DNA of 63,231 nt, the filler included, from Perkinsus chesapeaki ATCC PRA-425 (lineage: Eukaryota; Protista; Perkinsozoa), in assembly GCA_013115145.1 (NCBI GenBank). It is 5 parts of 5 records of this genome, joined end to end, with 100 filler letters (N's around TTAATTAATTAA, not from the genome) between each part and the next. Parts side by side here need not be neighbours in the genome. Positions count along the whole stretch, not along the records: positions 5,613 to 29,784 come from JAAPAO010000550.1; positions 29,885 to 56,891 come from JAAPAO010000499.1; 3 more parts are not named here. One strand, 5' to 3'. The translations under genes and the position numbers were made by a program. Position 1 is the stretch's first letter; each line of letters opens with the position of its first letter. Positions 1-63,231 of this stretch are shown in pieces. A model generated the notes under the pieces. That model was not told the origin of the DNA, did not search any database, and saw nothing but the letters and a program-made list of their open reading frames with translations.

Positions 1-136
1 TGTACTTTGTAATAATGTTATTAATCATTATTACTGTTGTACTTTGTAATAATGTTATTAATCATTATTACTGTTGTACTTTGTAATAATGTTATTAATC
101 ATTATTACTGTTGTACTTTGTAATAATGTTATTAAT
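1..136. repeat. AT-rich tandem repeat, 37-bp unit, about 3.7 copies
   Basis: Unit tgtactttgtaataatgttattaatcattattactgt starts at 1, 38, 75 and 112 (last copy partial). Confidence 0.95.
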
Positions 137-1130
137 TAGGTAATTCAATAACACCATCTGCATTAACTACTCTGTCATCTAATATAGAGGTAGTAATAAT
201 AATATTAACATCATCATTGGTTGTTGTTGTTATTATATAGGGCATTATATGTCAACTTGGTGATAATATTATTAATGATAAAATAACATCAATATTATAT
301 AAAGAAGGTCCAGTCAGTGGTCTATTATCATTAACAACAACAACAACAACAACATCTACAGATTATTACGATAATAATGTCAAATGTAGTAATAAGAATA
401 ATAATAACAATATTGATGAATATGTTGGTAATGATGATGATCATGATGATGATGCTTCTCGTAATACTCTAATTGATGGTAATATGTAATAGTAATGGAA
501 TAATAATGGATTTTACTAATAGAATATGTTAACAATAATAAAAGAAGAAGGATTAATGCTGGATGTGAAGAAGAAGAAGAAGAAGAAAAAGGTGGAGGAT
601 CATATACAAAAAACGGCGGTATCATCGTATACCGCCACCACCACCATATCACACTAGAAGATGTTATCAGTGCTAATATTACCAATGATGTTGATTAGTA
701 TTATTATTACTATTACAAGGTACGTTAAAAAGTCTTGGTTGGTCGATACCTGATATGTCTAACTTAACACCACCTTCAGAGCCTGTAATAGTAATATTTA
801 ATAATAACAAAAACAACCCATTCATAATTGTTAGACTATACCTTTACTTGTTCATGAGAGGAAATCAACAACAACAACCACAAACTCCACAACATCAATA
901 ATCGGTGGAACAACGGGGGGTAAGGAGGAGATGGCTATACTTGTTATATCATCGTCATCATCACTCAATATTTAGGAAATCGTAATATAGGAGGAATGAC
1001 TATGCGGAAAAGGGTAATAGTAAATGCTACTATAAAAGGGGTTTTATATCCTTTTTAGCATCCAATGCCACGTTACTAATAATAGACAAGTAATTATACC
1101 AACTTGTGCAATATTATTATTTCCTTGATC
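137..1130. other. AT-rich low-complexity region with (CAA)n, (GAT)n and (GAA)n microsatellites; possible fragmented exons
   Basis: Triplet runs at about 330-350, 430-455 and 568-590. No interpretable protein; ORF 380..685 is a low-complexity by-product. Confidence 0.4.
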
Positions 1131-1503
1131 AGGGGTTATCTTTTGTTGTAAAATTTTTCGAGTGTACGGAATGAAAGTGTACAGATACACTTGTGTGAAA
1201 AAAGTGTGGATCGAGATTTTGGTGTATGAAATTGGGGTGAACAGAATGAAAGTGTACGAACTTTTAGTGTACTGAATGCAAGTGTACCGAGCTTATGGAT
1301 ACGAGATAATAGTGAACGTACTTTTAGAAGTCGAACTACCGATGATCTGAATAGGAGTGAACGAGCTGACTGTGTACGTGTTTCAAGCAATCGAGTTGAG
1401 TATGAACGTGATTTATGGAGGTCAAACATTAAGTGTACGTGTTTTATGTGTACCAATCGTTAACATCCCACTAGGATTACTATTGTAAAAAACACACCAA
1501 CGC

Positions 1504-1827
1504 ATGCAATATTGCGAGGTCCAATCGGCCCGATTGGTCGGGGTATTAAAACCCTGCCTTGATTCTGGACGGTTGTTTACAGGTATGAACAGTTGTAAGG
1601 TGGTGAAACTTAGTAAAAAAGGTTCCCTTTGCTACAACTGTGGAAAATACCACAAAGTCGGCGGGCCTCATAAATGTCCCTTCCAGTCTGCTTGCGGAAG
1701 ATGTGGAGAAGCACATGCCTTAGAGGCTTGCCCTCACCCAAAGTACTACAAAGGTGCTACCCGCACATGCACGAACTGCAAAGGGGCACACAGTGCCCTA
1801 GAATTCAAGTGCCGTCCTATATGGTAA
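1504..1827 (+). CDS. LINE ORF1 (gag-like) C-terminal zinc-knuckle region
   Basis: CYNCGKYH..., CGRCGEAHALEAC (CX2CX3HX4C) and CTNCKGAHSALEFKC (CX2CX3HX6C), the triple-knuckle pattern of I/Jockey/R1-type ORF1. Confidence 0.8.
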   Translation: MQYCEVQSARLVGVLKPCLDSGRLFTGMNSCKVVKLSKKGSLCYNCGKYHKVGGPHKCPFQSACGRCGEAHALEACPHPKYYKGATRTCTNCKGAHSALEFKCRPIW

Positions 1828-1914
1828 AATATAGAGTCCAGTACCATGGAAATTGAAGATGCCGTCAATTCTCTAGACACCTCTGTCGGGAATAGTCGGC
1901 GGAGGTAGCCAATA

Positions 1915-2602
1915 ATGGCCCATCAAAACCCTGTCGGTTCATCAAAACTGATTCAATTCTCATCGCTCAACTGCAACAGAAGTTGGGGAGTCTTTGATGA
2001 CATGCTAACCTCCATCAGTCAGGGTGGAGATCCTTGCATTCACACCATTCACGTCATCCAAGAACCACCGTCATCTCTCGGGGACACGCACACCTTTCAC
2101 ACTGTAGTAAAGAGCCTACCCAATCCATTAGCTCGACCTGGGGCCAGACAATGGTCAAGAAGTTGCATACTGATACCATCTCAAATAAAAATCACGGGTC
2201 TTATCCAAAAACCGGACCTGGTAGCTGTAGATCTCCTTGTATCCGGAGCACAGAACGCCACAACATCCGTGAGAGTTGTCTCTTTTTATGGAGATAAACT
2301 CATTGACAGCAGGCTAACCACAGAGGTCATTTCAGACGCATGCAAGGATGCCGAGTTAGCAGTCCTTGCAGGCGATATTAATGGAACGTCACTGTTGTGG
2401 GCCCCTTACTTACCGGGTAACCCAGCCGACATACGCCGGTCTAGAGCCATCCCTCTCGAGGGAATGCACCTCCAACAATGCTTTCGGGTCTATAAACCAC
2501 CAACTGCCACCTTCTCTGCATCCCAAGGTGACTCGTTCATAGATGTGTTATGACTCAGTAACGCGATGTCAAGGGAGATGACGGAAGTACGGCTCCGAAG
2601 AG
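1915..2602 (+). pseudogene. LINE ORF2 apurinic endonuclease domain, premature TGA at 2551-2553, cut before the SDH motif
   Basis: Motifs SLNCN, VIQEP, VVSFY, LAGDING, PTATF and SFIDV. The frame continues LSNAMSREMTEVRLRR after the TGA, up to the putative LTR edge. Confidence 0.75.
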
Positions 2603-2748
2603 TGTAAAAAAAGAGAATGTATGAGAGGGGAGCCGGGTCTTAAGCGTCACGCAGGTGTCTGCGACGCGAGCGAGTACAGAGTCTGCAGTAGCGCATGCCC
2701 GTTAACAGATGGCCAAGCACAGGACAGTGCCGAAAGCGGGTCGGCACA
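2603..2748 (-). repeat. Putative 3' LTR (about 146 bp)
   Basis: On the minus strand it begins TGTGCCGA right after a purine-rich tract (cggccgggagaa, 2749-2760) and ends ...TTTACA at 2603, where the LINE frame stops. The second LTR is not in the contig, so this is unverified. Confidence 0.45.
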
Positions 2749-2825
2749 TTCTCCCGGCCGGCAAGTAAGAAGGACGCACAGGTCGGAAAAGTAGAAAGAC
2801 AGATGGCAATGCAAGGAATCAGATA

Positions 2826-4556
2826 TCATTGATTTCCCGTCTTAGTAGGAATCAAATTGAGTAAAGGTTGAGATATCATTTTGCCAGTAGCTAGCTCTTT
2901 AAGAGAGAAGACTCCGCCAGAGATGTGCGTAACCAAGTAGGGACCGCGGGCCAAGTCTCCGAGTTTCCCCGGAGAAGGAGTACTTAAATATACAGTATCG
3001 CCGATAGCCACAGAAGTCGCTTTGTCACCGACACGTAGGCGAGTGCGCTCTCGGTCGTCTTCCCACGCGTCTCTTAGCTGAACATTAGCTGGACGAGAAG
3101 ACGTCGAACAGGACTGGTCGTAACCGTAGGTGTGAAGTAGATCCCAAGAGCTGAGGGAACCCCAACGCAGACGCGAGTTACTGAGAGACACAGCTTCTGC
3201 AACGAGGGTGCGCCAATCCAGCTTGTTCTGGGTGGCACGAAGAACTCGGATCTTCTGATTTAGAGGACCATGACTGCGTTCCCATTTTCCGCCATACTGC
3301 GGACTGCCAGCAGGAACTAAGTGATGCTGTATATTTCTCTTGATGAGGAAGACCCGGAACGGGGAGCTGATGTAAGCAGAACCACGGTCGCTACATACCC
3401 GTCGAGGGAACCCATTACGAGAGAAGATGCGCCGGCACGCCGTAATAAGATTAGGAGCATTAGTTGAGCCTACGACTTCAGCATCGACAAAACCGGTGAG
3501 CAGACATGTAGCTACAACGAGGAACTTTGCACGGTCCCCGTTTCCCTCGTAAGGGCCACAGTGGTCGATCCCAATAGAGCTCCATGGCTTACGATCAGAA
3601 GAATAGACCCCAGAGGCTTGCAGAGCGTGCGAACGAGGTTTATTTTTGATACATATGCCACATGCCTTCACAACAGAGCCGACAAGACGTCTCAAACCAG
3701 ACCGATGATAGCGTCGGACTAAGTCGCGGTAGGTGGCTCCTACCCCACCATGATGCAGATTATGGGAGGACCTCACAATGATCTTTTGCAAGAGGACATG
3801 CTGCTGAGGAACGATAATTTGGGAGTGGAGATTCCCATCCACGTAGTGACGGCAGCGTCGAACCACGAGACCATCCGAATCGATGCTGGAGAAGGGGGAA
3901 AGTAATAACCTGTCGACGCCGAAGTGGGTCTGGGAGTCCCGAACAGTTAAAGTTAGAGCCGTGAGCAGGTGAGGGTCTTGCGCTACGTCAACGTCAGTAT
4001 CTCTATCACCAAGATCTACTGCAAGAGTTTGCCAGGACCGGAAGGCCGAAGCCAACAAGCGATAACCATATAGAGTTGTTGGGATGACCATCGCTTCATC
4101 GTAATCAGCTGGCACTGAGGCGCTGCAGATCGTATGGATCAGAACCGTCGGCACCTCAGTAACTTCGATCCGACGGCTATCAGCTCCATCCTCAGGGGCG
4201 CAGGGAGGCGACGCTTTATTGACTTTGCAGGCTGCTTGAGGCGGTTGTTGAACTTCGAAGTCAGATGGGAGTCGGTACAAAGTAGGGATGGAACCAAGCG
4301 ACTGTGGCGGGGCTTCTGAGGTGTAGTCACGCAGAACCGCATAGAGTCTGTCGGACTTCTCGGAGGGGACTTTACCACGTGAAGCAGCATCAGCGGGGTT
4401 CCAAAGACCGGATAGATGAGTAACCAATGTGCAGATTCTCGCTGTTTCGAGGCGATGAAGACAGTTCTTGATAAACAAAATACGGCGGATAGTGACCAAG
4501 TCGTTCATGGACGTGGCAACCGTAGGGGTGACGACGCAGACGGGCCACGTTCGCAC
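2826..4556 (-). CDS. Retrotransposon pol, end of RNase H plus integrase
   Basis: 576-aa ORF with HX3H...CX2C zinc motif (HNLHHGG...CGIC), D (GIDHCGP), D (SDRG) and E (KWER) catalytic motifs. Confidence 0.9.
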   Translation of the reverse strand: MRTWPVCVVTPTVATSMNDLVTIRRILFIKNCLHRLETARICTLVTHLSGLWNPADAASRGKVPSEKSDRLYAVLRDYTSEAPPQSLGSIPTLYRLPSDFEVQQPPQAACKVNKASPPCAPEDGADSRRIEVTEVPTVLIHTICSASVPADYDEAMVIPTTLYGYRLLASAFRSWQTLAVDLGDRDTDVDVAQDPHLLTALTLTVRDSQTHFGVDRLLLSPFSSIDSDGLVVRRCRHYVDGNLHSQIIVPQQHVLLQKIIVRSSHNLHHGGVGATYRDLVRRYHRSGLRRLVGSVVKACGICIKNKPRSHALQASGVYSSDRKPWSSIGIDHCGPYEGNGDRAKFLVVATCLLTGFVDAEVVGSTNAPNLITACRRIFSRNGFPRRVCSDRGSAYISSPFRVFLIKRNIQHHLVPAGSPQYGGKWERSHGPLNQKIRVLRATQNKLDWRTLVAEAVSLSNSRLRWGSLSSWDLLHTYGYDQSCSTSSRPANVQLRDAWEDDRERTRLRVGDKATSVAIGDTVYLSTPSPGKLGDLARGPYLVTHISGGVFSLKELATGKMISQPLLNLIPTKTGNQ

Positions 4557-5502
4557 TATTGTCAGTACAGATGACCAGCGTTGAGACCGGACTATGATCG
4601 AGGCTCTCGGCTATGTGCTGGGCGCACCACAAGACCGAAGAAGCTAGCGCATCCAGCTCCAGCTTTGGCGCAGAACGCCGAGTACCCGTGGCCTCATGCA
4701 AGTAACCTCGTCCTGCGATACGAGCACCGAAGGCAGTAGTGAGAATAGCGGCACCCGCCATGTCAGAGCTGTCCACGAAGAGGAATAGCAAACCAGAGTA
4801 GGGCTCATGTGCCGAACGTAGGAGACGAGGTACCCTCAGAGGACGGTTGTTGACGCTCTTCTCCCATTTGACAAGCGACTGAGAGTGATCGGGTCGTAAG
4901 CGACCTGAGGGACCAATCTCTTGTCGTATTTGGCGCAGAAGAAGGCGAAGCTGCACGTTGTATTCTAAAAGGAGACCAAGAGGATCGAAGAGAACTCCGC
5001 TGTACCGCCGTAGATCCATGGCGGTATGAATTCCTTCTGCAGACGTCCTGACGGGTCTTACCATGAGAGTATCATCGGATGGCGACCAGAGCATACCGAA
5101 ACAAGGATGAGTTAGGGCCCTGCTCGAGGAACGGCGTTCAGGGAGAGATGACACGAGCTTTTGTGGATTTTCTTCAAAACCTCTTCTGGCAAGGTGAGGC
5201 CGTAGTTGGGCATGTAGGTCTCTGAGCTCCGCTGGAGAATCCGCTCCTAAGCTAATGTCGTCCATCAACAGTCGGTAGTGCTTCGACGGTATTGCCGCTT
5301 CCTCCATCAGAGTGCAGAGGCTTCTCACTAAGGCGTGAGGACTGCATGGGCAACCGAACAAGACTCTGGTAAAGAGAAAGGGTTTCTCATCCCACCAGAA
5401 TGCCATACGGGTGCATAACGATTGGTACACATAAATTAAGTACACATGAAACTCGTACACGGAATTTTTGACTTTTGACTGGTACACCAAATTCCCGTAC
5501 AC
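4390..5502 (-). CDS. Retrotransposon pol, reverse transcriptase plus RNase H (5'-partial)
   Basis: RT motifs FG..SP and xMDD; Pao-type FDPLG, FxDxS, KLEL and TD motifs. A +1 frame offset to the integrase ORF lies near 4500-4556. Confidence 0.85.
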   Translation of the reverse strand: MYGNLVYQSKVKNSVYEFHVYLIYVYQSLCTRMAFWWDEKPFLFTRVLFGCPCSPHALVRSLCTLMEEAAIPSKHYRLLMDDISLGADSPAELRDLHAQLRPHLARRGFEENPQKLVSSLPERRSSSRALTHPCFGMLWSPSDDTLMVRPVRTSAEGIHTAMDLRRYSGVLFDPLGLLLEYNVQLRLLLRQIRQEIGPSGRLRPDHSQSLVKWEKSVNNRPLRVPRLLRSAHEPYSGLLFLFVDSSDMAGAAILTTAFGARIAGRGYLHEATGTRRSAPKLELDALASSVLWCAQHIAESLDHSPVSTLVICTDNSANVARLRRHPYGCHVHERLGHYPPYFVYQELSSSPRNSENLHIGYSSIRSLEPR

Positions 5503-5512
5503 TCAAATCTCT

Positions 5513-5612
5513 NNNNNNNNNNNNNNNNNNNNNNNNNNNNNNNNNNNNNNNNNNNNTTAATTAATTAANNNNNNNNNNNNNNNNNNNNNNNNNNNNNNNN
5601 NNNNNNNNNNNN
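5513..5612. other. Artificial contig-join spacer (N + TTAATTAATTAA + N); the same at 29785-29884, 56892-56991 and 61761-61860
   Basis: Identical 12-mer with stops in all six frames embedded in 100-nt N blocks. Confidence 0.95.
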
Positions 5613-5747
5613 CCATGCTACGACGCATTCATCCCCACACGTCTCTTGCAGCCTATCCTTGACTCTGCTGTTGAAATCGACGAAGTTGTCTCCACTGACC
5701 AGCGTTGCGGAGGTCACGGCGAGAGCAAAGAGGATAGAGCGAGCCAT
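5613..5747 (-). CDS. N-terminus of a secreted protein (signal peptide), truncated by the gap
   Basis: MARSILFALAVTSATLVSG/DNFVDF... is a classical signal peptide pattern. Confidence 0.6.
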
Positions 5748-6026
5748 GAGTGTCTAGTTGAGATGTGCGAATATACACTGCAAGGGAGCAGGAGAGCTTG
5801 GGATGATCCATTATGGGGTAGTGATAAGCGCCAAACGAAACCTCATAGCATGGCCTTTGTGTGTATCACAGTCGGTATTAGCTTTCTCAAAGTTGGAGGA
5901 AAGACGCACGAGCGAGGGGCCAGTGTTAGGATCCCTAGCTTATCACTCGGCTTCAAAAGTATCTCGTATCCTTATTAACTGTATCCAACGTACAACTCAT
6001 CCAGCAGCTTACTACTTTACGTGTAT

Positions 6027-8710
6027 TTATTCAAGCGTGTCACAGGTCGCTTCGCGTAACTTGCTCAAGAGTCCATAAAGCTTCGAGAAAGGTAGGAGTG
6101 CACTCTTCTTCCAGCGAGGTCGCTGGTCTTCTTCAAGAATCTTGCACAACGGCTCAACATACCTAGTTTCTTGTGAGATCAGCCTGAGGATACGCCAGAA
6201 ACGTATATCTTGGCGCGTTGTTGCAGTGGAAACTGCTTGTCGGAGGAAGTTGGATAGAAGTGATGCTTAGCTCTCTTCCGTCATGGTCTTCAACCAGTCT
6301 CAAACATCGCGCAACTGTGCGTCCTGTATGGTCAGCCTAAGAGTACGACGGAAGATATCACTGCGAACACTTTCATGCACAATTAAGTGTCCCAACTGCT
6401 TCACAAAGTAACAACTGAGAGCAAAAAAAGGGTGGAGAGGATGAAGGTTTCCTCGACACAGGCCGTAATCGTCCTCAGAATCGCGTCCTAAGGCGTGTCC
6501 TTCTGGGAATCTTACGCGCTTAACCTAAAAGATACGAATGGGGATGCCTGAAGATGGCACTGGACACCAGGAGCCCGCTCAAGTGCTCTGCGTTCAAGAG
6601 TTAGTGAGACTCGGAACTCGGAACGGTTGAGCACTTGAACGGGCACCAGGAATAGCTCCAGATCGGGCCACAATGCTTGCACATGCAGATTAAAAGAATG
6701 AGGAACATGTTCCTTGATGGAAATGACATCCTTCAGGAATGGGTTTGATCGATTTCAAAATCTCGCACAGCTATCCGACCTGCGGAGTATCTTGCACGCT
6801 TGACCTAAAGATACGCCGAAAGATATCCGCGCGCAGTTGTCAGACAAGAAGTGTTTAAGCTGGCATGGGTGAGCCGAAATGCTAGCAAGCGTCCATCTTA
6901 ATAGTAGTAGCTCCTTTCAGATCATTTTACAGTGTCTGTGTAGGAGATGGAAAAGCTCGATTAAACAGAGCTTGATAGGAATGACTCGAGTTTTTGATCT
7001 ATTTCGAGACGGTTGCGCTACTAATCGTCCTGTCTGATAGCTTACGTTCCAATCAGTACCTACTTTGTGATGAGTGAGTACGCTTCCTACTCTGCTGCAT
7101 GGACTTCTTTCGTAAGACACTACAGAATACGAGTGAAGTGGGTCATTTGAACCGAGCGTCGACCTCCGAAATCGTGATAGTTTCCAGAAGACTCTGAGGA
7201 GATCGATTTACTCGACTGACAGTCAGTTCAACTTGTAGTTGATTCTCATATGTATCTCGGTGCTGGCTCTCGAACGAAATGATCCTATATTCTTGCCCAT
7301 ACCGCGACTAAGAAGAACTCAACTGCTGGTTCCATTGCTGAAATATGGTAAATGCACGGGATATGTGCTAGGCTAACTCTCAATTTTTCTGCTGCGAAGG
7401 ATCAGCGAGGAGCTGCCCGACGAACTTGCCGTTCTGAATGTGGAGGCCGCATGCCTCGCCCTGGACAAGGTCCTCAAGTTGCTCGCACGACCCACCGACA
7501 AGCTAAAAAGAAAAAAGTCAACGCATTGATGAGTAGGTAGACACAAACGTTTCCGTCAGGTGCCTGAAGTGCTCACTTGAAGGGCCATGGCTGCGAGGCC
7601 CATAGCGTGTCCGAACACAACAACAGTCTCGGTCTCCTCAGGCAATAGCTCGCATATCTTACCGATGGCGATAGAACCATAATTGTCTACGATCTTTCTC
7701 GACTCGGAACTAAAAGAAGTATACTACCCGCAGCGGGTAACCCGCTTCTCAGTCCACTAGCTAAAACATGCTCCACGACTTTTATATTTTTATATTTTAT
7801 ATTTATCTACTTACGTCTTTCGGTATTCCTTCAGCGGAGCATAGCCCATCTTTTGGAAAAGGCCATCGAAATCGGATGCTTCGATAATGCCTTCCCAAAT
7901 GTACCTGACAAACACGACACTTGCTTCATGCACGTGATCAGCTAGAGCATAGCAGGAGTGAACGTCGCTTACGGGCAAAGCCTGAATTCTGTGTTCTCTA
8001 TGGTAACTGTATCTTTCTTTTCTCCATCAAAGTCACCCTTGCCGCCAAGAATGGCATCAGCGGTTTGCAGACAACGGGTCGCAGGAGAGGAAACGAATGC
8101 GACAGGCCTGCAAACAGTACATCGATAGCAGGATTCAAGGATTGAAGGAATCCCTTCGTAATCAAGAGACTGTTGGGCTACTTACTTCGGTGATTTTTTC
8201 ATGAAATCGATGAAATAGCTCTGACGCGATTTAGAAGCCAAAGCTTTACCCTCATCACTCAACACCTGGCACACATGTTTGTTTCGGGACACAACTCTGA
8301 CGTTACTCTCTTTTTATCAGCTTCAGGACTGGGATCAGCAGGTCTGGGGGCTTTGCTGTGACGAATGAAAATCCAGTTTGACGGACAGGTCATGATAAAT
8401 ACAATCGGGTTCGACTAGCAGGCCAAATCATCGAGTTTCAACTAATTCATTCGTATGATCAGTGCTACTCTGTGGCCCATGACGTTATGTTGTGTTCTAA
8501 GCGTCACGAGTCAGGGGGAGACAGAGCGACACAAACGGTATCTAAGATTTCCCTACGCTGTGTTACTGTATGATGCAAGCTGTCTCTTCTCACCGGTGTG
8601 CCCGTATTTATCTGAAAATAGGTTTCGTTCGCTCAGGAGTGCACAAGAGATTGTCGTTTCTAGAGTCGACGGAATAACTACCCAACGCGTAGTTATGTGC
8701 GCATGCTGTA
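6027..8710 (-). CDS. Multi-exon hypothetical protein (approximate bounds)
   Basis: Manually spliced open exons such as YIWEGIIEASDFDGLFQKMGYAPLKEYRK, YGSIAIGKICELLPEETETVVVFGHAMG and DVISIKEHVPHSFNLHVQALWPDLELF. No family recognised. Confidence 0.35.
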
Positions 8711-8753
8711 GCATACCATAACCTCGGCTCAGTGCCGTCTGAGTCTTCTTGCA

Positions 8754-11700
8754 ATGCCCCGCGGTATCGACTATAGGTGGTCGGAAGACTCGAAGAACGT
8801 TTGCATAACATTTATGGGAATAGTCGGTGCAAACCTGCAAAACTTGGATGTGGAACTCGCAGGTCAGCCCTACCTCTGGACCACAGGGTGCGTTCCGTGC
8901 CTGCTTCCCAGTGGCTATAATAAAGGACGGTACTCTCGAACTCAACTCTCTGCGTTGACCACGAGTCGCTGTTCTCCCATTTTCTATCGGACTCAGTCGC
9001 TCAGATGTATTCCTCAAAGTAAATCACGCTCCAACCAAACAACTACAAGTAATCGATTTACATGATTCAGTTGACATCTCTAAAGCATCTACCGTTATTC
9101 ACGGTTCATCGGTGCAAGTTCAACTCGTTAAGTGAGCATCAAATCCCATGCATTCCTGCGCATGCTCCATTCAGGTCATCAGCGGCTCTCTGGGGTAATT
9201 TAGAATATAACGGAGAGAATGTAGCTCATACCAAAGTTAGCTAACACAGTTTATTGACAGGTAAAGGAGCGACGCTCTGAGAGTCTGGTTCGGGCGAAGG
9301 CCTTTGAGAAGGCTCGTATGGAATCAGCAGGTGTGCGCCTTGATGCTGATCCCTCTTGGTAACCAGCCCTGTAATCAGCGAAGGAGAAGCAAGAACAAGT
9401 TAAACATAGCGAACAGATGCAATGGAAGCAGGATAGAGAAAATCGAGAAATGTTGGAGAGAAAGAGACTCGACGTCAGGGACGCAACCCGCGACGGGTCC
9501 AAGAGGCAAATCTTTTCTAGGCCAAGACAGCTGCAGAGAGCCAGGTTTACGAGGACCTTGCAAGAATAAAATATACCCCCGGCGGTGAGGGCATCGAGGG
9601 GACCGGGCAGCACGCTCATCGTGAAGCTAACGGAGAGGCAATGAGCAAGACTCATCACGAAGAAACAGAGTCTGAGACCAGTCATATGGAAGAGCAAAAA
9701 ATAGTCGAAGTGTTCAGCTCCGATGATGAGAAGCTAGGCATGCAAGGCCTAGTCAAGAAGTGCCGATGTCTCCCCGCTTTCAGTGAAAAAACCTCAAGCT
9801 ACTCCGACCGCAGCAAAGATTTCCGAGGCTCCTATTCGTAATCAAGGTGAACAGTCAGTGAAGATAGGACTAGAGTTCACTCAGAGACGCCAGGTGGATC
9901 AGTGGTGTTTTAAGGAGATTCTACTGTCTCGGTAACCTGTTCAGATAGGGGTGCCTGCCCGAGACCGACCAGGGCGGGAAGCTCCCAGGCCCAGAGCAGG
10001 TGGGGAAGATGCCAATCGCATTTAGAAAAGATATTTGTTAGATGGCACTGGGATAAGAGGTGTGTCACATCGCTCGACTGAGGCAGACCTGGACGAGAAC
10101 TCTCCGATAATGCTGAAGAATAGAGGGGATAGGCTCATGAGCAATGGAGACTTCCGAGGAGCGTAGCCTGCTCCAATCTTTACGGAAGGTATAAGTCTAG
10201 TGGTTGTTCCAGGTACAATGCTTACACTTCTGCTCTAAGACAGTCAACCAGTGCGAAGTGCTTTGCTAACAGGGCACTCGCGGCGATGTACAAAATAGGG
10301 ATTACACTGGCGTTTTGTTTCATGAATTCTTCGGATTAAGGTACACTGGGCGGCTCTCATCAGCCTGTGAGGATTGTCGCCACGCTCTCGCGGCTTTGGA
10401 CCTTCAGCTGAAATATCAGAGTGCTGGCGTAGTAGGAGGCTCAGCAATGGAGTCCGAAGATGCTAAACGAACCAGGGTATTTCAGTGAATCACTTCAGCA
10501 AGCTGAACCCCGTCCGCGGATTTGGTCGCGTACAACCGTGTGATAGGCAATCGTCTATAGTAGACTCGCGGTGATGTGTCTCTGGCTCGGACGAACTGCA
10601 GGGGCCCTAGAGGCAGCCCTCAAAGCAGAGAACATCGCTCAGTCATGTGAGTCGTTCACTTCCGAGGCATAAAATTCGTTATTATTTTAGTAGGCATTTT
10701 GTTCTCAACTGAAGAGCGTCAGCTGCTATCGAATGATAGGCAGGAAATATCCAACTTAATTGGGGAAGTCTTACTGAAAAAAAAGGCGGCTGATGAACTC
10801 TACCGCCACAAGGCTCTGACCGAGGCAATTGGTGCCTATGAGGACCTCCTCTCTAGTAGACTGTGGGCTTATTTCAATAACTGGAGGACGGCAGACTCAG
10901 GCTCTAATGATAATCCTGTTCTATTGGCGAACCTGAGCCAATTCAAGCTGCAGCAAGGTGACTACCAAGAATCTATGAGGCTTGCCGACAAAGCATTGGA
11001 AACTAGTTGGAGCCTCCCATGTGTATGAGGCGGTTGAGTGGTGATCTGATGCCATAATGGGCTTCAGGTGAATCCAGTGGTCCCCGGTAAGTACGAAGAG
11101 CACCTCCATCAACTCCTCACGGATCCTCCGACGTTTAACGATGTGAGTTGGTGGCTGAAACCTCAGCATATCTGCCGTGTCTGTACACTGAAAGCCTGTA
11201 CCGCACAATATAGTATCCTTCGTAAATGTGATAGTCAGTAAATAGGTTGAAAATTCAAATACCTTTATTTTCTGTTTTATTCGCATTGTGCTGCATACAA
11301 TGTATGTCACACATACTTCCATGACGAAGTATCTCTCCTTCTTCAGTCAGCAGTAGATCCGACTGCAGCGCAATGGCTTATGAAACGAGAGGGTGAGCAA
11401 GATGTGGCTACACGTGTGGCTAACTGTTTGATCAGGATGTGATCTGTCGGAACTTCCCGAAATCCCTTCCGAGTTCGAGTGGGTCAGATCCGGTGGCCAG
11501 GAGAAGAACTGGATCGCTGTGAGTGGAACGTCTCTATCAGATAGGCGTCCATGGCATGCATTTTCACATAGGTGCGCAAGAAGCCATCCGAGAAGACAAT
11601 AGAAGAAATTAAGGTGTGTGTCGGAGAGCTTCAAGACTCTGTCACATCGAGAGTTCCTGCGGATATAAAGGCCGTTGCCGAGAAGCATGCTGAATCAGAG

Positions 11701-12051
11701 CACACCACAGTCCAAAAAGCGGTCCTGGATGCCCGTCGTTACGCGACGGACCTTGACAAGTCACTCGTAATGCGGGAAGACGCCCGACAGGCACGCGAGG
11801 AGAGCAGCGTCGTAAATGACTTGCTCGGTACTGGGGCACTGATCAACAAGCACCCGCTCTGCGTTAATCGTAGAAAGCTGTATTCTAAACTACAGCTTCG
11901 ATGGTCAACCGCTGCGGTCAAGGTGGGTAACATGGAAGATGAGGCAATTAAGCGGCTACGGAAAATCATAGCGGTCGACAGAGATAACAAGGAAGCCATG
12001 CTGCTTATCAGCCGTTTGCTGGCTAAGCAGGACACTGGCCACGCGGCATGA
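8754..12051 (+). CDS. DNAAF4: DNAAF4/DYX1C1/PF23-like dynein assembly factor (CS domain, coiled coil, TPRs); multi-exon
   Basis: N-terminal MPRGIDYRWSEDSKNVCITF (CS/p23-like), charged coil at about 9260-9470, ENSPIMLKNRGDRLMSNGDF TPR at about 10090, further TPRs in ORFs 10699..11028 and 11572..12051. The 3' TPR exons could belong to a separate gene. Confidence 0.6.
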
Positions 12052-12442
12052 ACGTGATCGGATTGGATAGATTTGCCGCAGTACCGTGGAGCTCTTACTT
12101 GTTGAGTTTTCCGTTAGTGGGCGGCTTAAATTCTCAGCGAACAGTCTTGCAGACTCGTGAACTTAAAACTAGCTCCGCAAGGCCTCTCTCGTGATTCCCG
12201 GTGAATAGCTGTTCAAAAAAGTGCGGAAACTTTCCCAGAAGAAGCAGCGAGCAGCAGCGAGCAGTAGCGAGCAGTGAGTGAGCTCACGGTGAGCTGCTCA
12301 TAGAAGAAGCCGTTTCTTTTCTGAACTTCTCTTCAAGAAACCTATGCATTCTGCCCATTCCCATTATCCTTTATCCTCTTACATCAGGCAGCATCCAGAT
12401 AAGCACTCAGTGCTTAGCACTGTCAGTGCTGCACTCGTCATA

Positions 12443-12514
12443 AGTCGCTACCCGGATTTGAACCGGGGTTGTCACGGCCACAACGTGACGTCCTAACCAC
12501 TAGACGATAGCGAC
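12443..12514 (-). tRNA. trnH: tRNA-His(GUG), copy 1
   Basis: Cloverleaf GTCGCTA/TAGCGAC, anticodon loop TTGTGGC, T-loop TTCAAAT; discriminator T. Confidence 0.95.
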
Positions 12515-12861
12515 TTCAAACAAAAAAAATATAGGACGAGTTCGTTGTGGATGATATGGTGTGAACTAGTTTGGTTCCCCCGAAACGTATTTCGAAGCTG
12601 GGATACCCTAAACTGCAGCAATCCTTTCATGGAGGAGAGAATGGAATTCGTCGAGGATAAGATTTACTCTGGTTTAGTATAAAACTCAAACATGCAGCCA
12701 GAGGCTAGCTGCACAGACAACCCACGACCAAGATGAAACTTTCGCAACGCAACTTGCATTATGCAAGTACTATCTTAAAATCCCTGCTTTGGACTTTTAA
12801 ACTCAACACCATTTCAGATGACACCAATCGGTCTATGATAGGTTTAAATTACGCATGGGTG

Positions 12862-14408
12862 TCACTCCGGACTCTCTGCTGCTGGACTGGACTTGACCAT
12901 TATGTTACGGTAACTGGCAAGTGCCAGTTGTGAAGGAGGCCAGGTCCATCTTGTCCGATTCAGTCTTACATGAAAACGGTCCCTAGACCCCACTCAAACT
13001 GAACTTTGGTTTCCGCCTCAAGTGACCAAACATTGGCGTTCTCTGTTCGCAAGAAATGTGTTACCAGGACTAGCACCTAGCAACAGCCCAGAATGTCAGA
13101 TAAAAGTCGCTACCCGGATTTGAACCGGGGTTGTCACGGCCACAACGTGACGTCCTAACCACTAGACGATAGCGACCACGGTAAAAAGAAAATGACAGTG
13201 GTTTGCTGCGAGGAAGAAAGATAACAGTCCTACAACGCAATATATTGGAGCAAGCAATGCTTGCTAAGCATTCGGTTCCACCTACGGTATGTTCCGGAGT
13301 TATCTTGGCTATCTGTAAGGCCTTCTCTTGAACCGAGTTTTCATTAAAGCATGTACCTTCACGAATCCATGAGCTGACCCCTAGGTTGTTGTTGCATCCT
13401 ACTCAGCCAGAATAGCACTAAGGGCGTTGACGGTTTCGCAGGTAGGGCTGGATCTTCTTGCACATCATCACTTGCAGGGTTATCCGCAGTTACGGCTTCA
13501 TCATCGGCAGATCTCTCCCCTTGCTCAGCTTCAGCTACGGAGCACAGCCGGATGTCTAAGAAGTCTGACCCATCTGAGTAACGGATGCAATGGCAGACAT
13601 GAGCACTTTGTACCTCCCAGGAGCTTAGTCAATTCTTCAAAAGCATCTCCCTCGATAAACTCTATATTTGATGTAACATTTGGAATAGTCGGCTCGGTTG
13701 CAGGTGAGCCGTCCTCTCCAATAGGGAACAGTGCCGAGGAAAATGCTTCTGAGATAGCATCCCAAGTCTCCTAATGTCCACGGTAGCCTACGCCTCTGGT
13801 GGGTGTATACTGGTCACCCTACTGCGCCAGAGTGAAACTGACTTAGTAGCTAGATCCTCACCTTTAAGTTCATTCGATTTGGCTACAAGCCCCGGAACAC
13901 ATTCCACTCCGACTGCTTTTTTGAACTGCTGACAAGCGGCAGCAGCAAGAACAGCGATCCCGGCACCCGAGCCAATATCGACGAAACATGTGCCACCCGG
14001 TGCTATAGTGACCTGCGAGCCTAGCCACAGTGAACCCATGATCGTGAGCGTCGTACCGTTTGCTGGACATCACACATAATAGCCTGCATAGGCTCGAGAG
14101 TCGTCTCTGCGTAGGTCAGGCTCGGATCATGCTCCTCGGGAGGGTTGGGCTCAGCATTCTCATCTGACCAGCTCATTCTAAGCTGCCCTACTCTAGTGGC
14201 CGGCTACCATCTTCTCCCTTTACTCGATGAGCTTTAGCTATCTCTTTGCCATGCTTTGACCGGTACTGAAGGAAGCCACCTGATAGCGTCAAACGCAAGG
14301 TGTGCGACTCACTGTAGCTAGTGCTTTGTTGTACAGCTCCTTGATGGCATCTACAGGGGTTGACTCTGGCGGGTCCACAACGCCCTCCTGCGGTTGTTCG
14401 TCGGACAT
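12862..14408 (-). CDS. DOT1-like class I SAM-dependent methyltransferase; multi-exon
   Basis: Spliced product has TYAET..., FVDIGSGAG, AVGVE, IEFIEGDAF, VLFWLSTCF, VLVLVTHFL and EWGLGTVFIYR; stop at 12862-12864. Confidence 0.7.
13105..13176 (-). tRNA. trnH: tRNA-His(GUG), copy 2, identical to copy 1, intronic
   Basis: Same 72 nt as copy 1; G at position -1; followed by a T run. Confidence 0.95.
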
Positions 14409-14672
14409 TAAAAAGCGACAAATGTGGACTACTGCGGGAATGCTGCTAAATAGAACTCTGGAGGATAGCATGGTAGAAATACTAATAACACCGATGATAT
14501 CATGATTCTTCTTCTTCTTTCTCCGTTGCACTCTGGTCGGAGCCTTTTCGCCAGACCCATGCCCTAACCCCCATGGGAACAGCGTTGTAGTCTCTCCTAT
14601 CTGCCCTTCTGACATACCCTTCAAGACGGAGGGATGTAACCGGCTCAATCTAGAGAACTATCAATGCTTTTA

Positions 14673-17600
14673 TCAAGGCTTCATTAGTACCTTGGCATCG
14701 AGGAAGCGAGAGCCTATTTCTTCTATTTGGCTGTATCTAGCCAGGTCCCTCCAAGCGAAGAGTACCACTCCTTCACGAGTGTGGCTGCCAATGTTGCGCA
14801 GTAGATTAGTGAGCTCTTCAGATTGGGTAGTAGTGTTTCCAGATAGGAGACTGAATACCTAGCTTAAGCCGACATGCTCCACTCAAGCAGGTTAGGGATC
14901 ACATTAAAGACTAGTCCCCAATCAAATGGACCATAAGGGAAGGCGACTGAACCATGGGTAACACCAGGCAGGAAAGTCACTGCACCACGTGTGACGGCCT
15001 TGACATGGAATGCCGCAGCAGTCGATCAGAGCTCTCACACTGCTCTCTGAGTATCGGTGTTCAAAACCGTATGCTGCAACTAGTCCAGTGTCGTTGAGGT
15101 GCAGGACATTGTGGCCACTAGAACAATAAATGAGCTACGCTACCTTCAGGCTGGCTACTCACAGGCCTGAGCCGATCTCCATTATAGAGTCGTCAAGTGT
15201 GAGCGCCAAATCCATTAGCGCTCGAAGGCATAGCTGAGAGATAAAGGCGAACCACTTCTATATTGGATTAGTGGATCACCTTCTCATGGCGGTAATCTCT
15301 GACGTGATCAGTGACTATAGAGTCTATAAGGGGGCTGATATCAGCGGGTGGATTGCCTTCGATCGGCATCCTCCAGGCAGCCAGGGCCGACTGCATGAAG
15401 CGATAAGGGATAAGGAGACTGTTGAGCCATACCTCAAGGGAACGGATGGCCAGAGATAGGTATTGCTCAGCCTTCTGAATGTAGTTGTATGCACTCGCTC
15501 TGAACTCAGCCTTAGTAGTGGACTGAGCCAGGACCCATAGTGCACGGAGCTCTGTGTCACCGAGGGAAGCCAGTCGGCCAATACCTGCCGCCGAACTTAA
15601 CTGCAGTATACAAGCGCGCATCCCACCGATCGCCTGCGTAATCTGCAGAGCCCTGTGGAAGCATCTCTCAGCATGGTTGGCCGCGATTGCAGTAGTGAAG
15701 TGAGTATGTGATGCAAGGTAGCTAGAGACAGCCGCAGCACCACTGAGCAGCTGCTCCTCGACAGCGGCCAGCTCCACGGGATCCTGGAAGTAAATTCCCA
15801 AGCTCTCCAGGAGAGATAATCTAATACGATATCCGGAAGCATGGTGTTGTTCAGGGATGTTGCTGCAGCCTCTCTAATCGCCCTAACCTGCTCCCATGTG
15901 GATAGCTTCGTGGCGTAGAAGAAGTCGAGAACCTAGGCAGCTAAGAGGAGGGCCAAAGCCAAGGAGGAAGTGCTTGACCTGAGTGCAGTTGTCCTTGCCA
16001 TAGACATACGATTCAAGCTGCCTCTCCCATCCAGCTAGCTGATCGTCCACTGACCTAATCAGAGCCTGTGGTGCATTGCAGAAACCTTCAACAGTAATTG
16101 CCCCGAGCCAAATAGTTAACGTCGCTAACACTAAGGCTGGTGACGGGGCTGATGTGGTAGCTGACATGTCTGCGTCGAACGGTTTGACATGAGTTTCTGC
16201 TCGTTACAACACAACACTGAGGAAGGAGTACAACGATTGACATCCAAACTCTCGACAAAGTGAGAGAGTAACATTAAAGCACATGAATGACAAAGTCTAT
16301 CAGCAGTAGCAGTGTGGGGCGGATTGCGAGTAATCAAGATTTCCGTCGAATCTGAAGAGTAATAATTGATGGCACAACGGGCAGGTTCCAGGCTTACTTC
16401 TACGGTCAGCTCTTCGGTATACTCGAATGTGTCAACAACTTCATCAATACGTTGGACGGTGGAGGCATTGAACTAACGACACCACATGAAAGACACCAAA
16501 AGAATTCAAACCATACCGGCCGTGGACTGACTATTGGCTGCCCGAACATCATCACGCCACTTTGGACAGGACTCCGCATACTCGAGGTTTGCGAACGATA
16601 GCTGGCTATAGCATCCTCCCGGTAAGTGTCATTAGCAGACTCGAAGGCAGGTGTAACCAGGGGCCTAACAGGAGTTACCCTCCATCAACCACGACAAGCG
16701 GATGTCTGCTCCTCCTCACTTCAGACTTTCCTGGTCGCTGCTGCTGTCGGCTGCATCAAGCTGCATCTAAGAGAAAGGGACTTCTAGTTCGAACTGCCAA
16801 CCCTGACTAACCTCCTCGCCAACGCGTTGCTGGGAGCTCGAGGAAACTTGTTCTTCCTCGCTACCTACCCACGGCATTGAAGGGCCGGAGCCTTCCAGCA
16901 ACGTACTTTTGATAGAGTCTAACTGTTCTGTATTGCTATAAGTATTAAAGCTATCCTGTTCTTTCACACTATCAATACTGTTAATGCCAAACGTGCCAGA
17001 GTATCCAGTGGTGCCTGAGAAGTTAGGTGTTGCAAACTAACGAGGCCGTCAAATAGTTCCACCATTATCGTTAGCATCATTCCGCGTTATATGGTGAGCT
17101 TCAGTCCTCTCAACTGTAAAGACCTGAGATTAGGATAGCTCTAAGATAGGTAGGTATTAGGCTGATTACGTCCATCTCGGTTCTGTCGAAACCTGGGCTA
17201 TGAGTCTCCTTCGTTATGATCTCCTCTTGTGTCTCGGTAGTGAGTTCTATACTGCCCAGCTGCATTGTGTCAACCTCGTCGGTGACTCTGTCGGTCTCAA
17301 TGGTAGTGGCAATGGTGTTGCCGTCGACTTGGAGGGTGTATTCATCCTCAGTTAAACGTTCGATGATCTGTTATATAAAATGCACGTAAAATGGAGAACC
17401 CGGGCATCGATCCCGGTGCCTCTCGCTTGCTAAGCGAGCGCTCTACCATTTGAGCTAGTCCCCCTCACAACTTACTTGCCGACTGTCTGGATCGTACCCA
17501 TCTGCTTGATCTACACTTCCATTCATGCTGGAGCTGAACTGATGAGATGCCAGTACTGGGGTAAGCTCGTCGTAGTCAGGCTGCCTTCCCGAAACATAAG

Positions 17601-19332
17601 ATGACGCCTTCACTGATGACTGTAGAGGGGATCCCTGCGGCGGCGGCCGATTACTTGCATGGACCTCAGCATTGACTCACCTTAGTAGCCCTTATCGGTG
17701 GAGTAGCTGGTGGAGGTTCATGAGCTCCATGATGGTGTTTTGTCATTGCTCCTTGTGTTGACTCCCCCGCGGCCAACAATGACCACTTCCCTCTAGGCTT
17801 CAATAAACCTCCACCACCACTGGCAATGGGCTCATCAGCTTCTTCTGGATGAGGAGAAGAGGAGAACTCCTCCGGAAGCCTTTCGAGAGTCGTTCCTTGC
17901 AAGCTCGCCGTCTGGCTCGCCGTGGGGCCCATTGGTCTCGGTGTCGGCCCGCTCCCAGTGCTGACTGTTTCCTTCTTGGCCGCTCCGTTAGCAATGATGC
18001 GCCACAAATCAGCAGCGTTCTGTACAATAGTCACTGGAGGGGCAGATCCATCAGAGACTCCTGATGAGGGATATCACCGAACAATCACGAGCGTCGACCG
18101 GTTCACCTCCGGTAGCTCCCGGGATGACCCAAGATAGCTCTCCGAGCGCCTCAGGGTTTAAGAAGACAACTGCGGCAGCAGGTGGCCCTCCTGGGACTGG
18201 ATTCCAGCAACACACAGGTGACTCAGCTGAGGCTCCGGGGATTAGAGGAATGACTTGAGGAGACTGAGGGAACCAATTTTCACAACCACTCTGTCAGTGG
18301 CTCGGGTATACCTGTTGGATGTCCTTCTGTGAGGCTGCTGGGAGACTGGGGTGATCCGCAATGTAGTAAGTAGATTCATCAACATCACGCCTTACACTTA
18401 CCTTCTGCTGTGGAGTGCTAGATCTTCCTTTGTCATGCAAATGATGTATATTATTGCTGCCGTATGGATCATTATGATGACAATGTTTGTGTTTGAGGCC
18501 CTCAGAAGAGTATCCAGCGGCAAGCCAGTCCCAACGGGTTAAGTCTTTGGAAGAGCCACCCGGTTGCATGTGTCGTCCCTTAGTGCGAGGAGGAGGGGAG
18601 CGAGTTGGAACTACCGGTGGTGGAACTTCAGGAATGTAAGCCTGAAAAAGCCGCATGTCAGGTGACATTTACCACAATCCGATGTAGTCTAGCTGGTTAG
18701 GATTCATGGCTCTCACCCATGCGACCGGGGTTCGAGTCCCCGCATCGGAACTTTACCACTAATTATTGATCCGCCCGATCACCTACCTTCGACACCCCTA
18801 TTCGCCATGGAGGTCTAGAGTCATATCTTATGGACGATTCGGAAGATGAATGGTTTCTAGCCTTTACAGAGCGAGGTTGCGGAGAGACGCGGCGAGTGCC
18901 ACCGGACACGCGAGGAGGAGCATTGAACTTGTACACCTGAAAAACACCATTTTCGCTCACAAGACGTTGTAATACATGGCATCGGTTACCTGCCGTCCTT
19001 CGACGTTCCCGGATAGGAACCCACCATGCTCAGGTCTCCTAGGAGGAATCGGGGATACTCCTCTCCTCAGTGGCAGCACCTGGTAAATGTCATCTATACC
19101 AGAGATCCTTCAAACCTACTTCCTCTCCATCACGTTGAGGCGCGAAGCCTCCATTCCTTTTCCTCGCAACAGGACTTCCATTACCACGGGGTTGCCTCTT
19201 TTTATGTGGAGACACTTTCCTCTTGCGCCTCACCAGCTTAACAGGCTGCTCATCAGTCTGTTCCCCTTCATCTTTCATAACAATAGACTCGACCCTTAGC
19301 GGCTGAGGCACTACCGACTGCGCAGATCTCAT
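14673..19332 (-). CDS. Large multi-exon hypothetical protein (possibly more than one gene); low-complexity N-terminus, helical C-terminus
   Basis: Open exons join in frame across GT-AG introns (for example ...RIGVSK|AYIPEVPP... and ...DPDSRQ|IIERLTEDEY...); ORF 15268..15801; stop at 14673-14675. Confidence 0.45.
17392..17464 (-). tRNA. trnA: tRNA-Ala(AGC), intronic
   Basis: GGGGGAC/GTTCTCC acceptor with G3:U70, anticodon loop TTAGCAA, T-loop ATCGATG, TTTT terminator. Confidence 0.95.
18678..18750 (+). tRNA. trnE: tRNA-Glu(CUC), antisense within an intron
   Basis: TCCGATG/CATCGGA acceptor, anticodon loop CTCTCAC, T-arm CGGGG-TTCGAGT-CCCCG. Confidence 0.95.
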
Positions 19333-19358
19333 TACCGATCCTAAGAGGGAACTTCAGC

Positions 19359-21419
19359 CTACCGTAGCGTCCATATATACCCACCTGAATATGCCACCCC
19401 ACTATGCTCTTCTATCTCGGAGCGTTGACGCTTGGCTGCTGACGAGGTCCTCCCAGCGCCACTGCTATGTGTGGATTCAGCACCCCACCCCCCACTAAGA
19501 GCTCCCGATGCCTTGGTGCTAGTTATCTCTTTATTCGACACTACACTGCCGGAACTGCTCTTCGCTACCGCTGAAGCCTCAAAGCCACTGGAGGAGCGAA
19601 CACTGGTGGCTTGTTTGCTTGACCCGAAGCCGCCCGTAGTAGAAGCGACGTTCGATCTGCTAGCCTCCCAGCTGCCCCGTGAATTGCTAGACTTAATCGA
19701 TTCCTTCTCCTGTATGGACCTTGATCCACTAACACTGGCTATCAGGCCACTGCTGTCCCCACTTCTAGCACTTTCCTTATCCTCCTCCGATGCTGACTTG
19801 TCGCTTCCCCAACCATCACTTTCCTTCGATTCCATAACGCTACTCGACGCGCTTTTACTGAACCCTCCATTCCCACTAGAAGCCTTACTACTGGCAACTT
19901 TACTGCTCTCGAAGCCTCCGTTACTACTGGCAACTTTACTGCTACCAAAGCCTCCATTACTACTGGCAACTTTACTGCTGCCAAAGCCTCCGTTACTACT
20001 GGCAACTTTACTGCTCTCGAAGCCTCCGTTACTACTGGCAACCTTACTGCTACCAAAGCCTCCGTTACTACTGGCAACTTTACTGCTACCAAAGCCTCCG
20101 TTACTACTGGCAACTTTACTGCTCTCGAAGCCTCCCTTACTACTGGCAACTTTACTGCTCTCGAAGCCNNNNNNNNNNNNNNNNNNNNNNNNNNNNNNNN
20201 NNNNNNNNNNNNNNNNNNNNNNNNNNNNNNNNNNNNNNNNNNNNNNNNNNNNNNNNNNNNNNNNNNNATCCGTTACTACTGGCAACTTTACTGCTCTCGA
20301 AGCCTCCGTTACTACTGGCAACTTTACTGCTCTCGAAGCCTCCGTTACTACTGGCAACTTTACTGCTCTCGAAGCCTTGACTAGCTGTCTTTGTAGTGTT
20401 ACCGAACGCGTCACTGTTGGTACTTGATTTCCACGAGCCATCAGCATTCGATGACTTAACTGTTGCATCGACACCACTCCTATGCGATTCCTGTGCTTCC
20501 TGTCTTCCACTATCCTTCACCGAACTATCGCTACTCCATTGTAGATTAGATGGGAACCCAGACCCGCTACTAGCATCACTGATAGTCGAAGTTGCTCCTG
20601 TTGTTGCCGAGGATCCCCAGGCAGACTGCAGCCGTGTATTAGTAGCAACGGCCGAGGCAAGGACGCTACTACTAGCCATCTGTGATGATGACATCTGAGG
20701 TAAGGCGAGAAATGCAGTGATAAGCAATGCGTGAGGTGGTGGTGGTGAAAGGTCGTCTTTATGGTCGGCAGCATTGTACGTGGTAAAGCCAGCCCTAGTA
20801 TCTTTTTATCGGTCCTAGTAGGCCAGAGTAACAACTTGTAATATATATTGAATATTGACACTACCACACTTCTATTTACCCCTCATTTACCTGTTGAGTG
20901 GTAGTAGATGATGCCAACACTGGCCCACTATTAGTCGATTGCATATAGGACCGGCTGGCTTCTACCCCAGGGGCACGACGCTGCGGGAAAAAGCATCAAA
21001 CTACTATTGTACAACAAAACATTACCTCTCTACTACTAGTCTTAAAGGAGGACCCAGCAGATGAGGATGCAGCATTCGATACAGTTATACTTGCTTCTTC
21101 TGAGATTGTATTTCATACCGCATTTCCATCTAATCCTGCAGGGCTGGCTTACCTCTACTTTGAGCTACAGTACCCCAGGAATCACCGGACCCACCACTAG
21201 GTTCGGGCAGCTTGGCCAGCAAGGCGGAAGCTTTCACTTCTGTGCCTACGCCGCCAGCAGCAGCCTGCTGTGAGAAAGATACAAAAAGGTTCATGCGTGC
21301 AAGATAAGCTATACCTTATGAGATGCGACAGGATGCGCTTTTCCTTTGCCTCCCATAAGTTTGTTGAGTAAATCGGCAGCCGATACCTCTTGCTTGCCGC
21401 CTGGTTTCGGTCTGGGCAT
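19359..21419 (-). CDS. Ser/Gly/Ala-rich protein with 12-aa tandem repeats (GGFESSKVASSN); multi-exon
   Basis: Spliced model starts MPRPKPGGKQEVSAADLLNKL at 21419 and runs through Ser-rich exons into ORFs 20152..20727 and 19359..20510. Confidence 0.6.
19885..20376. repeat. Coding minisatellite, 36-bp unit, spanning an assembly gap
   Basis: Unit ttactactggcaactttactgctctcgaagcctccg with ctcg/acca variants; about 8 copies before and 3 after the N gap at 20169-20267. Confidence 0.95.
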
Positions 21420-21640
21420 AGTCAAAGGGGACTGCTCAATTCAATCAGTGGCGCTCCTTCGTGTCTTCCAAAATGATCTTTTCTTGCAACTTGCACGAAA
21501 AGCGCGTTTTCTAAGCGTACGGCAGCAGGCCCAGCAGCAGCGGAGCAACGTCCGTAGATCTCTCCGGGTCAGCGTGGCATGGGGGTGGCTTCCGCCGCCG
21601 AGGTGTCTCTAATACCCTGCTATCCTTAGCTCACCATTCA

Positions 21641-24600
21641 TTGACTATGCCACTAACCGAAGTATCCAACTCCACTAGACAACAGCAGCAGCCATCACCA
21701 GTAGCAGCGGCTTCCTCCTCTACAGAAGGCTCATCATCCACACTACCGACGACAACATCGTTATTACCCCGTCCTTTCCTAGGGCTACCTTCTATATCCA
21801 AAGATACTGGACCACCATGGGCAACAACCAAGGGTCATTATAATGATAATACACGAAGTCACTATAGTAGAAGTACTGATGATGATCGTAACCAACAACA
21901 ACATTACCATCAGTTGTATCCTGGGTATCATCATCATGTAAGCCCTCTCCCCTCACTTATGGAGTAGCCCCTATCGCTTGATCCCTATTACGGTTCTGTT
22001 CATTGCGGCGGTTCACGTTTAGCACAGTTGCTTATTAGCTCTCACCATAAGGCTCACAATAGTTACCTGTCTTCTCCTAGGCCTCACCTATCGGCGACAA
22101 TCGTAGAAAGTCTCCGAGGGGGGCTGTATTCGATAACTCTGGTCAAGCTAGTGGTGGTAACTCCAAAAGGGTTCAGATGGCTATTCAACAGAGAATAATG
22201 CAAGCTGCTAATATGTAAGCCAACAACAAGAACAACACTGCATCCACCAGGGCAGCAGTATCCTTTAATCCTCAGGTACCGTGACCCCTGCCGCACCATT
22301 GCCGAAATCCTAAGTGTATTCGATGAGTTCCAAAGAGATGGTGTAGAGTTTAACGAGATACATACCAGCACGGCACTTCACAGGTCAGCGCTGGGTGGTT
22401 ATCCGCTTGTAATGCGGATATAGGTTGGCAACAGCTATCACTAAAGGGGGCAGCAGCAACAACAGCCGGATGATGAGCAATAACGAGGGACACAGCAGCA
22501 CTAATAACAACAATGCTAGCGTTATGTAGGCAACAACAACCGAGTGTTGGTGTCCTATGTTTCGTCTTCTCGTCGTCATTATTATCAGGGCTACCTACGT
22601 GACTTCGGATTCAAGATTCATTCGTCTAGTCGAGAGAGCTCGTGTCCTGCTACCTAGGGCTACCACTAGAGCAGTTAGCAACATTACTTGGGCATTAAGC
22701 AAGCTTAACTATACCGATGAGGGCATTCTTGACATTGTTACCGAGTAGGTGCTCCACTGCGGTATATCCTTTTTTAGGGATAGTTTACCTATCAGATATA
22801 TGTTGGCCAATCTGGAGTCATTCGACACACAAGGCGTTTCCAACTGCCTTTATGCGTTTGGGTTGTTGAGATGTAGCTCTGGAGAGCGTCGAAGGTGATG
22901 ATGGTGATGAAGCGATAGATGAGGTGGTGATGGTTATTATCAGATTACTCTTGGATCGCTTGTGTGAGCATATCCCTCCGAGACTGAAGGAATTCAAGCC
23001 ACAGGAGATATCAAATTGCGTGTAATACCGTAATGGGTATATTTAGATCCTATCACCAGATACGCCCTAGCTCGCCTTGGTCACAGGGATGACAACTTCC
23101 TAGCTGTGGTGGCGGCCTATATACCAGGGTACATGAAGGGCGGCGGCGGCCTCATTACATTTTGTTATTAGTTGTATCGAACACTTCAAGGCCCAAGAGA
23201 TGTCTAACGTTGCCTACAGCTACGCCTTGCTCTCGTATAGGGACGACCCTCTATTGTCGGTCACTGGACGTGCCGGCCAACTCTCTTTACCTTTCCTTCT
23301 CTAGTCAGTCGGTCGCTGATGAAATGGTTGCTCGTGGCATGGGTAGATGTAGGAGTCAGGATATCTCTAACACTCTGTACGCGTTCGCTAAGGTCAACTT
23401 CAAGTAGTAGTAGTAGTCTGCTGCTGCTGTCCATGCAAGCCAGCATGTGCCTTGAGCAGATGCGATAACCTATGTCGTGAGGTATGCGATAATATGATGA
23501 TACGCCTACATGAGTTTAATATGCAGGGCATCTCTAACACCATGTTTGCCCTTGGTGGGCTCGGGTAGTAGTAGTTGAAGGCCTTCCTTCTTACTGCTGC
23601 TATCCTGTTGGAACTTGCTATTAACTCAGATATAGACATGAGGCCTTCCTCAATGCCATAGCCGATCATGTCGTGGGACGTCTATGTTCATTGGACCAGT
23701 TCTCGCAATATTCTACTCCACAGGACTTCGCCAATACGCTCGTGGCGTTCTCGAAGTTAAAGTGACGAGCCAGCACCATGCAATGAACCTCATGTTGCCT
23801 CCTTTCAGCCTTCGTCACGATCCACTGCTTGATGCCTTCGGCTCTGTAATGTGCCACAGACTGCAGTCGTTCAAATCACAAGAGATAGCAAGTGTTGTTA
23901 ACGCCTACGCAACTTTAGGATATGTAAGAGTTGCCGGCAGCAGCAGCACCGTGGTAGTAGATAGACTGTTACCCCTGGGTCAGGTCCACACAGGTTTCTT
24001 CATAGAAGTTGTCCAAGGCATTCTGAGCTCCCCAGCCCTCAGTGGCCTATCAAAACCGGGTAATAATAACAACAACAGCTACTCTGACGCATCCCCGACT
24101 ATGAGCATTGCATCTAGACCATCTGGCATTGGTAAAACCTAACAATTCCGACTGGGAGGTATTTTTTTATCAGGTGCTGGTTCCTCCTCTGTGCCGCCTC
24201 GCCTTAGAGACTTCAAGCCGGGAGACATCGCTCTCATTGTGTACAGCTGCTGCTCCTACTGCGGCCCCCGTTGCCTATGATTGCTATGTTGTATTGGTTG
24301 TTGCTGTGTTAGGTATTCGTTTGGTCTACTCATGTGGGAGCCTCCACATGGCACACATTTCATGACTGCAGTTTGCAACCACGTTGCTTCTAATGCTGAC
24401 AAGTATAGACCCAATGCCCTCACTAATATAGCATTAGCAATGGGGCGTTTGCAGTATAGAGATGCACCGTGCTTGGAGGTATTGCTGCCATAACAACAAC
24501 AACGACGACGATCACGTAGCTAATCAACTCGGTATGTCGTCAGGCTATCTTCTCGGCGCTGCAGTATGACAATACGGTTGGGCAGCTGCCGAATGGTGTA

Positions 24601-25670
24601 ACGAAGCGGAACCCTCTGACGGTCCAGCTAAGCTCGGTTGATGTGTGTAATTTGTTATGTGCACTGGGTCTGCTATCGTATCGTGCAAACGAGGTAATCT
24701 TCAGGCCTCATGAGCTCATTCTAATTCAATAAGTCATCTTTGCCAGGGTATACTTAGACTACTATGCAGTCGGCTATCGGACCAGTTGCTCCATCTCACT
24801 ATGTGTAAATCAGCGGCCATCACTGGCTGCTGCGAGCATCCTGGTCATGTCACCAACGGTACACTGGACCCAAATCCTAGCCCAGGAAGGGATTCGGAGT
24901 CGCCCGATAAGATGATGATAGCTGCCGCCCAGAGGTCCTCTATAGGCTCCACTGCACCTAGCAGTGGGGGTAGTCACTGTTATTGTCGGCTTTGGTCTTA
25001 TCGATCCCTTAGGTGCATCCCCAGGAACAATCTCGCCCATGTACTTGTCGTCCTCGACCACCAACAGGATATCGACTGCTACCTCATCGTCATCCCCAGT
25101 CACTCGTGCATCAATAGTGTCATCAGTCAGCAGCATGAGCAGTGGTAAAGGCTGTCTAAGTGTCTGTGGTGGATCAGCGGGTGGTGCTGCTGCTATGAGA
25201 TCTCTTACACATCATCACCAACAACAATTGATAATATGTTCTCCATGTGCTATCGTTAATGTGAGGCGTCTGCCGAGATGTCCTCCTTGGCCATATCAAC
25301 CTCAGGTCCTTCAAGCGTTGTACAAGTTGGAATATCGTCCTCCTGCACCTTTGATACTCTCAGTTTGCCAGTTCTTCCAGGTCTTGTTCTTTTTGTCTGT
25401 TTGTATGTATAATCGCCACTTGTCATCAGGTGCCTGTCTCGAGACTTACCGATCTCACCTCCCAAGCCTTAGTGGCATTTCTTACCACACTGCATTGGTA
25501 ACCTGTTTGCTGCGTTCTCCAAGCTACTGTGATTCTGACTCAGGTCCCTGTCTGAAGTTCTGGCTAAAGGGTCAGCAGGTCAGCAGCAGCATCACCATCG
25601 AGACTGCCAGCAATTGTCTCTGCCGTCTACGCCATCCATGTCGGCGGACCCCGATAGTCTATTGGCTGTT
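21641..25670 (+). CDS. Helical-repeat (heptatricopeptide/RAP-associated-like) protein; many exons, 3' end uncertain
   Basis: Recurrent units of about 37 aa: FDTQGVSNCLYAFG, FKPQEISNCVYALA, CRSQDISNTLYAFAK, FNMQGISNTMFALG, FKSQEIASVVNAYA. Confidence 0.7.
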
Positions 25671-26999
25671 ATAAGGAGTGCGTCGTTCTCATCTGTAATC
25701 AGTCTGGCCGCTGTTGAAATCCAGACTCGCATACATGTAAGCCTGGGGGTAATATCATCCAGCTTGAGAATGCAACCGTGAATGCCAGGAACTTGAAGTT
25801 GCTGATGTGATATCGGTCTTGAAGAGCTTCTCTAGTATAATGTCTGCCGAGGAAATTGATGACGAAATCAGCAACGAAGGGGTATAGCTTAGCCTGGTCG
25901 TTTGCTAAATCATGGGCTTGAGATACTTTGCGGCGTTCAAGACTGGCTAACACCAAGGATTCACACATTCAATCCTGAGGAGATCGCTGCTTTGTTAGAG
26001 GTGGTTAGGCTTGGAGAATAGCAGCTGTTTAATGGTGTCATGTTGTTGAGAGCAGATACTGGAGACATTTGGACCGGATAATGCCCCACTGGCTACACTT
26101 ACGCCAAGAAGGGAAAAGGCTTTATTACCGACAGGTTTAACTGATACTCCCCCGACAGATGGTGTATCCAAGAGACCAAGTCAGCAGCAGCAGCCCCTAA
26201 TAGCAGATCTACGAGGATCAGTATTGGTGAGCATCAGGCGCCAGTTTGATAAGTAGTTGTTATTCAGTTTGAAGATGATGAGAGTAACTATAATAATTGT
26301 ATAATTATGAGTAACGAAGCACCGCTGCCTAATGGTTGTACTCCTCGTCTCCATCTCACACCTGGTAGAGGTGGACGACAACAGCAACAACAAAGACCGA
26401 TGTGGTAAAATATAGTCATTAGTAATTGTGATGATACCCCTATTAATATTGATTATGCCTGATTATTCATTATCATGTACGCCCATATGCTTGAAGTCTG
26501 TTTGTTGTTGTTATGGCTGAACATGTGGCTATTGCTTGTCGTATGATTATTACCATGTCGATGGTGGCTACTGTGGGTGGTTGGTGGTGGTGGTGGTGCT
26601 ATGGCATGTTTTTGGTATAACTTGAATAAAAAAATGATATCAAACTACTACCGCGAAGATATAGAACTTTTTTGAAGTTGTAACAGCATAGTAGGTTTAG
26701 CGAGTTAAATTCATTATCCTATAGAAGAGTCGTATTGTTATTATTATTATGCATGGATATCAGATCATCATAATCATCGCTTTCTATTGTGTCGGCGCTA
26801 AGTCGCTACACGAAGTTATCTCTAGTATCACTTATAACTACTCATGATGATTGCTGTAGAATCATAGACTGATTAGGCAAAACGTTATTGGCTCATTGGT
26901 GCCCAAGATAAAGATATAGCCTGCATTCATTATCCTTCCCCATTTCACTGATGAGTGTTGCGGTTTGAAGTTGAGCATTCTTGCTCATATTGTGATTGT

Positions 27000-29420
27000 T
27001 ATCGTTGAAGGATTTGAGCAGCATTTGCGGTGGTTATTAGTAGTAACATGCTAATTAGCAAGATGATGCTTTAATTGACTCATGAAAACCTTTCTTTCTA
27101 CCTTATGTCTTGAGTTTTATGAACTACATCAGAATTCGTATTCGATTAGTCTTCGGGAGGTAATGAAGACAATACGATAAGTCTAACTGGCGTCTAAATA
27201 TGCGATTGCAGGAACTGGCCGTGGGTCCCTGCCTTCTACGCGTGCACACTGACCAGAAACCAAGGACGTCTACCACATGTGGCATTCGTTAATAACCAAG
27301 ACGTGATTTAGAAACTATCAGAAGCATTGTTTACTTATCTAACCGCTCACTACGAGCAAAATTTTATGGAGCTTATGACTGGAACATCGACAAACGGCGG
27401 TTGACAACATAGTAGTTGTTCATGCTGACTACTGCCATATTGTAGCCTCATGGGCCATGAGTCATGGCAGCCATAAGCCTTGGAAACTGATTCGGAAACA
27501 CTCCTAGAAATTCGCTGGCACATCCTCGGTGGAGGGTGATCCGCGCAGATGTCCGGGAATTCGCAAATCACGAGTTGTGAACGTTTTCAGAACGCTTTCA
27601 CTGAAGTGGCCAACATCGAATAGTTGCAACTTCACCCCCAAATCTAGGTAGATTTATCTCAGGGTGAGCAGGATTCATGTTGCTTGGACATGGTATATTG
27701 TATCTTGCTTGTATCAATTCGTTATTTTCGACCTACTTTAACAAATGCGTTATATTATGACGAGCAATGACTGCATTGAATTCTGCCACAGAGTTCTATA
27801 ACACCACTCTCGCATCTGCCCTCACTGAGTCACGGAGCGCATTGTCATGCAGTACATACAGTTCCAAGACCGGTAGTTCTGGTGTCCAAGACATCGCACT
27901 CACAGTAGCATTGCTTGAATTATGCTACTCCCTACTGGACACAACACTCACACACTGCTTTGAGACATGATAACCATAATGATGATACATGATTCACAGA
28001 AATAAACTTCTATCTATGGAGATGTTTTAAGCCTCGACAATTGAATTGACGAATTCATCGACCTTCTCAGAGTCCGACAAGGCTCGTTTCCGCATATCGT
28101 CCGTGGCAATGTCTTGAAATGTCGAAACCACGAGGAACGAACATAAATGGCCACCATGTCACAGAGTCCCATAATGTATTCTCGCCTGTGGAGCTTTTTT
28201 ACCTTTTCAAGCCTTGATACTATCAAGTTGATAGTACTAGGTTTCCTGAGGCAAGCAAAAATGATTAATGATAAATAGCTACTGCATTTTTCAAGATCTA
28301 GAAGACCTCGAAGATTTCCTACTCTTACCATGAGGAAAGTCCCCGTCGTCTTCGATTCACAAAAATCAATAGCGCATATCTGTCTCCCGCAATGTACTTC
28401 CTTCCAGATTATAGAACTGGTTCCAAAGTCCTTCCAGATCCAAATGCGAGAGCTAGGAAACACCTGAATCTCTGATTGTCGCTGTCGATCATTCGTGGGG
28501 CATCATGCTCTACTACCGAGTACTTCAATTTAAATTTTCAGATCTGGGACATCTCTCTTATCAATCCCTAGAGTCGGGATTCCGTCGAGTAGAGTCTGCT
28601 CGACCGTCCATTGCCCACCAGAGGCGAACTGTAATAAATCATTGTCTCATCTCCGTACCGTACTCTGTAACACCTCGATGAACTCGCCGTACGCCGTACC
28701 GTACTCAACCGCGGGAAACAGGAAGTGCCCAGCTATAAAGCACGTCAGATACAAAACCGTCAGAGAGGAAATACGTGCAACAACTTATGACAACAACTTA
28801 ACAACCCCGGTGGCATCAGGCAGTGACACCCTTATACATGTAATGATCCGTGTAGTCGTATAGTACTACTAAACGCGGTTGAGTAACACTTTACATGCGA
28901 TAAGGTTATATCACAGTATAAGGGCACATCCCATTAAGGTGAGTCAGAGAATATACTTGTGGGAATGAAACAACAGAGTCCGGCCCTCGCGATGGGCGTA
29001 GTTGATCTTCTAGTCTAAGATATGGTACGACGATTGTAGATGATATGCACTGAACGCAGATCAATAAGTGAGCTTTACTTTACACGTACAGCAACATGAA
29101 ATTGAATACATAAATTAATTGATGTATAATGGGGCAACATACTATGCATGGTGCTGACGAATATTACCGGGATCCCTAGTGAAGTGGCCAAAGAAGTCTT
29201 TCAGTCTCAGGTGCTTCGCATAGGTCAGCTTTAGAGGATCCTCATTGTTTAGCATTTGAAATGCCTTAGATATGAGAGGGAGGCACACTGCAGTATCGAA
29301 TTGTCGCTGATGATAGGGGTGCGATTCTGTAGAAGCATGATCATCGAGATGCCCCGGGAGAACTTCTTTGACTTTGAGAATGTAAGCGTCATCGGGATCA
29401 CTGAGAAGAGAAGACATCCC
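27000..29420 (-). CDS. Multi-exon hypothetical protein (approximate)
   Basis: Exons MSSLLSDPDDAYILKVKEVLPG..., GHFLFPAVEYGTAYGEFIEVLQ and DLEGLWNQFYNLEG. No family recognised. Confidence 0.3.
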
Positions 29421-29884
29421 GCAGTCCGGTCTCTGAATCTGGCCTCTGTGTCGGACTAGGAGAACCAGTCTCACGCGAGGTGCACCCGGTCGATTATGAA
29501 TTTACCCCTCGCAAAAAATACGTTCAAGGCCCGGACGGTCCGAGGAATCAATCCTCCGAGCTATAGTGATGCATTCGTGACGAACTAATCATCGATGGCT
29601 AGTAGACAATTGTTAAGACTTTGAACTTAGACATACAACTGACGGAATCTTACATGCTCTTTTTTATCTCTCCTCTTTTTGACCTTACATTAATCTTCAC
29701 GTCGTATTCATCTCCAATAAAATCCCATCGAACACGGGAGTGCGGGAGGAATACTCAAACCCGAAACCCGAACACACTCCAAAANNNNNNNNNNNNNNNN
29801 NNNNNNNNNNNNNNNNNNNNNNNNNNNNTTAATTAATTAANNNNNNNNNNNNNNNNNNNNNNNNNNNNNNNNNNNNNNNNNNNN

Positions 29885-30723
29885 GTTTCTAAGAATGTGT
29901 CGCACCGATTTTGCACAAATTTTTCAATTACTCACTACTGACAAGGAGTTTGGCTCTAAAACTTGGAGGATATACTTATTTTGACCAGGGAACATATCCT
30001 TGAGGTGATCGTTGATGAGTACACCTTAGTTGTTCTTAAACCCTCGAAAAACACGAGTTGATAAGAATTTGACGCGCAGTGTATATAATATTTCCACGGC
30101 GCTGTATCCAATAAAGTAACTTCTGTCTCACCTTAATGGCCGCCGCCAAACACAGACCAGTACCAGTATTCCCACTGGTAGGCTCTATAAGGGTATCACC
30201 AGGCCGGATCTGACCATCATTTGACGGAAATATGGTATAATTAAACTACCCGTCCCTCTTCCTCTGCAGCTTCTATCATTCGTAATGCTATTCTATCCTT
30301 GACACTCCCTCCTGGATTGAAGTACTCTGCCTTAGCCCACAGCTCACCTAAATCATTAATAATAGTAATACGCCAATTTGACGTGTCGTCTGATTCGAGC
30401 AAATGAACCTATCAACTTCACCAAGCCGCCAGAATCAGTGCGCAACAAATCCCATTTTCCGACGACCCACACACCCCCGGCTTACAGGGCAGATCGAATT
30501 CCTTCATGACCCTCTCCAGCTTAATCAAGGGAGTTTTGCCCACCAACTCGAGGGCACTATCGACTTTCAAACCGCTACCAGCTGCAGACGACTTCGACGT
30601 TTTGCCGAAAATTTTATGGGGGCATTCGGCGAGACCATCTCCGACTTTCCATGTGCACTTTTTGAGACCATCATAATCTGGAAATGTCATTGCGGAGTCA
30701 TCGTGGTTGAGAGGGGGAGACAT
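29885..30723 (-). CDS. CBS: Cystathionine beta-synthase, 5' part (3' end lost at contig edge)
   Basis: [33 protein letters not shown] (PLP lysine), [11 protein letters not shown], and N-terminal [14 protein letters not shown]. Confidence 0.85.
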
Positions 30724-31433
30724 TCTGATGTAAAAATGGGAAAAACTTCTCAAAAGTTAGTGAATCTTAGAAATAGGGAATAACAGAACACTTCTCCATA
30801 AACATACCCGAACATACTTATCACCAGCGGGCGGAAGGTGTAGCCATCTCTGAGGGACCCAGTCTAACTTTCATTATGGATAGCCTTGGCTAATATCTCC
30901 TCGATGAGAACTAAAAGATCAAGTAAAAGAGCTTGGAGTACATGTACTAACCAATAAAATTAAGTAAAATAGGTATTTGCTGATAATGCAAGGTGATCGA
31001 CGGCTCAAATGCAGTGAATGGCTACCACGCTAGACTTATAATATCATCTATTCCCTAAAAAATACGAAAAATTGACGATTGAAAATGAAGGTAATGATAA
31101 TTGCGAAGGTCAATCACCTTCTTAACTTCTAAAAAAGAAGACGAGCTTATCATAAGCCGACTACTAAAAATATTACTGCTGGTGAAAGCGCTGTGGTAAA
31201 GTACCCAAAATTGGTAACCATACAAACAAAGATCACACCAACAACCACAAAAATAGCGCAACATCATCGAGTACTGCAACCCCAATCATTTCCCGCGCGC
31301 CCATTAATTCACTGAACTCAACAACTTGCAACATTCACAAGCGTGCGGCGGTTCGAACCGCCTCCTCCATCCTCTCCTCTTGCCAAGGCTTCTGGCCTTC
31401 GCTGTACTTATATCAAAAATGAAATATAACAAC

Positions 31434-33953
31434 CTAATATCTCCACCACCAAGTCTGTCTGCGGATATCCCAAAGTTGAAGAAGACCATGAAGTGGGCCA
31501 ACTCCAGTCATAGTGATTTCAGCGTCATGAAGTCTGTTCCAAGCGACGCGTTGAATCTCCTCTGAGAGGGAAAAGTACACGACGACGAATGGTACATTTT
31601 GTGACGACTTACGAGAATCGATTTGATCCAGTCTTTCCACAAACTCAGCCGGCGACACTCTTCGACCGTATGCGAGGATCTGCCTGCCAATGTCCTCAGC
31701 AACCCCTGAAAATGGAAATTTTCGGAAAAGTTTTTGATGGCGGCAATGTTACTACCAGTGGTGTTGTCCAATCCCGAGAAGAAGTTGGTTTTAAGTTCAC
31801 GTTTGGCCTTCATAACTTCCTCTTCGGTGAGGGAATACGAGAAGCTTGTTACACCGAACATGAGGTCACCTGAAAAAGGAGAAAATCGAAACCGTCGGAA
31901 AATAGTTAACAAGATTTCCCATTGTTGTTGATGGAATTATATAACGTGTGGCACATAGGAGACGACGACAGCGAACCACCGTATACTTGCAGCAGCAGCA
32001 GCCGCAATCTCAAACGTCATCGACCAGCCGTATCGGATATGCTATTTAAAAGGAGCAACAGCCTCCCTGTCATACCAACAGCGTGCTCAACAGCAACCTC
32101 ATCAGTGGCGATATAGAAGCCGAATAGTCCTGTGTCTTTATAGGAAATGTTGAAGCCCGTATAGTAATCTGAAAATAAATTAAAAACCGCAAAGTACTAG
32201 TACAACTTACCAAAGCAACCAACATCCATTCTGGTAGCTCCTGTCTGAGTTATCCTATTGGCCGATTGCAAACCAGGGACCAGTCCTGAGATGGAAACAT
32301 TCCTCAAAATCGACTTCAACAATGACACGTTACATTTAAAGGGGTGGTGGTGGAATAACCACATCTACATACGCTCTCGAGGCCAAAAAACTTCCATAAA
32401 TTGTCCCCTCAATTTTTGGACTTGTTAATAATTTACCCCAGCTATTCGATAAAGAAGCATATAACCTTATATATACCACCGTATACTTCTCACCTTCATT
32501 CTTCTTATCATAACTTCCAATGATAGAGTTCATCAACATAAACGTCAGATGGTCAGGGCTTCTCCACGGCACACCTTCGTAGGCAATCGCCACGTGAGCT
32601 GTCGGGCCCATATCGTCATTCCTAACAAGCACCAAAAATGCGCCACGAAATTCGAGCGGGCTACTACCTGTACACCAACTCCGATGCGCAAAAATACGGT
32701 TTCTCCTCGAACATTCTCGGACCGGCTGTCGGACGCAACTTAGCAAACTTCTTTTCGGCCTGTAAAGGAAAATGTAAAACGTGAAACGCTTCGCTCCGCC
32801 CTACTTCCTTCACTATCTCGGCATGATCGACCGGACCAACAGCCACTAGGACCATACGATCGGCTGTGAAGTTGTTGTGCAGGTAGTTGGTCATATGGTC
32901 ACGATTGATGGTCGCAACATTCTCCTCCGGACCAATGACAGTTTGCCTGAGCAAATTGATACGATGAAATGTAAACTTGCGATAATGACACAATAATATT
33001 ATATTTTCAGCACTCCGTTTGCCTGAGGCTTATACTTGAGCCTCAGTTTTATTATTCACATCAAACGATAACGAAACGATAGCTGGTATAAAGTACAAAA
33101 GGGATTGGCAGGAATTCTCTTTCTTACAGTTCTTGCAAGGTTGCCTATTAAACCAATACCGAGCAAGTCTACTGCAGCAAGTTGAGCCAAATAGAGTACT
33201 ATTTACCCTAAAGAGCAATCCCTATAGCAGGCAGTGTGGACTTTGTCATAGAGGAGCTCTTCATAAGATTGATTAACAGCTTGGAGATCTTGGACGATCC
33301 TGATGCGCTCCTAAAGGCAACAACGAAGTAACCTCGGAAATATCTTTCAGTTTCACCTGTTCGATCTCATCAACGTCAAGCGCTGGATTCTGAATCACAT
33401 CAGCGATGATGTCAATGCAAGGAACTATGCCGTCCTTAGGAGTCTTGGCGTAAAACCTGTCGAGGTTGAAGCATGCATTTCATATGAAAAAAGATACCAC
33501 TTACGCCGACTGCTCTCTTCCTGTGTAAGAGTTCAAGTTGGCCCCCAAGTTCTCAACCTGCTTTTCAATTTGATCTCGAGATTTCGTCTTGCTGCCTTTA
33601 TACAGAACACGCTCAAGGAAGTGACCAGTACCTATTAACAAGTATCTTTTCGAGGTGCGAGATGCACGCTTCAACCTACCGTTCGATTCCTTAGTCTCGT
33701 ATCTTGACCCGGCGTCAACCCAAACGCCAACGGTCGCAGAATCAGAATAGGAAAACTGGGTCGCCACACGCATACCGTTGGAAAGCCTCGTCACCTACCA
33801 AAATCATAAAATGCATGCTTCAACCTAAGATACCACCTGAGTTGGGGCCACATTATGCATCTCATTAGTAATAGTAGAGCCCCAATAATAGCTCCTCTTA
33901 GCTTGAGTTATTAAACGAGATGAAGACGAAGATACGCAACGACTTGTCAACAT
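31434..33953 (-). CDS. PMPCB: M16B peptidase, MPP-beta/complex III core-1-like, with mitochondrial presequence
   Basis: MLTSRCVSSSSSRL presequence; TRLSNGMRVAT, VGVWVDAGSRYE, HFLER, NSYTGREQ, AHVAIAYEG and C-terminal IRRQTWWWRY. Confidence 0.9.
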
Positions 33954-34114
33954 TCCAAAGGCAACAGCAACCTTCAATATATCTTGAGCACACCTCCAAC
34001 TATCTCAATGTAAAAAGCGCGCGCCCAGATGATCGATTTCATGACCAGCACGCGCGACCAATTTCACAACACAAGGGATGGTGATAATCCGAAACATGTT
34101 GAGCTGAAACATTA

Positions 34115-36291
34115 TCATGCATTCCTTTGGTGAATGATATCTCGAATAGTTGGCTGTAGCCATTCTGGAAGGATCAGGTCTGGTTTGAGCTGAGCCTCGA
34201 GGCTTTCAAGGTTGGAAAGGCAACGTAGTGCCTCTGTATCGGTGAAGTACTGCAACCATCGAAGGAGTTCACGAGCACATGCCAGAGCGATTCGACGGCA
34301 GCGATCGTCAGCTTTGAGAGCAGCGAGATGACCTTCTTGTTGGTGGAGGATGAGGAGACAGTCTATTAGTGTGGACAGGGTCGGTGGGTCGCAATACCGG
34401 CAGCTGTAGAGTATATGGGAGAGCACTCTATCCAGCCAGTGCTCGACCGCTTCGCTAGGAGGGATGCGCAAACCGAACCTGATTACAACGATGAGGCGGT
34501 GATGGATTGCTGATGGCCTACTTCAGTGTTGCTACCAAATGCACAACTGGCCAGTCTACCATGGCGCGGTCCGTGCAGAATGCCGTCACTAATTCCACTA
34601 GACGATCGTTACTCAGTTGAAAGTGTGCCATTACGAAGGCCAAATCGGGCACACTGTGGCTATCCCAAGCAAGCCCATCGTGATACCCGACAACCTCCGC
34701 GAGATTGCCGAGGGCTTTCACGACAACTTGGCGGATTCGTGGGGAATCGATGAGCGCGTTGCCTTGTGCTGCCAGAGTAATGCCTTTGAGCATCCGCATT
34801 ATGGTGGCCGGTGGAACCAATGAGGTCGATTCGTGCATTTCATCCGACTCTAAGATACTCGCGGTTTTATCGAAGAGTTCCGGCCACCGACTGAAGACAT
34901 AGCCATGAGCGACCAGCTCACCCAGCCCATTAAGAAGGTGCGAGAGAGCAACATACGGCACCTGAATGACAACCCCGTCGCCTTACAAACAGCCTAAATG
35001 GTGAAGTGGTATAATGCAAAGCCACCCTCTGGAAGGTCCCTGGTTCAATCCCCGCCTACGGAATCAAATCCATCTATGCACTGATCCGCTATTAATTCAA
35101 ATAATCCTTCATTAACCAAACCAGCCTTCGCTGCCGCTGTTATGGCATAAACACTCGAGTTGTAAAAATTGCAATTTGCCATCGCCAAGTCGTTGCCAAT
35201 GCAAGACCGATACGACACCAGAATACTCTCCATCAATTCCGAGAACAACGACCCGTACCTACCACCACAATTTAGCTAATTTCCATCCTATTCGAAACTC
35301 ACTCGATACTCTCCAATTTCGCCAGTGCGTTTAAAAGTTGCACTCTTTCGGTCACCAAAATGTGAGCCGTTCTCTTCCGCATTCGTTTCATTATTCTCCC
35401 AATCAGCTCATCTCGCAATCTTATCAACTCCAGCTGGTCACAGTCATTATTCAATACCTTATTACGGTTAACACATATCGAAAGAGCATACCTATCACAA
35501 GGAGACAGGTCGACACAAAGAATTTGCACGCATGCGCACGTACATAATAGATCCAACATCTTCAACCTGGTCAAGATTCTTCTTAATAAAAATAACCAAA
35601 TCTTTCGCCAAGCCACCGTCCATGGGCCTGTGGCCGGCATGCAGCCTCGCCAATGTTCGGAATCCTTCAACCACCAAATTGACGTCTTCATAGGACCGCC
35701 AGTGACGTTTAAACTGAACAAAGCAAGTTCCAAGATACCAGCTTAGAGGGTTCGATAGTGGATGGTGTGTGATTCATGCCCGAGATGATGAATTCTATCA
35801 ACAAATATGATAATTAAAGTATGACGGGCATAACTCTAGACCTCCTAATAGGATATCTCAATGGTTCATAGACAGAACTGAACTGAACTGCCATACAACA
35901 TTTCACGGAAATATTAGGGACAGCTGCCGGTTGGAAGAACATTGGACACCGAAAAGCGAGCTTCGAGCTAAGATACTACTACCCTTTCTGTTAATTCCTC
36001 CACCTTCCCTAAATCTGCCCTCTCCCCATGGAACAGATTAGGTATCATTCTCCGCATATCTTGGAGCAGCCTCGCATCCTCCCCCCTAACCGGCGCCAAA
36101 ACCGTCCGCATTCGTCTGGAATTCGGTCCTGTAGAGTTCTCCTGATGATGACGTGCTCGACTTGAAAACCCACAATTCCGGGGACCCAACAACCGTCTTG
36201 AAGCCGGCCGAATTAGCATTGCGCAAATACAACTAGGGGAACTGCCACCACGCCCCAGGCGAAAACTCAACGAGATTCTTGCCGCTGCCAA
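34115..36291 (-). CDS. Helical-repeat (HPR-like) protein with Arg/Ser-rich organellar-type N-terminus; multi-exon
   Basis: MAAARISLSFRLGR... start; repeats ERVQLLNALAKL, VYAITAAAKAG, VALSHLLNGLGEL, TIMRMLKGITL. Confidence 0.5.
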
Positions 36292-36355
36292 TGTGCCTTT
36301 CTGCAGCAGTGTTGAAATTTAAAATGCAATTGTATCAATAAAATAACAGTACGTA

Positions 36356-38170
36356 TCAGCTCTCATCGTTCTCTCTTATGAACGGCAGCGCCTCGTTGAT
36401 GAAGACGTTGAAGATCCTATACCATCCTCCCGTTTCATTCCTCATATTTCGACCATATACCACCCGTAGAAGGAAGTCAGGGCACATAGCAAAGGCCCAT
36501 TCAGGCGCACCGTGTTGAACTGCCAGCAGATACAGCAACGCACTGGACCACAACAGAACTGCCTTTGGCGCGCGGTCATACATATGCCGTATCCTTGGCG
36601 ACACTCGCAACATAACACTGCAAAGTAGCATCACACCGACAACCCAAATAAGCCTCTTCCTCCACCACGGCGCCCATGACTCAGAGACGTACCGCCGAAG
36701 GTATCGTTCGGCAATTCCTGCGATCACCGGAAATATCTTTGGCTTCCCAAATCGATCAATTTCAACCAAAGGTCTCCTTCCTCGGTCATTCAATGTGCCC
36801 TGCTTGAAGCTAAGATTCGCGAAATCCTCGTCAAAGCGTGTAAGGATATCCATCATTTTCCCGCGCGCCTCAAATTTGGACATCCCTCGACATTTATCCC
36901 AGGCAAGCCAGGCCAACATCTCAGCTGGTTTCGTCACTGATGGATGAGTCGACGGAGCATCACCATGAAGAGCTTGCCGACATAACGCTGATACTTGCAG
37001 TCTCAACCGGGGACTCAACGACCTAATAGAAAGATTCTTTCTAGGTTGACTTCCGAGCCCCCCTGAAAACCATTAATTACCATACAAATATCTTGTATGA
37101 AAATTATGGTAGCTCCGCGTGATAAATTTCTATAAATTATACCGCGTGACGTTTCCTTTAATACTAGGTCGGTCCCTTGTTAAACAAGCACGACTTTGTA
37201 CCATCTCCAAGCCCAGTTTTGCCAGGCTACTTCGCAGACTACCCTCCTTTGCGCAGGACCTCTTCCAGTTATGTAAAAACTATTTGCACATTTATTATTT
37301 CTGAAAGTTCGCGAAAGCCCAACATAGAAAACTCCCCAGCTTTCGTAGTCATTACAACTATAACCAACCCGCCGCCCCTTGCCGCCCCCGCCGGCCAGTC
37401 CCAGCGTGCCCCCCGTACCACCTCGGATGTCGGTTCAAGCAGTCAACTGCAAGCCTTACTGCGTCCGTGTCACCATTATGGTCTTCAATAGCTAACCTAT
37501 TATTGGTTGATATCGGCTTGAGCCTGGTCGATTGGGGTAGGAATGCCTGCAGTCTGGTTGGTAACAATGATACCAGACCTTTGGTGGTTAGCAGACGGCG
37601 AAGTCGTGGGGAACAGCCCGCAAGGAACCGAGCACGCTCTATGTCATTCAAGTCGAAGAACTTTAGGGCTGAAAAGGGAGATATTAGCAACGGGGAGCAA
37701 GGTGGGAATTCGAGGAAGGAGCGGTATTAAAACGGGCAAGATATAATTCTATATATTAACAAAGGAACTTATGTACCCTACTCCCTCCACCATATCCGAC
37801 TCCATCAGATGAATAATTTTTTCTATTAAATGACGATAATATTTAATCTCGGAGACTTACAGAAGAGCCCGGCCATCATGAAGCCCATAGTGCTCCGTTT
37901 TAGGGCAGCTTCGATCAGCTCCAGCAATGTCCTTTCCGTTAACATCTCTCTTACTCTACTCGACACTCCACCACAATCGGACAGCTCCAGATAGACTCCC
38001 ATTAATAACATTATAATACCAAATAGAGACACCATCAAACATAACCAGACCATTGCCGGGACCACATAAACGACGGCCAAGATAATGCCGAGACCAGCAA
38101 GGATCGACCCGGCGAGCTCGAGGCTTCGGGGAGTAAGCCGAACCTCGGGAATGATTTCCATCCGAGTCGG
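36356..38170 (-). CDS. Membrane protein with an acyl-CoA-binding (ACBP) domain
   Basis: ALCRQALHGD...AWLAWDKCRGMSKFEA matches the ACBP pattern; hydrophobic TM stretches in ORFs 37826..38224 and 36356..37018. Linkage of the 5' exons is inferred. Confidence 0.6.
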
Positions 38171-38429
38171 AGTATTGGTTTTTAATTTATCGAGTGTTAA
38201 CAAAGTTGTACAAGTTGGGGGCATTCAAGAGGGAGAAGGGACTTGTAAGGGCTTAACAAAAGGAAAACGCTCCTTCGAAAAAAGCGGAGCGACGTTTTTG
38301 GTGGACTGGCGGAGCGAAACGATTCATGTTTACCATTTTGTAATTTGGCTTTGTGCTGCAGAGGTCGAAGCGTGCAAGATACAAAATAGGTTAGATACAG
38401 TTACATTACTATACTCTTGTTTCCACTGT

Positions 38430-39160
38430 ATGTCCTTTCCTAAACTCGTCTCACTGGTCTCGTTCCTCTTATCTATCACACTGTTCTTTAACGGTTGTGC
38501 TAGTACACGATCGAACTTCGTTCCAATAACTCCAGCTTCCCCGACTAATGGTCCCAATGGATCCACTACCGATCCCTGGGCTCCAACAACAACACCAGGA
38601 GATGATACTACTACAAGGACTACTGCAAAGCCAGGGTCTTCCTCAACAGAAACAGGGAATAGCCCTACTACGCAAACTACTACTAGTACACCAGACAGTA
38701 GGAATCTTTGTGAGATATGAAATGCACGCTTTAACCTTAGATACGCCTTATACATGTGATTCTGCTACACCAGCCATTGTTGGTACTTATGGAGGCAGTT
38801 TTAGTGGCCAGGCAAACCAAGGGATTTCGTTACAGTTTGCCCAGCCCAAGAAGATAGGCGTTATGGCCGGTAAGACTTACCAATCAAGAAATGAATTGTT
38901 TCAAAGATTCGACCATTTTATACCATACTTCCTCAGGATCCTACAATAGTGCCGCCTTCAGCTACAGTAACATATACTACGAGTTTGTTTCCGGTCAATC
39001 TTGGTTCAGCCTTCGCCCATTCGACCATTCCCAGGATCTCCTTTCTCTATTTAACCTCCAAAGCATGGAGCAAGTACGTGTATATATAAGTCATCAGTGC
39101 GAGCCTGTCCGTATCGACTTCGGCTCGACTGCTAGTGCCTCTTTAAGTAAAGAAGTATAA
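38430..39160 (+). CDS. Signal-peptide protein with Thr/Pro-rich stalk, paralog A (3 exons)
   Basis: Introns at 38698-38740 and about 38871-38935; conserved block FSYSNIYYEFVSGQSWFSLR. Confidence 0.75.
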
Positions 39161-39262
39161 TGTAATATTATTACCCACCCCCCTACCCCTCATTCGAGCT
39201 GGTGTGATGACTCTGTGAAGCTCAATTGACCAACAACCAACAACTGTACAGGATTGTGTCTC

Positions 39263-39870
39263 TTAACAGCATCTTAGTGTCCCGAGTTCGGATAAGGCGA
39301 GGAATTTACCAACTTGCTTACGGACTTTGCAACATTCCACTCGATCTCCGAAGCTCAAAGATATACTCGGAATGGCAGCCGATGGTCCGCTGCTTTTTGT
39401 AATGGTAAATAGTTGAAAGTTGTTGTTTTTAATTATGCCGTCAGCCCGAAGTGCTTTACCTACATTCAGGGGTACAGCATTGAAGAAGATACCACATACC
39501 TCTAGCAACTCACATTTTGGGAATCCAATGGGGAAAAGTGTAAGGTTATCGTGGAGGGGGAAAGATCGATGCATAATAAATACCAGCAACTGATTGGATT
39601 GAACTGATAGTCGGGTTTCGGGCTTCGGGTTTTGCTAAACACTTTTGCATAGCAAAATTTTTACTTCTATAAATAACATTTCGAAGGAGCGTGTCAGTCG
39701 TGAAAGTTGCTCGGACGTGAGAGTGACTTCCAAGTGGCATGGACGAGTAACTAGGCCTCATCGGAGATGTACCGGAAGCACAACCTGCTCGGAAAAGCAG
39801 TTGAACAGGAAATCCGAATTCGTGGACAATCAGCCTACATAAAACCTTTGTTAATCTTAGTCGTGTAAAA
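39263..39870 (-). CDS. Hypothetical protein
   Basis: Open exon 39263..39589 and upstream open frames; no family recognised. Confidence 0.3.
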
Positions 39871-40026
39871 AAGTATTATCTTTTCATCTTTGTCCAATTA
39901 ACTTGTATACCCTCTCCTCCAGTTTTTTATTCCCCTCAGTACGTTCATCCGAGTTCATCAAGTCAACCCGGTCCCCCCGCAACGTGGCGACCTCTGGCGA
40001 AATTTGGTGGCCCCCTGAATTCGGAC

Positions 40027-42634
40027 ATGCCTCCTCCCTCCACACTCGACGCCGAAGCTCTCGGTCATGCAGCCAATACCGCGGCGAGGGACAAAGTTAA
40101 ATCGACTTCGCCGTATTGGACTCAGCTTCGTGATCGAGCATTGGCGATCGCTCCTGCCATGGAGCCGAGAGACTGCGCTTTGCTCCTCAATGCATTCTCG
40201 CGAGTGCGGCTGTCTGACCAGCAGCTGTTCGATACCGTCGCGCCGGTCATCGAGGCCAAGCTCGTATATTTCACCTCGGTCCATTTGGCTATGGTTTTTA
40301 GTGCTTATGCGAAGACTGGTGTAAAAATACAGGTAGAAAAATTGGGAAAATTTCGGGAAATTTTCCGAATTTCAGGAGTCTTTCCTGAATGCTCTGTCTC
40401 ACGAGATCGCCGCTCGAGTCCATGAGTTCCACAGCCCCGTGGAGATCTGCATGCTGCTGAATGCCATGACAAAGCTTGGTGTGGTGAATTTGGATATGTT
40501 CACGAGATGGTCGAAGCACGTGCAGAGCCGAATGTCCCAAGAACCATTTCACGTCCGAGATCTATCGGTCATAGCAAGCGCTTTGGCAAGGGTAATCAAA
40601 TATCATACTGTGATGGAAGGAGGAGGAGGAGGAAATGTAATAGGAGGGTGGGGTGGCCGAGCTAGGTCGAACAGTTTTGTTATCATCGAACCGGTTCGGC
40701 GTGGTCGGTAGTAGGAGAATATTAATGAGGATCGTTGCTTTATGAGTATGTTACTGTATAGTAGCTAAGTCCCTCCTTGCGTGCCACCTGAAAACATCGA
40801 TCTTTAATTGCCGAATCCTTGGCCGCCGCCTCCGCCACCGAGTCACTACATAATCTCGCCGCACTTCTCTCTCAATGATTGCAATGCTATGGAAATCTTC
40901 CAACAATTTATCATTCGTATATATTCCCTCTCTACTCGATTCCCTCAGGAGACCATCCCCACAGAAGAGTCGTCCCTTAGTCCTTTGATCTCCACAATGG
41001 ACTTGATAGCAGGCCGTGCCCTGGCTACTTTGGGAGAGGCAACGCCGATGGAGCTGGCTCGATTGGTATTGGCTTTCACTGGTGACAGCGGGGGTGCGGT
41101 GAAACCACCGAGACAACTTCTAGAGGCGAGTTTGGAATGCGCCAGGGATAAACTCATGTTCATGGCACCTGCAGAATTGGTGATGCTACCAGACCAGATG
41201 AAACGGCTGAAAGATACTTTTTAGGTTAACGTGGCCTTTGCTTTCGGGCAAGTTCGAGAGTCCCTTACTGCTGCCTCGGATATTGCCCTCTTGGACTCAT
41301 CGATATTCGAACGCCTTCGATTTTCCGCCGTCAGCTCCGCTCCGCTATTTCTGGCATCTGAGGTTGCTGGATTGCTGCAAGTGTATTCGAGATGGCGGAT
41401 ACCATTTGGACATAGCGATCTGGCTGTGATGGTATCGAGGCTCATCACAACCGCGGAGAAATGCGAGGCTGATGTGGCTTGTAGTGCGGCGTATTGTGCA
41501 TCGATAATTGTGATGAATACGACAAAGACGAGGGAAATTGGTAGTAGTAGAGGGGGAGGGGAGGGGCGTCGGGCTGTCCATGGATCTATGCTCGAACAGA
41601 AGGTCTTTAGCCTGTCGCCTGGGACCGGGGACAAATAATAGAGATAGTCCTTGTGGTTGAGATTTTGACGGGCACTGGCGGTCACCGGGAATAAAGTAGA
41701 AAGTAAATATAACGGAGTAGATAGAACAGGTACTGAGTAATGTAGAATGGAAGACAATATAGAGAATCACACTTTTGGTTGAAATTATAACTTAAAAGTC
41801 AGCTGATTAACTGACTTTCATCGGCCAAATCTAATATAGTACAAATTATGACTAATAGGTTAATGTATAATTAAAGGCCACTAATCATCCTTGCTCTTTT
41901 CCCTCAGCGCCAAAATCTGTGATGGAGTCTCTCGGCAAGCTCCTTAACGTATATTCGGAATTGATAGTTGAGTCGATGTCCACACTAGACATCGCATCGA
42001 TTGCCAAGTTCGTGGAGGCCATGGCCAATACAGCACATGTTGACAGGAAGGTGATGGAAGCATTAGCAAGGTGATATGGTGGAATTGGAGGATAGTAGAG
42101 GAAAGAGCGGTATGAGATATACTGCCAACGGTATGTTATCGAAATACGATTCTCTCTGTAAAACTCATTTACCGTTATCTTCGCTGGGATACTAAACCCG
42201 AAATCTTCCAAGAATTTCTCGAGGACTTTTGCAATGTTTTCCAGTTGTGAGATGTCATCTCGTGCGACATATTTCTAATGCCTCTGTATTCGGTCGCTGA
42301 GATATCTGTCGTATCCATCTGCTGCGGGACGTAGGATTTAACAATTACCTTAGTAATTGGATCAGTTCTGGACTTGCTTCTGGTCACTCTTTGGACTAAT
42401 CATCGCAGCTCTTCAGCTCCAGAGGTTTCGACCTCTCAGTAAGGCCTTTGTTAGGAGTAAAAGCGTTTTCTCAGGACTTTGATGTCATCTCCAGCGAAGG
42501 TGGTGGAGCTCGGTCGTTCCAAACGAACTTGTCATCTACTCATCGAATCATTCCTGGCCCATGGCTTTGACCCGGAGGATGATCTTATGTTGATGTTGAA
42601 AGAACAAAGAGAAAACCGATCGACGGTGGGATGA
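40027..42634 (+). CDS. Helical-repeat (HPR-like) protein; multi-exon
   Basis: Repeats MEPRDCALLLNAFSRV, FTSVHLAMVFSAYAK, PMEICMLLNAMTKL, FHVRDLSVIASALAR, FLASEVAGLLQVYSR. Confidence 0.7.
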
Positions 42635-42750
42635 AAAACTTGAAAGAATATTTCCGAGAGCATGCATCCGAAATTATGTTTCAGTTTATAGACGATCTGT
42701 TGAGTGAAGTGATCGATTGAGACTTATAGGTGTTGTTGTTATTCAACCTA

Positions 42751-43375
42751 ATGAGAGTGTTTGTAGCACTTTTCTGGGCAACAGCGTCGTCGGCGTTGCT
42801 GTCGGGGATGGGTTTGATGGGCTGTTCTAATACGCGATCGAATTTCAAGCCTGTCCCGCCGGGAGGATCCACGGCAAGCCCCACTGGGCCTCAGACAACG
42901 GGTGCAGTCAGGCCTACAGGTAAAATGGAGGGGGTGGGAGTCGAACCGGAGATCTTTAGATTGATGCTGCTGCAGGAGGCCCTTTTACGTGCGACACTTC
43001 CTCACCTACCATCACGGGGACGTACTCGGGAAACTTCCAGGGCAGGTCATCCCAGGAACGTATTACCCTTCAGTTCGATTCCCAAGCTAAGAAAATAAAT
43101 TCGATGACAGGTAGTATCTTAGGTTGGAGCGTGCATTTCACACCCTCTCAGGATTCTTCGATGGCGAGCAGTTCTCCTACAGTAACATTTACTATGAATT
43201 CGTGGCCGGGCAGTCCTGGTTCAGCCTTCGTACTTTTTCCGGCACTGCAGATCTCCTGAAACTATTTAAGTTGAACAACATGGATCAAGTCCGCATCACC
43301 ATCACTCGTGCGTGCTTGCCCAGCGACATTGCTTTCGGTGACACGGCCAGTGCGCCGATCACTAAAGTGGTTTAA
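42751..43375 (+). CDS. Signal-peptide protein with Thr/Pro-rich stalk, paralog B (3 exons)
   Basis: Introns at 42920-42975 and 43111-43151; conserved block FSYSNIYYEFVAGQSWFSLR. Confidence 0.75.
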
Positions 43376-43645
43376 TATCATTTTATTTCCACTGTATTTT
43401 TCCAAAGGTAAACTATCAATAATGTGATCTTGTACCCATTTCAAACATTACCAAGAGTTCTGCGTTGTCAATTACTTGCCTTCCCTCTTCCACAGTACTC
43501 CTTCCGAAATGCTTGGGCGGTGCTCTGTGATGGCTAGAGGTGTCAGCTGATGTCAGTCGACCAACAGCAACATTCCTCATCATCAGGGCCCCTCCCGGAG
43601 CTGGAGGGCATCACAGTCATGCAACTTCGACGGTAAGGGAGTCAA

Positions 43646-46600
43646 ATGGGTTGTGTTGGTATTGTACTTAGATTTGCTCAATGCATGCAGATAGAGAAGC
43701 TGGAGCTGCAAAATGAATTTGATCTATGTCGAGAAAAGTATGGCACTGCGGTTCGGGGTAATCAAACTGATTTAATTTCGGACAGATACGAGGGGGATGT
43801 TGGAAGGTTATTGGAGAAAGTCCGATCGCAGGAAGTACTGTTGGCGTCGGTGAGGACAGCAGCATCGAGCTCTGGAAGGGAGGTTGAAAGGTTGACGGCT
43901 GAAAATAGTAAACTGACGGAGAGATGCCAGGTGAGATGGAGGAGGAGGCGTGATCGATAATGACGCGGGCCGGCGGGCGGATGGGGAAGGGACTTTATGG
44001 CAAGCGTTGGGGAAATCTCACACTAGCGCGATTCTGGTTGACCTATTAACGGTAGGGGAGGCAGAGATAACAACTATACGAGATTGGTTGACTGAAGAGA
44101 TATGGACTCGACTGGCCTCTTTACTCCATTGCTCGTAGCCTTCACCGCGGCCATGATGCTGCTCATTACCGTTCATACTAGTGATGCATATTCCCTATAA
44201 GATAGTAAATGAGCCTCTTGAAACAGGACGGGAAATGAAATGCATCTCTTCGGGGTCCTTTGCAGCAGCAGTTGTTGTTGTTGATGATGATAAGCATCAT
44301 CAGCTCATCTATGAGCTGCGCGGTATAGGTTCTAGAAGGGGAAGTGAGGAGCGTTAAGGCTACCAACGAGGAGATGTCAACGGAGGTCAAAACTGTACAG
44401 GGTAAGTCTACAAGATTCCAGGAAAGAGCGGTATGAAATAGCCGTGCAGATTTACAGAGTCGATTGGAGCATCTCACGGAAAGATGCAGGGAGCTCGAGG
44501 AGGAGTGCGATTCGTTGCGATCGGCAAGGCATCATCATCAACTGCCGGCTGACCGACCAAAACCGCCACCAGAGCCCAGCAGCAGCAGCAGGTGGGCTAG
44601 GGCATGCGTGCACCACAGTTTCATACCGATTCTTTCTAGAACGACTGAAGTTGAGGAGAGGACTCTCCCGTGCTCGGTAAGAGTAGTTTTACCTTTATTT
44701 ATAAGTTAGTTATTTTATCAGGCGATCGGTGGTGCTGCTGTGGCGAGCAGTGGAGACATTGAAGAGCTAGTTGGGTTGTTGGAGAAATCGACAAGTGAAG
44801 TTGAGAGGCTTCAAGACCAAGTGGCATTGTGGCGACGACGAGGAGAGGAAGCTGAAGATGAATTGGAGAAGTTGAAGGCATCAATTGATAAGCAGCAGCA
44901 GGAGCAGGAGGAGAATTATATTGACGGTAGGTGTCGAAGGGGAGGATCGAACCAGGGACCTTTCGATGATAGAACCGCACGGACAACAGATAAATGGTTC
45001 AATTTAACTTCTCCGCTGGTGACCGTATTGAACTAGAAATATCTTCCCTACCTATAGAAAGATATGTTTCTGGTCGAATAATTGTTATCCCCGGCGGTTA
45101 CACATAGGGGACTTCGGGCCAGTTGAGGAGGGTGAAGAATCTTTTGGGAAAGGAAATGCAAGCATCAACCTGTGCAAACGGTAAAGATAGTTTTGGTCAC
45201 CAAATCGCTGGAGAGGTTCAGAGTAGTCGCTAGAAGGATTCGCAAGCCAGGATGCAGGCAATATATTTCCGGATTTCCCTCCAGCCTGCCTTGAAGCACA
45301 GTTGTGATCAGATGAGCTCTCTCATCCGAGCTTTACCACCAGCACTACACCCGAGTCGACTGGAATCTTCGCACCCGCCTCCTCCTCATCGGAAGTAGCT
45401 GTTAACGCCTCATCGAGTCTCAGAGGGTCGATGGACTCGCATACAGCAGAGCGAGCTGAAAATGAGTTATTGCATTTCCTGCTTGAAGGGGCGGTGAGCT
45501 CTCAGGAAATTGAGGCGATTCGGGAGGAGTTCTTGGCGACCGGCGGGGGGCAGCGGAAGTGGCCAGCGTCTCGGCAGAAGGAAATCGAACGATTGCAGGG
45601 CGCGCTAGAATTAGCGAAGAAAAGCGGGGAGGCTTTGAGGAAGAAGGTCGAGCAGTTGGAGATGGATTTGGCTGCTGAGAGAGCCGGAAGGGGACCGAAG
45701 GGAAGGCTGGGGATATGGACGGGAGAAGGGGTGACAACGGCGACAGTTGGAGGAGGAATGGTAAAGGTAAAAGATATGATGGAAAGAGGTAATGTTATAT
45801 TGTATTTGCCATTTCTCTTGGCTCAAGGGGGTTTACTCAGTGATAACTCAGGGGTGTCAAGGACTTCGGAGTTACTCGTTAGGAAATGAAAGTGATATTA
45901 GCTGCAATAAAGAGTATCGTACAGACAGAAGCAATGATCTTGTAGTGTTTCCGCCGCTGCGGTACTGGCACACGCGGACTGACCTTCCTCACATGTACTA
46001 GGCTCGCGTGATCGATCACAATACGAAGGATATATCGGCTACTCCATGGAAGTAGCCCTTCCAGAGCCTACCGAGCTCAGGGCTACGTAGACCGCATATG
46101 GGAATGGATGGTAGTTGTTTGATAGGAACCGATCCTGTGGGTTGGCATGCCACGCTTGAGGAGGGTTGGTGTCAGACGACTCCACGAAAAGAGGATACAG
46201 ATGATGAAGGGACGGTGTGCTCAACGGAGGATGTATCGATATTGAGGAGGGAGGTTAGGAAATGATACTCATAGGTTTTTTACGGTTTTTCTATCAGATT
46301 TGGCGATTGAAACAGGAGGCAGTTGAGTCGGCGAAATGCGCTACCAACCGGCTTCGGAGCGCCCGGGAGCAGCTTTCCAGTCGGGAAGTGGAGTTGGCTC
46401 GAGCCCAACGAGCGGAGGAGATGGCAGAGAAGAAAATCCATGAAATTGAAAAGGAACTGCGAGGAGCTCAGGAGAGGCTTCGAGACGAAATTGCAGCGAA
46501 CGAACGGCTGGAAACGAAATTGAAGTTGATGGTGGCGCAGCTGTCGTTGGCAAGAAGCGAAGTGTCTGGGTTGAGGGATGAGGTGCTGAGGAGAAAGAGG

Positions 46601-48765
46601 AGTATGGAGAGGCTTGAAGGGAAGGGGGACAAGGTGGGCATGGCTTATTATAGATTAATATAGATAAGATAGAGAAATGCATGAGAAAATTGGACGATTT
46701 AATGAACTGAGTGTGCTGTGTCAGAAAGAAGTGTGATTGAATAGGTACTCTTGGAGCTGGAATGGAAGGGTATGGAGTTGGCTGATACAGAAGGGTTACT
46801 GATGAAGATGGAGGAACAGACTGCTGGTCTGGCTGAGGATACGGAAAGATTCCTTCTAGAGTGAGGGGGGTATTGGGGTTATGATTCGATGAAAATTCGG
46901 TATGCAATTATACCGGTTTTGGGGGGGGATCTCCCCGGAATGGCCAATTGGCTTTAGGTACACGAAGGTATGCCTCAGTGAGGAGCGTGAGAGGATGATC
47001 AGCAACGACCTCCATGCCCACTTGCTACGGTTGATCGAGAATGCAGCGTCGGAAGGCAAAGAAGATCCTCATCAGCGAAGTATCTGTATAGAGCAAACAA
47101 TACAGGTCGACAGTCTGGATAGCATTCACAAAGTGAGTGGATGGTGTAGCGGTTCATACCGCTCCTTTCATTAACTGCCTTCTTTTATTGCAGGTAGCAG
47201 TGCTCGATCCACCTCGGGAGCCTCGTAGAGAGAAGCCTCTTTGCCAGCAACAGGACGTCGTGGTTTTCCAGGTCGGCTTGGATCATCTCGCTTATGGGCT
47301 CAGTTGGATACCTAGTCCAGCTGAGCACAAAAATTTTCCTGACAAAACCATTGAGGAATTCCGAGAAATTTCCTCTCGGCAGCATCACATCTTTCAGAGC
47401 CAATCAAAGCTGAGCGTCGCCGACAGCATTGATTTCGGTAGCGAGCAGATGGCTGGTTTGACCGAATACGTGGAGAAGCTTTCGGCAAAGTAAGAGCTTT
47501 CGGATTCGAAGGATGGTGTGGATCGGTCTGAAGCAGATACGCTTTGGCATGTCTGAATGAGGAGCGTGAGAGAATGCTTAGCAACGACCTTTATGGGTGT
47601 TTAATTCGTGCTGAAGAACGGCAACGAGGGCTACAGCAAACCGCTAGAGAAGTGATGGTGAAGACTGAGGAGCTGATGAGGAAAGAAGGCGTGGTGAGGG
47701 AGAGGAGGGAACTGATGAGAGAGGATCGAGAAGGGCAACTCCAAAGGCTGCTGGATGCATTGGTGGACATGCAAGCCACGAGAGAGATTGAAGAAAGAAT
47801 CACGGTTCAGCTGGGGAAGAAAATGGTGGCAGTTGGCACGCAGACGGTGAGGGTGGCGACATGGAATTCAATGGTACAAGCATCACCTCGAACAAATGAG
47901 TGTAGCATTCAAACGGTTGTTGATAAGACAAGTGTTGAATGTCAAACTATGGGGAAGGGGAAAGGTAAATCGATATCGCGGCTAACACAGACAACAACAT
48001 CTGCTGCTGAGGCTGCTGGTGGAGTTCATCCTGTGGATGTTGAGCATGAAGCGGCCATCAGAGAAGAGGCGATCAGAGAAATTAAGGCTCATATGGAAGA
48101 ACAAGTTAGAGTTACTCGCTGCAACGGACAGGTGGGAACTGTTATTTATTAAAATGGCCGACCACTGAGCTTGTTCATCTGAGGCCAATTTCGTGAACTT
48201 GAAGTCCCTCTCAGTCATCTTTTTATGCCAATAGACATTTTGTAAGGTTCGTCTTCGGGCACGAGAAGAGTCTCATCGTGCGGAGGTCGAACGGCTTGCT
48301 CGAGAACACCAACGGATGACGGCAGAGTTAGAAAGGCGCCATGCGGAGGACTTACGAGTGCAACGGTTGCGTCTGGAGCGGCAATGGCAAGTTAGACGGT
48401 CCATGGCGGAGGCATCATTGAGGAATAAGGAAGAGAGTGAGAGAAGAGTAGAGCCACCACCGACCAGCAGACGGAGGGTTATGCCACCACCGATACGAGT
48501 TGATGAGGGGGAAGTAAGTGAACAACGACAGCGGCAGGATTCGAACCTGCGCGGGCAGAGCCCAGTGGATTTCTAGTCCACCTCCTTAACCACTCGGACA
48601 CGCTGTCTTGCACAGGTGTTCTCCTTCGTATCCTCGGCAGTAGAGCAGCAGTTGTACGATGACGATCGACCAAGTCCGGACGCTATACGACGGGCAAGTG
48701 CTTCCCGAGTAGTCGAGTCTGTTAGAAGTGGCAGACGGAGAGTAGTTGAAAGAGCATTAAAATGA
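43646..48765 (+). CDS. Large coiled-coil protein; many exons, start uncertain
   Basis: Glu/Arg/Lys-rich heptad exons (44740..45036, 45431..45889, 46262..46663, 47544..48152, 48316..). The last exon after the tRNA-Ser intron is open to TGA at 48763-48765. Confidence 0.6.
48526..48607 (-). tRNA. trnS: tRNA-Ser(AGA), antisense within an intron
   Basis: GACAGCG/CGCTGTC acceptor, G73, anticodon loop CTAGAAA, long variable arm GGGCTCTGCCC. Confidence 0.95.
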
Positions 48766-51004
48766 ATTAAACATAAAAGTATATAAGTTATTTGATAACC
48801 AGTTTTATAACATTTCATAACATTTAATTATGTTTTGTTGATATTCGGGACGACTCATAAATCAACTCCCCAACTTCGATAAAAGGCAAAGTGAATTGGT
48901 CATGCCGACTTCCTGCCGCGTCGTAACTCACATCGCGTGGCAGAACTCTTCAACTCAAGGCTTGCATTACCATAAATAGCTATCTCTTCGGGAGAGTGGG
49001 AAGAGGGCGACAGTGCCGTGCAGCAATGCAGAGCAGTTGCTGGAGGCAAAGTTGCGAGCTAGGCGTCGATACCTAAACGGATGAGTCAGCCACAAGACTC
49101 CATCACTGTGACGTGCCGACTGCAGGGCCGTCAGCTAAAGGTATCAGAAAGTGTTGCTTTTTGGCGCTGCTACAGCAGGATAGTGGGTAGCCCATGTGGC
49201 TACACTGGTGGTGTTAAACCACTGCGGAGCACAACTTGTTGTGTGTAGAGTAAATAAGCGCAGTGCAGCTCGTAGAGTCTGTGCCTGCTTAGTTGTGCAT
49301 TGTGTATTTTGCGCGAATACGCCCCTGGGCGAGCGAGGTTCCTGATGGGAATCCTTCCGCAATGGAAAGTTGTGAAGGTGCGCCTTTGCAATAACTGAAG
49401 AGTCTACGGGTTTACACACTCAGGCTCATCTCAGCTTGGAGAGTCCGAGGAAATCTGACTTTCATTTTTTTTCTTTATCGGGGGGCCTGGTTTACAACTC
49501 ATAGTTGGCTGGGCCAACTTGGCTCTCTACATGGATTGTAGTGAGCACGAGTCACTAACTGGGCTCGGCTTCGGTGTTGTCACTGGCAGCCTATAGGGAG
49601 ATAATCCCAAACTTCAGAGGCTGTCTTGCCAAATAAGACATGCCGCCATCCGGCTGTCGGTCAACACCTTCGCCCTCTTCCCACTCTCCCGAAAAGATAG
49701 TGATTTATACTTAGCACAACCCTTGGCTGTCTTCTCATGGATCCTCGCTCTTCCGTAACATGTACGTAGTTGTGCAACACACCTCTAGTGCGCAACAGAC
49801 ATGCCCTCCCTGCACTTCGCTTATTTACTCTACACACAACAAGTTGTGCTGCGCATTTAAGGATGGTCAACATTGAAAGTGGTTGTTGGATAGGTCTTAC
49901 CTCTATCCTGCGTTGTCACGAAATGTTGTGTTATTAAACTCAACCGGTAATAATGCCAAATGAAAGCATCAAAGACATCATCATGTGTTCGTGAATCCAT
50001 CGGCCAAAGTATATCACTTCCATTCCATCCCTCCAATGGGCCATTGGCCACGTAACTACAATCATGCAACGGAAGCAAAAGAAACATTATGAAAGTCGTC
50101 CACTCAAAATGCCTCTTGTCAAGTGCAGCGTCCTTGTCCCAAATATCTGCCAATTTGGGCTCTTTGTGATGCTTGAATGTAATCTCTGTCTTGGGCATCT
50201 GACCGGCGCAACAATCAATAAACCACAATCATCATATACCCTATTTACAGGAACCTTCCACCGAGTCCACCAGGAGCTGCTCTCCTCATCAGGTCTGTCT
50301 GTAATGTGACAAAAATGTCCCTCACCTTTTAGTGTCGCTGGATCGACCACTACGACACGTTGGATCTAGAAAAAGCCACCAGTACTAAGCTCGAACGAAT
50401 TACCTACCGAATGTTACAATCTCACATGACCAGACAGATATTTAGCTCTGTTGCTGGTCTACAGTTGAGGCATTAATCGACGTTCTTGATTTGCAGATCA
50501 ATTGTAAGTTGATCATCGCGTTATATTACGAGTAAACGGTGGCTCAGGGAAATTCACGAAATTGCATTTAAACTATAACCCCTGACGGTTTGAAGGGCAG
50601 ATTGGACTGATGTAGCCTCGCCTTCTCGAACTACGCAAACTCACCTGTCGTCTATGCATCCTATCAGCCCTCAACGGCAACGCCCCAATCGGCTTTGTCC
50701 CCTCCGGGTCCATCCTCTCCCACTTTGCTGGCACAATCTCTGGTCTACCTTCCCTCGCCTCGGCCAACTACACCACCATGCCGATCGTCTCCTCTCTCCT
50801 TCGTACTTCCGGATGGGCTATTCTTTCGTGTGACACTTGTGCCGCTTCGTGCGACTGTTTTGTCATCAAATTCATCAGGTTTTCGATCGGATTGATCGAT
50901 ATGAACCCGGTTGGCAACCACCCGTGATGACCATCGCTCGTCATCAAAAACCAACTGTTGCCCGGAAAATTTATCATCAAAAATTATATTTTTCCTGGAA
51001 AAAA

Positions 51005-53104
51005 TCACACTATATTCCACAAACTTGTAATGGTGTTATTATCCCTCAGCTTGGCAACTGCCAAGCCCAGCTCTGGACTGTATACCGGCTCCCTGAGGAG
51101 AATTGAAATGCTTCAACTTCCGTCGTCTCACCGATAACCAGAATCATCTCGGTAAAGTAGACTGGCATCGCCCTCGTCGGCCGAGGCCGGCTGGTGGCCA
51201 TCTAGTAATTTTTCAAAACCGATCAGTTCGTCAATTTCTACGTCCTCTTCAACGCGTTGTAAGGGAGGAGGCGCAGAGAGCAACTGACACAGTTTCGTGG
51301 CGCGTGAAAGGTCTGAGCGACCAGAAGTGTTACTTCTCTAGCATCTGAGGAGCCGCGTATCTTTCGCACTACAAAGATTCATAAAAGGTTACCTGAGGTC
51401 CCCTTGCCACCGATCGGCGCATCCATGGACACTTCTACTCCGAAATATGGAGACTGAAATAGACTTGACAGAGACCTCAATAAGTTAGCTTGTCACTTGG
51501 AAAAACAGCTCACGCATCTTGGCCATCTCCTCTTGAACGCTCGTCAAGGCACTTTCAGGATCGATGCGGAACCCGAGCACGAAACCGCCAGCTGGGCCAA
51601 CAGGCTCCGATTCGGATAAAGCTGTCCCCGATAATTACAGACTTTGTATGTTTCCACTACCAAGGCCCTCCCAAACTTGGAATTACGGACGGTCACGGAG
51701 CGCTGAATGACGACAATGGTAGTGCGGCCAACAACTATAGTGTGGGACTAATGCTTCTCTGGAGATAGCAGAAAAATATCAGAAAAGTTTCCCCGGAAAA
51801 ATTCTGTCGATTGAAAACTAAAGGTGGTCAGTATCGACCTAGAAGACCTCTCCTCTAAAAGTCCCACTAGCCCTGTTAGACTGTATTGTCACAAGGAAGC
51901 TCGCCACTCGCGACAAGTGAGTGGCCATTGCCACCATCCCTTCCCAACCTCCGCCGCCGCCCTACTACCATTTGCAAGTAAGGCATCGACACATTGAAGT
52001 TCTCGGCCAACGCGGCGTACCAGACGGCCCTTATCTGATAAAAACAGCATCAACAGTTTCCAGAAATATTCGCTCACATTCGTGATGACCATCGTGCCTA
52101 GGTTCCCCTGGTCAGTCGCCAGGTTCCAAACTCCCGAGATTTTATTATACATTTTTTCTTGCGGCAACAGAACCAGTTCCTGCTCTCTCACAATTGCGGA
52201 TCTGATGAGATTCACATTCCCCGAATTTCCCCTCCTCGACCACCTCAATCTCAGCTCCCTGTAAAACCGTGAAGTATCATAAGCTCGATGGACCGCCTGC
52301 ATTGTTGTAAAGATTCTCGGAGAATTGCGGACCAACGAAGTGAAGATAAACTCAAATCGTTGGCCGTTGAATCTGATTAAGTGACTCCGTTCACGCCTGA
52401 GGATCCGCCCTAGATTTTTCTGAGCACACGATGCCGCCCATTGTGGATGATTTTCCAACATCGGAAGTAGTTTGATTGCCATTGCCGCTACTGCCGGTTC
52501 GATAAGTAGATTTTTCCCCTGTCCATCGCCAAAGTAAGTTCTCTACTGTCGAGACTGGATTTTCCAGATTTTTCCCAAATTTTCTGTTCGCCGTTCGACA
52601 AGATACTACTAGGTCCCCCTACTACTTGCAAAGGAGGAATAATGCTTGAGTATCTCCTCTTAATTTACTGTTTACCATTTTAATACTCATATTATTAACA
52701 CATGACCATCCCACCGATAAACTCGCTCTGAGGCATGAAAACGAGAACGGAAAAATCTCCACAGTGCGCAAAGATACCCACCGAGAGCCCTGCTTGGTTG
52801 TGATCCAAATGATCCTCAAATTGGACACTATCATCATCCCTCTATCGCCGTTATTTCCCTAATAGAAGCTGCCAGCGAATTCGCCACGAAATTATTGCCT
52901 TTGTATCCTCCACCGAATTTATCGTATCGATTTCCTCCTCTCCTCTGAAAACACCTCCGGTATTTTCCGGCCTCAATCGACTTCACCGGATTACCTTGTC
53001 AATTTCAACCCGCTGCTGGCGAGATCGAATCGGATCTCTAAATCCTGCCAAACTCCGTTCCCACTACCCTCGAAGGCCACTGAAGAGGCGCTTCTCTTGG
53101 CCAT
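51005..53104 (-). CDS. BBS5: Bardet-Biedl syndrome 5 protein; multi-exon
   Basis: [74 protein letters not shown]. Confidence 0.92.
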
Positions 53105-53613
53105 CACAGTCTCCGACATTTTACGATTTTTCTATCAGAAAATGCCGCCCACAAAGATTGACAAACTAAACTCCCAACAAGCAATACAGTCCACGCGAAA
53201 CAAATGTATCAATCCAGGACTCCCTACTTCTTGAAGAAACTTGACAACGCCGTCATCAACCATGCTTTACTACTAGAGAAGGCGGCGGTGATGATGACAG
53301 CATATGGAAATAAAGGATAGCATCAGCAATTTGGGATGAGAGGGGAAGGGAGAGCAGCAGCAGCAGTCCTAGTCGGACCAAAAGTTCACGAGACTCGGGA
53401 TGTCACCAATATGGTAGCCATCTCAAGATTGGTGGAAAAGTCGGTATGAAAGACCGGCAGAAAATAATCTCAGCAAGTCTTTCAAACCGTCAATTTTCAC
53501 CAGAACTCGTGTGAAGGATGTGAATGAGAAATCAATCTAAAAGCCTGAGTCCCTTCTCCTCCTCCTCTGCCTGACGCTTCTTCCTTCATGACCGCGGCGG
53601 CGGAGGCGGTGCC

Positions 53614-55258
53614 TTAGGCACTAGCAGACTTAGTGTTGATGAGGGGGGAGAAGCTCAAGGACACATAAGGATAATACTCGCTGCTACCTTCCTCCTGAAA
53701 CGCACAAGATACCAAATATCGCACTAAAAAGAGTTCCTACATCAGCGGCAGCGTTGCCAGAGCCAGTCTGCTGCTTATCGGTCTTCGCGCCCGATAAATA
53801 GTTCTTGCCGAAGAGACCGCTGCTCGAGAATACATCCATAAGCTCGGCGCGCAGCTTGACAGGCTTTGCTTGAGACTTCTTGCCAACAACAGCAATGAAG
53901 GCAGCGAAGTTCGGAGGGACGCCGAAACGTAGGACGGCCTCGACGAACGTGCGCATGGCCTTGAGATGCATCCACCCGACAAGGGTATCCGAGAAGGCAG
54001 CGGCGCAGACCCTACCGAAAAAGTAACACAAATTTGTCGAAGAATCATCTTACCTTCTGAGGAAGGTCTCCTGCTTCTTCACCTCAGTCTCCATATGGGC
54101 CTTGGCGTTTTGGAGCTCGTCATACTTGCCGGCGTCATAGGTGAAGTCACGGCAGTTGAACTTGGCATGTCTCATGTTTGTGGAGAAGTCCGGAACAGCC
54201 TCCTTGAAAAGGACGACTCTGTAAAGGCTAGCACCGTCCTTATCAACAGGGAGGTTCAATTGGATAGCCGACTGAGGAACGACCTTCTTAGCAGCGGACT
54301 CGTAAGTACTCAAAAACTCTTGATCTTGGCCGCGAGGCACAACAACAACGACAGTGGTGAGATGCTCGGTCTCAACGAAGTCACCGTCACGGACCGACTT
54401 GGGGGTAATCACATCAGTTAGGTCACGTTGGGCGTATGAACCAACATCCTGATAAATGACGGTCATCGGGCTCCTACTAATTAGCGACATGACTTGCCTT
54501 TTTGCACATCTGACTGTACTGGGTCTTCAAATCAGAGAAGGTCTGACTCTTGGCTTTAACCTCATCATCGAGCTTTTGAATGCTGGTGAGTAAGAGACTG
54601 AGATTGTCCTGAATGTTCCTGGTTCTGGGAAACTTAGCGTCATCCCAGTGGAACTTGGAGATGTACTCCTCACAAGAGAGAGATGATCTCTGGGAAACGA
54701 CCTTGAACTCGGTCTGAGGGTCAAGCTCCAAGAGCTGTCTTTCAATACGACGAAGAACGGCCTCAACCTGAACAAAGAATTGATCGATTATACTTAACAA
54801 GTCAGAAAGCTGAGCTATTTTGTATCTTACCTGAGAGTCCTGCTTGGAAAGATCGTCTACCAATCTGATAAGGGAATCGAACGAGCCAAACTTCAGGTTC
54901 TCGGGAACATCGAACCTGCCAAAAGATACTTTATAGCTTCACCATGCATCACAGACAATAAAAAGATACTCCAGAGGTTATTTCGTATACACTAGCCCGC
55001 CTAAGCTTAATACTTGACACTGCCAAAACCAGCATAACCTATCCACTGATCGACATCGTAAATACACCTAGTTCCTCTAAAGCCCTCCGAAAGGTCGATA
55101 GTCGGTGATGAGATGCCCTATTGCTACTTGTAAACAGCATCACAATACTTGTTCTTCTCACAAACTCGGGACTGTAAAACAGTGTGAATGAGCTCCTTAG
55201 GCTCGTCAGCAGAGGAGCAAGCCAAGATCAAATATGGCTGTAGCGTAGAGGAAGACAT
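53614..55258 (-). CDS. VMA5: V-type ATPase subunit C; multi-exon
   Basis: FHWDDAKFP, RDLTDVI, ETEHLTTVVVVVP, LYRVVLFK, WMHLKAMRTFVEAVLRFGVPPNF, YYPYVSL. Confidence 0.92.
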
Positions 55259-55789
55259 AACTCACTACTTGGATACACTAAACAAGGAGGAGGAGCAGGT
55301 TAAAGATACCACCACCAACCGCACTAGAAAGAAAAACCAAGCTTAAGCAGCAGCCCCAACTTAGTCTTAAAACAGCGCGCGCCCACATGATCGATAACGA
55401 AGCTCCCCTTGGTGGAGAGAGGCTAAACAGTAGAGAGAAAGAGAACTAAGCCGAAGGCTGCGCAGCGGTGAAGTGATAAATAACAGTTCTTGCAATCTTG
55501 GGGATTCTATAATAAAGATAGTTCAAGGAAAGAGAGTAGTGTCTTAGCTGGTGCTGTGGTGGGCGGCGCTGCGCTAAAGCTGCTCGTCTTTAATCCAAGC
55601 TTGGTGATCGTAAAGATATTTTTGAGGCCGGATACGATACTCTTGGACTAGTACATCTTGACGTATTAGTTTTTCACTATAAGGTAGAGATCTGTGGTTT
55701 TAAAAAACTGAGATCCGTGGAGGTCACAAATGCGACCTAAAAAGTATCTTATAGAACTCAACACACTTTAATGAGTAACAACGACAAAC

Positions 55790-56600
55790 ATTCATGTCAA
55801 GTCTCGTTCAGCACGGGCCGCTCTGATCGCCCTTTTCAGTTCGCCAGATGCAAACTCTAACTCCGCTGCAGTCGAGGCTCGAAGCCGACGAGTGATGAAC
55901 TCACCGCGCCGCTTATAGCGCACTATGAAGACTAATGATTCTGATAAATGAAATGACGACCTGCTAGAGTGTCTCGGCGGGACATGAACTCTGTTAACGG
56001 AGAGCAACTGAGGAACCCGAATCTTTCCCCCGCTTTGCTGAAAGGCTTACCGGAATAACCTCGATTGTCTTTGTGACGTCTCGATGGTAGGCATCTTCTC
56101 TGGCCAACCAACTGGCTAGGAAATACATTAACCCATCGCCAGAGTTACGGTTGGTGTTCGGAGTGTAAAATATCCTATACCAAAAGGGTGACCTAAAAGA
56201 GGACAGCTTCAATAACAAAGAGGAGTTGAACCGAACAATTCAGTCACGTGTTGTAAGCCTAATGTAAAACCAACTATTGAAGGCCGGAAGGTGGTCAGCG
56301 AATTGCAGGTCTCGTACTTGGCGACAGCTGGCATGGCCGCCGTTGAGCACATTTCAGGACTTGGCGGTGGCTAACCCGCTCTGTCACATTCCCGGTTCAC
56401 ATAGGTTAACATAGATACAATGCCGCTCTATATTCGCTACATTATACCACAGTTCGATGAGCCCATACAAAGGGGACATTCTGCACAAAACAATCAACAC
56501 TGGCCACCGAATCCACTCGAATGCATATCGGAAAATGATGAAATGTTATTAACAGATAAACTGGTGATGACAACCTTCACACTAGATCCTCTGCTGCTAC
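55790..56600 (-). CDS. Hypothetical multi-exon gene fragment
   Basis: Short open exons (55792..56007, 55994..56218); no family recognised. Confidence 0.25.
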
Positions 56601-56695
56601 TAAGGGACAAGCATGTGGAGGAATCCAACGCACATTAAGGGTTGGACAACAATTAGTCAATGATGGTCACGAAGAGACTAACGGCTCGTATCAAA

Positions 56696-56768
56696 TACCC
56701 TACCCGGGGATCGAACCCGGAGTCTCCACCTTAGGAGGGTGGCGCCTTATCCATTAGGCCAGCAGGGC
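56696..56768 (-). tRNA. trnR: tRNA-Arg(CCU)
   Basis: GCCCTGC/GTAGGGT acceptor, anticodon loop CTCCTAA, T-arm CCGGG-TTCGATC-CCCGG. Confidence 0.95.
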
Positions 56769-56991
56769 GATGTAGACATGCACGAGGGTATCGGGATGAC
56801 CCGCAGGCCATGGAATGTAATACAGGTTAACGTAGTTGACCCAGTTTACTCGGGGATTACCGTCCGGAGCGTGTTACTTGAATATTTGTAGNNNNNNNNN
56901 NNNNNNNNNNNNNNNNNNNNNNNNNNNNNNNNNNNTTAATTAATTAANNNNNNNNNNNNNNNNNNNNNNNNNNNNNNNNNNNNNNNNNNNN

Positions 56992-59900
56992 CAAGATTTC
57001 GACATCATAATAGAACACATCATGCTCAATAAATCTTAGACCAAGCATAGTGTACATTGCGTTATTGGAACCTTCTTGGCCGCTTCCGAGGCGGAGCGAT
57101 TCGTTCCATCCGACCAAAAATGATACGAATAAGAAAGATACAAACGGCAAGAATAGACAAACGGCTGGCCGTTAGCGGGAATGCAGGACCCAGAAACGAA
57201 ATTCTGAGCTGAGACTCAGCTGCTGAGCGAATGGTAATGATTAGAGTAATACTAGGAGCTCGTAATATACTTTGGGCAGCAACTGCCCATGCGTCGAGGC
57301 ATGTCTGGCGATCTCTACCATCGTAGTGTATTCTACCACGTATGCCACAGTGTGTCATGTTTCACATCATGCACAAAACTAAAATACCACGTCCATCGTT
57401 TCTGAGATATAATACATTCCTCAACATCCTGTCTCGTCAACGGAACACCTCAATGAGAATTGCGGATTAATCACCATTTTCTTGAGTGATTGACAACCCA
57501 ACATGTTTGAGTATCAAAATAGCAATTACCTATAATACGACAGCAGATACTACAACCACCACAAGGAGTAGAACTACTGTGAGGAGTTTACTCTAACATT
57601 CGTTACTGGTTGAAATTAATGATATTAAATATCGAGTCAATGTATTGTATACGATATAACTCATGCTTCGCTCCGTCGCCCAAGACGAGTCCGTTCTTCG
57701 ATTTTCTTCTCTCTAAAATATGAACACCAATCCCCTACTTCAAGTTGGTCAATTGCTCGATTCGATTGACCCAGTTAATCGCCTTCGCAACAGTCAGCAG
57801 TAGCAAGCTGTCTGCGCCGTACGACAATTTGTCATCGACAAAGCCCAGCAAGATATTTTACAAAAACTGCTCGACACTATCAAACCAAAATAAAATACAG
57901 CAGATGACAATCGTTAGGGCATCACATTAAAGAGTGCGATAATGAAGCGTGGGAAAATATACTTAGCAGAAATCCTGGCAGCTTCCGGCCAATTTTTCTC
58001 GTACCATGCAAGGAATCTATATAATCCATCTGTTGGAAACTCACCGGCTTCTACATATAATCAGCATTCTCGAATTAGAAGGTATTATGCACACAAGTTT
58101 TCAAACCTTCCCCGCCATCGTATAAATATATTTGCCCCATTTCCATTCCAATGGGAGTTAGATATAGAAAGGCGCACGAATTACGTGACATAGGTCGACA
58201 TTACGGCGTAGTGTCGATATTCCTATGACTTTAGGAATAAGCCACTAGCCTATCCTGCCTACTTGTCCGCAACAGCTTCTATGGCCTCCACTCTCATCAT
58301 CTTCGCCTCGGCCTGAGCTGATTTCTGAGCTTCCCTCTGATTATTCCGCTTCTCGACTCGGAATCTGATGGAGACGAACTGTTGCTCAGCAGAGGTCGGG
58401 CGAACAGTACTGTTGCTCCCTTTGTTTCCTGGCGCTCCATTCCTGCTTTTGCTCTTTGGTGTGGGAATGTCGACCGCCTTTCCGCATGAAGTATGCGCCG
58501 TCGATATATCTATACGGAAAAAATTTCCCGGAAAAGTTATCCTACCACGAGACTGATGAGTCGTTCATGAGGGGAGACTCATTAGATCTCTATGGAGAAA
58601 TGGAAATACATAAATGTAATGAGGAAGTGGCATAAAAACAATCGCGGAGCGAACTAAGCGAGCGGAGCTTATTATCTGGAAATGGATCATTTCGCCGTTC
58701 GTGCGTACGAAATTATTTCTCGTTAACCAGAGCGAACTAGCTGATAGTCTATAGATGGAAAGATTCCCCTTTATCTGGGGATGCCTAGAAAGTTAGTAAT
58801 TTTTTCAAAGCTACCCTTTGTGTCGAGCTCACTCGCTCGCACCTCCAAAGCACTAGGGGAGCGATGACCAACTGACAATGGGCAAACTAACAGTTGTGCG
58901 AGCTCCGTCACTTCATCACGAAGACCTAGTATGAAGAACTAATGAGGAAGTGGCATGGAGACCCCCCCTTCCCCCCGCAAATACTCACTCCTCGGGCGCG
59001 AAGTTCGGCAAAGCCGTCTCATCCGGAGCGAATAACTCCTTCGTGGACTTGAATAAACTATTTTGAACCGCCGCCGTTGTCGAGCTTGTGACGTTGAACT
59101 CAACCGATGGCGCCGCCGAGCTCATACTCAAGTTGTTCGACGAATCTAGACACCAAGAATACATCTCGATAATTTTTGCACCATACCTGAGGCAGAGCTC
59201 TTCTCAGAACCCTCCGGTGTGGAGCTCACCACCGATTCAACTGACCTAAATCAACGAGGGAGCGGTATGAAGGTTTCGAAGGCACACGCACTACGTACTC
59301 TAAGTCTCTTTGCTCTTTCTTGTTCTTGTTATTCCTTTTCCGCTTTCCCGCGGCTCCGGAAACTGTCCAGCCTTCATCCTCGTGGGCAATCTTGTCCATC
59401 GTAAATTTCTCAAGTGTCTGAAATACGACGGCTCATAGTTTCATTAGCAATTTAAGGTAAACCAGAATAAATCCGCTCAATGACAAAAATTAGGGAGACG
59501 TTCAAAAACCGAAATAAATAGTAAAATATATAAACATCTCGTTCCTCTGCGAAAAGTTGACTAAGTCCCTTAAGAAAGCATTCTCTATCGCAACTCATGC
59601 TGAGACCTCACTTCTATCTCAATTTCAGGGGCCCGTGAATCTCTAAGTGGGCGTGTTAGTTCCCAAAAATCTTGAACTTCTCTAACGCTTAGAATCACGC
59701 GCAATATTGTGCCATAAAATGAGGCAGGATTGTCTTCCTGGAGCTAGGCCAGCGCAACCATGTTTTCAGAGTAATATGAGTATAGGAATATACAGCCGAA
59801 ATTTCAGTGCAAAGCTCGCCGTATTTGCGGAATTCTCGCACTGAACAGCTTTACCCTCTCTGAAGACTTAAATGGCATGTTGTGGTGAAAACGGGTAAGG

Positions 59901-61730
59901 AAGCTAATCCCTGAATCTCGTACAGGGGATTTGACAAAGACAACTTCTGTTGTAACATAGCATCACAAGCACGTGTTGATTCCCCGTCGTCCCGAAGCCT
60001 CCCATAACTACCAGTGCCCGCTGCCTCTCAGTAGCAATCTTTTTCGGGCTCGAGCTTCCCCCTCGTCCTTCCTCATCGTCATCCATTTGAAAACTCTCTG
60101 AGCGCTTTCGTACAGCCTTTGGCGAAGTCTTAGGGGTGTGCTCAGCGCTGTCGAAGCTTGAAGAAAGCCGGGAGAATGGTATCCTGGAAAAACAATCATC
60201 TCGAGAGGGGGATTTTACCATGTCTGATCACTCATTTAAGCTCTACCGAAAGCCGGTATTATTTCGAAACAAAGATTGTGGAGACAGTATTTTAATATTG
60301 AGGTAGTTGATAGTGCTGAATCGGTATATCAGGCTACAATACAGTTTGATGACATAGGATATACTTGAAATTGGAATTTAAAGAATTATTCCTTTCAGTC
60401 TAAGACCCTTTTCAATCGGTCGTGCTTCAACCTAAGATGCTCTTCTCACGATCACGCTTCAACCTAAGATGCTTTTCTCACGATCACGCTTCAACCTAAG
60501 ATGTTTCTCTAACGATCTTGCTTCAACCTAAGATGCTTCTCTAGCGATCACGCTTCAACCTAAGATGCTTTTCTCACAGTCATGCTTCGACCTAAGATGC
60601 TTTTCTCACGATCACGCTCCGACCTAAGATGCTTTTCTCATGGTCATGCTTCAACCTAAGATGCTTTTCTCACGATCACTCTTTAACCTAGGATGCTTTT
60701 CTCATGATTCAACCTAAGATGTTTTTCTCACGATTACGCTTTAACCTAGGATGCTTTTCCCATGCTTCAACCTAAGATGCTTTTCTTATGCTTCAATCTA
60801 AGGCAATTCCACAAAATGATCGCCATTCGTCGAGCGAACGCTTTTTTAAAATTGACATTTCAACCTCAGCTAGCTCTCCAAAGTTCACGCGTGAAGCCAA
60901 GATACTCATACGGTCTATCAAGCCTCTCCAACCTTTATTACCATCTATTTCCGTCACTCATAATAACAGATAAAAACCAGCCAAGTTGCCCGTACAAAAA
61001 CAGTACAACATGAATCGCTTCGCTCCGCCTTTATCTGCGCACTTGCACGTGTGCACGCAAGCTAATGCAAGGGGCGAACTGATGGGCTGTGTGCATTCCC
61101 AACCAGTAAGTGCCGATCAACACTATCATTCCTCTAACTAAGCCGTTCTTTCCAGCCTCTCATTGCCTCCTCGGAGAGCAAAATTTTTGCTTGATAACTT
61201 TCGCCCGAATTTTTTCCGATATTTCTTTCTAGGTCCGCCGGAAATCTCGACAAGGGCCACCCCTTGGCATACGAAGGAGTTGCGATGAAGACAATCGAGA
61301 AGACATTCGGGACACTTACACCTTAGGATCGGTGGGTCTGGGCCATTGGAAGCAATTACTACCCTTGGGGGCTTCAAAGAACGGGAACGCGCTCGATAGG
61401 AATTCTCCTATATTGCTTAGTTCATTACCAAGGATAGCTTACTTCTGACGAGGGATGATCTTGGAACTTACCGAGGATTCCATCCATTAAATTTTCTGCT
61501 TGAATTAATAAAAGTGTTGTTCATTTCGGACTAATGAAACCGAATCGGAGGGGAAGAGGGTTAAATTGTGTCAACTTGGGTGGAAAGGTAAGAATTCTGA
61601 TCGATCTAGACATGTTCCAACATGGGCTGAAATATATAATGGATCTTACTACAGAGAGTCGTAGAGCAAAATGACTTCTTTTCCAGATATATCTCCTCCT
61701 CCGTATCACTAGTAACATATTTCCTATCAA
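56992..61730 (-). CDS. One or more hypothetical multi-exon genes (approximate)
   Basis: Open exons at about 57000-57350, 57745-57900, 58200-58520, 58960-59150, 59250-59400 and 59904-60221; no family recognised. Confidence 0.3.
60423..60800. repeat. Tandem array, 32-bp unit, about 12-13 copies
   Basis: Unit cgcttcaacctaagatgcttttctcacgatca at 60423, 60455, 60487 and onward; the last copies are shortened. Confidence 0.95.
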
Positions 61731-61860
61731 ACTCCTTTCTATTATATCTCCTCCTCCGTANNNNNNNNNNNNNNNNNNNNNNNNNNNNNNNNNNNNNNNN
61801 NNNNTTAATTAATTAANNNNNNNNNNNNNNNNNNNNNNNNNNNNNNNNNNNNNNNNNNNN

Positions 61861-62702
61861 AGATGCCGTGGCCAGGGCACGTACTGTACACAAGTTACCA
61901 GGAGCCATCTAAAGGTGTACGATACAGTCCCGGTAGGGTATTATCGACCTACCAAAGCTCCCTTGGCCACTGGGATCTGAGCGTCGGGATTAGTGGCGAT
62001 GAATTTACACCCTGGGATAAGCTGCAGACACAAGGAAGCATAAGCTAACTTGTAATAGTTGATTTGAACATCAAAACCTGCCAGCGACTCACATAATGAG
62101 AAATTCGTTTTTCCATTACCAGAAACAACTGCCTGTATGGTGGGGTCGATGGTGATGTCCCTCAGAGACTCCGCGTCCATGTATTTACCGCTGTCCGCGG
62201 CAGCACCAACAACATTTATGCCTTGGCATTCTAATTCACGCGCCATATTTGCCGATCCTATCACATACCTATTTAGTGGTACGACTTACACTTTATCGAT
62301 TCCGAGTTGTTTAAGTCTGAGACCGGCGAGATATGCGCTGCACAATGCTCTGTCTCCCTTGAACAATCCCTCTATCTCAGGATACATCTTGGTCAGCTTG
62401 TCAACGTACTGCTGGCCCGTCTTAGAGCTGTTATTAGTGAAGCACCAGACGTCCTTCCCTTCACCATAAAGTCTCTTCAGCAACGACCCAACACCATCGA
62501 AGGCGATGTTGCCATCATACAGGCAACCATCGCAGTCAAAAATGAAAACGTCGTGGTCGTCGAGGAAGTGCCGCGCCTGCTGAGCCGTCTGGATCTCTTG
62601 TCCGGCTCGGAGATGACTCTTGTGAGATGATGCGCTGGTGGGGCTTGAGCTTGAAATAGAAGACATAATTGACCAAGTAACTTCCAAAACACCCTGTGCC
62701 AT
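61861..62702 (-). CDS. PGP: HAD-IIA phosphatase (phosphoglycolate/4-nitrophenyl phosphatase family), 3'-partial
   Basis: FIFDCDGCLY (motif I), FTNNSSKT, AVVSGFD..YYKL, FIATNPD. Confidence 0.85.
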
Positions 62703-63231
62703 GGATAATACCACAACACTCAAGAGCATCACGGAAACACTGGTGGTGAACACACAGGATGAATAAACGGCCAGGCGATTTCTCAAAACTCAACGGGTTC
62801 CACTTTACCGTAACCTGTCAGAATGTCCTCAACATCCTCCGGATCAACCTCAGATATTTTCGATGGATTTTAGTCCGGTGGCATCCCCTGATCGCCGAGC
62901 AATTATCAGCCTCGGACAGCTATGCTGTGTGGCTCACCTTTCCCTTGTCAAACAGCGTAAATCTCACGCCTTCCTTGAAGTTACGATTGTCAACATGAGT
63001 TATTGAAGCTCCCATAAGATACCTAAGCCCAGTCATCCTTGACCTAATCACAAAACATCGGTTACTCTCGTGCGAGGCAGTCCGCCAAGGACGACTTCTC
63101 CTTCAACGCCTTATCATGCAGAGTGTACCAGACCATGCAGGAAATGGGGCATTTCCGGTTGATCGTATCTAGCTCATACCAATAGCTAATCATCAGGGTC
63201 TAGTGGAACGGATACTGAGGCATTTATCTGC

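Follow-up and report, generated by a model that had tools for sequence, protein, structure and literature searches.

Nested tRNA genes in predicted introns

The locus examined here raises the question of how tRNA genes can be housed in protein-coding genes, within spliceosomal introns that leave them little room, and how such nested genes might be expressed and maintained. All counts given below come from the shellfish parasite Perkinsus chesapeaki and refer to a single window, by which we mean the whole stretch of DNA analysed (63,231 nt, including the filler between its joined parts). ARAGORN and Rfam agree on the same six tRNA genes, all intact, intron-less and scoring 55–62 bits, with full cloverleafs, A and B boxes, and no broken stem pair marked by Rfam in any of them:

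12443..12514, minus strand: tRNA-His(GTG) copy 1; intact; identical to copy 2; between two converging genes, probably intergenic
13105..13176, minus strand: tRNA-His(GTG) copy 2; intact; sense to its host; with T as base 73 and an encoded G at −1
17392..17464, minus strand: tRNA-Ala(AGC); intact; sense to its host; 11 nt past the donor and followed by T4
18678..18750, plus strand: tRNA-Glu(CTC); intact; antisense to its host
48526..48607, minus strand: tRNA-Ser(AGA); intact; antisense to its host; donor 12 nt away, acceptor 8 nt away
56696..56768, minus strand: tRNA-Arg(CCT); intact; probably intergenic; assembly gap about 120 nt away

The five intact isotypes all differ, and one of the two identical His copies is intronic, the other apparently not. 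None of the six is interrupted by a Dada insertion, and exact patterns for His and Glu gave no match in metagenome or viral contigs. The flanks of the six tRNAs are mutually unrelated and share no body or tail; on this ground, and because the relics described below are 3′ ends only, tRNA-derived SINEs were rejected within this window.

A 50-residue exon of the DOT1-like gene in the window is 100% identical to P. chesapeaki FOL47_008526, and two further genes match FOL47_008527 and FOL47_008022. Residue-for-residue exact spliced mapping of these three NCBI proteins onto the window yielded 60 introns, one FOL47_008527 repeat stretch with an assembly gap being left out. Four of the six tRNAs (His copy 2, Ala, Glu and Ser) lie in predicted GT–AG introns of these genes:

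12862..14408, minus strand: DOT1-domain host gene FOL47_008526, which hosts His copy 2
13077..13285, minus strand: GT–AG intron of FOL47_008526, 209 nt, holding His copy 2; the NCBI protein maps exactly
14500..21419, minus strand: FOL47_008527, encoding a 1630-aa protein without Pfam family, which hosts Ala and Glu
17368..17475, minus strand: intron of FOL47_008527, 108 nt, holding tRNA-Ala, with 35 nt outside the tRNA; NCBI model
18642..18786, minus strand: intron of FOL47_008527, 145 nt, holding tRNA-Glu; NCBI model
48514..48615, plus strand: intron of 102 nt, the last of the coiled-coil gene in model FOL47_008022, holding tRNA-Ser, with 20 nt outside the tRNA; NCBI model

The preliminary description had placed these four tRNAs in introns with in-frame joins, and the protein mapping returns identical coordinates and joins for all four; its count of at least four intronic tRNAs among six comes out as four, His copy 1 and Arg looking intergenic. 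NCBI gene models are themselves predictions, and alignments to orthologs were hence used as independent support. Across the join at His copy 2 there is no gap in the alignment with the P. marinus ortholog (Pmar_PMAR022473; overall identity 46%), and the same is true of the Glu join and the P. olseni ortholog; for Ser, the exon following the intron has a conserved counterpart where the P. marinus protein (EER03203.1) ends. For Ala, the alignment with the P. olseni ortholog covers both flanks of the region but does not cross the join. The predicted Ala intron rests on one NCBI model together with strong splice sites (donor at the 82nd and acceptor at the 42nd percentile of annotated sites, scored with matrices trained on the 60 mapped introns, the four tRNA-bearing ones included), an equally good enclosing splice pair within 120 nt being found at only 0.3% of random intergenic spots.

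A plus-strand intron at 12422–12534, earlier suggested as a possible host of His copy 1, was discarded: all 60 annotated acceptors outscore its own, its donor ranks at the 3rd percentile, and gene prediction gave none at this place. An 88-nt candidate around tRNA-Arg (56688–56775) was likewise rejected, as both sites score below all 60 annotated ones, no gene is predicted, and the best enclosing splice pair is no better than at random intergenic spots; the gene finder used here is crude and missed known genes. The frame adjoining Arg found no Pfam or Atlas support. Both His copy 1 and Arg are probably intergenic. RNA contigs from two runs of the same species over 48608–56890 cover only the V-ATPase C gene, in which the joins skip 42, 46, 49, 63 and 212 nt; these contigs confirm the style of ordinary introns only, the last exon of the Ser host and Arg lying outside their cover.

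Intron size, packing and chance expectation

Among the 60 mapped introns, 41 measure 39–61 nt (median over all 60, 48 nt; shortest, 39 nt) and 19 measure 97–427 nt, some of the latter probably representing skipped exons or fused models. The earlier statement that most introns are about 40–60 nt long therefore holds for the majority, but long introns are not rare. Beyond the tRNA, the host introns retain 137 nt (His copy 2), 72 nt (Glu), 35 nt (Ala) and 20 nt (Ser), so that the tRNA fills 34–80% of the intron; the leftovers of Ser and Ala are below the shortest mapped intron, and in both cases it is coding exon of the host that lies upstream of the tRNA. This tight packing is the unusual feature here. 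The branch region of the Ser intron must lie on the antisense strand of the tRNA, and one DNA stretch thus serves both machines. A mirror cloverleaf that leaves the two terminal dinucleotides unpaired is the predicted fold of the Ser intron RNA (z −3.15), and the Glu intron RNA shows no such folding excess (z −1.04). The antisense D loop was considered as a consensus branch point, and no branch motif was enriched in the 41 short introns.

The proportion of four in six has to be judged in a window that was chosen because the intronic-tRNA pattern stood out. Introns take up 37% of the sequence spanned by the three annotated genes, a figure that is a ceiling, since some of the long ones hide exons, and 29–46% of the non-coding DNA of the window when the intergenic total is set at a hand estimate of 17.5 kb. 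Relative to this non-coding DNA, the probability of at least four intronic tRNAs in six is 0.06–0.28, which is not significant; the probability of 0.004–0.03 relative to the whole window comes from a wrong null, because it allows tRNA genes into coding exons. Published figures for P. marinus give 109,756 introns (mean 124 nt, median 49 nt) and a coding part of 26.4% in 87 Mb (PMC7789003); introns would then make up a share near 0.21 of its non-coding DNA, at which P is about 0.02 (0.017 at 0.20). Enrichment of tRNA genes in introns is plausible on a window statistic of six genes. The systematic intron-hosted architecture that had been proposed is too broad a conclusion from these six, whose excess over non-coding DNA is not significant, and the accompanying suggestion that Pol III units are tolerated only inside introns fails, since His copy 1 and Arg are apparently intergenic.

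Probable transcription of the nested genes

The reading that we favour, and consider fairly likely, is that intact tRNA genes are nested in predicted introns, where they are likely transcribed by Pol III on their own account, the introns likely being spliced out. The four intronic tRNAs divide into two in sense orientation to their hosts (His copy 2 and Ala) and two in antisense (Glu and Ser). Since the antisense Glu and Ser cannot derive from host pre-mRNA, they need transcription of their own; with the 2:2 orientation and the internal boxes, independent Pol III units appear to be the likely half of the two-sided inference offered in the preliminary description.

The other half, splicing-coupled release, supposes that a Pol II transcript is spliced and the tRNA then cut from the debranched intron in the manner of a snoRNA. 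His copy 2 and Ala, both sense to their hosts, would suit this route, Ala beginning 11 nt past the donor. It could not, however, yield Glu and Ser, which are antisense, as are all three relics, and T4 follows the sense tRNAs (2/2 vs 0/4 of the others, Fisher P 0.067), which is the reverse of its prediction. We regard this route as very improbable; on the same grounds (two of four antisense, the sense ones carrying T4), intron-released RNAs of the snoRNA or mirtron type were rejected as a model.

The claim that T4 follows only the two sense tRNAs stands as to its occurrence, but the T4 of His copy 2 counts its own base 73, so that only T3 remains after the mature end. Among 41 ordinary short introns, 9 likewise have a T4 in their last 30 nt, and in the sense introns T4 can double as a pyrimidine tract. 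For the other four genes, the first T4 downstream lies at 200 nt (Glu), 372 nt (Ser), 161 nt (Arg) and 223 nt (His copy 1). With the canonical Pol III terminator missing at these four, termination must be non-canonical or distant, and the absence of T4 over 160–370 nt, at two genes that are probably intergenic as well, suggests a relaxed terminator.

Missing terminators could also mean that the intronic tRNAs are inert surplus copies produced by tRNA amplification, tolerated via splicing and perhaps barely expressed. Such copies would account for Glu and Ser being without a canonical terminator and for the relics as copies dying in place; tRNA copy number is high in P. marinus (PMC3706591), and intronic tRNA genes of C. 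elegans are described as having lower Pol III occupancy (PMC4999229). However, the probably intergenic His copy 1 and Arg are without T4 too, so that its absence does not set intronic copies apart; none of the six has a stem pair that Rfam marks as broken; and the tRNA-Ser readout is unchanged in P. olseni against a flanking exon only 71–74% identical. We consider inert copies quite unlikely.

Under the favoured reading of nested Pol III genes, the following course may be envisaged. With tRNA genes multicopy in Perkinsus and introns forming a large part of the non-coding space, a tRNA copy landing in an intron would survive in either orientation. Pol III would transcribe it from the internal A and B boxes, and host splicing would remove it as passive filler. 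Deletion pressure toward the intron norm of about 46 nt would trim the flanks until little more than splice sites and tRNA is left (20 nt in Ser, 35 nt in Ala); functional copies would be kept, as may be the case for Ser, which is common to P. olseni, and dead copies would erode to 3′-end relics. What the data show are the tRNA genes, the joins in models and orthologs, the orientations and the shared Ser position; the Pol III transcription, the use of the junctions in vivo and the order of events are what we infer from them.

Conservation of the Ser pairing in P. olseni

Seven P. olseni models were compared for the Ser host, six of which reach this gene end. Three of the six end in an antisense translation of tRNA-Ser(AGA): two of those agree with the read-through of P. 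chesapeaki in 16 of 16 residues and end at the same stop. The third splices at an AG inside the antisense tRNA-Ser, and the other three of the six end differently. To judge from these models, P. olseni carries the same tRNA-Ser in the same orientation directly after the same exon, the distance from donor to tRNA being about 39 nt there vs 12 nt in P. chesapeaki. At the level of this protein readout the tRNA-Ser is unchanged, and the flanking exon is 71–74% identical in protein. With three P. olseni models running into this antisense tRNA-Ser at one and the same place, the host–tRNA pairing would be old. The last exon of the Ser host is absent from all six P. olseni models, and the intronic status of the tRNA in that species is therefore deduced from P. 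marinus and P. chesapeaki. Translations of the His, Glu or Arg tRNA genes were not found among the fetched proteins.

tRNA 3′-end relics and the origin of the introns

Three candidate relics of tRNA genes were located in the window:

35030..35053, plus strand: relic with B box and T arm; antisense; lies at the donor end of a putative 98-nt minus-strand intron, 34962–35059, deduced solely from in-frame open frames on both sides
42926..42962, minus strand: relic; antisense, in the 56-nt intron 42920–42975; its T4 trailer, reverse-complemented, is the donor site
44932..44970, minus strand: relic; antisense, 5 nt inside the donor of the 385-nt intron 44927–45311; nearest fetched tRNA, Phe(GAA)

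The join of intron 44927–45311 is backed by P. olseni orthologs. Outside the intact tRNAs, a B-box consensus whose last position was relaxed after one match had been seen has four matches vs 0.91 expected, a number reached in none of 100 shuffles; three of the four are antisense at the donor ends of introns, and the fourth, at 56222, is without a supported host. A looser relic scan of 44 short introns gave 2 vs 1.36 expected (P 0.39, not significant), and an Rfam search allowing E values up to 10 returned none of the relics. Of 118 metagenome loci with an 18-letter motif common to two relics, 84 have it within a tRNA called by ARAGORN, and a longer pattern from the relic at 44927 matches two viral loci, with a tRNA over the match in both; patterns from two relics gave no match in viral contigs. 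One relic agrees with tRNA-Phe(GAA) at 23 of 24 bases. For two of the relics the profile matches carry a circularity, their motif having served to choose the library; the third, 42926–42962, has a weak independent match (E 1.7) and is the weakest of the three, as the three genome matches to its pattern are not tRNAs. All three relics are antisense and comprise 3′ ends only, and such worn-down remains hint at a slow turnover of nested tRNA genes.

Their position at donor sites brings up the possibility that tRNA copies create introns: an antisense copy inserted in an exon, whose T-rich trailer followed by AC would read as a GT donor on the other strand, would be spliced out and then shrink. Five antisense elements (Glu, Ser and the three relics) end 0–36 nt from the host donor with the 3′ end toward it; this orientation is true of any antisense copy, though, and nearness to the donor is nearly forced in short introns. 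The donor of intron 42920–42975 is the relic trailer, a cryptic donor immediately follows the 3′ end of Glu, and without their tRNAs the Ser and Ala introns (20 and 35 nt) would fall below the shortest mapped intron (39 nt). Against creation, the five intact isotypes differ and no repeat family is seen among 61 introns, and the old Ser pairing offers no recent gain. A paralog of the 42920–42975 host, at about 38085–39160 (51% identity over 43 aa), moreover has a relic-free intron of 43 nt at the same codon and phase, the next intron position being common to both too. This single test favours insertion of the relic into an existing intron, unless the copy in the paralog has fully decayed, which is possible. 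We therefore hold creation to be unlikely. Were it true, an antisense copy would provide both a 5′ splice site, from its Pol III trailer, and a branch region, from its own reverse strand; a single process would then show itself at three ages, in tRNA-filled mini-introns, in relic introns and in plain introns of 46 nt, and a shortened Pol III terminator may accompany it.

Comparison with known systems

The feature is worth comparing with the nested tRNA genes of Caenorhabditis (Sagi et al. 2016, PMC4999229), where, in C. elegans, 44% of 609 tRNA genes are intronic and 56% of those are sense. At the sequence level, the predicted Perkinsus arrangement shares with them intact genes lying between coding exons in either orientation; alike are also the chance-compatible share and the conservation of host–tRNA pairs between species. 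In contrast to what is described for those genes, the Perkinsus tRNAs fill 34–80% of the intron, with splice sites 8–12 nt away in two cases, are often without T4, and have relics that sit at donor sites. Within the genus, P. marinus has upwards of 500 copies for five tRNA types, together with Dada transposons (Kojima and Jurka 2013, PMC3706591), and so high a copy number would supply nested copies.

Introners of Amoebophrya (Farhat et al. 2021, PMC7789003), a related alveolate parasite, are a precedent for introns made by repeated DNA. Most introns of strains A25 and A120 are reported as non-canonical, whereas the Perkinsus sites are GT–AG and the inserts are differing isotypes without a repeat family; comparison of 61 introns from this one window gave only matches of 11–19 nt. 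Human nimtRNAs, intronic look-alikes of mitochondrial origin that enhance splicing (PMC7722341), resemble the present case in placing in an intron a cloverleaf that may affect splicing, but the Perkinsus ones are nuclear genes of cytosolic type with Pol III boxes, half of them antisense. Our literature search retrieved no account of intronic tRNA genes in Perkinsus, supplements and the P. olseni/P. chesapeaki genome paper being outside its coverage.

Nested tRNA genes as such are already known; an intron that consists of tRNA to 80% and is apparently kept across species represents extreme genome packing, the Ser intron having its splice signals on one strand and its Pol III signals on the other within the same 100 bases. 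The series from intact genes to relics makes an old question, whether tRNA genes colonise or create introns, testable with three public Perkinsus genomes. On the practical side, gene predictors read into antisense tRNAs, as in three of the six P. olseni models.

Ends of the tRNA genes

Both tRNA-His(GTG) genes carry T at position 73, and position −1 is an encoded G in copy 2 (13105-13176) and A in copy 1 (12443-12514). Eukaryotic tRNA-His, in contrast, mostly has A73, with G−1 added enzymatically, and it may thus be, judging from these gene sequences, that His identity is set differently in Perkinsus. Downstream of the six tRNAs of the window, no run of five Ts was found within 200 nt (0 of 6), and for four of the six a run of four was also absent within 160 nt; a shortened Pol III terminator is possible.

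Host gene models

Annotated features of the tRNA-hosting genes
40027-48765: NCBI model FOL47_008022 (includes the coiled-coil gene that hosts tRNA-Ser), apparent fusion of two or three genes
13574-13861: annotated intron (288 nt) of the DOT1 gene FOL47_008526, minus strand

FOL47_008022 appears to join two or three genes: a gene predictor run on the window divided it at about 41638-41922, and its 42730-43350 section is paralogous to another gene, located at 38085-39160. The 288-nt DOT1 intron probably conceals an exon, because 46 residues are inserted at this site in the P. marinus ortholog and the gene predictor places an exon at 13614-13748 within it.

Same-species runs and other features of the window

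Contigs from two sequencing runs of the same species matched V-ATPase C (53611-55227), mostly at 85-95% identity, and one contig exceeded 99%; candidate readings are a divergent strain, an allele set or a species under a different label. Assembly gaps contain the same short AT-only spacer between N runs (56909-56950 and 29830-29841), probably the assembler's scaffold marker. Two separate pieces flanking a gap (29145-29501 and 29930-30800) are, as we presume from their translations, cysteine-synthase-like. An LTR-retrotransposon-like region with integrase domains (rve and Integrase_H2C2) occupies 1900-5500. Directly downstream of a processing-peptidase-like gene lies a GC-rich hairpin with a perfect stem and a TTCG-type loop (31345-31362), T-arm-like yet palindromic.

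Follow-up and report, generated by a model that had tools for sequence, protein, structure and literature searches.

The window analysed here, a stretch of 63,231 nucleotides (filler included) representing Perkinsus chesapeaki contig JAAPAO010000499.1, contains an MPP-beta gene with three short introns and an ACBP-domain gene on the minus strand, two paralogous genes, A and B, on the plus strand, and a V-ATPase subunit C gene. Whole introns of 41-48 nt in three of these genes are filled by copies of one short repeat, five in all and in both orientations. Given this intron length, each intron is essentially one element. We used RNA contigs from four runs to assess splicing, and about 73 kb of Perkinsus DNA from four taxa (the window, P. 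olseni, P. marinus and a fourth taxon, L121) to assess conservation. In protein searches exons were queried singly, and exons 2 and 3 were concatenated solely for counts of codon-position identity. The MPP-beta exon query and the neighbouring-gene query each found one or two relatives, a word-based search with paralog B gave no matches, and none of ten window ORFs was present in the collection by exact look-up. Known RNA families in the window comprise two tRNAs, plus sub-threshold snoRNA noise.

The full unit measures 42-43 bp and consists of a left arm GTATCTT, a 20-nt core AGGTTGAAGCRTGCATTTCA, a spacer of 8-9 nt and a right arm AAGATAC. The arms are inverse complements of each other and form terminal inverted repeats. 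Allowing up to four mismatches, the core has seven matches in 27 kb and none in 30 shuffles, and a leave-one-out profile recovers each of the seven copies (E 2.8e-8 to 3.6e-4). A pattern search with the 18-mer originally reported in a first-pass annotation of this DNA (up to three mismatches) gives five matches against 0.03 expected. The annotation's observation of a repeat present in both orientations is confirmed. Arm pairs exceed chance in all four taxa, with 3 in the window (0.29 expected), 2 in P. olseni (0.14), 5 in P. marinus (0.28) and 1 in L121 (0.02). The distance from arm to arm is quantised: it is 42-43 bp in three species, with which the partial copies are also compatible, and 28-29 bp in P. 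marinus and L121. P. marinus has a shorter form of the element of about 28 bp. Trinucleotide-repeat words aside, no heptamer is more over-represented than GTATCTT/AAGATAC, which occurs 21 times in the window, where 3.2 are expected, and 19 times in the P. olseni locus, where 1.8 are expected. A comparison of heptamer density between conserved-coding and other sequence was uninformative because protein matches read through in-frame introns. A metagenome scan with a degenerate 18-mer returned 120 loci, all single chance matches without arms.

RNA contigs skip exactly three of the five introns (33457-33504, 33632-33679 and 38698-38740), with GT..AG ends on the gene strand, as at all RNA-tested junctions. 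At the fourth, 33795-33836, the contigs stop at 33796 with a 2-nt overlap, which is compatible with this intron. The fifth, 43111-43151, lies beyond the RNA-covered stretch and is placed by sequence, reading frame and homology with paralog A. The first-pass annotation had listed all five with in-frame exon joins, and its coordinates, orientations and quoted sequences proved correct; splicing itself is established by RNA for three of them. The donor GT is that of GTATCTT or lies within 8 nt upstream of it (distances of 0, 3, 6, 7 and 8 nt were seen), and the acceptor AG falls inside the far arm (AAG|ATAC) or 3-12 nt past it. Where it does not supply the acceptor, the far arm sits 8-19 nt before it.

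The three MPP-beta introns lie on the minus strand. Intron 1 (33795-33836, 42 nt) holds a sense copy that runs from GTG through the left arm (33833-33827) to the core (33826-33807) and has no right arm; its P. olseni ortholog begins GTATCTTAGGTTGAAGC, a stretch identical at 17 of 17 positions. Intron 2 (33632-33679, 48 nt; joint seen in two runs) also holds a sense copy, whose left arm lacks its initial 5 nt, so that GT is followed by the core, the spacer and a right arm at 33648-33642, 10 nt before the acceptor. P. olseni retains GTAGGTTGAAGC.TGCA and AAAGATAC here, with 21/22 identity in the blocks. Intron 3 (33457-33504, 48 nt; RNA joint) carries an antisense copy, with the element on the plus strand (core at 33463-33482, arm at 33491-33497), and reads GTAAGTG-GTATCTT...GCTTCAACCT-CGACAG in the RNA sense; P. 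olseni retains GTATCTTTT and TCAACCTC, with block identity of 18/22.

The paralogs, on the plus strand, each hold a full copy within a short intron. Paralog A intron 1 (38698-38740, 43 nt), whose GT..AG joint is present in all four runs, contains an antisense copy at 38702-38744 that spans 43 bp from arm to arm, and its acceptor AG lies within an arm (CCTTAG|ATAC). At this intron P. olseni has an antisense copy in each of its two tandem genes, and P. marinus has one too. Paralog B intron 2 (43111-43151, 41 nt) contains a sense copy at 43114-43156, likewise 43 bp with both arms, and the start of its right arm supplies the acceptor AG (CTCAG|GATTC). The P. olseni and P. marinus loci compared hold no ortholog of paralog B. 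The window paralogs themselves have both intron positions and their phase in common.

Other copies lie away from short-intron ends. A loose minus-strand copy with both arms (45134-45190) is located inside the 385-nt intron 44927-45311 of a plus-strand gene, off both splice sites; the P. olseni ortholog of this intron is about 110 nt long and has no element copy. The diverged sense copy at 35951-35982 (GTAGTAGTATCTTAGCTCGAAGC, minus strand), which the first-pass annotation had rightly recognised, occupies the 5′ end of an intron of about 257 nt in the ACBP-domain gene, spanning 35982 to about 35726 with a second GTATCTT 16 nt before the acceptor; P. olseni lacks 14 nt of this copy. In the outron of paralog A, where there is no cis-intron, a partial plus-strand sense copy of core and right arm (AGGTCGAAGCGTGCAAGATAC, 38362-38382) stops 10 nt before the spliced-leader acceptor at about 38393, which was located by spliced-leader sequence at a loose RNA contig end at 38393. 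It is 18/21 identical in P. olseni, where it lies upstream of both tandem A genes. A further plus-strand copy (34816-34862, leave-one-out E 3.6e-4), reading ...ASILESDEMHESTSL..., is in a coding exon of a minus-strand gene, antisense to the gene, and the protein is conserved across it in L121 and L123; it is either an exonised copy or a coincidence. The copies at 45134-45190, 38362-38382 and 34816-34862, together with the inverted arms that bound the 42-43 bp unit, had been missed in the first-pass annotation. There may also be a rearranged relative in the V-ATPase subunit C gene, where a putative intron of about 54 nt (54916-54969, minus strand) opens with GTATCTTTTT and carries GTATCTTTTGGCAG at the opposite, 3′ end; its boundaries are set by frame only, and the exon was identified through Pfam.

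Five copies occur in the same place and orientation in P. olseni, namely those in the three MPP-beta introns, in paralog A intron 1 and in the outron, and in part they are also present in P. marinus and the fourth taxon. Between these taxa, identity at third codon positions is 36-42%, and synonymous sites are saturated. Across the same distance the element blocks are identical at 90 of 116 positions (78%), compared with 28/73 in the remainder of the same introns and 105/437 in other introns (24-38% identical; Fisher p 9e-25). Conservation of the blocks despite saturated third positions means that the copies are ancient and under purifying selection rather than recent. Constraint is uneven along the element. 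The core tail TTTCA is common to the window copies and absent from their P. olseni orthologs, and the GCATGCAT part is the least conserved across species, for which reason we rejected a GCATGC-type regulatory site.

We saw no gain event among the element-bearing introns compared, because every comparable one is common to more than one species: P. olseni has introns at all the positions compared, and P. marinus or L121 at some of them. Individual element copies are in some cases found in one species only, and further copies reside in other genes of P. olseni and P. marinus. The one species difference that can be polarised concerns the 45-nt plus-strand intron 41180-41224, in which AAGATAC alone is left, 7 nt before the acceptor. 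A clear sense copy occupies this position in P. olseni and a half-decayed one in P. marinus, so the difference reflects differential decay. Given this and the shared intron positions and phase of paralogs A and B, independent gain at each site, as the first-pass annotation proposed, is not demonstrated. That annotation had also named positional conservation of motif-bearing introns in distant orthologs as half of what would refute its interpretation, and such conservation is what we found. Its short mobile element survives as a dispersed family with MITE-like ends that fills introns of 41-48 nt in both orientations, and not as an active or recent one.

The best explanation, in which our confidence falls a little short of even, is an old introner- or MITE-like family, genus-wide in Perkinsus, whose ends double as splice signals. 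We infer an origin by transposition, in which an ancestor of the present Perkinsus species acquired the element within its genes and the element itself constituted the intron. Since each arm is the inverse complement of the other, an insertion in either orientation would open with GT and close with AAG|ATAC. The donor would be the GT of the arm or one 3-8 nt upstream of it, and the acceptor would be the AG of the far arm or one 3-12 nt beyond; in the latter case the far arm would occupy the branch-site position. After insertion into essential genes, purifying selection would have held the arms and the AGGTTGA block while the remainder drifted, presumably because splicing of such minimal introns depends on these parts. 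Copies that lie away from splice sites, as in the long intron, the outron and the exon, are as expected of an inserted element. A P. marinus intron delimited by a perfect pair of 14-bp arms also supports this explanation. Against an old family stand the lack of target-site duplications beside full copies, of near-identical full-length pairs and of any observed gain event. The best pairs of copies reach 89-95% identity over just 21-31 nt, with spacers and flanks that cannot be aligned, and the single target-site duplication candidate, a TTCGATG repeat beside the paralog B copy, is not supported because it adds no codons relative to paralog A. The search for such duplications suggested by the first-pass annotation thus came back empty. 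The varying distance from donor to GTATCTT, and a conserved 17-nt block that exceeds an ordinary splice signal, also count against this explanation, and a cis-acting signal would account just as well for the copy in the outron and for another, unrelated short motif family.

A bolder form of the old-family explanation, which we offer tentatively and think unlikely to hold in full, is that the element is a portable intron of 43 bp with palindromic ends, the smallest self-contained one yet seen. Its ends would encode a donor read one way and a branch site or acceptor read the other way, so that it would splice out in either orientation, and selection would have maintained it in essential genes from a time before the genus diversified.

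The main rival is a conserved cis-acting signal that was never mobile, a possibility we consider real and on balance doubtful. The repeat would then be a binding platform of about 30-43 nt for a sequence-specific factor, which could be a DNA-binding protein or, at the level of the pre-mRNA, a small RNA or splicing factor. The platform would be retained in short introns and outrons because it aids cis- or trans-splicing or expression. Block-wise conservation at saturating divergence, the conserved copy directly before a spliced-leader acceptor, and the lack of target-site duplications and young copies are all consistent with such a platform, and the window-specific core tail TTTCA looks as if it followed a lineage-specific partner. 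A second, unrelated short motif family, found in an intron and an upstream region, behaves alike, and an identical 16-mer AAGATACTTTTTAGGT occurs at 41211, at a putative 3′ splice site, and on the reverse strand at 55735, at a conjectural acceptor. However, the occurrence of both orientations relative to the transcript excludes a single RNA-level reading, and a DNA-level site gives no reason why intron ends should be element ends or why the arms should read GT...AG both ways. The arm-to-arm length fixed across species, the loose copy in the 385-nt intron and the copy in a coding exon likewise speak against a signal, as does the finding that promoter-like motifs upstream of genes here differ in sequence.

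Pairing of the arms in the pre-mRNA, joining donor and acceptor in a hairpin as has been proposed for the inverted-repeat introners of Amoebophrya, is improbable. The arms are inverse complements, Amoebophrya introns carry terminal inverted repeats of 8-20 nt (PMC7789003), and in one P. marinus intron GT and TAG enclose two perfectly matching 14-bp arms 29 nt apart, which would pair into a 14-bp stem (-19.3 kcal/mol, z -1.76) that brings the splice sites together at its base. However, none of the eight window introns examined folds better than its shuffles (z -0.63 to +1.33; -0.11 to +1.33 for the five that bear the element), and the same holds for five of six introns from relatives, so that 13 of 14 introns overall have z between -0.7 and +1.3. 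Most of the conserved copies place one arm alone inside the intron, and there is no covariation between arms. We also considered pairing between sense and antisense copies within one pre-mRNA. Introns 1 and 3 in the window contain a perfect 18-nt complement, but in their P. olseni orthologs the complement is down to 7 nt. This pairing therefore shows no covariation, and we rejected it.

That the element is active now or was recently, creating or colonising introns as the first-pass annotation had it, is very improbable and for the window copies largely refuted: a density of seven copies per 27 kb, two of them with a perfect 18-mer in common, and the copies limited to one species would fit, but same-orientation orthologous copies persist across species with saturated synonymous sites, the single polarisable case is decay and no gain, target-site duplications and identical full-length pairs are lacking, and a published survey scored three Perkinsus genomes introner-negative (PMC9860276).

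The family is real and apparently new to the literature, and it resembles several known systems in part. To our knowledge its unit (43 bp, or 28 bp in the short form) is several-fold shorter than described introners. As in the introners of Micromonas, Aureococcus and other marine protists, a dispersed repeat is itself the intron, in unrelated genes and both orientations, and some introner families likewise have terminal inverted repeats and splice sites in or adjoining the element ends (PMC9860276, PMC11282704). Similar Perkinsus copies form introns of unrelated genes, and their ends coincide with or supply splice sites. In contrast to introners, the Perkinsus copies are old, common to several species and under purifying selection, without target-site duplications, and neither lineage-specific intron gain among the Perkinsus taxa compared nor high identity between copies was found. 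The genome-wide survey with negative introner scores for P. chesapeaki, P. olseni and P. marinus (PMC9860276, Table S4) may not extend to 43-bp units.

A further comparison is with Amoebophrya, a dinoflagellate of the lineage sister to perkinsids. In both myzozoans short introns have inverted repeats at or close to each end, and no transposase could be tied to the Amoebophrya elements (PMC7789003) or, within the roughly 73 kb compared, to the Perkinsus element. However, the Amoebophrya elements have mostly non-canonical splice sites, direct repeats of 3-5 nt across their boundaries and predicted hairpins, and fall into hundreds to thousands of strain-specific families (PMC7789003), whereas Perkinsus has GT-AG ends, one main cross-species family and no general hairpin, and we saw no consistent direct repeats across its intron boundaries. 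Terminal inverted repeats, a discrete unit length (in four taxa the repeats bound a unit of fixed length), lack of coding capacity and occurrence in either orientation are features of a MITE. The Perkinsus element differs from MITEs in lacking a target-site duplication flanking full copies, in falling under their usual size range, in its concentration in introns and in having no known partner transposon within the roughly 73 kb compared.

U12-type introns have the donor consensus /RTATCCTT and the branch-site consensus TCCTTAAC. GTATCTT resembles the former and CTTYAACC the latter. We nevertheless ruled out this class: the heptamer is one C short and lies at +1 to +9, the RNA joints use a GT 0-8 nt upstream of GTATCTT, sense copies have no branch-site match, and the minor spliceosome is reported to be absent from alveolates (PMC7789003).

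These observations bear on how new spliceosomal introns originate and on how small a functional intron-forming unit can be. Known introners have been recognised through their youth and near-identity. The Perkinsus family may show what introners look like long after a burst: units of 43 bp that are fixed in essential genes and in which conservation is confined to the ends and a single subterminal block. Conservation limited in this way would account for the negative score of Perkinsus in an identity-based survey, and suggests that old introner bursts are under-counted. A defined and very short sequence may suffice for splicing in either orientation. Perkinsus is a parasite of oysters and clams, and P. 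marinus can be transfected and edited (PMC8062965).

Over its first 19 nt the element is similar to the Perkinsus spliced leader, agreeing with it at 15 of 20 aligned columns, a score equalled by 47 of 5000 shuffles. This likeness hints that the element may derive from the trans-splicing machinery or share a binding partner with it. The branch-binding region of U2 in other eukaryotes is GUAGUAUCU. This sequence would correspond to the left arm and be able to base-pair with the right one.

The 27,007-base contig JAAPAO010000499.1 (assembly GCA_013115145.1), of an accession series, JAAPAO, that has been listed as Perkinsus chesapeaki (PMC11513098), carries minus-strand genes for the M16-family beta subunit of mitochondrial processing peptidase (MPP-beta; about 31.4-33.95 kb) and for an ACBP-domain protein, the small secreted paralogs A (38431-39157) and B (42751-43372), a long plus-strand gene region, BBS5 and V-ATPase subunit C. 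The first-pass annotation had placed a repeated element in five short introns of this contig, and all five, with the strings quoted for them, are present at the positions it gave. A search with its 18-mer at up to three mismatches returned five matches against 0.03 expected. When as many as four mismatches were tolerated, the 20-nt core AGGTTGAAGCATGCATTTCA gave seven matches and none in shuffles, and each of the seven copies was recovered by a profile of the other six (E 2.8e-8 to 3.6e-4). Three further copies had been overlooked: one with both arms at 45134-45190, within the 385-nt intron 44927-45311; one consisting of core and right arm at 38362-38382, just 5′ of the paralog A spliced-leader acceptor; and one at 34816-34862, within a coding exon whose protein is conserved across the copy in two other taxa.

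We used RNA contigs from four runs to assess splicing over a 6-kb stretch. MPP-beta introns 3 (33457-33504) and 2 (33632-33679) and paralog A intron 1 (38698-38740) are skipped exactly, with GT..AG joints, as are the motif-poor neighbouring introns 33311-33356 and 38870-38936. RNA contigs end at 33796, compatible with MPP-beta intron 1 (33795-33836). Paralog B intron 2 (43111-43151), which lies outside the stretch covered, is predicted from reading frame and from the 58% identity of its downstream exon to paralog A. The Perkinsus spliced leader, ACCGTAGCCATCTTGGCTCA, occurs at a loose RNA-contig end directly upstream of 38393, where paralog A, which is highly expressed, has its trans-splice acceptor. 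The same runs also yielded RNA contigs with a second version of the MPP-beta exons in 33202-33632; it has diverged by about 10% (in one case 13 differences in 130 nt) and could be a diverged haplotype, a paralog or contamination from another strain.

With every copy turned to the orientation of the core, GTATCTT lies immediately 5′ of the core and its inverse complement, AAGATAC, 8-9 nt 3′ of it. The unit is thus an arm (7 nt), the core (20), a spacer (8-9) and a second arm (7). Both full copies, at 38702-38744 and 43114-43156, measure 43 bp from arm to arm, and the one-armed copies are compatible with a unit of 42-43 bp. Because the element introns are 41-48 nt long, each is essentially one element. 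In either direction of the core, the RNA 5′ end reads GT, 0-8 nt, then G[T/A]ATCTT. At the 3′ end, the acceptor AG falls either within the far arm (with a slash at the splice junction, CCTTAG/ATAC in paralog A, CTCAG/GATTC in paralog B and CCTAAG/ATAC in P. marinus) or 3-12 nt past it, as in MPP-beta intron 2 and one P. marinus intron. Paralogs A and B have both intron positions and their phase in common, and their homologous introns hold the element in opposite orientations without adding a codon. The left arm would resemble the U2 branch-binding sequence of other eukaryotes. Likeness of the first 19 nt of the element to the spliced leader is borderline, being equalled by 47 of 5,000 shuffles uncorrected for several comparisons.

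Exon-by-exon protein searches led to orthologous DNA in four records: two from P. olseni (L122 of 927 nt and L123 of 22.5 kb, the latter collinear with window positions 30.1-51.0 kb), one from P. marinus ATCC 50983 (L125, 21.3 kb) and a Perkinsus-like Logan contig (L121). The analysis covered about 73 kb from four taxa. The window, P. olseni and L121 have their MPP-beta introns at identical positions, with intervening exons of 115, 127 and 100 nt, the last compared between the window and L121. Third codon positions are just 36-42% identical between taxa, so neutral sites are saturated. The window and P. olseni nevertheless have the same start to intron 1, GTATCTTAGGTTGAAGC (17/17), the remainder being unalignable; intron 2 keeps GTAGGTTGAAGC.TGCA and AAAGATAC between species, and intron 3 keeps GTATCTTTT and TCAACCTC. 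The antisense copy in paralog A intron 1 is retained in all three named species, and the outron copy is identical between species at 18 of 21 positions. Overall, identity is 90/116 in element blocks versus 28/73 in the rest of the same introns and 105/437 in other introns (Fisher p 9e-25). Conservation in blocks shows the copies to be ancient and under functional constraint, of a kind that the pattern itself does not reveal.

Loss is also seen. In L121 the element persists in MPP-beta intron 1, but introns 2 and 3 have lost it. The copies seen in a single species are two in the window (35951-35982; 45134-45190) and two in P. olseni L123 (7501-7543; about 13960-14010). The counterpart of the last is half-decayed in P. 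marinus and more decayed in the window, so this difference is one of decay, not gain.

The arms recur across the genus. Trinucleotide-repeat words aside, GTATCTT/AAGATAC is the most over-represented heptamer, with 21 occurrences against 3.2 expected in the window and 19 against 1.8 in the P. olseni locus; the P. marinus locus has 14. In each of the four taxa arm pairs are more frequent than chance would give, and they measure either 42-43 bp or 28-29 bp. One P. marinus intron consists of GT, a perfect 14-bp arm, 29 nt opening AGGTTGA, the matching arm and TAG. The lone heptamer is noisy, at least 4 of 12 sites in the aligned region being ordinary coding sequence.

The best explanation, which we hold tentatively, is an old family of insertions of the introner or MITE kind. 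It would account for the discrete length, the inverted ends, the occurrence in both orientations, the equivalence of intron and element, and the copies away from splice sites; the ends read GT...AG whichever way the element lies. A serious rival, though a less likely one, is a signal that was never mobile and is bound by some sequence-specific factor. The outron copy and the variable donor offset speak for it, as does a second short motif that MPP-beta intron 6 has in common with the sequence upstream of paralog A. An active or recent element, as the first-pass annotation proposed, is unsupported for every copy that could be compared, and a search for target-site duplications found none. U12-type introns are rejected because the GT in use at the RNA joints sits upstream of GTATCTT.

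Conserved RNA structure was likewise rejected, since neither the eight window introns nor five of the six from relatives fold better than shuffles; no co-variation of sense and antisense copies within one transcript was found, and no Rfam family matched. A GCATGC-type regulatory site was discarded too, the GCATGCAT centre being the least conserved part of the element.

An introner survey that covered 3,325 genomes classed all three species, P. chesapeaki, P. olseni and P. marinus, as without introners (PMC9860276, Table S4), and an earlier Perkinsus survey gives only intron number and size (39-1622 bp, mostly <100 bp; PMC3101222). Full-text searches for Perkinsus introners or intron motifs turned up no account of the present family. 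The nearest described case, the inverted-repeat introners of Amoebophrya, differs in splice sites, direct repeats, family number and hairpins.

Other repeats lie near introns and gene starts. Two introns open, within 34980-35056 (minus) and 44927-45000 (plus), with a tRNA T-arm/acceptor-like sequence in reverse complement, GTAGG..GGAT[TC]GAACCAGGGACC, the two copies being 86% complementary over 28 nt. Orthologous introns in L121 (870-955) and P. olseni L123 (16387-16450) open likewise. These starts, at which ARAGORN and Rfam called no tRNA, may represent another family at intron 5′ ends, one derived from tRNA. A second short repeat, inverted, links 32760-32804 in MPP-beta intron 6 with 38308-38339 upstream of paralog A (84% over 32 nt; consensus GGCGGAGCGAA.CG..TCA.GTTT.C.ATTTT); its CGGAGCGAAGCGT is conserved at 13/13 positions in P. 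olseni intron 6, and in P. marinus the A-like gene is preceded by two tandem copies of GGCGGAGCGAAGC. The 26-nt motif AAAAAGCGCGCGCCCAGATGATCGAT lies at 34012-34037 and 55370-55395 (92% identical), each just 5′ of a minus-strand gene start (MPP-beta and V-ATPase C), and precedes MPP-beta in L121 and L122 as well; it resembles a promoter element and has an E2F-like GCGCGC core. The 16-mer AAGATACTTTTTAGGT is found unchanged at 41211-41226, an inferred 3′ splice site, and on the reverse strand at 55735-55750, a guessed acceptor only, with the arm heptamer 7 nt before AG, the expected branch-site place.

Deposited gene tables for L124 and L123 merge adjacent genes, joining the ACBP-domain gene to the M16 peptidase and paralog A to the long downstream gene; the P. 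olseni paralog A gene is a tandem pair deposited as a single 261-aa protein. Within the long plus-strand gene, a 61-nt direct repeat (46956-47016 and 47535-47595, 77%) suggests internal exon duplication. The gene-poor interval 48972-49855, beside tRNA-Ser, holds two long inverted-repeat pairs (46 nt at 96% and 44 nt at 89%) in an order incompatible with a single simple palindrome.
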